From Paramecium tetraurelia (taxonomy: Eukaryota): 64,000 bases of DNA. Positions 1 to 64,000 of this stretch are shown here, one piece after another. Under the pieces are notes generated by a model, which saw only the letters and a list, made by a program, of their open reading frames with translations, was not told where the DNA came from and did not search any database. The number at the start of each line of letters is the position of its first letter. Position 1 is the stretch's first letter. The position numbers and the translations under genes are program-made. Location of the stretch: NCBI GenBank assembly GCA_000165425.1, contig CT868185.1, forward strand, positions 434,001-498,000. The letters run 5' to 3'.

Positions 1-3000
1 CACTAAAGATATTCCATCTGGGCAAAATTGAATTACGAGGGAGTAAGTATATTCATATTCAATTTCCAAAACTCTCTCTTCATTCTTGTTTATGTTCCAT
101 AATATTATTTAATTCTTACTATATATTTGATTAATAGCTAAGGTATTATTATCCTAAGACACTAAAATAATATTCCTTTCCGGCTTATATTAATCAAGGA
201 TCTTTATTCCCGATCCATTTATCTCATCTAAAATCCTTATTTTCTAATCATTAGTCTAAATAATTAATAATGAGCCATCAGGAGAATAAATGATGTATTC
301 TATTTGAATGCCCTCATCTATGTCATTGAATTTCTCACACTCATAAGGAGCTTTGCTAATATTCCAAAAATATAAACTTCCGTCTTCAAATACTGTAGAT
401 AGTATAGGCTTGCAAGGGGAAAATGCCATTGAACAAACACTATTTCTATTTTTAATTTAATTATCCATCAATTTTAGTTCTTTAAAATCATATAAAGATA
501 TTTATTTGGAATACTTGTCTATCGAAGCCAATATTTAATAATTAGCTTAAAATGAAAAATATTTTATTGATGAATAGCAAAAATTGTTATATTCTTCTGA
601 TTCTTGAAATTATTGGCCATCTTTATCATAAATAATAATTTCATCTTGACATTTTTCAAATATAAAATCCTGATAATAAAATGAATTTTGTTCGCTTTTA
701 CTAAGAACTACTTCCTAGAAAGTATTTAAATCTAAAAATCTTTAATTATATTCTCCTATTATTAATCTCTATTCATTACTAGTAATATCAATTTAGGTAA
801 TTTCTTAATCAAAATATATACTATTAATAATTGCTTCAGTATTAAGATCTAATATTAATAGTGTTTAATCTTAAACAATAACAGCAAAATTAGAATTAGG
901 GAATAAGTAAACAGGATAGGAATACTATATATTAGCAAAATAGGCAGAATCATCATACTAAAATTCTCCATAGGCTAAATAGTTTTCTGATCCAATGACT
1001 ATTTCTCTTTCATTGGGTAAGGTTAAATATTAGATTTAATATTCTTTAAACGATAAAACTTAGCATTTACATTTATCTTTCAAATCCCATAATAATAGTA
1101 AATTTGTACATGCAGATACTAATCTATTTCCTGCCTTACTAAAAGCTAAGGCTGAAATCTTTCCAGTATGACCAACTAAGATCTTTTCATTCCTAGTTTT
1201 TACTTCAAATAATTTAATAGTAGAGTCTGCTAAGCCTAAAGCAATCAATTAATCATCTTATGTCGAAGTGTAAACCAAGATTTCTTATTGACACTAAAAT
1301 ATAATATCATTTGGTTTTTCTGTGATAAATTCAAAATTGCAAATTATCAAAATTCCTGAACTATCAACTGAAACTATTTTTTTTCCATCTAAAGTGAATT
1401 TGACTCCTGTGACTGGATGATCGTGATAATCTATTGTAGATATCAAAGACTTAATTTATGGATTCTAAATATCCCATAATTTTATAGTTTTATCTTTACT
1501 ACCAGAAGCTAGAGTTTTATTATCAGCTGAAAAAGCAACTGATAATATTTAATCTTGATGACCATCAAATTGTTATATTAATTTATAATCTTCCACATCC
1601 CAAAGACTTAATAGATTTCCTATTCCATTTGATGCAATTAATTTGCCATTTGAAGAAAATTCAACTAGTCTAACTGGTTCATCTTCTTTTAAAAATGGTT
1701 TTTCTTTACATCTAACATCTTTCCATTCAACATCTGTTAAATTAGCATAATTAAAATTACAAGAATTAATATTAATATTGGTAAATTTAGATTTACTTAG
1801 ATCTGCATTACAAAAACTTAAACCTGAGATGTTAGTATCAATTAACTAAATTTCTGAAAAATTTTCATATCCTAAATAAACATCCAATTAAGATAATAAG
1901 AAAATACTATTTGAAGCAGCATAAATATATTAATTATTTTTTGATAATTTAACAATATTAATAAGAACTCTTTTTATATTATCTAGACTACTTATTTTAT
2001 CTTTAATAAAAGTTAATACTCCTTTAAAATGATCCTTTGAAATATTTAATGCAGGTTTATTATATAATGATTCCATCAATCTGGTAATATATTTCTAATC
2101 CAAATTGTTTTCATTCAAAAATTAAGAGCCAACTTAAAGCAATAAATCTATTATAAATTTAGCAACATAAAATTCTTAAATAGATTTGTGAGTAAATGAA
2201 TAGTTACTTCCTTTAGCATTTAAGAGAATACAACTTCTTATTAATTTATTATAATCAAGTTCCTATTATGAATCATTAAAATAATCATCAAACCAATCAT
2301 CATCATTATATTACTTGATATATTTATTTTTTAAATTCAATTTTCCTTTTTATTAATATGTGATTTAAGATAATTAATTTTTAGTCATATCTATTGCTAA
2401 ATTAGATGAAAATTCTAATATATCTATTTAAAAACTTTCCCAATTTGAAATTTTACCTGTCTCTCTCAACTTTTGAATTTATTANNNNNNNNNNNNNNNN
2501 NNNNNNNNNNNNNNNNNNNNNNNNNNNNNNNNNNNNNNNNNNNNNNNNNNNNNNNNNNNNNNNNNNNNNNNNNNNNNNNNNNNNNNNNNNNNNNNNNNNN
2601 NNNNNNNNNNNNNNNNNNNNNNNNNNNNNNNNNNNNNNNNNNNNNNNNNNNNNNNNNNNNNNNNNNNNNNNNNNNNNNNNNNNNNNNNNNNNNNNNNNNN
2701 NNNNNNNNNNNNNNNNNNNNNNNNNNNNNNNNNNNNNNNNNNNNNNNNNNNNNNNNNNNNNNNNNNNNNNNNNNNNNNNNNNNNNNNNNNNNNNNNNNNN
2801 NNNNNNNNNNNNNNNNNNNNNNNNNNNNNNNNNNNNNNNNNNNNNNNNNNNNNNNNNNNNNNNNNNNNNNNNNNNNNNNNNNNNNNNNAACCTTACTATT
2901 GCTTTGCCATATTAGGTAATACTTAGACAATAATTTCAAACATGAAGGGAGTTGATAATAAATCAGAAATACCTACGTTTTCAATGGCCTTTTCAAATTT

Positions 3001-6000
3001 ATAAACACTCCATAAGGATGCCAAATCTTTCCTGAGGCCTGTAATCTATTCCTCTTTTAAATAATTAAATGGAGAATGCTATAAAATTTTGTTAATTAAT
3101 TCTTCCCTCTAGGAACTTTCAAAAATTGATTCTGATTATTCTTTATATGAATTTTAAATCCTGTTTTAAACTTCTACATTAACATAGTACCATATTTTTA
3201 AAAATTCATCTAAATTAAAATTTTATTATGCAATCTATTTCAAGAAATCATAAACTGCTCTTATTTTTCTCTTTACACTAAGTTCGACATATTGAATTAA
3301 ATAATTACTTTTTTAAACTTCATCGAAATCCTAGATCTATACTTCTTTTAAATTCTTTATGCTATTTCCATAGAACCAAGTTTAATAACCCAAAGTGTTT
3401 AATATTTCTCTTCTGGTTGTGATGATTATCTTGACTTATTTTTAATTTTCATCAATATTCAAATCATTAATTAACTTATTTGTTATAACCAGATTTTATT
3501 AGATGCAATCCTATTTCATTTCATCATAACTATCAAGTATTAAAATGATATATTCTTTTTTATTTTAAATCGCATCTTTAAATTCTCTAAGTTAATATTT
3601 ATCAAATTAATAATTCTCAGATTCTAAAGCTTATTCAAATATATTATATTTTGGATTTTTTAAGGTTGGAAGTGATACAAAGATAGGAATCCATTTAGAA
3701 TTAATTTCTTTTTATTTCCATAGAAATTCTTCAATTTTTCTGGCTGCTTTACTTTTACCAGAACCAGCATTTCCTGAAAGTAACATAACATCATTTGATT
3801 TAGATTCATCCCAAATAAATTCATTAACTTCTCCTGTGAAATCATTCCATTATTCACTCATTAAATTGGTAATTATTACTCCATCTTTGGATTTAATACT
3901 TGCTCCAGTAACAGGATCATATTCAATAGTTTTTAATTATACATATACAGAATCTACTTCTGCTAATCTAGATTATAATAATATCTTTTATTTTCTTATT
4001 TCTAATAATTCATCATATCTTTTTCCTCTTAATTTACGAATATCATCCCCAACTTAATTTAAACTCTCTTATAAATTATCAATCTAACTTTTTATTTACT
4101 TCACATCTTTTGAGATATCCTTTAAAAATATTAAACTTATATCCATTTTCTCCGACATTTCAGTAATATTATCATTATATTGTTCAAGTTCTTCATAAGC
4201 TAGCTTTAGTTATTATTTAAGTTGCTCTTTAATTTATGAATTTCCTTCAAGTCTTATTTCTTATGAAATGCTTTCTATGCTGTTGATTCTTAATTTTATT
4301 TCTTATTTTATTTACTCTGATGTAGATTTGATATCCTAAGAAAAAAAAAGTTTTTACATTTCAATTAATTCCTTATTTTTCAATAGATTTCTGACTCTTT
4401 AATCTTTTTCAAAAACCCAAAGGTATTGAATCAGTTTTGATGAAAACTCTACCATTTTGTCTTCTTTAATTCCTTACTATAACTTTATTAAATTAAAAGC
4501 TAAGCATTCTCTAATTTTATAATCATTGCTTAAATCAAATACATCAAATATCGACTTTTTTATTTTTACTTATTCGCATAGGTTATTGATTATATTTAAG
4601 TATAAAGGGTCTAAATTTTGAGGTATTTTATCCGAACTTTATTATTTTAATTCAAAGAAAGCTAAAGTTTCTTATAAAGTTGATTCAACTTACTCAATTT
4701 ATTAATCATTTCCTTTTTCAATTTAATGATTTTATTAATCATCCTCTTGTTTACTTTAAATGATACATTTGCAACTCTCTCTCTCTTCTTAACTTTATCC
4801 CTTTAAATTTTCAATAAAATTAATAATTGAAGTTTTAATTTAAAATTTGGATTCTACTTGTTACATTTATGTATTGCAGTTATTGACATGAACTTAAATT
4901 TCTTCATTATCTGGTTATTAAAGTTAATTTATAATTAACATTAATAATTGTTCTAATAATTTCAGTAATTTATTAGTATCCTTTATCATTTTCAAATCTT
5001 TATCAACACAAAAATGACAGAAATCTAAATGCTTATTCTTTCTGATCCAATTTTAGAAAGTCAATTTTTTGACATCTGCCAGACTATTATCAAACTCTCC
5101 TTAATTATTTTGAATTTCTCTTATAACATTATCATATTTTTCCATTTAATTGTTTAAAGCCTCAAAGTCATAATATTCATTCTAATTTTATAAAACGATA
5201 AATTGAGCTTTTTGCATGAATTTAATAACTTTTGATTTTATTGTTTTGGTTTATTAGCCTCTAATATTTTCTTTTTCATATTGGATCATCTAATAATCCG
5301 TTTTTATTTATTAAAGGAGTTATTTTTTTTTTTCTTTAATCTTATTACTTCCTTTATCCAGGTCTTTTGATTTCAAAATATATTCTAATTTTTCCTTTTA
5401 TTATGTTAACTACTTGATAAGCATTTATTTAAAGTCTTAATAAATCTTCTATTACTCTTGAATGGCTAAACGTTTTTCCTCATCTAGGTTTTAGTCAAAT
5501 GTGCTAATTTTGTATTAGTGGATTTAGCAAAATTGTTTCATTAGTTTTAACATTTAAAGGCTAAAAGTACAATTTCTATAAATTTTTTCAATATCATCTT
5601 TATTTGCAACTTAACTTTGACCCAAATCAAATCTATCCGAAAAATTAGTAACTAATTATTACCATATTATTTTAATCCATTAACCTGAACATATAGTATT
5701 TGACATAGCTTATATTTATAAAGGAGGAAAATTGATATTGTAATCATGTGTTTTAATACTTGATGCTGAGAAACAAAATTTTTGTTAAAATTCCTTTATA
5801 TTTATTATGCATTATTATAATATTAATGATTTTTTGGAATTATATTAAGAACTCAGGTGATTTTGAATCAAAAATTTGGAATTTACATCATCTAGAACCT
5901 ACTTTTTTGATATTGGATTTAAACTAATTTCAGACAGATAACTCAAATACTCTACCACTTTTAGAAAATTTTAGACAAAATCTTCCAAGATGACTTAAAA

Positions 6001-7421
6001 TTTAACCTTAATAAATTCTTCAATACTCTAAAAAATCTTCTTTAATTTTTCTTAAACTTCAGACTTTAATTTTTCAAAACAAGGAAAAAGCAATTTTAAT
6101 TTTTCAAATTCAATAGTAGATCTTTCTATGATAAAAAGTAGATAATAAAAGGCCTATCTATATTCATCTAAAAATTATTATCTAAAAACGATATAATCAT
6201 CTTAGAGTAATTTGATTTAAAGCTATGTATTATCCTATTAAGTAAAATAATCTGTAAATGATTCTTAAATTTATTAGTAAAGGAGAACTAATTCATCTAA
6301 CTAAGAATTAAATCTTTCAATTTACTTTTCTATAAATAATAAATCATTATTTTGTAAAACTATTTCATAATCCTTTATAATAGTTTCTTGCTTTTTTTTA
6401 AAGCTAAAATTTTTATAGAAATTCCAAAGATGAATTTCTTTTGAAAATTATCCTTTTAAAAGAGACTCTGAAATTAATTTAAACTTGGGAATACTCTATT
6501 TTTCCATTAAGTTGTTTATTTCTTTGCTAAAATATTTTACTTGATTTTGAAATAACACTGCAGACCCTTAATTTCTATTCTATGGAAGACTAAGAATTAA
6601 GTTATTTTCAATTAAATTATTCCACATTGATTATTATTCTATTGGAGAACCTTTAACAATTTCAAATTTATCGAGAATGGGTCTATATGCTAAAATATCC
6701 ATTATCATTGATATCCAACTAAAATGAATGATCCAATTATCTGAATTTAGAATATATTATTAAAATGCATCTTTTAGTTATTTCAATTAATTATAGACTG
6801 AGTACTAAGATTTTAATTGCCTCACGATAGTCCATTTAAGAGTTTGGAATAAATAATAAGTAGCATATACCTCTTCAGGATATAATACTTTGTCTTTATA
6901 TTGTAAAAATAAAAATTTAGCTCCTTCAATAAGACTTGGGATTAAGTCTTCAGTAGGTGACATTGCCAAAGCTGACTAAGCTACATTTTTAACAATATTT
7001 ATTAATAAATTTTTTCCTTCTTCTGAATTGGTTTGACAATTCATCAACATTATTTTCATAAGAGTTATTTCATATTCTATTCCTGTATTCCATACATTTG
7101 CTTATTCAATGCTCAATTACCCTTTAAATTCCTCTACATCTTGTAATAATTCTTATTGCATAGTTAATTCCATTTTTCGATCCTCATTCTGTATTTAAAA
7201 TGAATATATAATTCTCAAAAAATCATTACAAATTTAAAGAACTTAATAACATAAAAACCATGAAGATCTTAAATAAATGGGAAGAATTTTTAGCAATTCC
7301 CTAAAAGAATTCAAAGATTTTGTATATATTGATTAAGTTAAATTTTGGTTAACGCAACAAGTATTTAAATGTCCTCTATTATACATAAACCATTAAAATG
7401 CAATTATTACTTCATTTCTTT
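1..7421 (-). CDS. Giant NACHT-pentapeptide-WD40 (NLR-like STAND) protein, paralogue A1; partial (start lies in N-gap, 3' end beyond window)
   Basis: With TAA/TAG=Gln it reads [24 protein letters not shown] (Walker A, ~3750-3790), [13 protein letters not shown] (NACHT-type Walker B, ~3515-3555) and [11 protein letters not shown]. Pentapeptide repeats [33 protein letters not shown] follow (~1740-1840), then WD40 repeats ([32 protein letters not shown]). Same frame at checkpoints 1248, 3759 and 7392. Confidence 0.9.
2485..2888. other. Assembly gap (N run) inside A1
   Basis: N run whose flanks align to about 17990-18410 in A2. Confidence 0.98.
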
Positions 7422-7571
7422 NNNNNNNNNNNNNNNNNNNNNNNNNNNNNNNNNNNNNNNNNNNNNNNNNNNNNNNNNNNNNNNNNNNNNNNNNNNNNNN
7501 NNNNNNNNNNNNNNNNNNNNNNNNNNNNNNNNNNNNNNNNNNNNNNNNNNNNNNNNNNNNNNNNNNNNNNN
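7422..7571. other. Assembly gap (N run), probably under-sized; hides the A1 start
   Basis: N run of about 150 nt. The equivalent interval in the next unit (about 22942-23660) is about 700 nt and contains the ATG and the LRGG motif. Confidence 0.9.
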
Positions 7572-9225
7572 TTATTTAGTTCCAGCTATTCATACACGAA
7601 TTTTATTAAACAATTATTTTTAGCGTCAATAGAGTATAAATAAACAGAGGATCCGAATGACCTGCCACAAAATTAATTCCTTATGGAACAATCTTAAGAA
7701 TTTTTACTTCATAGTTTATTTTATAATTCAAGCAAATTTATTTAAACTTTTCTACTTTCCATACAGTAATTGAACTTATGAAATCTACTTAATTTTAATA
7801 TTCCTGTTATTAGAAAATCCCCTTTTGGTGAAAAGCAATAGAACTAATATAATTTTTAATTCTTTAACAGTCTAAAATTGAACAAGATCTTTCTAGTCTT
7901 GAAAAAAGCAAAATTTACAAACTGGTTGAACACATCTAGGACAAATATTTTGATTTTATGAAAATTCAGATAGAAAATATATTTTGATTACAAATTAAAT
8001 TATTAGACAAAAATTAACCAAATATTAAGTTGCTATCATTTGAATATCTAACCTTAATTTATTTATCGTTTAATTATGTGCATTTTTTCTAATGGTAATT
8101 TAATATTCACGATTTATATGATGTTTACTTGCTTGAAGCAAATAATTACCATATCCTAAAGAAAACGGTTTACATTTTGAATTATAAACTGCTTTAGATA
8201 AATTTTCTACAAACTTAACTTATCAATATTATTAAATATATCTTTATTTAATTGAAGTTATCTTTAAATTAAATTAATAAGTTATTAAAGAAGATAGCCA
8301 TATCGATTATTTAGGTTATAAATTCATTTCTTAATTTTTACTATTTTTCTATTTTATTGATTCTTAAAAACTATAGTTTATTCCTATTTGCAATAACTAA
8401 TATTTCCGATGATTAAAATTAAATGATTTCTCCAGTAAAATCTTCAAAGTTATGAATGATTTAAAGATTTTATAACTCCAAAATTTGCAATGAAGGAGTC
8501 AAGCTTGCCAAATATTTACTATCTGGTGAAAAGCAAGTACAATTTTAATTTTCTATACCCTATAACTCATTTTTATGAATTGTTGGATACACCTTTAAGA
8601 CTTATACCTAATTACTAAGTTTTAGAGCAATTTCTTACTTCCTAGAATTAAAGGCACAGCTCAGAATTACAGATTGTATTTGAGAGTTTAAGTTATTTGG
8701 TAATTAACTATTTAATCAATATCATGGATAATTATGCTATTTACAAAAGTTATTTTAGAATAAACTCACAATACATTCTAACATCCAAGAATTCTCTAAT
8801 TAGTACATGGAAAAATAGCAATTACTATCATGTGAAAACTATATAAATAAAACATTATAGAAATTTAAACATTTAAAACCTAAATCATATACACTAATTT
8901 CTCTTAAAAACCTTTGTTCCTTTTCTAATAGCAAAACAACCATATCTTCATTTTGAGAACAAAAAATTAGAGAAAATGCTTCTCTAAAAGACAAAGAGAA
9001 TTTTCTTTTTTTTGAAAATTCCATAAGTATATTTGATTAACATAGAATAAGAATTTAAGGTTGATGGAAAATTGAAAAAAAATCAATTTTATTTGTTTCA
9101 GGACGAGTCAATACAGTTTTATGCAATTGTGTCGCTATATTTTATTTTTGAACTGATCCGTCAGTGTATAAAGTAAATATTCTATTTGAATCTTAATCAG
9201 AAAGAAATATATTTTTATTTGTTAT
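7572..9225 (-). pseudogene. Relic 1 of the 3' (WD40) end of NACHT-WD40 paralogue B
   Basis: Aligns by eye to about 38870-40540 (shared CTCFSPDSKYLASLTPSLQILEL block at 8480-8545 vs 39840-39905). Has indels and a 95-bp frame-breaking insert, and lacks the 5' portion. Confidence 0.85.
8677..8773. mobile_element. 95-bp TA-bounded insert, IES-like, retained in relic 1
   Basis: gattgTA-tttgagag...ctcacaa-TAcattc here versus gattgTAcattcc (single TA at 40039-40040) in intact B. Confidence 0.65.
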
Positions 9226-9229
9226 CGAA

Positions 9230-9850
9230 AACTTCTACTCTTCATACTCCTTATATATTATTCTCTATGATTCAGCAATCCTTTATATTATGTTAATTTA
9301 AAATTTAGACGAATTAGATCTGAAATTTTCTCAAAGACAAAATTAGCTACATTATGTAGAGTAAGCATTTTATAAGTGGATTATTTAATGTTTGATGATT
9401 GCATGCTTATTTGAATCAATAAAATTATTGAAAAGCATCCCTTATATAAATATTGATTTTGGTTGTAAAAAATAAATTCATTGATTAGATAACATTTAAT
9501 TTCCTGAATTAACAAGAATAATATGATTTTTAGTAAAGTATCAAAATTTGTTGAACATGAAGTGGAATCACTAATGAAATACAATAACAATTCTTTTAAA
9601 TAATTGAGATATCAACCATTTCCTTATATAGTATTTTCTATTGGGAAAGAAAGTATAATAATGTTCAGTCTATGATAGCCATTCAAGAAATTTGATTAAA
9701 TAAACAATTACAATTGTTTATTCATAGAGAAAGTATTAATCCAATTTAAAATTAGAGGCATCATCATAAGTAAATTAATCTGTAATAGATGATTTATTAA
9801 ATATAAACAACCAAAATTACAAATTATATTAAGTTTCAATCATTTTTATG
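9230..9850. pseudogene. Degenerate duplicate of the unidentified segment at 51700-52500
   Basis: Shares blocks such as ttctctatgattc, tgaagtggaatca and atcatcataagta.attaatctgtaatagatgatttattaaa with 51720-52470. No intact ORF recognised. Confidence 0.55.
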
Positions 9851-10329
9851 ATCTATCATTTTATTTATTGTTCGAATAATATTGACTTTTGGATACTCAT
9901 TTCTTTTTCTTACAAGAAGACATCTGATATTTCAGGAATAAGATCTATTGAGATAACCGGTAGATTGGGTAATGCCTAGATAATTAATTCAATAAAATAC
10001 TTTGAGTATTCCTTCCAATCCTTGTTTTACTAATTATTAAGTTCCAGAATTCAAGTTTATTACATGATTAAGTAATATAACTAATTCATTATCAGCAAGA
10101 TATAAAATTTCTCCTAATCCAAGTTATTGTTATTTGTAAGTAAGTCAATCTACCTACTGAATCACTAATATAATATCAGCTGATCCAGAGAGTATGACAG
10201 TATAAATTTTTGAAAAAGGGAAGTAGCAGAAATGACTGAGTCACTAATCTAGGAATAAAGGACAAGTCTTAAAGTTACAAATTTATCTTGGAATGTGAAA
10301 TTAGATTAGATAACAATCCTGCTTATAGG
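9850..10329 (-). pseudogene. Relic 1 of the 3' part of the LRR gene
   Basis: Aligns to about 52822-53324, including the remnant 25-nt intron. Truncated at ...ctgcttatagg. Confidence 0.85.
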
Positions 10330-10810
10330 ATTTAGGAATCAAAATACTATTGGATAGAAAATCATATATCTAAAATAATTAAAAACTAATAGAACAGCTG
10401 CCCTCATATTAAGAAAACAATTATTTTGTATTGTTAAGGTGAATCAAAATCTATTGATGAATTTTGGTTTTGATATAATCCTTTTAGACATTAAGAATGA
10501 ATCTTCGCAATCTTTTGCTAACAGAACTTCAAATTATAGAATCAGTATAAATCTTGATTTGATTGCCTAGAATGTATCTAAAACAATAAATAATCTAATT
10601 AACGGTTAAAACTTAGCAATCATAATATCAAATATTTCGACCCAATCGAATTCAACAGAAGTCTTATGGAAGGATTCATTATTATATAGTTGAGCTTTAA
10701 GACTAAAATTGATAAATTTTTATTAGAACTGTCAGAACTGTTATTATCTGTATTATTATGATGGATATTTATATAAATTATATATTATTTTGTATATTTT
10801 TAATAATATT
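10330..10810. repeat. Duplicated spacer segment (second copy at ~25490-25970), possibly a decayed gene fragment
   Basis: Near-identical to 25490-25970. One minus-strand frame gives protein-like text (FHKTSVEFDWVEIFDIMIAKF...LLAKDCEDSFLMSK) but no recognisable family. Confidence 0.6.
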
Positions 10811-10815
10811 CTATA

Positions 10816-13800
10816 TCATTCTCTTGCTCCTTTTTATCTGAATAGTTAAATGATTGATTTGTCATTTTAAGTGATTTTTGAATCCTTTACTATGCATTAA
10901 TTGGCTAATAATAAAGATTATCTGGAAAACGATTTATAACAAATTAGTCTGAAATCTTTTTTAATATTTTCAACTACTTAAATTTAACTCTATTCTTGAT
11001 TTTCATCGTTTTGTTTTATGTTTTAATCATTCTTAATTTATTCAACTGAATATAAATTTATAGATCCATCAGAAATTGCAGCTGCAAAATCAGTTCCATT
11101 AGGACTGAAAGTAAAACTATTCACTTAATTATTCTAATTTTCTATTTTCTAATTTTCTTCAAATTTATTTAAATCCATATCATTAGAGTTTGTTAAATCC
11201 CGAAAATAAATTGTACCAGTTTCACTACCAACAATCAATTGGGTTCCTGAAGGATTGATACTGAAAGTAGGACATTTTTCGAGACTTTTTAATGATACCT
11301 ACCTAATCACAGTTAATTTCTTTGAATCTATAATTTTTACTATTAATATGAGAGCATCATACAATATAGCAAATATTGAATCCACAGATGCTGATACAAT
11401 TGATTTGGCTTCATTATCTTTTATGACTCCTTCTAATTTGCTCTCTATAATATCCAAGGTAGGAGTAAACAATATAGGACTCCCACTTATTAGTGTAATT
11501 AAATTTTAAAAATCTGATGAATATATAAGGCCATTTACTTTTTTATCATTTAACTCTAATGTATGTAATTATTTAATCCTAATTAGTTATTATGAGTCTT
11601 ATGAATTGTAAACTAAAAACTTTCCATTTGCTGAAATACAAAGATTTTTTTTGCCGTAAAATTATAGATCATAAACAGCTACTTATTAACATTTTCCATC
11701 ATTTATAAATTTCCATACCTATATTTTATTATCAAATACACAAACATAGTATTGTTATTTTGAAGCAAATGAAAGGCTTCTCAGAGGTTAAACTTAAAAA
11801 CTGTTGTAAAGTAATTTTATATTATCTAATTCTCTGATATCTAAAATATTGATTTCCTTTTGATTTCCTATTATTAATGTCTTTAAATCTATAAGCATAG
11901 CATTGTTTCCAGACCATTTATCAGTTTTTAAAATTTGCTTTTCCGTTCTTAAGTCCCATATTATAAAGCCTTATTAATTTAATTATACAATATAATCTCC
12001 ATCTTAAGTGGAGGTAAAGTCTAATGGCTATAATTTTTCATCTATTAAAATTTTACTTTATCCAGGATTCAAAAAGCAAATCCTTTTCTTTCCATATTCA
12101 CTATAGTTTAAAACTGATAAATGCTTAGGAGAGAATATATAAATATCACAACTGTCGATTTACCAAATATTTTTTAATTTTAATTTGAAATCTTCTTAAA
12201 CAGAAAAAATACAAATTTTTTCTTTTTAACAACAAACCAGTTCATTGCCTTCATTTATAAATTATAAATTTTTAGTTGATTGTTTTTGAATCAAAGTAAC
12301 ATCTTTAATAATTGATTTCTCATAATTCCATAAATAAATTTTATAATCGCTTGTAGCCAAAGCCACTAAACTTTCATTTTAAGAAAATGCTGTAATGCCA
12401 TTATAATTTTGAATATCTATTTAATACTTTTATTATTTATTGAGATTGACTAAGAAAATTTGAGTATTCTTATGGGAATAAACTATAAAATTGCATGACT
12501 TAGAAAACTATAAAAAGTAATCTAATTATTAAAATTCTAATTTAGTAACAATTTCTTTTTATTTATTTTTTATGTCCCACTTTAATATCTCACAACTTTC
12601 TGAAGCTGTATAGAGAATGTTTGAATCATCTTTGCTAAATTCAAAAAACTTAAGAGTTCCTTCAAAATCTAAATTCACATCTTCTTATTTTTTAGAAATA
12701 TCAACTATAATGATCATAGATCTTTACCTTTAGTAAATAGCTAAATATCGATCTTCCTATGATATAATAGACTGTTGAGAATTGTTAAGATTCTTGATTT
12801 CAGATTGTATTTCTCCAGAAATGCAGTCTATTAATTTTATTTAATCTTAATCCATTAATATAAATTAGTTTTAACTGTTTGATAAATAACAGCTCTAAAA
12901 TTAGATTTTTAGATCAACTAAAGGCATTTACTTTTACATTTAATTAAGATTTGATATGATAATGGCATTACTATTTATTGATACCAAGTAATCTTGGTAA
13001 TCATATTTAATTATATTAATTTAAATAATGGGTGGTTCTATTAAAATTTTCGATTACTTTTTCCAACTATTATTTGTTTTTTACCAAATAATCATAATAT
13101 TTTTATTATCTATTGATAATAATTGTCGACCATAATCCCATGATCTAATCATTACAACTTCAAATTAATGTCCTTCAAGAATATCAGTTTAGTCAGTTGA
13201 TAAATTATGAATTTTAACTAGATTATCATAACCTTAAAATATATAATCCTCATCATCTGACAAACAAATAGGATTGATCCCATATTAAAAGATTTCAAAT
13301 TTTTTATCTTTTTAATCTATTTTATTCAAACTCCAAACTTAAATTTTCGTCACTATTTTTTATTTACTATCTTTTTATTTGCCTCCATCATTTGAAATAG
13401 TAGCAAAACAACCTGATGGAGAAAAATGTAAGAAATCTGGAAATAAATATAGCTCATTTATTTTATAGAATAAAGTTGTCTCCTAAGGAAATTTAACATC
13501 CCACAAACATATTGATCCATCAATACTTCCTGATGCCAACCATTTAGAACAAAAAGAAAATTCTAAACATTTAACAGCCAACTTATGTTATTTTAACATA
13601 ATAATAAAGTTTTTTTCTATTAAATCCCATAAAATAATTGAGCAATCTCCACTACATGAAGCAATAATAAGACCATCTTTTGAGAAGGCAACTTAGTTTA
13701 CACATTGTTAATGTCCTTTTGAAACATTTGATTATTCACTTTATTCAATATTCCATAATTTAATTTATTAGTCATCACTTGCAGAGGCCAAACATTATCC

Positions 13801-16800
13801 ATCAGGAGAAAAAGATAATTAATTAATCTTCCCTGTATGACCTTCTAATACTGCTATTTTCTTTTTAGCATTCACATTCCATAAAAATATCTTTTAATCT
13901 TTGCTGCCAGATGCTAGTAATTTCATGTTCTATGAGTAACTGAGGCATCTAACATTGTCATTGTGATCTCCGAGTAAAGTATTTTCTTTTTTATTAAGAT
14001 TAATCAGATATATACTTTTATCACAACCATAACTAATGATATTTTAATCAATTTGTGCTAGGCAATTTATTATCCCTTAAACAAATTTGTGAATTTTTTT
14101 TTCAAAAAAATCAAATCTATATGTCTTAATATCTGAAGAATATCCAGATATAATTTATGAATTATCAGAAGATATTAAAATAAAATAATTATTTTCACCT
14201 TTTTCATTCAATTAATTTATACTTACTATTTCGGCATTTGATAACCAATTCAAATTCATTAATTTGAGTCTCGTTGATTCCTTAACTGATATATAACCAA
14301 ATGAAGGTGTCACTGATACTTCACCTACATCAAATCCGCCCTGGAGAGAGCAGAGAAATTTTAGTTATTTATTTTCATCAATGGAACTTATCACTTAGTT
14401 AAAGTCTTTTTAGTAATGCAATAAATTGCCATTCCTAGAAATTTAGATTGGGAGTATCTTATTATCATTAATAATTGTCAAATCTTTATAATTTTTAATG
14501 TCATAAAATTTAAAGCAATAACCTTATGAATATCCGTCACTAACTTATTGATAATTACAAGCTATTAATTATCCATCAGAAGAAATTGCGGATTATCTAA
14601 ATAATTCATAAAAAACTTCAAATTTTGAAGATATTAGATCAAAGATCCCTGAACCCTCCTTATTTCGGATAAATATTTTATTATTGCAATCAAAAGAATT
14701 TACTTGAAGTATTTTACTTTTTGGAAACATAAATTTAATTTTTTATTGGGTTTTTATTTCTCTAATTACAAAATCAGAATTCGATATGTAACATATATAG
14801 TCATTGTTACTTGTCCAAGAAAATGAATATAAGTTTTTAATTTGTATAGGTTTGAATCTCATATATATTTTAGGGGTCTTAGATATTAAATAGTCTTATT
14901 GTATTTTCACATTATAAAATTAGAACCTAATCGTTTTTGCCGAGTTTGAGAGAATAACTTTCTTCGCAAATAGTAAAACTAAAGATTTCCTCTTTCGAAC
15001 AAATATTCTACTTAACAATATTTGATTTATTTGAAATTATGCAATGTAAACCATCTTAAAAGAACTCTACATGATTAAGTTTATAATCGATACAAGCTAT
15101 TGATTTCTACTATTTACAATCAAAAATTTCGATACCATTATAATCTTTAGTAACAAGGTATCCATTTTTTAATAATTAACCAAATTATTTTGAAGTAGGA
15201 ATTATTCCTTTTAAAGTGCATTTTGAGAGAGGAGTTATTTTTAATTTTCTCTCCATAAGATATATAAGATTTTGATCATTATCAATTAACAATAATTAGC
15301 TGATTACACTTTAAGGTTTATAAGCATTAATCATCTCAATTTTATTCTCAAAATATCTCCAAACCCTTATGTAATTCCCACCAGTCACAAATAAATTACC
15401 ATTCTTAGAGAAGCTAATACTATTATATGCTGAATCTAAAGGAAGTTTATTATTAACAATTTTCTCTCCCGATGTTTAATTCCAAAATATTATGTTTTTA
15501 TCGCTTAAACATACTAAAGATATTCCATCTGGGCAAAATTGAAATACTAGAGAGCTGTAATTTTAATCCTCAATTTCCAAAACTCTTTCTTCATTCTTGC
15601 TTATGTTCCATAAAATTATTTAATCCTAAATAAATCCTTAAATAATAGCCAAGGTATTATTGTCATATGATACTAAAATAGTTCCCCTAGAGGCCTTATA
15701 TTAATCAAGTATCTTTATTCCAGATCCATTAATTTCATCTTAAATTCTTATTTTATCATCATCGGTCTAAATAATTAATAAGGAGCCATCAGGAGAATAG
15801 ATAATTTATTCTATTTCAATGCGCTCATCTATTTCTTTGAATTTCTAACATTCATAAGGAGCTTTGCTAATATTCCAAAAGTATAAGCTGCCATCCCCAA
15901 GTATTGTAGATAGTATTGGCTTGCAAGGAGAAAAAGCCAGAGCAGAAATTTTTTTTTAATTTTCAATTTATTTATCTATCAGTTTTTTTTCTTTAAAATC
16001 ATATAAAGATATTTATTTGGATTAGCTACTTATCATGGCCATTATTTAATAATTAGCTTAGAGTGAAAATTGTGTTATTTAGATATTATTGAAATAATCT
16101 TATTCTTCCGATTGATTGAAATACTAATTTTTATCATCATAAATAATAATTTCATTTTAACATTGTTCAAATATTAAATCCTAATTATAAAATGAATTTT
16201 TTTATCTATTACTAAGAATTACTTCCTGGAAAGTGTTCAAATCCCAATATCTTACTTTTTTTCCTTTTATTATTAATCTCTATTCATTACTAGTAATATC
16301 AATTTAGGTTATTTCTTAATCAAAATATATACTATTAATAATAGCTTAAGTATTAAGATCTAATATTAATAGTGTTTAATCTTAAACAATAACAGCAAAA
16401 TTAGAATTAGGGAATAAGTAAACATGATAGGAATACTATATATTAGCAAGATAGGCAGAATCATCATACTAAAATTCTCCATAGGCTAAATAGTTTTCTG
16501 TTCCAATGACTATTTCTCTTTCATTGGGTAAGGTTAAATATTAGATTTAATATTCTTTAAACGATAAAACTTAGCATTTACATTTATCTTTCAAATCCCA
16601 TAATAATAGTAAATTTGTACATGCAGATACTAATCTATTTCCTGCCTTACTAAAAGCTAAGGCCTGAATCTTTCCGGTATGACCTACCAAAATCCTTTCA
16701 ACCCCAGCTTTTAATTTTGCTAGTTTAATAGTAGAGTCTGCTAAGCCTAAAGCAATCAATTAATCATCTTATGTCAAAGTGTAAACCAAGATTTCCTATT

Positions 16801-19800
16801 GACACTAAAATATAATATCCTTCGGTTTTTCTGTGATAACTTCCAAATTGCAAATTATTAAAATTCCTGAACTATCAACTGAAACTATTTTTTTTCCATC
16901 TAAAGTGAATTTGACTCCTGTGACTGGATGGTCGTGATAATCTATGGTAGATATCAAAGACTTAATTTATGGATTCTAAATATCCCATAATTTTATAGTT
17001 TTATCTTTACTACCAGAAGCTAGAGTTTTGCTATCAGGTGAAAAGGCAATTGATAATATTTAATCTTAATGACCATCTAATTGTTAAATGACTTTATAAC
17101 TTTCCACATCCCAAAGACTTACTAAATTTCCTTTTCCATTTGATGCAATTAATTTACCATTTGAAGAAAATTCGACAACTTTAACTTGTTCATCTTCTTT
17201 TAAAAATGGTTTTTCTTTACATCTTACATCTTTCCATTCAATATCTGTCAAATTAGCATAATTAAAATTACAAGAATTAATATTAATATTAGTAAATTTA
17301 GATTTACTTAGATCTGCGTTACAAAAACTTAAACCTGAGATATTAGTATCAATTAACTAAATTTCTGAAAAATTTTCATATCCTAAATAAACATCCAATT
17401 AAGATAATAAGAAAATACTATTTGAAGCAGCATATATATATTACTTATTTTTAGATAATTTAACAATATTAATAAGAACTCTTTTTATGTTATCTAGACT
17501 ACCTATTTTGTCTTTAATAAAATTTAATACTCCTTTAAAATGATCCTTGGAAATATTTAATTCAGGTTTATTATATAATTATTTCATCCATCTTTCAATA
17601 TATTTTGCATCTTAATTTTTCTCATTCAAAAATTAAGAGCCAGCTTAAAGCAATAAATCTATTATAAATTTAGCCACATAAAATTCTTAAATAGATTTGT
17701 GAGTAAAGGAATAGATACTTCCTTTAGCGTTTAAGAGAATACAACTTCGTATTAATTTATTATAATCAAGTTCCTGTTATGAATCATTAAAATAATCATC
17801 AAGCCAACCATCATCATTTTATTACCAGTTATAATTATTTGTTAATTTCAATTTTCCTTTTTATTAATACGTGATTTAAGATAGTTAATTTTTAGTCATA
17901 TCTATTGCTAAATTAGATGAAAATTCTAATATATCTATTTAAAAACTTTCCCAATTTGAAATTTTACCTGTCTCTCTTAACTTTTGAATTTGTTAATCAT
18001 GATAAAAATGAATAAAACTCTCATAGAACTCAAATATTGTCAACTTTTTCATCTTTAAGGCTTAAACTACATATTCTATATCCTGACTAGAGATACTAAA
18101 AGACTAATTATCAACTAGTAAGTTTTAATTTTCGATTTTAAGAATGCTAGTTATTGAGTAAAATTAAAAAAATTTTAAGCTTTCCAATTAATCTAAAAGT
18201 TCAGCAGGTTTTGTTTAGATTTTTGAAATTTCAAGTTTCTCAAAATATTAGATATTTTAGCTTTTTCCATCAAAAATTGTTTGGATTACTTAATTATTTT
18301 CTTTTTAATCTAAATTAATTTTGTAATTCTCTTATAAATATTTAGAAAAACTAGATTTTTATATAATACTGAGATAGCTCTAAACAAATCTATTTTTTAA
18401 ATCCACCGAACCTTACTATTTCTTTGCCATATTAGGTAAAACTTAGACAATAATTTCAAACATGAAGGGAGTTGATAATAATTCAGAAATACCTACATTT
18501 TCTATGGCCTTTTCAAATTTATAAGCACTCCACAAAGATGACAAATCTTTCCTGAGGCCTGTAATCTATTCCTCTTTTAAATAATTAAATGGAGAATGCT
18601 ATAAAATTTTGTTAATTAATTCTTCCCTCTAGGAATTTTCAAAAATTGATTCTGATTATTCTTTATATGAACTTTAAATCCTGTTTTAAACTTCTACATT
18701 AACATAGTACCATATTTTTAAAAATTCATCTAAATTAAAGTTTTATTATGAAATCTATTTCAAGAAATCATAAACTGCTCTTATTTTTCTCTTAACACTA
18801 AGTTCAGCATATTGAATTAAATAATTACTTTTTTAAACTGCATCGAAATCCTAGATCTATACTTCTTTTAAATTCCTTATGCTATTCCCATAGAACCAAG
18901 TTTAATAACCCAAAGTGTTTAATATTTCTCTTCTGGTTGTGATGATTATCTTGACTTATTTTTAATTTTCATCAATATTCAAATCATTAATTAACTTATT
19001 TGTAATAATGAGATTTTATTAGATACAATCTTATTTCATTTCATCATAACTATCAAGTATTAAAATGATAAATTCTTTTTTATTTTAAATCGCATCTTTA
19101 AATTCTCTAAGTTAATATTTATCAAATTAATAATTATCAGATTCTAATGCTTATTCAAATAAATTATATTTTGGATTTTTTAAAGTTGGAAGTGATACAA
19201 AGATTGGAATCCATTTCGAATTAATTTCTCTTTATTTCCATAGAAATTCTTCAATTTTTCTAGCTGCTTTACTTTTACCAGAACCAGCATTTCCTGAAAG
19301 TAACATAACATCATTTGATTTAGATTCATCCCAAATAAATTCATTGACTTCACCTGTGAAATCATTCCATTATTCACTCATTAAATTGGTTATTGTTACT
19401 CCATCTTTGGATTTAATACTTTGCCCAGTAACAGGATCATATTCAATAGTTTTTAATTATACATATACAGAATCTACTTCTGCTAATCTAGATTATAATA
19501 ATATCTTTTATTTTCTTATTTCTAATAATTCATCATATCGTTTTCCTTTTAATTTACGAATATCATCACCGACTTAATTTAAACTCTCTTATAAATTATC
19601 AATCTAACTTTTTATTTACTTCACATCTTTTGAGATATCCTTTAAAAATATTAAACTTATATCCATTTTCTCCGACATTTCAGTAATATTATCATTATAT
19701 TGTTCAAGTTCTTCATAAGCTAGCTTTAGTTATTATTTAAGTTGCTCTTTAATTTATGAATTTCCTTCAAGTCTTATTTCTTATGAAATGCTTTCTATGC

Positions 19801-22800
19801 TGTTGATTCTTAATTTTATTTCTTATTTTATTTACTCTGATGTAGATTTGATATCCTAAGAAAAAAAAAGTTTTTACATTTCAATTAATTCCTTATTTTT
19901 CAATAGATTTCTGACTCTTTAATCTTTTTCAAAAACCCAAAGGTATTGAATCAGTTTTGATGAAAACTCTACCATTTTGTCTTCTTTAATTCCTTACTAT
20001 AACTTTATTAAATTAAAAGCTAAGCATTCTCTAATTTTATAATCATTGCTTAAAATCAAATACATCAAATATCGACTTTTTTATTTTTACTTATTCGCAT
20101 AGGTTATTGATTATATTTAAGTATAAAGGGTCTAAATTTTGAGGTATTTTATCCGAACTTTATTATCTTAATTCAAAGAAAGCTAAAGTTTCTTATAAAG
20201 TTGATTCAACTTACTCAATTTATTAATCATTTCCTCTTTCAATTTAATGATCTTATTAATCATCCTCTTGTTTACTTTAAATGATACATTTGCAACTCTC
20301 TCTCTCTTCTTAACTTTATCCCTTTAATTTTTCAATAAAATTAATAATTGAAGTTTTAATTTAAAATTTGGATTCTACTTGTTACATTTATGTATTGCAG
20401 TTATTGACATGAACTTAAATTTCTTCATTATCTGGTTATTAAAGTTAATTTATAATTAACATTAATAATTGTTCTAATAATTTCAGTAATTTATTAGTAT
20501 CCTTTATCATTTTCAAATCTTTATCAACACAAAAATGACAGAAATCTAAATGCTTATTCTTTCTGATCCAATTTTAGAAAGTCAATTTTTTGACATCTGC
20601 CAGACTATTATCAAACTCTCCTTAATTATTTTGAATTTCTCTTATAACATTATCATATTTTTCCATTTAATTGTTTAAAGCCTCAAAGTCATAATATTCA
20701 TTCTAATTTTATAAAACGATAAATTGAGCTTCTTGCATGAATTTAATAACTTATGATTTGATCGTTTTGGTTTATTAGCTTATAATATTTTCTTATTCAT
20801 TTTGGATCATCTAATAATCTGTTTTTATTTATTAAAGGAGTTATTTTTTTTTATCTTTAATATTATTACTTCCTTTATCCAGGTCTTTTGATTTCAAAAT
20901 ATATTCTAATTTTTCCTTTTATTATGTTAACTACTTGATTAAAATTAATTTAAAATCTTAATAAAATTTTTATTGTTCTTGAATGGCTAAACGTTTCTCC
21001 TTCTCTAAATTATAATCAAATGTGTTAATTTTATATTAGTGGATTTAGCAAAATTGTTTCATTAGTTTTAATATTTAGAGACTAAAAGTACAATTTCTAT
21101 AAATTTTCTCAATATCCTTTTTATTTGCAACTTTTTTTTGACCCAAATCAAATCTATCCGAAAAATTAGTAACTAGTTATTACCTTAGTGTTTTAATCCA
21201 TTAACCTGAACATATAGTATTTGACATAGCTTATATTTATAAAGGAGGAATTTTAATATTGTAATCATGTGTTTTAATACTTGATGCTGAGAAACAAAAT
21301 TTTTGTTAAAATTCCTTTATATTTATTATGCACTATTATAATATTAATGATATTTCGGAATTTTATTAAGAATTCAGGTGAATTTGAATCTAAAATTTGG
21401 AATTTACGTCATCTAAATCTTACTTTTTTGATATTGGATTTAAAGTAATTTCAGATAGATAACTCAAATACTCTACCACTTTTAGAAAATTTGAAACAAA
21501 ATCTTCCAAGAAGGCTTAAAATTTGACCTTAATAAATTCTTCAATACTCTAAAAAATCTACTTTAGTTTTTCTTAAACGTCAATCTTAAATTTATCAACG
21601 CAAGGTAAAAGCAACTTTAATTTTTCAAAGTCAATATTAGATCTTTCTATGACAAAAATGAGATAATATAAGGCCTATTTATATCCATCTAAAATTTATT
21701 TTCTAAAAACAATATAACCATCTTAGAGTAATTTGATTTAAAGCTATGTATTATCCTATTAAGTAAAATAATCTGTAAATGAATCTTTCATTTATTAGTA
21801 AAGAAGAACTAATTCATCTAACTAAGAATTAAATCTTTCAATTTACTTTTCTATAAATAATACATCATTATTTTGTAAAACTATTTCATAATCCTTTATA
21901 GTAATTTCGTGCTTATTTTTAAAGCTAAAATCTTTATAGAAATTCCAAAGGTTAATTTACTGAGAAAATTAACCTTTTAATAGAGAATCTGATATTAATT
22001 TAAACTTGGGAATACTCTATTTTTCCATTAAGTTGTTTATTTCTTTGCTAAAATATTTTACTTGATTTTGAAATAACACTGCAGACCCTTAATTTCTATT
22101 CTATGGAAGACTAAGAATTAAGTTATTTTCAATTAAATTATTCCACATTGATTATTATTCTATTGGAGAACCTTTAACAATTTCAAATTTATCGAGAATG
22201 GGTCTATATGCTAAAATATCCATTATCATTGATATCCAACTAAAATGAATGATCCAATTATCTGAATTTAGAATATATTATTAAAATGCATCTTTTAGTT
22301 ATTTCAATTAATTATAGACTGAGTACTAAGATTTTAATTGCCTCACGATAGTCCATTTAAGAGTTTGGAATAAATAATAAGTAGCATATACCTCTTCAGG
22401 ATATAATACTTTGTCTTTATATTGTAAAAATAAAAATTTAGCTCCTTCAATAAGACTTGGGATTAAGTCTTCAGTAGGTGACATTGCCAAAGCTGACTAA
22501 GCTACATTTTTAACAATATTTATTAATAAATTTTTTCCTTCTTCTGAATTGGTTTGACAATTCATCAACATTATTTTCATAAGAGTTATTTCATATTCTA
22601 TTCCTGTATTCCATACATTTGCTTATTCAATGCTCAATTACCCTTTAAATTCCTCTACATCTTGTAATAATTCTTATTGCATAGTTAATTCCATTTTTCG
22701 ATCCTCATTCTGTATTTAAAATGAATATATAATTCTCAAAAAATCATTACAAATTTAAAGAACTTAATAACATAAAAACCATGAAGATCTTAAATATATG

Positions 22801-23225
22801 GGAAGAATTTTTAGCAATTCCCTAAAAGAATTCAAAGATTTTGTATATATTGATTAAGTTAAATTTTGGTTAACGCAACAAGTATTTAAATGTTCTCTAT
22901 TATACATAAACCATTAAAATGCAATTATTACTTCATTTCTTTGTTAGGGATCAATTAAAAGTGAAGCTTTATTATTGATAATGCTAACATAATTTTCAAG
23001 TTTAATCAATAAATCATTGGGTACACCAATAATTAACTTTTCTTCAACTTTTGAAGTTGGTTTTGATTATCCACAGCCTCCTCCTCTTAATTGAATTTCA
23101 AATTATTATATAGTTCCCTTAACAAAAGTTGCACAAAATTTTGACTTTTGTGGCTGAGGATTCAACACATCTGAAAAAAGACTGCTATTGTAGCTATCCT
23201 TGCAATTTACCAATTTGATATTCAT
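10816..23225 (-). CDS. Giant NACHT-pentapeptide-WD40 protein, paralogue A2 (~4135 aa after correcting two apparent +1 frameshifts)
   Basis: Begins MNIKLVNCKDSYNSSLF...[15 protein letters not shown] at ATG 23225. Walker A GNAGSGKS at ~19270-19295, pentapeptides ~17230-17400, WD40s ~11050-17200. Ends SIIQLFRQKGARE-TGA (10816-10818). Single extra bases at ~20053 and ~14836 relative to paralogues; 12410-2=12408 nt is a multiple of 3. Confidence 0.85.
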
Positions 23226-23487
23226 GATACTTTTGAAATATTTATTTAAATAATAGAAAGAGTTTCGTTTTTATTTGTATTTGAATATAATATAATAGAT
23301 ATATTTTCCTAGATTTATTGTATAAGTTTATTAATGTTTGTCCTAACATTGGAAAAATAATTTAAATTAATATCTATTTTACAAATGAAATAAATTATAT
23401 ATATAAACAAGACATAAAAATAATTAACCAGATTAAAAACTGTCTTTAAAAACGAATTAATTTAATACTGAATATTTTTTTATATAT

Positions 23488-24875
23488 TCATTAATAAGCT
23501 CCTTTTTAGAGAAACAATTCAATACTAGATTTATTTTCTGATTATATCCTTAATCTTTGATAAAATGGGCTATTGAGCAGTCAATAATGATAACTTGGCA
23601 GACGATTTATAAAAAAATATTTAAAATTTAGTGATATCCTCGTTTAACTTCAACGATTCAAAACACTATTTTAAAAAAAATTTGTTTAATTAACATCAAT
23701 AGAATATAGATTAATAGAACCATCCAAAAGAAGTGCTACAAAATTAATTCTATTTGGACAAAACTAAAGATTTTTAATTTATCGTTTATTTATCATTCAA
23801 GCAAATTTATTCAGACTATTCTACTTTCCATAAAGCAATTGAACTTATGAAATCTACTCAATTTTAACCTTCTATTAATAAAAAATCATTTTTTATGACA
23901 AAGTAATTCAGCTTATACAATTTTCAACTCATTAACAGGCAAAATTGAATAAGATCTTTCTTGTCTTGAAAAAGAAAAATTTAGAAGTTGGTTGAACAGA
24001 TCAAAGACTAAAAAATCTAATTTGATTTCTTTAATTTTTTTGAAACTTATAGAATCAAAAATTGTCTAGTCAAAATAACCACTATCAAATTGCCATCATT
24101 TGAATAGAATATCTAACCTTAATTACTTACCTGTTTAATTATATGCATTTTTCTTATTTGATATTTTTAATATTCATGATTTCAATGATGTTTTGATTGC
24201 TTAAAGCCAAATAATTACCATTTTCTGAGAAGAATGGCTTACTTTAGGAATTACAAACTGATTTAGATAAACTTTCTACAAACTTATCAATATTATTAAA
24301 TACAGCTTTTTTTTTAAAATCATCTTTAACTTAAACTAATAAGTTATTAAGGTGCCATATCAATTATTATTTTATAAACTTAATTTCTTGACAATTTTCT
24401 CTATTTTATTGATTCTTAAAAATTAAAGTTTATTCCTATTTGCAATAATTAATATTTCCGATGCTTAAAATTAAATGATTTCTCCAGTAAAATCTTCAAA
24501 GTTATGAATCATTTAAAGATTTTATAACTCCAAAATTTGCAATGAAGGAGTCAAGCTTGCCAAATATTTACTATCTGGTGAAAAGCAAGTACAATTTTAA
24601 TTTTCTATACCCTATAACTCATTTTTATAAATAGTTGGATACAGTTTTAAGACTTATACTTAATTACTAAGCTTTTGACCCATTTCTTATTTCTCAGAAT
24701 TAAAGGCACAGCTAAGAATTAAAGATTTTATTAGAGTGGTTAAATTATTTGGTAAATAACTATTTAATCAATATCCTGGTTGTTTAAGCTTTTGACAAAA
24801 ATTATTTAGAATAAAACTTACAATACATTCCAACATCCAAGGATTCTACTTGTTAATTGTTTCCTCTAATTAGTA
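23488..24875 (-). pseudogene. Relic 2 of the 3' (WD40) end of paralogue B
   Basis: Aligns to 38731-40088 including the ELFLQKGA tail and TGA at 23488-23490. Contains indels and the 95-bp insert, then jumps to sequence matching ~52708. Confidence 0.85.
24729..24825. mobile_element. 95-bp TA-bounded insert, IES-like, retained in relic 2
   Basis: gatttTA-ttagagtg...cttacaa-TAcattcc. Homologous to 8677-8773 and absent from B. Confidence 0.65.
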
Positions 24876-24929
24876 TAATATATTTATAGTAAAAAATAAT
24901 ATATCTTATTATTATATTATGAATTATAT

Positions 24930-25485
24930 CTTCCTTCTTTTTTTGTTTTGGTTCCTTGCATGAGAACACTTTCTAGGAGAAGAGGCATTCTTAATCGATC
25001 ATCCTTAGGATCTGTCATTTTATTTATTGTTCGAATAATATTGACTTTTGGATACTCATTTCTTTTCTTACAAGAAGACCTCTGATATTTCAGGAATAAA
25101 ATCTATTGAAATAAACGGTAGATTGGGTAATGCCTAGATAATTAATTCAATAAAATACTTTGAGTATTCCTTCCAATCCTTGTTTTACTAATTATTAAGT
25201 TCCAGAATTCAAGTTTATTACATGATTAAGTAATATAACTAATTCATTATAAGCAAGATATAAAATTTCTCCTAATCCAAGTTATTGTTATTTGTAAGTA
25301 ACTCAATCTACCTACTGAAGAATCACTGATATCAGCTGATCCAGAGAGTATGACAGTATAAATTTTTGAAAAAGGGAAGTAGCAGAAATGACTGAGTCAC
25401 TAATCTAGGAATAAAGGACAAGTCTTAAAGTTACAAATTTATCTTGGAATGTGAATTTAGATCAGATAACAATCCTGCTTATAGG
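24930..25485 (-). pseudogene. Relic 2 of the 3' part of the LRR gene
   Basis: Aligns to 52745-53324 (DPKDDRLRMPLLLESV vs DPKDDGLRMPLPLESV). Same 5' truncation point as relic 1. Confidence 0.85.
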
Positions 25486-25973
25486 ATTCAGGAATCAAAA
25501 TACTTTTGGATAGAAAATCATATATCTAAAATAATTAAAAACTAATAGTACAGCTGCCCTCATATTAAGAAAAACAATTATTTTGTATTGTTAAGGTGAA
25601 TCAAAATCTATTGATGAATTTTGGTTTTGATATAATCCTTTTAGACATTAAGAATGAATCTTCGCAATCTTTTGCTAACAGATCTTAAAATTATAGAATC
25701 TGTATAAATCTTGATTTGATTGCCTAGAATGTATCTAAAACAATAAATAATCTAATTAACGGTTAAAACTTAGCAATCATAATATCAAATATTTCGACCC
25801 AATCGAATTCAACATAAGTCTTATTGGAAGTATTCATTATTCTATAGTTTAGCTTTTAGACTAAAATTGATAAATTTTTTATTAGAACTGTCAAAACTGT
25901 TATTATCTGTATTATTATGATGGATATTTATATAGATTATATATTATTTTGTAAATTTTTAATAATATCTATA

Positions 25974-28900
25974 TCATTCTCTTGCTCCTTTTTATCTGAA
26001 TAGTTAAATGATTGATTTGTCATTTTAGGTGATTTTTGAATCCTTTACTATGCATTAATTGGCTAATAATAAAGATTATCTGGAAAACGATTTATAACAA
26101 ATTAGTCTGAATTCTTTTTTAATAGTTTCAGCTACTTAAATTTAAGTCTATTCTTAATTTTCATCGTTTTATTTGATGTTTTAATCATTCTTAATTTATT
26201 CAACAGAATATAAATTTATAGATCCATCATAAATTGCTGCTGCAAAATCGGTTCCATTAGGACTGAAAGTAAAACTGTTCAATTAATTATTTTAATTTTC
26301 TATTTTCAAAATTGGTTTAATTTTATCTAAATGGTCAGAACTTGCTAAATCCCATAGATATATTGATCTAAATTAATTGCCAGCAATTAATAGAGTTCCT
26401 AAGGGATTTATGACTGAAGAAAAACACTAATCTTCACATTCAATTTTTCTAATCATAGTTAATTTAGTTTTATCTATAATTTTAACAATTAATATGTAAT
26501 ATCTGTATGAAATGGCAAATATTGAATTGATGGATGATGAACTTATTGATAGTGCTTCGCTAGCTGTCATTATGCTATCTAATTTACATTTTATATTTTC
26601 TAAAGTTGAAGTAAACAATTAAGGACGTCCATCTATTATTGTCATCAAATTTTAGAAATCTGATGAATATTAAAGTTCATTTATTTAATCATTGATTAAC
26701 TCTTCAGTATATAATTATTTGATCCTAATTAAATTTTATGAATCTTCTTAATTGTAAACTATAAAATTCCCATTTGCTGAAATAACAGGATTTGATTATT
26801 TAATATATTATATATCATAAACAGCTACTTATTAACATTATCCATCATTTAAAAGTTTCCATACTTTTATTTTTTTATCAAATCCACAAACAAAATATGC
26901 CTATTTTTATGCAAATGAGAGACTTCTTATAGGTTTTTCAAAATAAATTGATGAAAGTAATTTAATATTAAGTATTTCTTTAATGTCTAAAATATTGATT
27001 TTATGCTAATTTGCTATTACCAATATCTTTAATTCAATAAGCATAGCATTAGTTCCAGACCATATGTCAGTATTTAACAGTTACTTTTAGTTTTTTAAGT
27101 CCCATATGATAAAGCCTTATTAATTTAATTATACAATATAGTCTCCATCATAAGTTGAGTAAAATTGTAAAGGCTGCTATTGTTCATCTTATAAAATCTT
27201 ACTTTATCCAGAATTCAAAGAGCGGATCCTTTTAATTCCATGATAACTATAAAAAAAAACTGATAAATGCATGGGACAGAAAGTATATCTATCACAATTC
27301 TCTATCTACCAAATATTTTTTAGTTTTAATGAAAAATCTTCCTAAACAGAAAAAATACAAATTGTTTCTTTTTAACAACAAACCAGTTCAGTGTCATAAT
27401 TTATAAATTATAAATCGTGAATTGATTGTTTTTGAATCAAAGTAATTTCTTTAATAATTGATTTCTCATAATTCCATAAATAAATTTTGCAATTTCTGGT
27501 AGCCAAAGCTACTACAATTTCATTTTAAGAAAATGCTGCAATGCCGTTCAAATTTTGAATATCTATTTAATACTTTTATTAATCATTGAGATTGACTAAG
27601 AAAAGCTAGGTATTATTAAGAGAATAAACTATAAAATTGCATGGCTTAGAAAACTTTAAAAAGTAATCTAAATATTAAAATTCTAATTTAGTAACAATTT
27701 CTTTTTATTTATTTTTTATGTCCCACTTTAATATCACACAACTTTCTGAAGCTGTATAGAGAATGTTTGAATCATCTCTGCTAAATTCAAAAAACTTAAG
27801 AGCTTCTTCAAAATCTAAATTCATATCATCTTATTTTTTAGAAATATCAACAATAATGATCATAGATCTTTATCTTTAATAAATTGCTAAATATCGATCA
27901 TCATATGATATAATAGACTGTTCAGAATTGTTAAGATTCTTGATTTCAGATTTTATTTCTCCAGAAATGCTGTCTATTAATGTTATTTAATCTTAACCAA
28001 TTAATATAAATTACTTTTAGCTGTTTGATAAATAACTACTCTAGAATTAGATATCTATATCAACAAAGGGCAATTACTTTTACATTTAATTGAGATTTGA
28101 TATGATAATAGCATCACTATTTATTGAAACCAAGTAATCTTGGTAATCAAATTTAATTATATCAATTTAAACGATTGTTGGTTCTAATAAAATTTATGAT
28201 TACTTTTTCCAACTATTGTTTATTTTCTACCAAATAATCATAATATTATTAGTATCTATTGTTAATAATTATCGACCATAATCCCATGATCTAATAATTA
28301 CAACTTCTGATTAATGTCCTTCAAGATTTTCAGTTAAATCAGTTGATAAATTATGAACCCTAACCTGATTATCATAACCTTAAAATAAAATGTCATCTTC
28401 ATCTGAAATACAAATGGGATTGCTCATATATTTAGAGATTTTAAATTTTTTATCTTTTTTATCTATTTTATCCAAACTCCAAACTTAAATTTTAGTAATT
28501 GTTTGCATTCTACTATTATTAAATATACCTCTATCATTTGAAAGTGTAGCAAAGCATCCTGATGGAGAAAAACATAAGATATTTGGATATAAATACAACT
28601 CATTTATTTTAAAGTATAAAGTTGTCTCCTATGGAAATTTAACATCCCAAAAATATAGTAATCCATCATTACATACTGATGCTAACCACTTAGAACAAAA
28701 AGAGAATTCTATACATAGTACCTCTTAAGTATGATCTTCTAACTTAATTATAAAATTTTTTTCTAATAAATCCCATAAAATAATTGAGTGATCTTTACTA
28801 CATGATGCAATAATAAGACCATCCTTTGAGAAGGCAACTTAGTTTACACATTTTTAATGCCCTTTTGAAATATTTGATTATTCACTTAATTCTATATTCC

Positions 28901-31900
28901 ATAATTTAATATATTTGTCATTACTTGCAGAGGCCAAACATTATCCATCAGATGAAAAAGATAATTAGTTAACAAAATCTGTATGACCTTCAAATACTGC
29001 TATTTTCTTTTTAGCGTTCACATCCCACAAAAAAATCTTTTAATCAATGCTACCAGATGCTAGTAATCTCATTTTCTATGAGTAGCTGAGGCATGTAACA
29101 TCTCTATCATGTTCTCCTAGTAGAGTATCTTCAGATTTATTAAGTTTAATCAAATATATCTATGTATAACTACCAACACTAATAGTATTAGAATCAATTT
29201 ATTCTAAACTATTTATTGTTCCAGAAACTTTTCGGGAAACATTATTATCAACATTTAAATCCAGCCTATGTGTCCTTAGTTATGAAGATTCTCCAATAAT
29301 GATTGATAAGTTATCAAAAGATGTTGCAAAAGAATTTTAATTTACAAAATATTGTATTTTTTAACTTATGCTTATTATTTAGGCTTATGACATCCAATTC
29401 AAATTTATTAATTTGAGTCTCTTTGATTACTTAATAAATATAAAACCAAAAGCAGGAGTTACAGACACTTCATCTACATCAGATCCACATTGGAAAGAAC
29501 AGAGAAGTTTTAGTTATTTATTTTCATCAAGAGAACCTACTATTGCTTAGTTATGCTCTTTATAGTAATGCAATAAATTGCCACTCTTAGAAAATTTGAT
29601 TGGGAATATTTTACTATCATTAATTACTGTCAAGTCTTTTTTATTTTGAATGTCATAAAATTTAAAGCAGTAACTTTATTAGTACCCATTACTAGCCTAT
29701 TAATAATTACAAGCTATTAACTATCCATCAGAAGAAATTGCAGATTATCTAAATAATTCATAAAAATATTCAAATTTTGAAGATATTAGATCAAAGATAC
29801 CTGAACCCTCCTTATTTCGGATAAATATTTTATTATTGCATTCAAAAGAGTTTACTTGAAGTATTTTACTTTTTGGAAACAAACACTTAATTTTTTATTG
29901 GGTTTTTATTTCTCGAATGACAAAATCAGAATTCGATATGTAACTTATATAATCATTGTTACATGTCCAAGAAAATTATTCTAAAGACTAATTTGTATAA
30001 GTTTAAATCTCATATATATTTTAGGGGTCTTAGATATTAAATAGTCTTATGGTATTTTCACATTATAAAATTAGAACCTAATCGTTTTTGGTGAGCTTTA
30101 GAGAATAACTTTCTTCGCAAATAGTAAAACTAAAGATTTCCTCCTTCGAATAAATATGCTGCTTAGAAATATTCATATTAACTGAAATTATACAATGCTA
30201 ACCATCTTGAAAGAACTGTACATGATTAAGTTTATACTTGATATTAGATATTGATTTCTACTATTTCCAGTCAACAATTGATATACCATCAGATTAATCA
30301 TTAGTAACAATCTATCCATTTGTTAAAAATTAAACAACTTTTTTAGAGGTAGGAATTATTCCCTTTAAAGTGCATTTTGAGAGAGGAGTTATTTTTAATT
30401 TTCTCTCCATAAGATATATAAGATTTTGATCATTATCAATTAACAATAATTTGCTGATTACACTTTAAGGTTTATAAGCATTAATCATCTCAATTTTATT
30501 CTCAAAATATCTCCAAACCCTAATGTAATTCCCACCAGTCACAAATAAATTACCATTCTTAGAGAAACTAATACTATTATATGCTGAATCCAAAGGAAGT
30601 TTATTATTAACAATTATCTCTCCTGATGTTTAATTCCAAAATATTATGTTTTTATCGCTTAAACATACTAAAGATATTCCATCTGGGCAAAATTGAAATA
30701 CTAGAGAGCTGTAATTTTAATCCTCAATTTCCAAAACTCTTTCTTCATTCTTGCTTATGTTCCATAAAATTATTTAATCCTAACTTTGTCTTTGATTAAT
30801 AGCTAAGGTATTATTATCATACGATATTAAAATAGTTCCTCTTGACGGCTTATATTAATCTAATATCTTTATTTCCGATCCATTATTATTTTCATCTAAA
30901 ATCCTTATTTTTTAATCATTAGTCTAAATAATTAATAAAGATCCATCAGGAGAATAGTTGATTTATTCTATTTGAACGCCATCATCTATTTCATTGAATT
31001 TCTAACACTAATAAGGAGCTATGCTAATATTCCAAAAAGATAGGCTTCCATCTTCAAATATTGTAGATAATATAGGCTTGCAAGGAGAAAAAGCCAGAGC
31101 AGAAATTTTTTTTTAATTTTCAATTTATTTATCTATCAGTTTTTTTTCTTTAAAATCATATAAAGATATTTATTTGGATTAGCTACTTATCATGGCCATT
31201 ATTTAATAATTAGCTTAGAGTGAAAATTGTGTTATTTAGATATTATTGAAATAATCTTATTCTTCCGATTGATTGAAATACTAATTTTTATCATCATAAA
31301 TAATAATTTCATTTTAACATTGTTCAAATATTAAATCCTAATTATAAAATGAATTTTTTTATCTATTACTAAGAATTACTTCCTGGAAAGTGTTCAAATC
31401 CCAATATCTTACTTTTTTTCCTTTTATTATTAATCTCTATTCATTACTAGTAATATCAATTTAGGTTATTTCTTAATCAAAATATATACTATTAATAATA
31501 GCTTAAGTATTAAGATCTAATATTAATAGTGTTTAATCTTAAACAATAACAGCAAAATTAGAATTAGGGAATAAGTAAACATGATAGGAATACTATATAT
31601 TAGCAAGATAGGCAGAATCATCATACTAAAATTCTCCATAGGCTAAATAGTTTTCTGTTCCAATGACTAATTCTCTTTCATTGGGTAGTGTCAAATATTA
31701 GATTTAATATTCTTTAAACGATAAAACTTAGCATTTACATTTATCTTTCAAATCCCATAATAATAGTAAATTTGTACATGCAGATACTAATCTATTTCCT
31801 GCCTTACTAAAAGCTAATGCCTGAATCTTTCCAGTATGACCTATTAAAATCCTTTCAGCCCTTCTTTTTGGATGAATTAGTTTTATGCTAGAGTCGTCTA

Positions 31901-34900
31901 ATCCTAAGGCGATCAATTAATCATCAGAAGTAAAGGTGTAAACCAAGATTTCCTATTGACACTAAAATATTATATCATCTGGTTTTTCTGAGATGCTTTC
32001 AAAATTGCAAATTACAAAGATTCCTGAACTATCGACTGAAGCTATTTTTTTTCCATCTGAAGTGAATTTGATTGCTGTAACTTGATAATCATGATAGTCT
32101 ATATTAAAAATCAACTACTTTATTTCTGGATTCTAAATATCCCATAATTTTATTGTTTTATCCTTACTAGCAGAGGCTAGAGTTTTACTATCAGGTGAAA
32201 AGGTAACTGCTAATATTGTATCTTGATGACCATCCAATTGTTAAATGACTTTATAACTTTCCACATCCCAAAGACTTACTAAATTTCCTTTTCCATTTGA
32301 TGCAATTAATTTACCATTTGAAGAAAATTCGACAACTTTAACTTGTTCATCTTCTTTTAAAAATGGTTTTTCTTTACATCTTACATTGTTCCATTCAACA
32401 TCTGTCAAATTTGCATAATTAAAATTACAAGAATTAATATTAATATTGGTAAATTTAGATTTACTTAGATCTGCGTTACAAAAACTTAAACCTGAGATAT
32501 TTGTATCAATTAACTAAATTTCTGAAAAATTTTCGTATCCTAAATACACATCCAATTAAGATAACAAGAAAATACTATTTGAAGCAGCAAAAATATAGTT
32601 CTCATTTGTAGATAATTTAACAATATTAATAAGAATGTGTTTAATGTTATCTTGGTTACTTAATTTCTCATTGATAAATGTTAATACTCCTTTAAAATGA
32701 TCCTTTGAAATATTTAATGCAGGTTTATTATATAATGATTCCATCAATCTGGTAATATATTTCTAATCCAAATTTTCTTCATTCAAAAATTAAGAACCAG
32801 ATTAAAGCAGCAATTCTATAATGTATTTAGCAACATAAAATTCTTAAATAGATTTGTGAGTAAAGGAATAGATACTTCCTTTAGCGTTTAAGAGAATACA
32901 ACTTCGTATTAATTTATTATAATCAAGTTCCTATTATGAATCATTAAAATAATCATCAAGCCAACCATCATCATTTTATTACCAGTTATAATTATTTGTT
33001 AATTTCAATTTTCCTTTTTATTAATACGTGATTTAAGATAATTAATTTTTAGTCATTTCTAATGCTAAATTAGATGAAAATTATAGAATATCTATTTAAA
33101 AGCTTTCCCAATTTGAAATTTTACCTGTCTCTCTTAACTTTTGAATTTATTAATCATGATAAAAATGAATGAAACTCTCATAGAACTCAAATATTGTCAA
33201 CTTTTTCATCTTTAAGGCTTAAACTACATATTCTATATCCTGACTAGAGATACTAAAAGACTAATTATCAACTAGTAAGTTTTAATTTTCGATTTTAAGA
33301 ATGCTAGTTATTGAGTAAAATTAAAAAAACTTTAAGCTTTCCAATTAATCTAAAAGTTAAGTAGCTTTTGCTTAAAATTCTGATTTATTTAGTTACTCAT
33401 AATATTTCATTTTTTGGCTTTTTCCATCAAAAGTTGGTTTGATTACCTAATTATTTTCTTTTTGATCTAAATTATTTTTGTAATTCTCTTATAAATATTT
33501 AGAGAAATTAGATTTTTAGATAATATTGAGATAACCCTAAACAAATCTATTTTTTAAATCCACAGAACCTTACTATTGCCTTGCCATATTAGGTAATACT
33601 TAGACAATAATTTCAAACATGAAGGGAGTTGATAATAAATCAGAAATACCTACATTTTCTATGGCCTTTTCAAATTTATAAACACTCCATAAAGATGACA
33701 AATCTTTCCTGAGCCCTATAATCTATTCGTCTTTTAAATAATTAAATGGAGAATACTCTAAAATTCTCTTGATTAAATCTTCCCTCTAGGAATTTTCAAA
33801 GATTGATTCTGATTATTCTTTATATGAACTTTAAATCCTGTTTTAAACTTCTACATTAACATAGTACCATATTTTTAAAAATTCATCTAAATTAAAGTTT
33901 TATTATGAAATCTATTTCAAGAAATCATAAACTGCTCTTATTTTTCTCTTAACACTAAGTTCAGCATATTGAATTAAATAATTACTTTTTTAACCTTTAT
34001 CAAAATCTTAGATCTAAACTTCTTTTAAACTCCTTATGCTATTCCCATAGAACCAAGTTTAATAACCCAAAGTGTTTAATATTTCTCTTCTGGTTGTGAT
34101 GATTATCTTGACTTATTTTTAATTTTCATCAATATTCAAATCATTAATTAACTTATTTGTAATAATGAGATTTTATTAGATACAATCTTATTTCATTTCA
34201 TCATAACTATCAAGTATTAAAATGATATATTCTTTTTTATTTTAAATCGCATCTTTAAATTCTCTAAGTTAATATTTATCAAATTAATAATTATCAGATT
34301 CTAATGCTTATTCAAATAAATTATATTTTGGATTTTTTAAAGTTGGAAGTGATACAAAGATTGGAATCCATTTCGAATTAATTTCTCTTTATTTCCATAG
34401 AAATTCTTCAATTTTTCTAGCTGCTTTACTTTTACCAGAACCAGCATTTCCTGACAGCTACCGATAACATCATTTGATTTAGATTCATCCCAAATAAATT
34501 CATTAACTTCACCTGTGAAATCATTCCATTATTCACTCATTAAATTGGTTATTATTACTCCATCTTTGGATTTAATAATTTCCCCAGTCACAGGATCATA
34601 TTCAATGGTTTTCAATTAAACATATACAGAATCTACTTCTGCTAATCTAGATTATGATAATATCTTTTATGTTCTTATTTCTAATAATTCATCATATCTT
34701 TTTCCTCTTAATTTACGAATATCATCCCCAACTTAATTTAAACTCTCTTATAAATTATCAATTTAATTTTTTATTTACTTCACATCTTTTGATATATCCT
34801 TTAAAAATATTAAACTAATATCCATTTTCTCTGACATTTCAGTAATATTATCATTATATTGTTCAAGTTCTTCATAAGCTAGCTTTAGTTTATTATTTAA

Positions 34901-37900
34901 GTTGCTCTTTAATTTATGAATTTCCTTCAAGTCTTATTTCTTATGAAATGCTTTCTATGCTGTTGATTCTTAATTTTATTTCTTATTTTATTTACTCTGA
35001 TGTAGATTTGATATCCTAAGAAAAAAAAAGTTTTTACATTTCAATTAATTCCTTATTTTTCAATAGATTTCTGACTCTTTAATCTTTTTCAAAAACCCAA
35101 AGATATTGAATCAGTTTTGATGAAAACTCTACTATTTTGTCTTCTTTAATTGCTTACTATAGCTTTATTAAATTAAAAGCTAAGCATTCTCTAATTTTAT
35201 AATCATTGCTTAAATCAAATACATCAAATATCGACTTTTTTATTTTTACTTATTCGCATAGGTTATTGATTATATTTAAGTATAAAAGGTCTAAATTTTG
35301 AGGTATTTTATCCGAACTTTATTATTTTAATTCAAAGAAAGTTAAAGTTTCTTATAAAGTTGATTCAACTTATTCAATTTATTAATCATTCCTTAATTCA
35401 ATTTACTATTTTTACAAACCTATGTCTTTTTTACTTTAAACGATGCAGTTACAACTCTATAATTAACTTTTTTCCTTTAAACTATCAATAAAATTAGTAA
35501 TTGAAGTTTTAATTTAAAATTTGGATTCTACTTGTTACATTTACATATTAAAGGTATTGAGATGAACTTAAATTTCTTCATTATTAGATAATTAAAGCTA
35601 ATTTATTATTAATATTGACAATTGTTCTAATAATTTTAGTAATTTATTAGTATTCTTTATCATTTTCAAAATTTTATCAACACAAAAATGGCAGAAATCT
35701 AAGTGCTTATTCCTTCTGATCCAATGTTATAAAGTTGATTTTTTTTCATCTGCTAGAATATTATTAAATACTCCTTAATTATTTTGAATTTCTCTTAAAA
35801 TATTATCATATTTTTCCATTTAACTGTTTAAAGCCTCAAAATCATAATATTCATTTTAATTTTATAAAACGATAAACTGAGCTTCTTGCATGAATTTAAT
35901 AACTTATGATTTGATCGTTTTGGTTTATTAGCTTATAATATTTTCTTATTCATTTTGGATCATCTAATAATCTGTTTTTATTTATTAAAGGAGTTATTTT
36001 TTTTTATCTTTAATATTATTACTTCCTTTATCCAGGTCTTTTGATTTCAAAATATATTCTAATTTTTCCTTTTATTATGTTAATTACTTGATTAAAATTA
36101 ATTTAAATTCTTAATAAATCTTTTATTACTCTTGAATGGCTAAACGTTTTTCCTCTTCTAGGTTTTAGTCAAATGTATTTATTTTGTATTAGTGGATTTA
36201 GCAAAATTGTTTCATTAGTTTTAACATAGAGAGACTAAAAGTACAGTTTCTATAAATTTTTTCAATATCATCTTTATTTGCTACTTAACTTTGACCCAAA
36301 TCAAATCTATCCGAAAAATTAGTAACTAATTATTACCTTAGTATTTTAATCCATTAACCTGAACATATAGTATTTGACATAGCTTATATTTATAAAGGAG
36401 GAATTTTAATATTGTAATCATGTGTTTTAATACTTGATGCTGAGAAACAAAATTTTTGTTAAAATTCTTTTATATTTATTATGCACTATTATAATATTAA
36501 TGATATTTCGGAATTTTATTAAGAATTCAGGTGATTTTGAATCTAAAATTTTGAATTTTCGTCATCTAAAACTTACTTTTTTGATATTGGATTTAAACTA
36601 ATTTCAGATAGATAACTCAAATACTCTACCACTTTTAGAAAATTTGAAACAAAATCTTCCAAGAAGGCTTAAAATTTGACCTTAATAAATTCTTCAATAC
36701 TCTAAAATATATACTTTAGTTTTTCTTAAACATCAATCTTAAATTTATCAAAGTAAGGTAAAAGCAACTTTAATTTTTCAAATTCAATAGTAGATCTTTC
36801 CATGACAAAAATGAGATAATATAAGGCCTATTTATATCCATCTAAAATTTATTTTCTAAAAACAATATAACCATCTTAGAGTAATTTGATTTAAAGCTAT
36901 GTATTATCCTATTAAGTAAAATAATCTGTAAATGAATCTTTCATTTATTAGTAAAGAAGAACTAATTCATCTAACTAAGAATTAAATCTTTCAATTTACT
37001 TTTCTATAAATAATACATCATTATTTTGTAAAACTATTTCATAATCCTTTATAGTAATTTCTTGCTTATTTTTAAAGCTAAAATCTTTATAGAAATTCCA
37101 AAGGTTAATTTACTGAGAAAATTAACCTTTTAATAGAGAATCTGATATTAATTTAAACTTGGGAATACTCTATTTTTCCATTAAGTTGTTTATTTCTTTG
37201 CTAAAATATTTTACTTGATTTTGAAATAACACTGCAGACCCTTAATTTCTATTCTATGGAAGACTAAGAATTAAGTTATTTTCAATTAAATTATTCCACA
37301 TTGATTATTATTCTATTGGAGAACCTTTAACAATTTCAAATTTATCGAGAATGGGTCTATATGCTAAAATATCCATTATCATTGATATCCAACTAAAATG
37401 AATGATCCAATTATCTGAATTTAGAATATATTATTAAAATGCATCTTTTAGTTATTTCAATTAATTATAGACTGAGTACTAAGATTTTAATTGCCTCACG
37501 ATAGACCATTTAAGAGTTTGGAATAAATAATAAGTAGCATATACCTCTTCAGGATATAATACTTTGTCTTTATATTGTAAAAATAAAAATTTAGCTCCTT
37601 CAATAAGACTTGGGATTAAGTCTTCAGTAGGTGACATTGCCAAAGCTGACTAAGCTACATTTTTAACAATATTTATTAATAAATTTTTTCCTTCTTCTGA
37701 ATTGGTTTGGACAATTCATCAACATTATTTTCATAAGAGTTATTTCATATTCTATTCCTGTATTCCATACATTTGCTTATTCAATACTCAATTACCCTTT
37801 AAATTCTTCTACATCTTGTAATAATTCTTATTGCATAGTTAATTCCATTTTTCGATCCTCATTCTGTATTTAAAATGAATATATAATTCTCAAAAAATCA

Positions 37901-38400
37901 TTACAAATTTAAAGAACTTAATAACATAAAAACCATGAAGATCTTAAATAAATGGGAAGAATTTTTAGCAATTCCCTAAAAGAATTCAAAGATTTTGTAT
38001 ATATTGATTAAGTTAAATTTTGGTTAACGCAACAAGTATTTAAATGTTCTCTATTATACATAAACCATTAAAATGCAATTATTACTTCATTTCTTTGTTA
38101 AGGATCAATTAAAAGTGAAGCTTTATTATTGATAATGCTAACATAATTTTCAAGTTTAACCAATAAATCATTGGGTACACCAATAATTAACTTTTCTTCA
38201 ACTTTTGAAATTGGTTTAGCTTATCCACAGCCTCCCCCTCTTAATTGAATTTCAAATTATTATATTGTTACATTATCATGAGTTTCAATTAGTTAATAAA
38301 ATTATGAGTTTTGTGGTTATGATTTCAAAATATTAGAAACAGGGCAATTATTTTAGCTATCCTTATAAATTTACAAGTTTGGATCGAATACGTTATTCAT
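25974..38400 (-). CDS. Giant NACHT-pentapeptide-WD40 protein, paralogue A3 (~4140 aa after correcting three apparent frameshifts; possibly a pseudogene or consensus errors)
   Basis: Begins [20 protein letters not shown]...[15 protein letters not shown] at ATG 38400 and ends LFRQKGARE-TGA (25974-25976). Extra bases relative to paralogues: +1 at ~37690, +1 at ~34890, +2 at ~34455-34463. 12427-4=12423 nt is a multiple of 3. Confidence 0.8.
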
Positions 38401-38730
38401 GATCCTAGAAATATTTTTAATTTAATTATAAAAGATTTTTCATAATTATTGATATATGAAAAAATTATAATCATAATTTATTACTAGATTTATTATAAGA
38501 TTCATTTTCAAAATTATTGTTTATCCTAACCTAACTTTTTACCTCAATATGTAATTAATTAACAAAATAATTTTAATTTAATATCCATTTTCAAATATTT
38601 TTATAATATATAAATAAATTAATAAATAATGGTTAAATATATGATAAAATTAAAATAATGAACATGATATAGGAATTGTCTTTAAAGAATTATTTGATTT
38701 TATTACTGAAACATTTCATATATATTATAT

Positions 38731-41700
38731 TCATTAACAAGCTCCTTTTTAGAGAAACAATTCTATAATAGATTTATTTTCTGAGTTTATGCTTGACTTT
38801 GATAAAATGGACTATTGAGCAGTCAATAAGGATTATTTGGCAAACGATTTATAACAAAATATTTATAATTTAGTGATATCCTCGTTTAATTTCAACTATT
38901 CAAAACACTACTTTTTAACAAAATTTGTTTAATTAGCATCAATAGAATATAAATTAACTGAGCCATCCGAAAGACCTGCTACAAAATTAATTCCGTCTGG
39001 ACAAAACTTAAGAATTTTTACTTCATCGTTTATTTTATCATTCAAGCAAATTTATTAAGATTGCTAGACTTTCCATAGCGCAATTGAATTTATGAAATCT
39101 ACTTAATTTTAACCTCCCGTTAATAGAAAATCGCCTTTTGGAGATAAAGCAATAGAGCTTATATAATTTTTCTCTCCTTTGATAGTCCAAAATTGAACAA
39201 GATCTTTTTAGTCATAAAAAGCATAAATTTACACGCTTGTTGAACACATCAAGCCTAAAAATTTTTGATTTAATGAAAATTCAGATTGGCTGACTTGAAA
39301 ATCTAATTTGATTTCTTTAACTTTTTTGAAACTTATAGAATCAAAAAGTTAAATTGTTTAGTCAAAAATAACGACTATCAAGTTGCCATCATTTGAATAG
39401 AATATCTAACCTTAATTTATTTACCTGTTTAATTATATGCATTTTTCTTATTTGATATTTTTAATATTCATTATTTCAATGATATTTTCATTGCTTAATG
39501 CAAAATAATTACCATTTCCTGAGAAAAATGGTTTACCTTTTGAATTATAAACTGCTTTAGATAAATTTTCTACAAACTTATCAATATTATTAAATACAAC
39601 TTTTATTTTATTGAAATCATCTTTAACTTAAATTAATAAATTATTAGAGTAGATAGCCATATCAATTATTTTGTTATAAAATTTAATTTCTTTAATTTTT
39701 ACAATTTTCTCTATTTTATTGATTCTTAAAAACTAAAGTTTATTCCTATTTGCAATAACTAATATTTCCGATGATTAAAATTAAATGATTTCTCCAGTAA
39801 AATCTTCAAAGTTATGAATCATTTAAAGATTTTATAACTCCAAAATTTGCAATGAAGGAGTCAAGCTTGCCAAATATTTACTATCTGGTGAAAAGCAAGT
39901 ACAATTTTAATTTTCTATACCCTATAACTCATTTTTATGAATAGTTGGATACAGCTTTAAGACATATACCTAATTACTAAGTTTTAGAGCAATTTCTTAT
40001 TTCCTAGAATTAAAGGCACAGCTAAGAATTAAAGATTGTACATTCCAACATCCAAGAATTCTACTTGTTAATGTTTCCTCTAATTAGTAAAGGTATATTG
40101 TGCAATCATGGCAAAATAGCAATTACTTATCATCATGTGAAAACTATATGAACGAAACATTATATAAATTTAAATCATCAAAAACGTTGATCATAGACAC
40201 TTATTTTCCCTTAAAAACCTTTACTCCTTTTCTAATAGCAACAGCAATTATATTTTCATTTTCAGAACAAGCAATTAGAGAAAATTCTTCTTCAATAGAC
40301 AAAGAGGAACTTTCATTTGCTTGAAAATTCCATAATTCTAATTGTGAGTTTGACTAACTCTAAAACATTAAGAATTTAAGATTGATAGAAAATAGAACAA
40401 GATCAATTTTAACTGTTTCAGGAAGAGTCACTATAGTTTTATGTAATTGGGTTGTGACATTCCATTCTCGAACTGATCCATCAGTATATAAAGCCAATAT
40501 CCTATTTGAATCTTAAGCAGAAAATTAATATATTTTTAATTTATTATCTTTAACCTCTAGTTATTTCTTAATAGCTGGATTATTAATTTCCCATAAAGTA
40601 ATGACATTATCGTATTTTTCTTTACTTATTTGTTGAATATCTTAATAACATGCTAAATATTTATTATCCCTAGATATTTATGGGGATTTAAAATTTTATG
40701 ATCCTTTGAATTCATATATGCATTACCAATTAATTGTGTCAAATATTTAAACTTCTTAAGATTTTAATATTGCTGTTTGAGCTAAGTCAATCGAAAAAGC
40801 AATCTCTCGTTATTCAGATGAGTCAAATTTTTAGTTTGTCTTCTATTCAACACTTTGAAGCTTTGAAAAATCATGAAGCAATGTTCTAAAATTGTTTGAA
40901 ACAGCATCCGAAAATAGTGGTTGTTCTTAAGTAGTACAATCTTTAGCTTAAAATAAAAATTAATTATTTGGAGATAGTAAAATATATTTTGATTCTGACA
41001 AATAAACCCATTTTTTGAACCAATTATTATCCTTGTCTTTTGACCAAATATATAATAATCCTTAGCCTTCCAAACATAAGATTAAACGACCATCTTGTGA
41101 AGGTATTATTTAAGTAACTTTTGAATTTTATTCTAACACTTATTTTTTTTTAGTTTCTACATTTAAGATTGTCATCTAATCCTTATTTTACTAAATATAA
41201 ATAAATTCATTTTATTAATAAAAACAATATTACTTTAAATTAGTATTTAAAATTATAGGCTTGTCTTTTTCATATTGCCCAATTTACTTGAAATTCCATT
41301 GTTATAGGTTATCAACTTTAGAGAAAGAGGCAAACAATTATTCTTTTGGTGAAAAACTAAGGGAATTTATAGGAAAGTTGAACTCATCTATGATGTAAAG
41401 CATTTTGGTTGCTTATGGATATTCAATATTCCAAAAGATTATTGTTCCATCAATGCACCCTGAAATCAAATATCTTGAGCAATAAGAGAATTACAAGGAG
41501 GTAATAGAATCCTTATGTCCTTTTAATTACGTTATAAGCCTCTTCTCCTTAAGATCCCACATTATAATAGGCACTTCAGCATCTCCGCCTTTTATGCTAC
41601 CCGAAGCTAATAAAAAACCGTCTTGAGAAATAGCGAGTGCACTTATCGAATATTAATGGGCTATTTAAGCTTCCGAGGACTCATTTTACTTTATATTCCA

Positions 41701-44700
41701 AAGCCTAATTAGTTTGTCATCACTTGCTGAAGCTAGAATACTACCGTCCTATGAGACTGAGATGGCATTTATTTTTTTTTAATGTCCTTTCAGAGTTCCA
41801 ACAATCTTTTTTGCTTTTACATCCCAAAACATAATATTATTCTCTTCTGTACTTATTGCTAACCATTCTTAATAAGGCAGATATGTCATGCAATTGATGT
41901 CTTTCTTAGTTGTTCCAATCAGAGTTTTAGAAGATTATGATGTTGAGAATAGCATGATTTAGTTTTTATTATTAACAAACACAAATGAATCTTTTCCAAC
42001 TGCTTTCAAATAAGATCTAGAGAATCCTTCAATCTTTAAATTTTCTATTTATTTTATTACAAAATTGTTATTCTCCAAAATAGACATTTACACATAATCA
42101 TTAACAAAGCAAATTAATTCTTCATCAAAGCTTAATTAGAAACAATTGTAATATAATTTACTCCTTATCAATACAATTTATTTTGACTTTTAGGTGTCAA
42201 TAATTCGAAATGTTTTTTTCTCCTGATCTAAAATGGCTAGAAGTAATTATTTGTTAGATACTCCCTATCTTTAAAATATTTAAGCTTATTTTATATAAGG
42301 ATCTTTAATTGCATAATTCTTCTCTAACTGATATTGCATTCCTTTGCATATAATTTTTTGATTTTTTGTAATTGAAAATATTCTAATCATATAATATGAG
42401 CTTAACGAGAAATCATACCCACTGTTTGTAAATTTAATAAAGCAATCAGAAATTTTATTCTATAAATCAAAAGTGTCAATAATATTTAAGCTACCATTAG
42501 AGTATTCAATCAATAAAATTTTTGATTCTGCTTACACAATAATAAAATTGTTTTCTTAGCATAATGCTACAGCATTGACGTCTCCATTAAATGGAACCAT
42601 TTCTTTAGTATCTAATTATAATAGAGAGAGCTTTCTTGAATAGGATAAAATAATAAGGAATTACGATTTAATGGACATGAGCAATTGTTTAATGTACTGA
42701 TCTTAATTGATTGGAAATGCAAATAAAATATTGAATATATCTTTGATATTAATATACTGTCCATCTTTAATCCCTGCTCCAAGTTATTCATCTTCTTAAA
42801 TAGAGAATGAACTAATTCCTTCATGATAGCCGCAAAGTTTAATGTTGTGTAGATCACTGAGTTTCCATATTCTTACATAGTTTTCACCTTACAAAATTAA
42901 TATTTCATTCTATAAATACAATTAAGGCATAGCCTTTTCATTAATCTTTATTCCAGATATCTATTATCCTTTTTCACAATCCCAAATTTTAATCATTTAA
43001 TCATCACATTACAATAAAACATTTTATTTAGCATTGAGAAATTTTAAAGATTTTGTATTTTAGCTTACTTTAAAAGAAAAATTGCATTCTTCGAATTCAT
43101 TGCTAAATATATTTACCTCTAGGTTTTATGATAAAGCAATCATATCATTGGAAGATATTGCACCACAATCAAATTTCTATTCAAATGTTTATTCCAATTA
43201 AAAGCAATCTAAATTACAAACCAATAATTCTGAATTTGCATTTAACATAATAATTTGTTTATCATCATTAATAAAACTAAACTACTTAATTGGAAATTCA
43301 AACACTTAAGATCCAATAAACTTTAATGTAATATCAGAACGTTTCCATAATTCTACAACATTCCTTTGAAATAAAGCAACTAAATCAGTATTCTCAGAAA
43401 AAGTTATCTATTCAAAATCTTTTAAATAAGTGTTCTTTTTTTCAATTATCTAAAAAGTATTTAGATCCCATAAAATAAGTTCGCCAGGACTTCCAGAGAT
43501 TATAGATTTTTAATCATGAGTGAACATGAATTTGATTTTATCGTTCCTATGACCTTTTAACAATGTTTATCCATAATTCTGATTTTTGTTTTAAACGACA
43601 ATATTTTGATTATGATTGAGGCAAAACCCTATAAAATTATTATCTTATGAAAATGAGACGTATGCTTCTTCTTTAGATTCTTCAACTCTTAGTAGATTAT
43701 GTTCTACATCATAGATTTTGAACTAACTTTGAAATACCAACACAAATTATGAGCCATCTCTGGAATAATTTATGGATTTAATTATTAAATCACCAAAATT
43801 AATTCTTTTTTACACATTAAAAGGTTTAGAGTCTAAATTCCAAAATAGTAATTCATCTTAATATCCAACGGCAAGTTCATTTTTAGTTGATGAAAACTAA
43901 ACAGCCTTCACTTCTTTCTTTTGGTTTTCGAGTGATTCTTGAATTTATTAATTTTTATCCAAATCATAAATTTTAATAGACTAGTTCTCTGATGTAACGT
44001 AAGCTACAATCCAACTTTATGGTTTAACATAAAAGTGATCAACACTTAAACTAAATTTTCTAATCTCTAATTCCTTCTGAATTTTCTATGTATTTAATTT
44101 TAGTATTCTTTAGAAACTAGGCTTTAACTTTTAATCCTATTTAAGATTATTTATTAAAACCTTTGAACTGTTGTCATATGAAATATATAATTTTTCAAAA
44201 TTATTTGATAATATGTAACTAATCCAATAATTTGAATCCCAAAAGATTAAACATATCGTTTTAAGAGTTGAAACTTCCAAAATAATGAATTATTTGACTA
44301 CTTATTCAGCTTTTAAGAAAAAAGCCAATTTAAAGCCATCTTTAGAAAATTGTAACTGATTTGGTTGAAGATCAAAATTAATTGAATTAACCTATGATCC
44401 TGAAGTTGGTTCAATTATATTTAGTTTCTTTTCATAAACCACTGCAGCTATATTACCTTAAGGCGATAGTTAAATTTCAAAACATTAATCCTTTTCTATT
44501 TAACTTTAATTCTCATTCTAGATTAGTTCTCTTGAAAACAAAAATTCTTGTGCCCCAAAAATTATTTATTTATTATCTTATCCAAATATAATTGAATATA
44601 CTTTAATATTTTAATTGAAGTTAATTATTATTAATTCTTTTTTAGTATTCTCTTATATATTCCAAACAATTGCTTTACTACTAGTAGTTATTGCAAAATA

Positions 44701-47700
44701 AATCCCATCATGACTAAATGTAAAATCCATTATTCTAATCTAATTTGAATCAATAACAGGTTCAAGCGACGTTTAATCATTCGTTATGTAGTTAATTAAA
44801 TCAACTTATTTGTTTTGTTTTATAACTGCAACCATTGGTTCAGTTGGATGCAATGCAAATTATGTGATTAACGCATTATTGAGATTGAAAATACATTCTT
44901 CACTTTGACCATCCTTTAATAAATCTAAGATTTGGAAATTTCCATCTCCATCTTAAGAATATAACCTTTTTGAATCCTGAGAAATTTATACTTTTATGAC
45001 TTTGTTTTTCATTTCATCCACAATTTCACTTTTTAGAGGATTCTTTATATTCCATTTTCTAATAGTGCGGTCATCACTTCCTGAAAATAGTATTGAAGAA
45101 TCTGATGAAAAATATAGAGTATTAATTTTGGCTGTATGTCCTTCTAAGTCTTAAATAAATCGATAAGTTTCTGCATTCCATAATTTAATTTGATTTTCTG
45201 TACCTACTGATGCGATATACTACCCATCAGGAGAAAATTGAACTTCTAAAACTCCACTATTATAGCCTTTTAAAAAGGGTTTTTCTTTACAAATTACATT
45301 TAACCATTATGCGTTTGACAAGTTAGCAAAATTTAGATTGCATGAATTAATTTCAACATTTTTAAATATCGATTAACTTAAATCACAATCGAATAAACTT
45401 AGCCCAGAAATGTTTGTATTTTCCAATTCGATTCTGTTAAAATCTTGTGATCCCAAATAGACATTCATTTAACTTAATAAATACATGCTATTTGATGCTG
45501 CTCTACAATAAACTTTATTCCTAGAAAGTTTTACTATTTCAATCAATTATAAGTTCATGTTTTGAACATTGATTAATTTTTCTTTAATAAAATTGATTAC
45601 ACCCCTAAAGTTATCTGTGGAAATGTTGAATAAAGGATCATTAAAAACAGATTTAATCAAAATCTTTTGATTTTTAGATAATTCAACTTTCCTTTCTTCT
45701 TAGATATTAACATCAAAATTATCCAAAGATGTTAAAAGATCAAAAATATACTTTGCAACATAGAACTCTTAAATTGATTTGTGTGTAAATGAAAATGTAG
45801 TTCCTTTAGCACTTAATAAGATGCAACTTCGAATTAATTTCTTATAATCATCTTCCATATCAAAATATTAATTCAACCAATCATCAATAACTTATTCAAT
45901 TTTATAATTACTTTTTAGATCAAGCCTACCTTGTGGTTTATAACCAATTTATGATAACTCTCTCAAAGTCATATCAATGGCTAACGAATAAGAGAATTGA
46001 AAAATGTCACATGAGAAACTCTCGTAATTTGATACTTTACCAAGTTCTCTTTGTTTTTGAATTTACTGCTCATGATAAAAATTAATAAAACCTTCATAAA
46101 ATTCAAATACTGTGAATTTTTTCATTTTTAAAGCGATTATCACAGAATTAGTAACTTCAGAGCTTAATTTTACTGTATTACCATCAAAAACAATATTATC
46201 TGCATCACGATGTAATGTGCTAACTATTGAGTAGTTTTGAAAAAACTTCTGATTTTCTAATTTATCAACAATTTCATCTACTTTTGCTCTCTAAATTTTT
46301 AATTCAAGCTCTTCATCTTTCTCCTTTTCAGAAGTTTATTCATCATCAAGTTTTGATATGTCTTTTTGTTCATTTCCAACAGAAGGTTAATTCTCTTTTC
46401 TATAAAATTCTTGTGCATTTTATGACAGTTTTATTTATTTTTATAAATTCATAAAATTTTTAATAAAAATATCTTTTATCTAAGTAGACCCTGAATATCT
46501 TTTTGCCATATTAGGCAAAACCTAAACAATAATTTCTAGCATAAATGGAGTAGTCAATAAATCTTGGATCTTGATACTTTCAATAGCTGTTCTAAATTTA
46601 TTAGCACTCCATAAAGCTAATAATTCTTTTCGTAATCCTGTTGTTTATTCTTCTTTCAAAATTTCTAAGCTTTTATGAGTTTTTAGCCTATCAATAACTA
46701 CATCTTCTTCCTTATTTTGAAATATTCTATCTTAATTTCTAGAAAAAGATTTATTAATGCAAACAATCACTTATTAAGAAATCAAACCCCAAATAGTTAG
46801 AAACTCTTTCAAATCAAAGGACTATCCAGAAATTGATTTTACAAACTCATAAACTTCTTTTATTTTCCTTTTAACACTCAATTCAACATATTAATTTAGA
46901 TATTCCATTTGTTGCTACTCATTAAAATTTTATAACTAAACTTCCTTCAACTTTATTAGACTTTCTCCGTAAAACCATGTTTAATATCCCGAGACATTCA
47001 GTATTTCTTTTCTTGTTGTGATTATTACTTTCATTTACCTATTTACTTTATCAATATTTAATTCTTAAATCAATTTATTTGTCATAATTAGATTTTATTA
47101 GATACAATCTTATTTCATTTCATCATAACTATCAAGTATTAAAATGATAAATTCTTTTTTATTTTAAATCGCATCTTTAAATTCTCTAAGTTAATATTTA
47201 TCAAATTAATAATTATCAGATTCTAATGCTTATTCAAATAAATTATATTTTGGATTTTTTAAAGTTGGAAGTGATACAAAGATTGGAATCCATTTCGAAT
47301 TAATTTCTCTTTATTTCCATAGAAATTCTTCAATTTTTCTAGCTGCTTTACTTTTACCAGAACCAGCATTTCCTGAAAGTAACATAACATCATTTGATTT
47401 AGATTCATCCCAAATAAATTCATTGACTTCACCTGTGAAATCATTCCATTATTCACTCATTAAATTGGTTATTGTTATTCCATCTTTGGATTTAATAATT
47501 TCCCCAGTAACAGGATCATATTCAATGGTTTTCAATTAAACATATACAGAATCTACTTCTGCTAATCTAGATTATAATAATATCTTTTATTTTCTTATTT
47601 CTAATAATTCATCATATCTTTTTCCTCTTAATTTTCGAATATCATCCCCAACTTAATTTAAACTCTCTTATAAATTATCAATTTAATTTTTTATTTACTT

Positions 47701-50700
47701 CACATCTTTTGATATATCCTTTAAAAATAATAAACTAATATCCATAGCATCAGATAATTCTGAAATGTTATCTAAAGATTCGTCTAGCTCTTCATATTAT
47801 TATTTTAATTTTAATTGAAGTTTTTCTCTTTTTTAAGAATTTCCTTCAAGTTTAATTTACTGTTGTAGGTTTTCAAGCTTTTACATTCTTTCTTTCAATT
47901 CATCTTTCAAAGAACCTGATAAATTATCTAAGTCTTATGAAAATAATTATTTTTAAATTTAAACTAGTTCTTTGTTTTTCAATAAATTTCTAACTTTTTA
48001 GTCTTTTTCAAATACCCACATATGCTATATCTATTTAGTTGAGAACGAGCTTATCTATTATTCTTGAATGCTTTATTATAGTCTTATTAAATTGTATACT
48101 AACCCCTCTCTGACCTTATTGTCAAGATTAAATTTAATTGAATCAAATATCTTTTCCTTGATTTCATCATATGTATTTTTCATCTCTTGCCATATACAAG
48201 CATTTACTTCATCAGGTTTTAACCCTTTTGAGTATTCTTAATTGGATTTCAAATTGAAAAATGCCAAAAACTCAGATAATTTTAGATTCACGATTAATCG
48301 CCATTCAATTTATTGATTTTCAATTGAAAATTTAGCATTCAATTAATTAATTTATGATATAACTTTTAAGTTAAAAAACTTTTCGCTCTTTTCCTTTAGA
48401 TTATTTATTGATGCATTAATGTTTTGTTATTCTTAATTTTATAATTGAACAAGTTGATCTTTCAGTTTATTTTACTCCTCATTTGATTGCTCTTATAATA
48501 TGATTTATTGGATTTTTGTTTGTTTCTGTTTCTAAATTTGTTTCTATTGATGAATTAAGCTTAGTCCAAGTTATAATAATTTTTTATAAGATTTAAAATA
48601 ATTATTACTTTGCTTAATAAGTGTTAACATCTATTCGTTGTGATTATTTATTTAGGCAAAAAATTATAGAGATTCATCTCTCTACTCATAGACTTCCAAT
48701 TTTTTTTCATTATTATTATTATTAAAATTATTGACAGCATCTAAAACTTGATCATACTTTGTTTAAAGATTTTCTAAAGTCGATAGTTCTTCAGGATCTT
48801 TTTAAACTTAAAGGATAAGAAATTATGCTTCTGCCAAAAATTTTAATATTTAATCGCATAATTCTAAATTTTGTTAACTTTAGAATTCATTTATAATTTA
48901 GTCAAAATCAGCTTAAATTTAAGCCACCAAATTTTTACAACTTACTTTAAAATTTTAATCCTCACCTTCTTCAGTGTTTGCATTGACAAATGTTGATAAT
49001 TTTGATTTTTATTACACCAAAATCTAAGCAATATTGGTTTTAAAATTTTAGTCTTCCTATTCATTTGATGATTCAGATTGCCTGGTGAAATCTTAAAGTT
49101 AGGACCTTATGCTCTTTAAATAATGTTTTTGTACATTTAAGAATTACTTTAAGAATGATAAAATTATTATACAGAATTTGCAGTTAATGAAAACTTATTA
49201 GGCATTTTCTAGAGTAATGAATTGTTGATTGAATAAGTTAAATTTTGAATCGAAAACATTTTTTAGTCTTCCAATTACTTTATTGATCCATTATCCTTTG
49301 CAATTGTATTCAATTATTTCCCAAATATTGGTAACTTATAATGGTATGGCTTTTTCAATTTTCTCTTCTTTTGAAAGATATTTAGAAAAATGTTGTTTAA
49401 AGAAGTTCAAGCTCAAAGTAAATTGCACAAAGTTTTTATCAAAAGTGAAAAAGAAATCTTAAAAATAATTAATTTCAAATAAGTTCATTATTTTATCCAA
49501 ATCTACTTCATTTTTCATTGCTAAAAATAAGCTTGCTTCATATATTTAACTTGCAAATTCAATGACATTAAAGAATAAATTTAATAATTAGTCAATAAAT
49601 TCAATTAAATAAATTTTCACAAAATCATTAATTTTTGCTTAATAATCTAATAAAACAGATTTATTTTTTTAAATTGTGATTTAATTTAGATAAGGGGTAA
49701 GCATATTTATTTTAGCAGCTTCAAATAATGATAATTCAAGAATATAATTTGATAATAGAATCAATTTTTTATAGATTTCTAAAAATTATTTTAAAGATAC
49801 TTTTTAATCATCCTAAATGATTTAAATTGAAATATAAGAGTCCTATTTAAAATAGTTTTGAAAGGATTGTATTATTTGTTGATTTACTGAGATTAATTCA
49901 TCCTTTTAAGACTTCAGATTATTAAATAATTTTTAAAGTACCTCTTATTCATAATTTGCTAATATGATTTCATAGTCTTATTATGATTTCTTACTTTAGT
50001 TTTTGAACTAAAAATTTTTATAAAACTCCCAATGATTAATATTATGAGTAAGTTCTCCTTTCAATAGAAATTAAGAAAATAATAAAAACTTTTTCTTCCC
50101 ATATAACTCCAATAAATCTGTTGCTTCGAAGTCATGAACTTAACTAGATTAATTTTAAAAGAATGTTATAATAGCTTGATTCTTATCGTAAGAAACACAA
50201 TGTATTAAATCGTTTTCAATAAGAAGATTCCATTTATTTAATGATTAATTTTTTTGCTTTTTCAAAATAATAGACTTATCGATAATAGGCCGATAAGCAA
50301 TTATATCAAAAATCATTTAAATCCAACAAAAATGCAAGATCCAATTATTAGAAGTTAGTATATATTATTAAAAAACATCTTTTAGTTATTATATTTATTT
50401 GTAGACTGATTACTTTGATTTTAATTGTCTTATTATTGACCATTTTATTAATTAAAATAAGTAATATGTTTAATAGGTTTCTTTAGGGTACATAGTTTAT
50501 TCAATTCCTTTATTTAAAAGATATCGACCTCCATTAACGATAGTGGAAAGTAGATCTTCTGTTGGAGAGAAGGACACAATTGATTTACCTGCTTCCTTAA
50601 AAAAGTCAATTAATAAATCAGTTCCTTCAGTTGAATTAGTTTATGAGTTCATTATCATAATTTTCATTATTGTTACTTCAAATTCGATCCCGGTCTTCCA

Positions 50701-51366
50701 AACATTTGCTTATTCAATTTCTAATTGAGTGTTGAATTCTGATAACTTCTATAAGTAATCCTATTATACTGAAGCTTCAAAATATCTTTTAGGATTGTTT
50801 AATTAGAATGCATACATAATCCTTAATAATTCATTACAAATTTATAAAATTTAATAGCAAATAAATCCAGAAATTCTTAGGTAAGTTGCAAGCACTGTCA
50901 AAATATTATCAAAATTTTCTTAAACTAACTCATAAATTTTGTCAGTTTCTTTTTGATCTATACAAAAATAATTCAAATGTTCTCTGTTATGAATAAACCA
51001 TTACACTTTCATTAATAATTCATTTCTTTTGGTAGGGTCTCCTATAAATTTAGCTCCTTCTACTATTATGGTAAGGGTGTCACTCAGATTTGTTCTATAG
51101 TTGTCAGGTAACGATGATGAAATCATTAAATTTTAGTCTGCCTTTACTTTCTTATCAATCACACAATCTACTTTTGATTATCCGCATCCTCCACCTCTTA
51201 AATTAATCGTATTCTTGTAGTAGATTTGCTTTTAAGAATTTTGACTATCGATATATGATACATGTATTAGAAAGTCTTATAAAGCTTAGAATAGTATTTC
51301 AATCATTTCTGTATGTATTTCTCTATTTTAAGTTACCATTAATTCATTCATCAATGTGGCTAACAT
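38731..51366 (-). CDS. Giant NACHT-pentapeptide-WD40 protein, diverged paralogue B (~4211 aa)
   Basis: 12636 nt, same frame at start, LRGGGCGQSK (51172-51201), Walker A (~47350-47375), pentapeptides (~45300-45430), WD40s (SVSQDGSILASASDDKLIRLW at ~41700-41760) and the end SIIELFLQKGACQ-TGA. Frame spot-checked, not codon by codon. Alternative in-frame ATGs at 51351, 51339 and 51306. Confidence 0.88.
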
Positions 51367-51699
51367 TTTAAATTTTATGAAAATAAAGAAAAAATCACAG
51401 TCACAAATAAAAAGATTCGATTATTAAACTTAAATCATATTTTTCAGTTACTTTTTGTATATTTAATTTAATCAAATATATAATAATAATCAACAATAAA
51501 TAACACACGCTTAATATATTTTATTAATAACTTGTATTTCATACTTTATTATTTAATCTCCCATAGTGAAAAACCTGATTTTAGAAGAGCAATTAGACTA
51601 ATTTAGTTAAATATAATGAGTTATAAAATAGATTCTTATATTTTTGTGTATAAACAATATTGAAGAAACATATAACTTACAAAAATATATATTGTATTT

Positions 51700-52500
51700 C
51701 AATGTTCACTCTTCAATATAACATTCTCTATGATTCTCCGAGACTTAATACTAATTCAATTTAAAAATTAGACTAATAAGCTCTAATATTTTTCTCTAAG
51801 AGAAATAGGCTAATTATATAAAATAAGCATTTTAGAAGTACACTATTTTATATTTGATGATTACCTGCTTATTTTAAGCAATAAAATTATGCATAAGCAC
51901 CCTTAAATAAATATAGATTATTGATTGGAAAAAATAAATTACCAGAATATTCATTCAGATAATGAAAGTTTATTTTCAAAAGGCATATTCATTGAATAGA
52001 TAAACAATTTTAATTTCCTAATTAAGAAGAATAAAATGATTTTTCATAGGGAATTGAGTTTGTTGAAAGTGAAGTGGAATCATTAATGAAGTACAATGAG
52101 AATTCCTTATAATGATTTTTATGCATCTTTCATTAATAAATGTAGGTATTAGCCAACAGTTATTATAGCAAATTAAAGAAGATTTCATTTATTCTTTTTT
52201 TAAGATATTAAAATATAAAATATATGTCTATAGGAATTTGTATTAGATCATGAACATTACAGAAATTTATATTCAGATATATGTAATCAAATATTTATTT
52301 CTTGTGGAAATAAAAATGTAATAATGTTCAGCCTATGATAGCCAATGCAGAAATTCGATTAGATGTGCAATTAAATTAATTATTTAATAGTGAAAATCAT
52401 AAATTCAAATTTTATATTGGAGAAATCATCATAAGTAGATTAATCTGTAATAGATGATTTATTAAATTTAAATCTACCAAAATTTCAAATTAAGCTAAAT
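51700..52500. pseudogene. Unidentified, probably decayed coding segment
   Basis: Homologous to 9230-9850. The plus-strand frames tried hit TGA quickly, and no family was recognised. Confidence 0.35.
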
Positions 52501-52743
52501 TCTGATTGCTTAACTTTTTAATATATATAATGAACATTTTGATTGATTATCAATTAAAATTATAAATAATCTATTTATATATATAAACTTATAAAAATTA
52601 GTCATATGTTGGAAATAATTAAGATGCAGACTTAAAATAAGGAAGTATTTTTTTAATTTTCACTCTTTATTAGCCAATGTCAATATAAGTAAAAATAGTA
52701 AAGTTAAATATAATATATTTATAGCAAAATATTAATTATATTT

Positions 52744-54377
52744 TCACTTCTTCTTTTTCTTTTTTGGTCTTTGCATGACAACACTTTCTAGGGGAAGAGG
52801 CATTCTTAATCCATCATCCTTAGGATCTGTCATTTTATTTATTGTTCGAATAATATTGACTTTTGGATACTCATTTCTTTTTTCTTACAAGAAGGCATCC
52901 GATATTTCAGGAGTAAAATTAATTGAAATAACCTATAGATTGGGTAATGCCTTGATAATTAAATAAATAAAATACTTTGAGTATTCCTTCCAATCCTTGT
53001 TCTCCCAATTTACTACAATTATTAAGCTCAAGCATTTCAAGTTTATTACATGACTAAGCAATATAAACTAGAGTATTGTCAGCAAGATATTGAATTCCTC
53101 CTAATTTAAGTTATTTCAGTTTGTGTAAGGAACTCAATCTGCCTACTGAAGAATCACTAATATTGGTTGATCCAGAAAGTATGAGAGTATGAATGTTTGT
53201 ACAAAGGGAAGTAGCAGAAATGACTGAATCACTAATATCTTTTGTAGGAATGAAAGACACATCTAATAGTTCCATATCTACTTTAGAACGGGAAATTAGA
53301 TCAGATAATAAATCTGCTTATAGGTTTTCTACTGTTGCTATTTAAAGTTCTTATAATCTACATCCACTTTAAAGTAGATATTTTGTAAAGTTACTTGTTA
53401 GATTGTTACAAAATGAAATATTAATTCTTTAGAGTAAAGGAGCATTTTAGAGAGGCTCTAATGAGTAGTCAGTTATAGATTATAAATTGCTAGCACATTT
53501 GAAACCCTGCAAATATTTTGAAGTAAAATCCAAAAAGTTTCTGATTCCAATTTCTGTCAATTTTTGACATGATGACACATCAATGTATTTCAAATTTTTA
53601 CATGATTTTGCTAATTCCATTAAAATATCATCCTCTAAGTCTGTATTTGAGAGGACTATCTCTTCAAGATTGATAGCGAAGTATCCAATTTTGCTTATTT
53701 GTTCCATCTTCAACCATGTGTGATTATGCAAATTCAAGAATCTTAACTTAGGAGTTAATACTTCTTATAGATTCTACTCAGAAAGTATTGAGTTTGGCAA
53801 TTTCTATTTTATAATTAAAGTATAATACCTTTAAATGTCTGATGTCTTCATTTTCATAAGACTAATTGTATACAACATCCCCAACTTGACGAATGTTTCG
53901 AGTAAAGTTTTCATTCTATTCCTATTTGAATTGACTATTGATTGGTTTAATATTCAAATAAGGATCATAGTCCTTATAGGTTTAATTATAAATAAGAGCC
54001 TTGGATTCAGGCTTTGCGGTTGTTAACTACTTAAGGGTCTTCTTAAATCCTGGAGGTGGGACACCGACATCTTCAGGAATTACAGCTTCCTTTGTTAGCT
54101 GATAATTCGTAAATGGTTTTATTAGTTGATTATTTTATTATTCCTAATTTTAGAACTTGAGTAATACTTTTTTGCGTTTCTAATAGAGAAAATCAAGATT
54201 GTCATCGTATTCTTTTGGTTTTGGTTTAGGCATAAATTAAGGATTCTAAAGTACACGAGGGTAGTTCATGGAACACCAACCAAGGAGACTACTATGCTGA
54301 TTGAAAGCAGGAAACTAAACACGCTCTATGTTCTTATTGACAGTTTCCTTTATAGAGAACTCTTTATCATTTTTCAT
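52744..54377 (-). CDS. Leucine-rich repeat protein (cysteine-containing FBXL/AMN1-type LRRs), with short introns
   Basis: LEEIVLSNTDLEDDILMELAKSCKNLKYIDVSSCQKLTEIGI; CTNIHTLILSGSTNISDSSV; SCNKLEMLELNNCSKLGEQGL. Ends QRPKKKKKK-TGA at 52744. Introns of ~25 nt near 53804-53828 and 52951-52975. Start codon tentative (an alternative ATG lies at ~54269). Confidence 0.82.
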
Positions 54378-54389
54378 TTAATAAAATAA

Positions 54390-55607
54390 TCAGACTGTTA
54401 TATTCTAAATTAAACTTGGGAAATCGTTGTAGTTTCTATTAAATACTTGGATTACTTCTGTTAAGATGTCACTTTATTAAGTTCTAGAGTTTAGAAATTA
54501 CAGCATACCTAATCTTAGTAGCCTCAACATATCCATTGTGATAATCAACACAAGTTCGTTCCCAATCATCCTTTTGTTTTCTCAGAAGAGTAGATTTCTA
54601 TGCTTAATCAATGATATTACATCAGTATTGAATCTAATATCATTATTCAATTCAAGTATGGTTTGATTGATTATTAAGACTCGAGCTTTGAATGTTGCAA
54701 TAGTAGCTTATAATCTTCTGTTTTAAATAACTATTCTTTCCTTTTAGTTTTAATAGTCTTGTTCTCTTGCATTGTCTTCCAATAATTCTTTCTTCAAAAG
54801 ATCGAATATGCTTTCAATCAACTCATCAATTATCTCTTATATCTTTGCTACTCCTTGTTAATTTGCCTGAATTCCAGGGTCTCTATTGTAAAATAACTAG
54901 AATTTTACTGTGATGTTTCCAAAAGCAATTCATACAGCAATCCAATTCCATTTGATTGTTTTTTTAAAGACTTTTAATGTGCTTCCAATTCATTGAACAT
55001 AAATTATGAAAATTCAAGGAATGAGTATGTTCCAGCCAAAGGATCCCATTTCTTTGTACTTAATTTACTAATTATTCTTTTTCCTTCTTGCAATGCACCT
55101 ATCATGGTAGTTAATTCATCTCTTCTTGCTTCATATTATTACTATATTTATTTAAAATATTTATAATACTCTTGTTAAATCTCTTTACTCTGTTAAATCG
55201 GCAATACGCTAATTATTTCGATCTTCTATTTCTTATTTATCCAATAATTGTCTCTATTTATTTTTTTATTCTTAAACGAATAATGGCAATGTTTGTTAAT
55301 CTTTTGCTAATTAATATTCGGATGAATCTATAACGAATAATATCTCATCGTATTTGTCATCACAGAATTGTGTGTGATCCCTTGACTTCTATCTCTCAAC
55401 ATCCTATTCTCCATTTATTCTCTCCTTCATTTAAGTGAGGAGATCAATTATTTTATCAACACTGCTGTTTCCTTCCAATTGAACCTATATTGTTTGAATT
55501 ATAGTCTTTCCAAATTCACTGTTTTGTAGAGATTACAACAGTGTTTCACTCTCACTCAAACTACTTGCAAATATTACAAGAGAACATAATAATATAAGCT
55601 TATGCAT
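54390..55607 (-). CDS. Trichocyst matrix protein / granule lattice-type precursor (~371 aa, 4 introns)
   Basis: Signal peptide MHKLILLCSLVIFASS, then LQNSEFGKTIIQTIQVQLEGNSSVDKIIDLLTQMKERINGEQ and HTQFCDD. Second half ANQQGVAKIQEIIDELI...DWERTC. Removing GT..AG introns of 28, 26, 23 and 25 nt leaves 1116 nt in frame. Confidence 0.8.
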
Positions 55608-56271
55608 TATTATTAATTATTAAAACGGATATGTAGTATAAATTGTATTTTGCATTTATAATTCATAATCAAACCCACCTGAAGATCATCCCCAAACATT
55701 GACATCTACTATCCTTCAACTAATACTTTAAACTACCTTCATAATCTATATATTAAGTTGTATTCTGTGTGAAAAAGAAGTGTATTTAATGATTGGAAAT
55801 AAAAAGTCTAGTTCATTTAAAAATGTTCATTGATCCTCAACTTTAAATTATTATAAAAAAGTTAAAGAATTCCAATGCTATATTAATGTCAATCTCAAAA
55901 TATATTTATCTTAAGTGTTGTCATTTCTTTGATTGAATTAAGATTGCAAATAAAGGATTTGTTGTTTTAAATTTAAATTATAATTTGATTAAAATCAATA
56001 TAGTTTCAATTATATTTTATGGATCTGATTGTAAATTAAAATGAAAAAAACCAGGATTATATAAATAGACTAATTTAATAATATTTTGTATTATAATTAT
56101 TGTCATAAATAAGTATTACAAAATTACAAAATTACTAAATAATCATAAAACACTCTATATTAATTAGCAACCTGCTACTTTAGAGCAACAATAAGTAAAT
56201 ATAGCTATTTGTAAAGGTTTATAAAATAATATTGATGATAAATTAACTAATTGATATTTTAAACTTGGTAA

Positions 56272-57107
56272 TCATTCCTATTTTACCTTCTTCTTCTTAG
56301 TTGAATTGTTCTTCTTGACAAATGCTCTCAAGACTCCAACCTTCTCATTTTTATGCTCATTAAAATTAAAGCCGAATTTTCTTCCATATCGTATCTGCAG
56401 TAAATAATCATCTAAACTCTTTTTAGAGATATTAACTTTTTGAGCAGCCTCCTCAAGAGTAAATCGCTTACTCCCACCATCTATTGTAATACCCTTAAAC
56501 ATATTGATCACAATATTACATTATAATATTCCCTCCATTTTTAAACTTTTTCAATAATGTATCCAATTCTCCTCTCCTTTGTTCTTCTACACTGCTTTTG
56601 ATTCTCCTATCCTTAATTTTACTGTTATTATTATTGTTCATTGCCTTCCTACTCTTTCATTTTATTAACTTTCTCATTCATTTCCTCGGACATCACTAAG
56701 TGAATGAGTGAAATCCCAGTCTGAATGCACTTAATGCGTAATTAGTTCGTTTATTTAATTTCATTCAATGACATCACATAAGAATAATGCACAGGGTCCA
56801 ATCCACAATTTATATACATTTCACAATTGAAACTATAATAGGAAATTGTGCGTCCCTCCAATTATATGCCTAATTCCTTAAGTTTGCTTGTCAATTTGAA
56901 GATATTGATTCCATTGGGCTACTAAATTTTACTCAGATCAAACTCTGGGAAGTACTCAATATAATTCAACATTGGATCCCTGCCATCTATTAATTCAACA
57001 TATAGTTTGACCTAAATAACAATAATTATTTCAAATTTTACTGCTATTGATTCCACATCAATTTCACGACTACTAGTTGAATTCTCTTCACTACCATTAT
57101 CTGACAT
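56272..57107 (-). CDS. Ciliate-type putative helix-turn-helix DNA-binding protein
   Basis: C-terminal RRTKERRIGYIIEKVQKWREYYN-(26-nt intron)-GITIDGGSKRFTLEEAAQKVNISKKSLDDYLLQIRYGRKFGFNFNEHKNEKVGVLRAFVKK. TGA at 56272-56274. Confidence 0.75.
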
Positions 57108-57438
57108 CCTTGAATATTTAAATTAATATATTTTATTATTAGAAATTAATGACCCTTTTGTTAATTCATTATGCTTAAGATAGACTTTTATTAATATCTC
57201 TGAAATCTTGGAGAGTCAGTCTCATTGATTCAACTTTTGAGATAGAGTATTTTATCTTAGCTTATAAATACATAATAAAAATAGATAGATTGTTATAAAT
57301 GAATAATAAATGCAATGTATTCTCTTATTGATTTAATCATTCTGTTTCCTTTTAAAAAGGTTTTAATTAAATTTAAAGAGCGAAAATTTGTTAATAGTAT
57401 ATTTTGGATATTTTACATTATATAATAATAATAAATAT

Positions 57439-59716
57439 ATGACATTACAAAAAGTAATGAAAATTAAAATTAAAATGATAAATGATTAGTTTGAAAGTTA
57501 TTCAATAGATAGAATTCAGGTAAGAACACCAAAGAACATTAAGGTATCTCGAGAATATATGGAAAAGGTCATTGAGTCCTTGAAGCAACACCAAAATGCA
57601 ATGTACATTATTTAAGTAAATTTTAGATTGGAACATGTTAATGGAAAAGGAAGGCTGTTTTCATTATTATGTCCAGCCCTTGCATGGTTAAAACATAGAA
57701 AAGACAATTCAACATAATAAGAAAATTTAGAAAGAATTAGAATTGTTTATGCATATCATTCCACATTTGATAAGCAATATTTAGAAGAGCAATTGAAAAA
57801 AATTGATTATAAGCCTAAGATCTCTTAGATTAAACAATAGGATAACATCTAAATTAACGATGAAGATGACCTAATTCTTATAGATTAATAAAGTTTGCAT
57901 AATTCTGATTTAACTGCTTTTCAAAATTCAATACTCATTATTGATGATGCTGATTAGCTGCAGGATATCAGATGTCTTGGAAAGATCGAAAAGAGTACTA
58001 TTTATAAGGCTGTAGATGAATTGAAGGAATTAATCAATGAAGTACAAAAGATGAATATGCAAGATTAAACAAAATTTTATTAAGAATTTGAGCCTCACAC
58101 AATCGAAATAATTAAAAAGAAACTTTTATAATTATACGAAAAATTTGATGAATGCAAGAATTACTTTCGTTTAAAAGGGCATCCGATTATTAAATTTATT
58201 TAAGACTTTGTAAGCATATACGGTAATAAAAACTATGTCCAATATTAAATTAATTGTGTTTAGAAAAATTATCTAACTTGTTCAAAACTTGCGAAATTAT
58301 CAAAATTAAAAGCGTTTGCTGATTGTTTCAAATTCATATAAATAGCTGTTATATGTTATGAAGAGAATTATTATGAATAGCCTAATTACTTATTTAAAGC
58401 AATTACTGATTAAATTAATATGCAAGATAATATAGTTGAAATTTAAGTGAAATAATACCTAACACATCTTGAGAAACGATTTGAAAAATTATAATTTTAG
58501 TCCATTATACTATCATCTAATTGTATTTTACCGACATATTTACCATATTTTCACATTAATCATACATTTGACAACAGAGAATATATTAAAACAGTTTTAG
58601 TTGAAATACAATATTAAAGTCATCTATTTAAAAATCTGTTTATGAAACTTGAAAAATTTGTAAAAAGCATACCAAATGGAATTTTGGTTATTTTTTCTGG
58701 TTTTAATTAGGTCGAGCAATTTAGACAATATTGTTTAGAATAATAACCTAATTTTTTTGGGGTTATTGAACAATATAAAAAGGTGTTTTGGGGACTTGAT
58801 AAAAAAACAAATGAAATAGCAGATTATATTAAAAGTTCAGAAAAAGGAGCCATTTTATTTGACTCGTATGAAAAAATCTTTAATAAAAATTATCATTTTC
58901 CAGGTCACCTTTGTAAAGGTTTAATTGTTGCTCAATGGAAAACTCTCAGTCAGAAAATGCCTGAGTTCTAATTGTTTAATGATGACATATAATACTATCA
59001 AAACAGGTACTTTGATAATATATTAGGAAGATCTTTACTTTATGAAAACGACAAAGGGTATTATATGTATTTATTATAGAGTTTTAATAATATTCTGTTA
59101 CTAAAATTAAATAAAATAATTGAAATGGTGGATAAGAAATTAAAGTACCTTAGAATATGACGAAGATTAAATCGCTGAGTGGTTTAAGAATGGTTAGAAT
59201 TCTTAAAATGATGATACGTTAATAGAATCGTATTATCCATAAAGGGAATAAACTACAACTGAAACTAATATATAATATTAAAGGAGAACAAAATAGTAAG
59301 ATTTGGATAAGGAAGATAAAATTGTATAGATCTCAGAGCATTCATAAAAAATCAAAAGGACAAAAGATGTCAATAAAAATAAAAAAACTTAAAGATAAAA
59401 GTAAGGATACTCAATAAAAAAATAAAGTAAAGCATAAATTGAATCTAATAATCAATAAAAATAATAAGAAATAGAAGTGGAATAGCAGGAAAATTTGATA
59501 TAATGGAAGAAAGATGAGACAGAAGAGAAATAGGAAATTAGTATTGACAAGGAAAAGAGTAAGAATGCTTAAGAGCCGACTGCAAAGAAGAAAAAAGAAG
59601 CATAGCCAAATTTTAAATACTAAGCAACTATGGACTAATTTATAACCAAAGGTCGGAGTGCTTAAAAAACTACTGCGAGAGATAGCTCAGATAATAATAA
59701 CATGGGCTAGATTTGA
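57439..59716 (+). CDS. Degenerate XPD/RTEL1/FANCJ-family helicase-like protein with charged C-terminal tail
   Basis: EYMEKVIESLKQHQNAILEHVNGKGRLFSLLCPALAW (motif I region, 24-nt intron 57603-57626), NSILIIDDADQL (II), SIILSSNCILP (III), IPNGILVIFSGF (IV), EKGAILF..NYHFPGHLCKGLIV (V), NILGRSLLYENDKG (VI). TGA at 59714-59716. Confidence 0.75.
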
Positions 59717-59785
59717 ATATAAATAATTTTTTATTAAACGATGTAGTATTCTAAAATGAATTGATTATATATAAATAAAAATAAA

Positions 59786-62700
59786 ATGTCGGTGAACTAA
59801 ATAATTGAATAGGTGCTTCAAAACATGATCGACATTGATAACCCAGATTTTAGACTGTCTAAGCAGTAGAATATTTTGGAACTGATAGAAAGAGATGAAT
59901 TATTGGTGATGGAACGGTTGTGGCCTTAGAGAAGAGTGAATATGGTTGAGTTTATAAAGATAATGATATCAGTGGTGCATCATAAATAATGTGAGTTATT
60001 GTATTTAGTGATGGGTTTGATTGAGTTGTTTAAGGACATAGTGGCAACTTGTCAATAGAATGAATTGTCATTATCGGATGTAACAAGTTATGTATGTTAA
60101 GTGGAACCAATAACTAACAACATAGTGCCTTAGATGCTGATACCTGAACCAAAGAAGTTTGAATTGAATAAGACCAGGATTAGAGATATAGACGTGGTAA
60201 ATATAGAGATTTAGTTAGAATGCTCCTCGGATCATAGGATAGGCAGATGGTGAGATATGTCACATCGTGAATGGTTCATTGATAAATGATGCAATCAGAC
60301 ACCATAACAACAATGTACACACAGGACAGGTGTGTATGAAATAGATTGTGACACTGGACAGTTTGGACTCCAAACTAAACATCTATAATTTAGATGGCAC
60401 TCTGAAGAATTAAGTGAAAATTAATTAGAGTGAAGACAAGGAGATAATAATCCTGAGTTTTGCTTGGTCGGATAGATAATAGAGAGTAACAACTAGATGA
60501 AATATTATTATAGATTGGATTAACATTGAAGTCTCACTCCTTATGCATGTACGAATGTGACTTTAAGACGTACAGAATATTTCCAACTGTATATGCTTCA
60601 CAAGATTATCAAACCAACATTTGGTATCTTGAGAATCAGAATAAATGGATAACGACAGATGCGACATTTAAATTATATGAGTGGGATTTGCAGACCGAAA
60701 ATGTGGCTAACATCTACTCTACAAATAAGATCACAGGGTGTATCATCGATTGTGTCGAGGTAGTTCATATGAAGATGATTGCCACTGCTTCCTTAGATAA
60801 ACAGGTGGTTGTCTGGGATCTAAATACCAAGGACATCAAGATAGTTGTGTCTTTGAAGGAACATGGAGGAATCCACAGTCTAGTCTATTCCTATTACTAT
60901 CAAATATTTGTGACTTGTGGGTACTCTACTTATATAAATGTTTACGAAATCAATCCGAAATTTCATGATGTAACAATGATAGGCAAATTGAGTGGACATA
61001 CATCTATGTTGACTTCCATTCAAATGATTGGTAAAAGTCCTGTCTTAATTTCTGGGGATGATGGAGGCACTTTGAGATTATGGGACATCAGAACCTTCTC
61101 TTGTCTGCAGTCACTCAATTTTGGTAGAAAAACCTAGATCACCAAAATCTTAGATCTCTCGGATCAATCAATGATCTGTTTCTTGGGTTCCAGAGTCAAT
61201 TTGCTTAAATTGGACATTCGAAAGAAGGATCAATCTGATAATTATGTTATCAAAATTGATTTTGATCCCCAAAGAGATGAGTTGATTGTTGCCTCTAAAA
61301 AGAACATTATCTTTATGGATATTTATACTGGAAGGATGAAAAGAATCCTCAATGGACTGTTAAATGAGTTGGAAGATGAAATTACCCAATTTCGACCGCT
61401 TAATTATTATAATAAATTCATTCTATCAGATTCGAAAGGGAATCTCAAAATCTATTATCATACTGGAGAATACTTTGCTCAACTCAAAGGACACTCAGAT
61501 GTGATACAATTGAAATTAGACATCCTCAACAAACTTATTATTACATCTGGACATGACAGTGTTCAAATTCAAAAAATGAATGCTGAAGTCTTAAGAGAAA
61601 TCACTCCCTTTAAATCATAGCAAATAGAGATCTCGGTTCATCATTCTCTACTATTGGCATCCTACATGAACCATCTCTACATTTTTGACTATGAATTCAT
61701 CAAATGCCTAAGTTTTCTCGAATTCGACGGGGATATCACATCCATCATCTTTATTGCTAATTACCCTCTCTTCGGAGTTTCAACTATAACTGGCAAACTT
61801 TACCTTATGAAATTTGTTGTGAAAGATCACATCGAAGTCAAAACGTCCATCTATCAAATCTACGAAGTGGCCAACTGCTCAAACTATGTTACCGAGGAAG
61901 GAGAACAAGAATTCATCACCAAAATTGTCTTAAGCGTTAAAGAATCAGAATTAGCTATGGCAACGAGTGAAAACAACATCGTCAGATTGTAACTCAATAT
62001 ACAACTTGAACCAACTGAACCTGTCCATGAACGCATAAATTACAATCCCCTTAGAAAAGCCAAAGAGCAGGTCCTAATCAATGATCCCATTCACATCTAA
62101 TGCCCCGAAGGAGTCTAAAAACTGAAACACATTATCACATTTAATGCCTCTAAGAAATAAATCACCAGCTTATCCTATTTACAATTGGACGAGAGATTTC
62201 TGCTTATTACATCAATCGATGGAATCATTAAGATATTTGATCTCAATGGAGAGTTGATGGCAGCATACAATATAAATCACCCATTGCCAATTAAGTGGGA
62301 AGTTAGATATACGAAGCAATCAGAACTCAAAAAAAGAATCATCTATGGATTCAAAGTTATTGATATTCTTAGAAAGTAATCCAAAACAGAAAAAGAAGCT
62401 GAAATATATAGTCTAACAGATTCATTATAGGTTAAGAGGTAGAACTCATTTTCCTTATAAAATCTAAACAAAAAACCATTAATCATGAAGGATGAGTTTA
62501 GTCCAAGGGATTTAAAATTTGAAAAGATTAGACACTTGTATCAGAATGAAGTTCAAGGACCAACACTTAAATAAATGGAAGCACAAAGAAGATTGCAAGA
62601 AGTCTAAAATATGTTCAAGAATGACATCAGAGATCCTAAGTTAGATGAAGTGTTGAAACTAAGGGAAAAAGAAAGATAAAAGAATTTAGATAGAGCTGCC

Positions 62701-63258
62701 AATCTTAATTTCTTGGATCCTGAATTCAGAGACAAAAGCATCTTGAATCAAAAATTGTTAAGCAAAAATGACTATCTAAAAGAATTTAACACCAAACTCG
62801 AAAATAACGATTAATCTTCAATTCTACAAAGGTAATACCAATCTAATCAAAACCAACAATCCCAAGTTAATCTTCAAGTTCAAACCAAAAAGAAGCAGAA
62901 CTCATCATCCGATTTTTATAAATATGCAGCCTAAAGACATTTGCTAAATGAGGCCAGTATCTTGGAATCCTTCACTTCATAGAATACTCAATTAAAACCA
63001 ATCAACAAATAATTGATTAACATCTAATCTACTTAGATTTCATAATTAAAATCCTTTGGATCTCAGGATTTGACTTGGCATGGATAACATAGGAAACAAT
63101 AGAAGGATTTGTCATAGGTCCTAACAAGTCTTAATATCAAACTGAGACAAAGCAAGAATTCCCTTGGAGGAGAGACTATTTTGAGAGACATCACAAAGTC
63201 AGACATCACATTTGAAGATTAATTAGATGAATTCACTAAGAAACACAAACTAAAATGA
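59786..63258 (+). CDS. Large WD40-repeat protein with Gln-rich C-terminus
   Basis: MIATASLDKQVVVWDL, GHTSMLTSIQMIGKSPVLISGDDGGTLRLWDIR and LLITSIDGIIKIFDL. Four track ORFs join through TAA/TAG=Gln. Ends KHKLK-TGA. The 5' exon structure is not fully resolved. Confidence 0.85.
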
Positions 63259-63302
63259 TTGTAAAGTGATAACAATTAGTCTTTTTATTAATATATAAAA
63301 TA

Positions 63303-64000
63303 TCAGTTATAGTTATAATGTAGGCTTGAATGTTTTTTGATAATTGATTTAACTTTATTATCAATTGGGTTTTTTTTATTATTACTTTAACTATTTTATG
63401 TATTAACATTTTATTGTGGTTTGAGCACCGAAATCTTATTGATAGAATGAATGGATGAAGTCTTTGTTTTCATAACTGACTGCCTGTTGTTATTATATTA
63501 GGAGTAATTAATGTTCTTATTCACATTATTACTTTGTAATTAATCTTGTTCTTATGATTATTAATTCTTCAATAGAATTTTTTCACGATGAGTGTCTTCA
63601 TCATCCCAATCATAGATGTATTCAATTCTTAATTCATTTTCCTTCATTATTGACATGAATAAATTTTTAAGATAGTGGTAATCTGGTTTTTCATCAAATT
63701 TGAGATTCTTGGTATATTCAACATAATGCAATAATTATTTGGGATAATTCTTACATAAGGTTTCACTTGATGTGGCTAATTTCTTCTCCATAATTCTGTC
63801 ATATTTGTCTTATTAAGTATTTGCTCTTAAATTTTACCAAGGTAATGTGCCTCTTAAGAAGTACATTATTACGTATCCAAGAGATTCTAGATCGTCTCTC
63901 CTAGATTGCTCAATGCCTAGATGAGTATTTATGGATGCATATCTGGCAGTTCCAGTTAGAGCCTTGTTATCCTTATATGGAATATGCGTGTCTTTGTTGA
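63303..64000 (-). CDS. CK1: Casein kinase 1, 3' part (start beyond window)
   Basis: [53 protein letters not shown]...[16 protein letters not shown] at 63303-63305. Confidence 0.95.

Follow-up and report, generated by a model that had tools for sequence, protein, structure and literature searches.

Four giant gene copies and two remnants

As the window, a 64,000-nucleotide stretch of a Paramecium tetraurelia contig, was translated with the ciliate code (code 6), it was found that four paralogous units, A to D, lie on the minus strand and are open only under this code. With translation table 11, only three ORFs of at least 150 amino acids appear, the longest of 203, as a first-pass annotation of this DNA had remarked in calling the standard-code ORFs small fragments. 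The four minus-strand units that it described are real, each with a NACHT domain, a pentapeptide stretch, and about 2,100 amino acids of WD40-type sequence. The check that it had proposed, retranslation with code 6 and HMM searches, gave open units with matches to NACHT, pentapeptide, and WD40 profiles. Its count of four genes of more than 4,000 amino acids holds for D, a single ORF of 4,235 amino acids, while C and B are frameshifted and A runs past the window edge. At this locus of the Paramecium aurelia complex lie members of a family of giant STAND NTPases that appears restricted to the genus, and the architecture and the locus history described here are very probably correct. An Rfam search and a tRNA scan gave no matches.

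The intact D-type gene, gene D, lies at 38731..51438 on the minus strand. Its public model starts at M25 (position 51366) and has 4,211 amino acids and no introns. D is 90% identical over 4,216 amino acids to P0003 of P. octaurelia. Domain by domain, the identity with the P. octaurelia orthologue is evenly high (87-96%), and change has been fastest in the repeat and linker regions. One contig of run X17, which was only presumed to be an RNA run, covers 38714-39359, beginning 17 nucleotides past the stop codon of D, and on this contig D may be transcribed. The same run has no cover over 19500-38700, where genes B and C lie, which says nothing about their silence. Judged by its sequence, D is the only clearly functional gene at the locus. 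An LRR-repeat gene lies upstream of D (52907..53914, minus strand), and about 420 nucleotides of its 3′ end are within a duplicated unit.

Two decayed 3′ ends of D-type genes, which were absent from the first reading, lie between the copies. The remnant f1 (23395..24730, minus strand) is 84% identical in nucleotides to 38633-40040 and has its own stop codon about 265 nucleotides ahead of the ATG of gene B. The remnant f2 (7575..9237, minus strand) has in-frame TGAs and is followed, at 9253-10333, by copies of the upstream spacer of D and of an LRR-gene fragment. A copy of the 3′ part of the LRR gene with its flank (24885..25488, minus strand; 83% to 52699-53327) shows where repeat unit 2 begins. 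In a blastn comparison of the spacers and in a repeat search, periods of 15.15-15.52 kb and 27.8 kb were found. Evidently, the locus is a 27.8-kb unit, made up of an LRR-gene 3′ piece, a D-type gene, and a C-type gene, that was tandemly triplicated. Units 2 and 3 have since lost their D-type copies through deletions of 11-12.6 kb, whose break points differ between the two. A, B, and C group with P0015 apart from the P. octaurelia copies, which points to recent amplification or homogenisation. Birth-and-death evolution, as proposed in the first-pass annotation, is borne out: a segment was triplicated, large deletions followed, frameshifts are private to single copies, the copies group by species, and gene conversion is indicated.

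Assembled contigs from three studies cover 30 of 30 bins, in a stretch that takes in four of the five frameshift sites described below (all but 14838). They bridge the junction between the end of D and the start of C (38180-38936, with no differences) and the junction between f1 and B (23026-24119), while the contig joints 20459/23410 and 27901/38597, with sides of 21 nucleotides, were disregarded. The sequencing evidence at the locus consists of contigs only, and expression level and rare variants lie outside their reach.

Decay and conversion among the copies

Gene C (25974..38400, minus strand; C-type) has 4,129 alignable codons without a TGA and three private insertions (+1 at 37710, +1 at 34891, and +2 at 34463, just 5′ of Walker A). 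Gene B (10816..23225, minus strand; C-type) has two private insertions (+1 at 20055 and +1 at 14838) and otherwise no TGA in 4,129 codons. Gene A (1..7419, minus strand; C-type) is an open frame with NACHT and pentapeptide parts that is truncated at the window edge, which it leaves at about codon 2,470. Its 5′ end abuts f2, with no room for the first 95-100 or so family codons and the spacer. In all, there are five internal frameshifts, each confined to one copy, and eight of the 15 indels between B and C are multiples of three. As read from the assembled sequence, B and C are decayed by private frameshifts. Three of the four copies look damaged, and the locus may thus be in decay rather than diversifying. 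The first-pass annotation had called it a diversifying receptor cluster, a reading that found no support: Ka/Ks between B and C is 0.42 overall, the identity of D and its orthologue is even, and there are no conserved internal repeats of the HET-E type. In windows with measurable divergence, Ka/Ks between B and C is 0.13-0.65, and the windows gave no signal of positive selection; one 300-codon window (codons 300-600) comes near 1 (0.95), with a dS of only 0.012.

It is distinctly unlikely that B and C are intact and that the five frameshifts are consensus errors that arose where the assembly met repeated sequence. In favour of such errors, 1-nucleotide changes of run length account for four of the five. 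With the frameshift columns removed, neither gene has a TGA in 4,129 codons, whereas neutral evolution would have given about 26 in each lineage; however, by my own estimate, recent decay likewise predicts about zero or one stop codon for two or three frameshifts. The only contig at 34458-34463 in three runs lacks the 2 nucleotides and preserves the frame, but it has 4x depth, matches the paralogues, and probably comes from them. At 37710, 34891, and 20055, no indel row was found in three runs covering those bins, which speaks weakly against assembly errors. In addition, the public model P0019 spans the insertions of C by "introns" of 22, 22, and 32 nucleotides (37667-37646, 35037-35016, and 34455-34424), which fall exactly at the frameshift sites, although the model may stem from the same assembly. 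P0019 is to be flagged, as it hides three frameshifts behind improbable introns, the third of which (32 nucleotides) takes out the P-loop.

Could these short introns be real and restore the frame, so that C is expressed as a P-loop-less protein like P0019, possibly a decoy or regulator? This is highly improbable. The segment 35037-35016 has the ends GTA...TAG, which are typical of Paramecium introns, but it is one of three; the remaining two end in GTT...CAG and GTC...AAG. Furthermore, all three bridging segments coincide with coding sequence in B, A, and D, and about 45 codons stay outside the ancestral frame after the first bridge. Recent decay by frameshifts is the preferred reading of B and C.

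A tract of about 650 nucleotides (47077..47724 in D, minus strand), which covers the pre-NACHT helix and the P-loop core, is 90-100% identical in nucleotides among A, B, C, and D, whereas its flanks are 55-75% identical and its borders are sharp. In the repeat search, the tract emerged as a family of four copies at 96%, and it is also found as a 4x-depth contig. The sharply bounded near-identity against diverged flanks indicates that gene conversion keeps the P-loop core nearly identical in all four copies. It is an unusual pattern that the homogenised part is the NTPase core rather than the repeats.

Domain architecture

The domain order is an alpha-solenoid, a long helical region, a NACHT NOD, about ten pentapeptide turns, and about 2,100 amino acids of WD40 propellers. 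Ahead of Walker A, about 1,300 amino acids were found, in agreement with the N-terminal region of about 1,200 amino acids proposed before. The N-terminal alpha-solenoid domain of D (50287..51129, minus strand; model residues ~80-360, counted from M25) is all-helical in a model with a pLDDT of 80-94 in the solenoid part and a pTM of 0.70. The modelled domain is a generic alpha-solenoid without a recognisable effector. The 1,250 N-terminal residues have no recognised enzymatic domain and no known effector, death-fold, TIR, or HET domain; with Pfam searched at E up to 1, the sole match was DUF1930, whose 17.7 bits fall short of the cutoff of 27. When the N-terminal model was compared by Foldseek, nothing reached E ≤ 1e-3; the best match was MO25 at 0.07, and the HEAT/ARM-like matches are generic. 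In a wide VIA-align comparison of the same model, the best match had a Z of 12.4 (rmsd 3.0, 144 aligned), whereas unrelated helical repeats typically reach ~13. Atlas scores were at most 0.84 for the N-terminal 460 amino acids and 0.88-0.90 for the 261 amino acids preceding NACHT, the latter including bacterial NNH1/NNH3 clusters as a lead only. A search for the N-terminal domain in shorter proteins gave six matches, namely four Paramecium fragments and two pieces of 65 amino acids. A nearly invariant LRGGGCG motif lies within a flexible N-terminal loop and might be a candidate processing or lipidation site controlling activation.

The NACHT NTPase domain of D (46882..47391, minus strand; residues ~1350-1519) matches PF05729 with 52.3 bits over profile positions 1-165 of 167. 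The other units have the domain as well, with 49.3 (A), 45.1 (B), and 42.3 bits (C) against the cutoff of 26.7. PF05729 is the best-scoring NTPase model in four of four copies, and the NTPase groups with NACHT; NB-ARC reached only 14.4 bits, in A. The NACHT motifs are a Walker A of the form GxxGxGK[ST] and a Walker B followed by the acidic residues D-x-x-D-E. As the first-pass annotation had read, an intact Walker A (GNAGSGKS; at 3774 in A, 19294 in B, 34451 in C, and 47373 in D) and an intact Walker B (LDSYDE) each occur once per unit in all four units, the latter always in the context ILILDSYDE. Both motifs are nearly invariant in 42 aligned rows (41 database family members and the D fragment of the window). 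In NODs of the STAND/NLR type, helical and winged-helix domains with a conserved His motif come after the NBD. In the Paramecium family, FTHKSIQEFYVAKY is present, and its F, H, K, S, Q, E, V, and A hardly vary among the members. The F-x-H-x-S-x-Q-E-F motif here, which was aligned with FMHRSLLEY of a fungal NACHT protein, is presumably the counterpart of the WHD histidine of NLRs. The profile matches and motifs support the assignment of the family to the STAND NTPases of the NACHT type. In the PDB, the NOD as a single query had no matches by sequence, and a NACHT-only family profile had three matches at E up to 1, the best (SRP54, 0.065) not being significant. Solved NLRs were matched neither by the single sequence nor by the family profile.

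Between the NOD and the WD40 region of D, there is a pentapeptide-repeat stretch of about ten pentads (45295..45444, minus strand). The pentapeptide repeats reported in the first pass, about 50 amino acids after the NOD, are confirmed by PF00805 in A (26.4 bits), B (22.4), and C (24.3), but the match in D (16.3) is below the cutoff of 20.2 bits. PF13599 gave 25.6-31.1 bits in all four copies, under its cutoff of 38.

The WD40/beta-propeller region of D was delimited by profile matches (38950..45288, minus strand; residues ~2051-4163). Its proposed extent of about 2,000 amino acids agrees with the finding that six of six slices of about 360 amino acids (D 2040-4235) match beta-propeller models (E 5e-44 to 2.5e-7), and PF00400 gave 194.2 bits against a cutoff of 27. 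The proposed 45-50 blades were not recovered: 20-27 were recognised by home-made blade HMMs, while the length gives room for about 48. The blades are diverged and not internally homogenised. Tandem Repeats Finder gave three short arrays in 1-52000 (periods 29-33), none in register with the WD40 units.

Relatives and candidate function

The family has 51 relatives of 2,329-7,412 amino acids, and all the named ones come from five Paramecium species. Nine of 20 representatives looked up are from Paramecium, including the strongest checked matches, and one is from P. bursaria. The family appears to be confined to Paramecium, with many paralogues per species. No NCBIfam family was matched by D, no PADLOC family was matched by the N-terminus and NOD, and literature searches turned up no paper on Paramecium NACHT-WD40 genes. 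To my knowledge, STAND/NLR-type receptors have been described from animals, plants, fungi, and bacteria, and hardly any from ciliates.

Among the nearest named relatives of the NOD outside Paramecium are ARM-like-repeat/NACHT/WD40 proteins of Mortierellomycota (hypothetical proteins of Modicella reniformis and Linnemannia elongata) and NACHT-ankyrin proteins of Cymbomonas. A Mortierellomycota protein matches collinearly between the NBD (E 9e-17) and the region around the FxHxS..E motif (E 9e-5), along a shared path of Walker A, "SLP.L..P", D-x-Y-D-E, "NL..TN.L", "PFML", and F-x-H-x-S, and the order of alpha-solenoid, NACHT, and WD40 is the same. In contrast, the N-terminal solenoids are unlike in sequence (best E 0.55 against a fungal ARM_5 protein), no pentapeptide is among the Pfam matches listed for the fungal proteins, and these have 1,600-2,600 amino acids against 4,200 in Paramecium.

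Fungal NWD proteins are NACHT-WD40 non-self sensors with family turnover, gene conversion, and highly similar tandem WD40 units. The likeness to HET-D, HET-E, and HET-R drawn in the first-pass annotation was found to be partial. NACHT followed by WD40 and a multigene family with birth-and-death turnover and gene conversion are common to both, whereas the Paramecium N-terminus lacks HET and any other above-cutoff Pfam domain (E up to 1), and its WD repeats are diverged, unlike the nearly identical units of the fungal proteins. The conversion in Paramecium, moreover, acts on the P-loop core and not on the repeats.

Animal NLRs and bacterial proteins of the bNACHT/Avs type likewise have a NACHT NOD, a C-terminal repeat sensor, and an N-terminal module, but the Paramecium family is without an LRR, death-fold, TIR, or nuclease effector, without a PADLOC match, and without a sequence match to solved NLRs. 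Bacterial NACHT architectures include pentapeptide and beta-propeller sensors, according to a preprint (bioRxiv 10.1101/2022.07.19.500537). Like TEP1, NWD1, and Apaf-1, the family has several WD40 propellers behind a P-loop STAND module, and propeller models of TEP1 match the Paramecium repeat region. However, it lacks TROVE or CARD, its best NTPase model is NACHT and not NB-ARC, and its repeat region is about three times longer than two propellers.

The best explanation as a whole, that of a giant STAND family at a triplicated and then decayed locus with D as a switch, has a probability of roughly 60%. D would be a STAND switch whose closed, ADP-bound NACHT is held by the WD40 region and the pentapeptide linker. 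A ligand on the propellers would cause nucleotide exchange and oligomerisation, and the latter would cluster the N-terminal solenoids into a platform for partners.

A somewhat unlikely alternative is a housekeeping scaffold or a regulatory STAND protein without an immune role (like TEP1, NWD1, or ciliary NPHP3), with ordinary, redundant tandem copies in the process of loss. The N-terminal domain is a generic alpha-solenoid, a kind of fold common in scaffolds, and there is a weak match to NPHP3_N (23 bits against a cutoff of 24.8). Purifying selection dominates, D and its 1:1 orthologue are evenly conserved, and no defence family was matched. On the other hand, the family was found in no genus but Paramecium, where a species has many paralogues, the tandem amplification is species-specific, the repeat and linker regions evolve fastest, and the turnover is high, although all of these points are still compatible with a scaffold role. 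In that case, the locus would be an ordinary lineage-specific expansion.

If D is a switch, its ligand may, by analogy, be a microbial or non-self cue, which would make D an NLR-like sensor; I regard this as a tentative possibility. A wider proposal is more doubtful, namely that Paramecium has an NLR-like repertoire of its own. Its giant NACHT proteins would use six or seven propellers to detect bacteria inside the cell, killer particles, viruses, or foreign cytoplasm, and the family-specific solenoid would recruit a ciliate-specific response, with LRGGGCG as a possible processing or lipidation site. Segments of such a repertoire would be duplicated or deleted and genes would decay by frameshifts as it evolves, while conversion would protect the P-loop switch as the sensor parts drift. 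Ciliates harbour numerous endosymbionts and killer bacteria, and RNAi feeding makes Paramecium easy to manipulate. The locus supplies one intact gene of 4,200 amino acids with clear orthologues, together with a natural series of recently broken copies.

One intact giant gene and its damaged paralogues

The cluster is AT-rich (GC about 0.19-0.28), and the window can be read only if TAA and TAG encode glutamine. With translation table 11, three ORFs of at least 150 aa were found, the longest being 203 aa; thus, as the first-pass annotation stated, the standard code shows only small fragments. With code 6, the minus strand has a single 4,235-aa ORF, gene D (38731-51438), plus several ORFs of 900-2,800 aa. 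A tblastn search of the window with D revealed three further collinear paralogous units, C (25974-38400), B (10816-23225), and A (1-7419), and two pieces, f1 and f2, matching the D C-terminus only. The locus comprises one intact giant gene and several paralogues that are damaged or truncated. The first-pass annotation had listed four genes of more than 4,000 aa; the observation of four paralogous units was real, but it was overstated since only D is intact.

The D product is a 4,211-aa model in the database, and D is 90% identical to a 4,216-aa P. octaurelia protein. These proteins are labelled only "NACHT domain-containing protein", and a full-text literature search found no publications on these Paramecium NACHT-WD40 genes. 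The D coding region (38731-51366, 12.6 kb) is one open frame, intronless in the public model, which is unusual among the intron-rich Paramecium genes.

Indels were counted after aligning the C, B, and A sequences as DNA. Fifteen events separate B and C; eight are multiples of three, and two (11 and 1 nt, both inside the first 32 nt) offset each other. That leaves five frameshifts, none shared between copies: 37710 (+1), 34891 (+1), and 34463 (+2) in C, and 20055 (+1) and 14838 (+1) in B, all on the minus strand. All but one of these frameshifts are 1-nt changes in run length, and A, where present, matches the unshifted copy. When the frameshift columns are removed, B and C each have 4,129 codons without any TGA, while about 26 stops per gene would be expected under neutrality since the B/C split (852-866 codons one step from TGA, per-lineage dS of 0.09). 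It follows that the breaks are either very recent or errors of the assembly. Contigs from three independent runs span the stretch, and none has an indel at 37710, 34891, or 20055. At 34458-34463, the only contig present lacks the two bases, but it settles nothing on the +2 insertion because it has a 4x local depth and paralogue sequence.

P0019, the 4,104-aa public P. tetraurelia model of gene C (mapping at 99.6-99.96%), keeps C open via three "introns" at or near the three frameshifts: 37667-37646 (22 nt), 35037-35016 (22 nt), and 34455-34424 (32 nt), on the minus strand. Two of them have non-canonical ends, and all fall where the paralogues have coding sequence. P0019 has no NACHT match because the third "intron" deletes the P-loop.

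Gene A has an open frame between 7419 and the window edge. It has runs of N at 2485-2888 (404 bases, as many as B and C have there, and thus length-preserving) and at its 5' edge (7422-7571, 150 bases). The latter hides the junction with f2, which at 7575 stands 151 nt short of its stop. From f2 to A codon 96-103 or so there are about 155 bases, of which 150 are masked; the corresponding points in unit 2 lie about 700 nt apart. Thus, gene A seems to have lost the spacer and its first 100 or so codons. The cluster probably extends past base 1 of the window. P0015, a further P. tetraurelia C-type copy outside the window, is a 2,646-aa model that is 88.6% identical to the visible 3' part of gene A; the recorded length of its contig equals that for the D and C models.

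Domain architecture and relatives

The NACHT profile PF05729 scored 42.3-52.3 bits (cutoff of 26.7 bits) in all four units, matching 165 of its 167 positions in D, and GNAGSGKS and ILILDSYDE were found in every unit. Other NTPase models were weaker (nSTAND3, 22.8-26.3; NB-ARC, 14.4). The NACHT nucleotide-binding/oligomerisation part (NOD) also has IITTR, TPFMLEIIV, and FTHKSIQEFYVAKY; the last, presumably the winged-helix histidine motif of NLR-type NACHT domains, is nearly invariant across the family. The earlier NACHT/STAND assignment is thereby upheld by the profile and both Walker motifs, and membership in this switch-type NTPase class is supported at the sequence level. From the family, one may reasonably infer a sensor mechanism; a role in immunity is hypothetical, proposed by analogy.

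No Pfam domain was found in the roughly 1,300 residues ahead of the P-loop. For the N-terminal 460 residues, AlphaFold (alignment of 20 rows, mean pLDDT 74.4, pTM 0.70) gave a confident all-helical solenoid at residues 90-360 or so and a low-confidence loop at residues 34-77. Fold searches with this model gave generic HEAT/ARM-like repeats only (best Foldseek E of 0.07), and the best VIA Z of 12.4 is within helical-repeat noise. The N-terminal domain was seen in this family only. At 55-60 residues from the N-terminus (around 51190-51210 in D, 38241 in C, and 23087 in B), a poorly conserved loop with low model confidence holds an LRGGGCG motif that is nearly invariant. The motif looks like an LRGG-type cleavage site with a G-C-G-x-S acylation-like motif after it, a comparison that is purely speculative.

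About ten pentapeptide units lie downstream of the NOD (PF00805 passes in A, B, and C, while D falls short of the cutoff); retranslation and HMM searches recovered the giant ORF and the NACHT, pentapeptide, and WD40 parts described earlier. The last 2,100 or so residues are WD40-like along their whole length (PF00400, 194 bits), and six of six slices of about 360 aa match propeller models. The 45-50 blades proposed earlier are permitted by the length, but a blade HMM trained on D recognises 27 at i-E ≤0.01 (24 at <1e-3; best match in the non-repeat part, 1.3e-3) and a family-trained HMM 20.

With the NOD as query, phmmer matched 794 of 1.84 billion representatives at E ≤1e-3, 41 of them at ≤1e-30. 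Of 20 representatives looked up, Paramecium accounts for nine, one of them from P. bursaria (29% identity); Cymbomonas, a green alga, for two (NACHT-ankyrin); and Mortierellomycota fungi for two. One more is a EukProt entry. The Mortierellomycota proteins share the order of ARM-like solenoid, NACHT, and WD40 with a collinear NOD; their solenoid has no detectable similarity to that of Paramecium.

Locus history and gene conversion

The genes flanking the cluster (52907-63998) are ordinary: an LRR protein gene (52907-53914, minus), a Helicase_C_2 (helicase C-terminal domain) protein gene (57241-59157, plus), a gene for a WD40 protein unrelated to the cluster (60457-63255, plus), and a kinase fragment (63306-63998, minus). 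Blastn of the spacers revealed that f1 (23395-24730) and f2 (7575-9237) are copies of the last 1.3-1.7 kb of D, with 84% and 80-84% identity. Beside them are copies of sequence from upstream of D, including pseudogenised LRR-gene 3' fragments (24885-25488 and 9836-10333, minus strand, matching 52699-53328), which mark the starts of units 2 and 3. In the repeat search, start-to-start spacings for A, B, and C were 15.15-15.52 kb, and the LRR fragment gave 27.8 kb. The spacer matches and spacings define an ancestral unit, 53328-25489, consisting of the LRR-gene 3' piece, a D-type gene, a C-type gene, and a 488-nt flank. This unit occurs three times. The D-type gene is deleted from units 2 and 3 with differing break points (equivalents of 40100-52698 and 40560-51715).

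In a quick LG+G4 tree built on 45 rows of the NOD remainder, D pairs with its P. octaurelia orthologue P0003 (support 100). Two P. octaurelia copies share a clade with A, B, C, and P0015, and the copies inside it group by species, which fits either post-speciation amplification or within-species homogenisation. Birth-and-death evolution, as claimed in the first-pass annotation, is well supported, together with gene conversion, by the repeated units, D-type deletions, private frameshifts, grouping of copies by species, and converted tracts.

Overall Ka/Ks between B and C is 0.42. Across 300-codon windows, dS ranges from 0.01 to 0.42, and dS between B and A is 0 at codons 900-1200; such a mosaic is what conversion typically leaves among tandem copies. 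Synonymous sites are saturated in comparisons of D with the C-type genes (pS 0.4-0.9); the exception is D codons 1306-1425, with a pS of 0. At the nucleotide level, a conversion tract of about 650 nt (D 47724-47077; also 3785-4084, 19305-19604, and 34464-34763; minus strand) has 90-100% nucleotide identity between D and A, B, and C. It covers the pre-NACHT helix and Walker A/B and matches without a single difference over 294 nt between D and B and over 226 nt between D and C. On both sides, identity falls to 55-75% inside a single 50-nt window. The 4x-depth read contig is consistent with several identical copies of the P-loop core. Tandem Repeats Finder detected no WD-unit arrays in the cluster. 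The sharply bounded identical core and this lack of arrays show that conversion homogenises the NTPase switch core, not the repeats.

Across species, the nucleotide-binding domain is the most conserved part (78-96% identity between D and six relatives), and the helical linker and WD region are the least (37-91%); D and its closest orthologue share 87-96% in every domain. In f2, a 300-nt patch (8344-8643) is 98% identical to D 39706-40005, compared with about 80-84% in the rest of f2, and f1 holds a 115-aa patch at 91% identity. These, too, are patches of conversion.

What the first reader, a model, noticed from the sequence alone, without database searches (positions are those of the whole stretch)
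23061..23225. Ubiquitin-like LRGG site fused to a cryptic myristoylation/palmitoylation N-terminus on giant NLR-like proteins
Seen: all three paralogues with a visible 5' end have a variable 45-55 aa leader followed by LRGGGCGQ[S/A]K (A2 23061-23090, A3 38215-38244, B 51172-51201). The leader of B does not resemble those of A2/A3, yet the motif is kept with synonymous codon changes (GGA GGA GGC TGT / GGG GGA GGC TGT / GGT GGA GGA TGC), which points to protein-level selection. Established: LRGG is the ubiquitin/NEDD8 C-terminus after which DUB/UBL proteases cut. G-C-x-x-S-K fits the N-myristoyltransferase consensus with an adjacent palmitoylatable Cys, but needs a free N-terminal Gly, and there is no Met before it here. 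Inference: cleavage at LRGG|G would unmask a dual-acylation signal and send a STAND receptor to membranes, i.e. a protease-licensed membrane-targeting switch. The cutter could be a host DUB or one from an intracellular bacterium. I cannot tell whether this has already been described.
Basis: partly seen in the sequence, partly recalled or inferred. Interest (0 to 1): 0.9.

Follow-up and report, generated by a model that had tools for sequence, protein, structure and literature searches.

The report
Masked lipid-anchor signal on Paramecium NLR-like giants
A family of giant NACHT-WD40 (NLR-like) proteins in Paramecium carries an invariant LRGG-GC motif behind a fast-evolving, disordered leader, and the simplest reading is a leader cut off to expose a myristoyl/palmitoyl membrane anchor, though cleavage has not been shown.

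Summary
All three motif copies lie at the stated coordinates on the minus strand under the ciliate code. The core DNA pattern occurs 3 times in the window, against 0 expected.

The genes are Paramecium (aurelia complex) NACHT-WD40 giants. Among 49 retrieved relatives that cover the site, 45 have LRGGG. It is followed by Cys in 42 of 45 and by S/T/A/N three residues later in 41 of 45. Leaders are 7-138 aa, and none starts with MG.

A recalled N-myristoyltransferase pattern fits 40 of 45 only if the cut falls after LRGG. It fits 23 of 45 one residue earlier and 0 of 45 one residue later.

The "ubiquitin-like" part holds for the tetrapeptide only. Leaders are predicted disordered, have no ubiquitin Pfam hit, and can be 7 aa long.

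Orthologous leaders keep their length and start codon but diverge about twice as fast as the domain behind them. They look translated and weakly constrained.

No cleavage, acylation or 5'-end RNA evidence could be obtained. The best reading (about 0.5) is a propeptide removed after LRGG that exposes a dual-acylation signal. That makes it a new variant of the "embedded acylation site" known from AvrPphB effectors and caspase substrates. The protease is unknown.

The parts
23091..23225 (-). A2 leader, 45 codons from the only in-frame ATG to the codon before Leu
   Evidence: AF2 pLDDT is below 50. It is 76% identical to the A3 leader at aligned DNA columns, with 12- and 9-nt indels; the body is 97% identical.
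23061..23090 (-). A2 motif LRGG|GCGQSK. The proposed scissile bond lies between bases 23079 and 23078.
22206..23018 (-). A2 N-terminal all-alpha (solenoid-like) domain, residues about 70-340 of P0001
   Evidence: AF2 pLDDT is 85-97 and all helices. Pfam gives no hit. Foldseek gives no hit at E<=1e-3. The best VIA Z is 10.1, to generic helical repeats.
10816..23225 (-). A2 gene span, three overlapping ORFs that are probably joined by tiny introns
   Evidence: ORF list. A3, its close paralogue, has such an intron.
38245..38400 (-). A3 leader, 52 codons
   Evidence: It is the same as the start of public model P0020.
38215..38244 (-). A3 motif LRGG|GCGQAK
25974..38400 (-). A3 gene. The public model has 4104 aa, with a roughly 19-nt intron at 37647-37665.
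   Evidence: tblastn of P0020 on the window gives 99.6-99.96% identity.
51202..51366 (-). B leader, 55 codons from the ATG of the public model. The frame is open back to 51474.
   Evidence: The start and the motif NE.M.TQN are shared with the P. sonneborni orthologue.
51172..51201 (-). B motif LRGG|GCGQSK
   Evidence: A contig of run X3 covers 50943-51260 without a joint.
38731..51366 (-). B gene, intronless, 4211 aa
   Evidence: P0004 maps at 100% identity over 4211 aa in one piece.
46882..47391 (-). NACHT domain of B, residues 1326-1495
   Evidence: PF05729, E 3e-13, 50.4 bits, cut-off 26.7
38734..45249 (-). WD40 / beta-propeller arrays of B, residues about 2040-4211
   Evidence: Many WD40-type Pfam families, for example PF00400 at E 7e-59

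Best explanation
The leader is translated as a short, disordered, fast-evolving propeptide. An endoprotease that reads the linear ubiquitin-tail-like tetrapeptide cuts after Leu-Arg-Gly-Gly. This frees an N-terminal Gly-Cys-x-x-Ser/Thr-Lys. N-myristoyltransferase acylates the Gly post-translationally, and the neighbouring Cys is then S-acylated, which tethers the giant NACHT-WD40 protein to a membrane by its N-terminal alpha-solenoid end.

Shown here:
- The motif is invariant across the family.
- Only the cut after LRGG gives a good fit to the acylation pattern.
- No family member starts with Met-Gly.
- There is no ubiquitin fold in the leader.
- The leader looks coding.

Inferred: cleavage, both acylations and membrane targeting.

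The cutter is unknown. I think a host cysteine protease (USP-, UCH- or Ulp-like) with peptide-level LxGG specificity is more likely than a pathogen enzyme, because the site is invariant across paralogues that are only about 28% identical. No lineage has replaced the leader by a simple Met-Gly start. I infer from this that the masked state or the post-translational timing matters.
For: (1) Motif conservation. 45 of 49 relatives that cover the site have LRGGG. P1' Gly is 45/45 (fixed by the LRGGG regex that selected the rows), P2' Cys 42/45 (Ser 2, Phe 1), P5' S/T/A/N 41/45 and P6' K/R 27/45. No flanking column exceeds 15/45. Rows were picked by the regex LRGGG, so those five columns are 100% by construction. 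The 45/49 is the test.

(2) Register. The recalled PROSITE-type NMT pattern fits 40/45 after LRGG, 23/45 after LRG and 0/45 after LRGGG. A Cys lies within 10 aa of the new end in 47/47.

(3) Every conserved residue gets a role: L-R-G-G for the protease, G for NMT, C for S-acylation and S/T at P5' for NMT.

(4) None of the 45 starts with MG. Homology to P0001 starts at query residue 35-46, at or just before Leu46, in 22 of 47 hits.

(5) The leader looks translated.
- Orthologues keep leader length (52/52/52, 55/55/54, 61/61, 11/11/11, 7/7) and the first residues. Identity is 35-38%, against 69-80% for the domain.
- The A2/A3 indels are 12 and 9 nt and the ATG is conserved.
- There are 0 in-frame TGA against 16 in the other two frames over the same 528 nt. 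This is partly by construction.

(6) There is no room for an intron that would place ATG before GGN. No GTA...TAG lies at the site. A contig of X3 runs unbroken over 50943-51260 (that X3 is RNA is a guess). Public models have no intron there.

(7) AF2 puts the leader, motif and linker (residues 1-64) below pLDDT 50, so the site would be accessible.

(8) Precedent. AvrPphB, ORF4 and NopT expose embedded N-myristoylation and S-palmitoylation sites by proteolysis, with conserved P1' Gly and P5' Ser (PMC2708883, passages read). Post-translational myristoylation of cleaved proteins is established in human cells (PMC4200515, abstract in listing).
Against: - There is no direct evidence for cleavage or lipidation.
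- No protease is known that cuts LRGG behind a 7-aa leader in ciliates. DUBs normally need the ubiquitin fold (established knowledge).
- 5 of 45 fail the NMT pattern: Phe at P2' in P0022, and Leu or Phe at P5' in P0026, P0043, P0049 and P0057.
- The stretch after the cut is only weakly basic. Median net charge is +1 over 20 aa, and it is +1 or more in 32/47.
- The assembled X3 contigs stop short of every in-frame ATG. B's contig ends at 51260 and the nearest ATG is at 51306. Depth is 0 in 51269-51700 and in 38361-38821. So the RNA data do not show that the leader's start codon is in the mRNA.
- I could not test whether the motif occurs outside this family.
Confidence: 0.5

Rival explanations
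1. Protease tripwire. This is a special case of the cleavage model and is counted inside its 0.5. The LRGG site is a bait for an LxGG/ubiquitin-tail-specific protease from an intracellular bacterium or a virus, such as a CE-clan, OTU or PLpro-like enzyme. Cleavage during infection unmasks the acyl anchor and so licenses the NLR-like receptor.
For: - The family is an expanded, tandemly clustered NACHT-WD40 family.
- No lineage has swapped the leader for Met-Gly, which suggests the masked state matters.
- A ubiquitin-tail mimic is a bait that a deubiquitinating effector could not easily evolve away from (inference).
- NLRP1 is activated by viral protease cleavage of a 'tripwire' (PMC7857732, listing and start of abstract).
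Against: - The site is invariant in 45/49 members across deep paralogues. Known tripwires evolve fast.
- No FIIND-like release module turned up in the Pfam results I could see.
- No candidate pathogen protease was examined.
- Most bacterial DUB effectors need the ubiquitin fold (established knowledge).
Confidence: 0.12
2. The motif is functional but not cleaved. The leader stays on, and LRGGGC acts as a flexible hinge with an internally S-acylated Cys, or as a short docking motif for a partner.
For: - The motif lies in a disordered stretch.
- A Cys is always nearby (47/47).
- S-acylation needs no free N-terminus (established knowledge).
- Orthologous leaders keep their length, which could mean the leader has a role of its own.
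Against: - It does not explain why Gly follows LRGG without exception. It also does not explain why S/T/A/N sits exactly at +4 from that Gly (41/45), or why the register specificity is 40/45 against 23/45 and 0/45.
- Leaders of 7 to 138 aa with no shared sequence between paralogues fit a part that is discarded better than a part that is used.
Confidence: 0.2
3. Self-cleavage at Gly|Cys by an N-to-S acyl shift, as in Hint/intein, Ntn-hydrolase or FIIND-like autoproteolysis. This would leave an N-terminal Cys.
For: - The residue after GGG is Cys in 42/45 and Ser in 2/45, and both are nucleophiles.
- Autoproteolysis is known in NLRs, for example the FIIND of NLRP1 (recalled).
Against: - One member has Phe there.
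- The nucleophile would sit in a disordered linker of variable length, about 20-30 aa in front of the folded domain, not inside a fold.
- The first 2000 aa of B show no Hint, peptidase or FIIND family.
- It does not explain L-R or the P5' Ser.
Confidence: 0.05
4. Gene-model artefact. The leader is not translated, and the real N-terminus arises in some other way, such as an unrecognised micro-exon or unusual initiation.
For: - With TGA as the only stop in AT-rich DNA, open frames of about 50 codons are cheap.
- The X3 contigs do not reach any in-frame ATG, and depth is 0 upstream.
- The RNA raw reads gave no coverage of either 5' end.
Against: - Conserved residues (LRGGGC, then LP.NF...RNE...QWF) lie upstream of the next in-frame Met, so translation must start before the motif.
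- There is no splice-site pair at the motif, and the X3 contig is unbroken.
- The ATG and the leader length are conserved between species.
- The A2/A3 indels keep the frame.
- In-frame TGA count is 0 against 16 in the other frames.
Confidence: 0.08

Closest known systems
Embedded acylation sites of AvrPphB-family type III effectors (AvrPphB, ORF4, NopT)
   Same: An N-terminal leader is removed by proteolysis. The new end starts Gly-Cys with Ser at P5' and is N-myristoylated and S-palmitoylated, which directs it to the plasma membrane (PMC2708883, passages read). The Paramecium family has the same P1' Gly / P2' Cys / P5' Ser logic.
   Different: Those are bacterial papain-like proteases that cut themselves; the G-D-K|G site is recalled, not read. 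Here the protein is a host STAND NTPase, Pfam finds no protease domain in its first 2000 aa, and the site is LRGG.
Post-translational N-myristoylation of caspase-cleaved proteins (BID, huntingtin and others)
   Same: An internal Gly becomes an NMT substrate only after endoproteolysis (PMC4200515 and PMC9880554, abstracts in the listing; BID is mentioned in PMC2708883).
   Different: The cut there follows Asp and is made by caspases during apoptosis. Here the P4-P1 residues are LRGG, and the site is invariant across a whole gene family.
Ubiquitin / NEDD8 / ISG15 precursors and natural ubiquitin fusions
   Same: All share the C-terminal LRGG followed by the cut (established knowledge). A metagenome contig, L022, even shows a true ubiquitin domain ending ...LRLRGG directly followed by GCGTEF.
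   Different: No beta-grasp lies upstream here. The region is disordered in AF2, has no Pfam ubiquitin hit in 9/9, and the leader can be as short as 7 aa.
LxGG-specific viral and CE-clan proteases (coronavirus PLpro; adenovirus protease consensus (M/L/I)xGG|x)
   Same: They cut linear LxGG sites without a ubiquitin fold, so such a specificity exists (recalled, not tested here).
   Different: Those substrates are viral polyproteins. No such protease was identified in Paramecium or in its symbionts here.
N-acylated plant NLRs (e.g. RPS5) and NLRP1/CARD8 protease tripwires
   Same: These are NLR-type receptors whose N-terminus is lipid-anchored (RPS5, recalled), or whose N-terminal disordered region is a protease target (PMC7857732, listing).
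   Different: RPS5 starts directly with Met-Gly. NLRP1 signals by degradation of its N-terminal fragment and needs a FIIND. Neither combines cleavage with unmasking of an acyl anchor.

Membership tests
Ubiquitin-like protein / ubiquitin fusion | Beta-grasp fold of about 76 aa directly upstream of the Gly-Gly | tested here: not met
   AF2 gives residues 1-64 of A2 pLDDT below 50 with no strands. No ubiquitin-family Pfam hit in 9 of 9 members, including leaders of 90-138 aa. Leaders can be as short as 7 aa.
Ubiquitin-like protein / ubiquitin fusion | C-terminal tail Leu-Arg-Gly-Gly before the cut | tested here: met
   45 of 49 members that cover the site have LRGG(G).
Ubiquitin-like protein / ubiquitin fusion | Cleavage after Gly-Gly by a DUB or ULP | not testable with these tools
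   This needs protein chemistry.
N-myristoylated, S-acylated proteins (NMT substrates) | Free N-terminal Gly (Met-Gly start or proteolytic neo-N-terminus) | tested here: not met
   0 of 45 start with Met-Gly, and the Gly is 11-142 residues inside the primary translation. It would be met only after the proposed cut, which is not testable here.
N-myristoylated, S-acylated proteins (NMT substrates) | G-{EDRKHPFYW}-x-x-[STAGCN]-{P} (PROSITE-type pattern, recalled) | tested here: met
   40 of 45 fit in the LRGG| register. 23/45 and 0/45 fit in the neighbouring registers.
N-myristoylated, S-acylated proteins (NMT substrates) | Cys close to the Gly for S-acylation | tested here: met
   Cys is at P2' in 42/45, and a Cys lies within 10 aa in 47/47.
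Embedded acylation site exposed by proteolysis (AvrPphB-like) | Conserved P1' Gly and P5' Ser/Thr behind a removable leader | tested here: met
   P1' Gly is 45/45 (fixed by the LRGGG regex that selected the rows), and P5' S/T/A/N is 41/45. Compared with PMC2708883.
Embedded acylation site exposed by proteolysis (AvrPphB-like) | Cis-acting papain-like protease domain that makes the cut | tested here: not met
   Pfam on the first 2000 aa of B finds NACHT and weak AAA-type hits only. The N-terminal domain is an alpha-solenoid.
NLR-like STAND NTPase (NACHT-WD40) | NACHT NTPase domain | tested here: met
   PF05729, E 3e-13, 50.4 bits, cut-off 26.7, residues 1326-1495 of B. PF05729 is precomputed in most relatives.
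NLR-like STAND NTPase (NACHT-WD40) | C-terminal repeat sensor region | tested here: met
   WD40 / beta-propeller families, for example PF00400 at E 7e-59.
NLRP1/CARD8-type protease tripwire | FIIND autoprocessing module that releases an effector after N-terminal cleavage | tested here: inconclusive
   No FIIND appears among the 7 families in residues 1-2000 or the 25 of 31 families shown for the whole protein. Six families were not displayed.
NLRP1/CARD8-type protease tripwire | Cleavage by a pathogen protease | not testable with these tools
   No pathogen sequence or assay was available.

The most novel reading that the evidence does not exclude
The invariant LRGG is a ubiquitin-tail decoy. 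A deubiquitinase-like or LxGG protease delivered by an intracellular bacterium or virus cuts it and removes the leader. The unmasked Gly-Cys is then myristoylated and palmitoylated, which drives the giant NACHT-WD40 receptor onto a membrane and switches it on. That would be effector-triggered immunity in a ciliate, using a bait the pathogen cannot evolve away from without losing its activity on ubiquitin.
Probability: 0.12. Interest if true: 0.9.

Novelty: new variant of a known kind. Interest (0 to 1): 0.62.

Why it matters
If the cut and the acylation happen, this would be the first host NLR-like family whose membrane anchoring depends on removal of a propeptide at a ubiquitin-tail-like site.

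It would also point to a protease in ciliates, or in their parasites, that reads LRGG without a ubiquitin fold. And it would give a handle on what the large NACHT-WD40 expansions of Paramecium do, which is unknown.

The prediction is sharp and cheap to test. Six invariant residues each have a predicted role, and the expected product is one defined neo-N-terminal peptide.

I found no description in print. A full-text search for LRGGGC, LRGGGCG or RGGGCG returned 9 unrelated papers. LRGG with myristoylation returned 3 unrelated papers. Paramecium with NACHT returned 32 papers, of which 15 were listed and none was on this topic by title or abstract. Subscription journals are not covered by that library.

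Tried and rejected
- **RNA evidence.** No RNA holder was listed for the stretch. I laid three oligo-dT RNA-seq runs of the species label. Only 10, 27 and 6 reads of 58 nt fell on 13.8 kb, and none fell at either 5' end. So there is no transcript start, no strand and no splice information. Contigs of run X3 cover the motif of B, but that X3 is RNA is only a guess.
- **Micro-exon or intron giving Met-Gly.** I checked this by eye on all three copies. No GTA...TAG pair exists, and no AG acceptor lies in a phase that would give ATG-GGN-TGY. Rejected.
- **Whole genome.** None is held, so I could not scan the proteome for the motif in other families.
- **Motif-only protein search.** A 10-residue match cannot reach E<=10 in 5.8 billion sequences, and the 'longer' option only reaches about 6 times the query length. 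I dropped this step. Whether the motif occurs outside this family therefore stays open.
- **Metagenome DNA scan.** The pattern TTAAGAGGNGGNGGNTGYGG gave 72 loci with GC 0.30-0.70. None looks like Paramecium and none belongs to the family. That is about the number expected by chance.
- **Relatives outside Paramecium.**
  - A profile search with alignment A3 among longer proteins found 3 proteins, all Paramecium.
  - phmmer over 1.84 billion representatives found 47 hits.
  - 19 of the 20 looked up carry names, and all 19 are from the P. aurelia complex.
  - So there are no relatives elsewhere that might start directly with Met-Gly-Cys.
- **Fold of the N-terminal domain.** Foldseek against the PDB gave a best E of 0.025. 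VIA-align gave a best Z of 10.1 to designed or generic helical repeats, below the level that is meaningful for helical repeats. No function can be inferred from the fold.
- **ESM Atlas.** I did not pursue it.
- **Earlier findings of this scan.** None by place, words or sequence.

Full report
**What is there**

The window is AT-rich (GC about 0.24). It is coding on the minus strand only if TAA and TAG are read as Gln. Three giant genes show their 5' ends.
- A2 at 23061-23090
- A3 at 38215-38244
- B at 51172-51201

. The core DNA pattern occurs 3 times in the window and 0 times in each of 100 shuffles. The copies differ inside the LRGGGC codons only at synonymous third positions. A fourth copy, A1, has its 5' end inside a run of N at 7422-7571.

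**Whose genes**

The best relatives are named Paramecium octaurelia, sonneborni, primaurelia, pentaurelia and tetraurelia. Most are labelled 'NACHT domain-containing protein' and have about 4100-4300 aa.
- B is identical to one public model of 4211 aa and has no intron.
- A3 matches a P. tetraurelia model of 4104 aa at 99.6-99.96%, with a roughly 19-nt intron.
- B has a NACHT domain at residues 1326-1495 (E 3e-13, above the Pfam cut-off) and very large WD40 arrays.

The label 'giant NLR-like protein' is therefore sound.

**How general the motif is**

I collected 67 proteins from a word-indexed search and an exhaustive phmmer search of 1.84 billion representatives (47 hits). Of these, 45 have LRGGG within the first 250 residues. 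P0003 and P0020 are the same gene, so this is 44 distinct genes. Of the other 22:
- 18 are fragments that begin behind the site.
- Two have decayed forms (IRGCGCC, AGGGC).
- Two have no motif.

That makes 45 of 49.

I anchored the rows on the motif, so the five motif columns are fixed by my regex. The next residues then read:
- Cys in 42/45 (Ser 2, Phe 1)
- Gly in 30/45
- any residue
- S/T/A/N in 41/45
- K/R in 27/45

The eight columns before Leu never exceed 15/45. Leaders run from 7 to 138 aa. None of the proteins starts with Met-Gly. Homology to A2 begins at query residue 35-46, at or just before Leu46, in 22 of the 47 hits. All 19 named proteins among the 20 looked up come from the P. aurelia complex. 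A profile search found nothing outside Paramecium.

**Is the leader translated?**

Several lines say yes.
- Conserved residues lie upstream of the next in-frame Met, so translation must start before the motif.
- No splice-site pair lies at the motif that could put ATG in front of the Gly codon.
- Public models have no intron there.
- A contig of run X3 runs unbroken over 50943-51260. That X3 is RNA is only a guess.
- Orthologous leaders keep their length and their first residues: 52/52/52, 55/55/54, 61/61, 11/11/11 and 7/7. Between P. tetraurelia and P. sonneborni they are only 35-38% identical, against 69-80% for the next 200 residues.
- Between the paralogues A2 and A3, the DNA is 97% identical from the Leu codon on and 90% in the last 30 nt of the leader. 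It is 71% in the rest of the leader and 63% in the 5' flank. The two indels are 12 and 9 nt, and the ATG is conserved.
- The three leaders hold 0 in-frame TGA against 16 in the other two frames. This is partly by construction.

Against this, the RNA data do not reach any in-frame ATG. Depth is 0 in 51269-51700 and in 38361-38821, and the three true RNA-seq runs gave only 10, 27 and 6 reads over 13.8 kb.

I conclude that the leader is most likely translated and only weakly constrained.

**Is it ubiquitin-like?**

Only the tetrapeptide is.
- AlphaFold2, with a 27-sequence alignment, gives pLDDT below 50 for residues 1-64 and predicts no strand there.
- A confident all-helical domain follows at about residues 70-340, with pLDDT 85-97.
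- Pfam finds no ubiquitin family in 9 of 9 members tested, including those with leaders of 90-138 aa.
- A leader of 7 aa cannot be a beta-grasp.

The helical domain has no Pfam hit, no Foldseek hit at E<=1e-3, and only generic helical-repeat matches (best Z 10.1).

**Mechanism**

The pattern of invariance is what a masked dual-acylation signal predicts. With a cut after LRGG, the new end G-C-x-x-[S/T/A/N]-[K] fits the recalled PROSITE-type NMT pattern in 40 of 45 members. One residue earlier it fits 23 of 45, and one residue later 0 of 45. A Cys lies within ten residues in 47 of 47. Each of the six invariant residues then has a role.

The same logic is documented for the AvrPphB effector family. 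There, proteolysis exposes 'embedded' sites with conserved P1' Gly and P5' Ser, and these sites are then myristoylated and palmitoylated (PMC2708883, passages read). It is also documented for caspase substrates (PMC4200515, abstract).

Cleavage itself, the lipids and the protease are all still inferred. Because the site is invariant across paralogues that are about 28% identical, I favour a host protease with peptide-level LxGG specificity. The tripwire reading, in which a pathogen protease cuts, remains possible. NLRP1 is the precedent (PMC7857732, listing).

Weaker rivals are an uncleaved hinge or docking motif with an internally S-acylated Cys, self-cleavage at Gly|Cys, and a gene-model artefact. 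The rival sections weigh each of them.

**Verdict**

This is a new variant of a known kind of device. I found no description of it in the searchable literature. It can be tested directly with a handful of point mutants and one expected peptide.

Noticed in passing
window 7422-7571 and 2485-2888: Two runs of N, of 150 and 404 bases. The first hides the leader and motif of a fourth paralogue, A1. Its reading frame resumes right after the gap with [19 protein letters not shown].
   Followed up: partly
window about 7572-9200, minus strand: A decayed fragment lies between A1 and A2. It resembles the C-terminal WD40 end of gene B (for example ...SCAFNSRKQEIALKLSNQV...IHNFEDFTGEIIQFQSSEILVIANRNKLQFLRINKIEK) and is broken by several in-frame TGA codons. 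It looks like a pseudogene remnant in the tandem cluster.
   Followed up: no
window 22900-23300 against 38054-38475, minus strand: There is a sharp change in A2/A3 similarity about 30 nt upstream of the Leu codon. Identity is 97% downstream and 63-71% in the leader and 5' flank. This looks like a gene-conversion boundary that keeps the motif and body uniform while the leaders drift.
   Followed up: partly
L022 (metagenome contig, GC 0.37), motif at 1439-1458 +: A true ubiquitin domain (...[37 protein letters not shown]) is fused directly to a protein that starts GCGTEFADITQK. It is a natural ubiquitin fusion whose product would begin Gly-Cys. Its P5' residue is Glu, so it does not fit the NMT pattern.
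   Followed up: no
window 37647-37665, minus strand: The apparent frameshift between the first two A3 ORFs is a roughly 19-nt intron in the public gene model, typical of Paramecium's tiny introns. The overlapping ORFs of A2 probably have the same cause.
   Followed up: partly
window 1-7935, minus strand (A1), compared with P0025: P0025 is a P. tetraurelia model whose contig has the same length as that of B's own model P0004. It matches A1 at only 83-88%, and every other copy in the window at less than 90%. The tandem cluster of these giants probably continues beyond the window.
   Followed up: no
window 23226-23660, minus strand: The A2 frame stays open for 189 codons upstream of the Leu codon, although the only in-frame ATG is 45 codons upstream. 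This is probably chance in very AT-rich DNA, but I did not examine it further.
   Followed up: no
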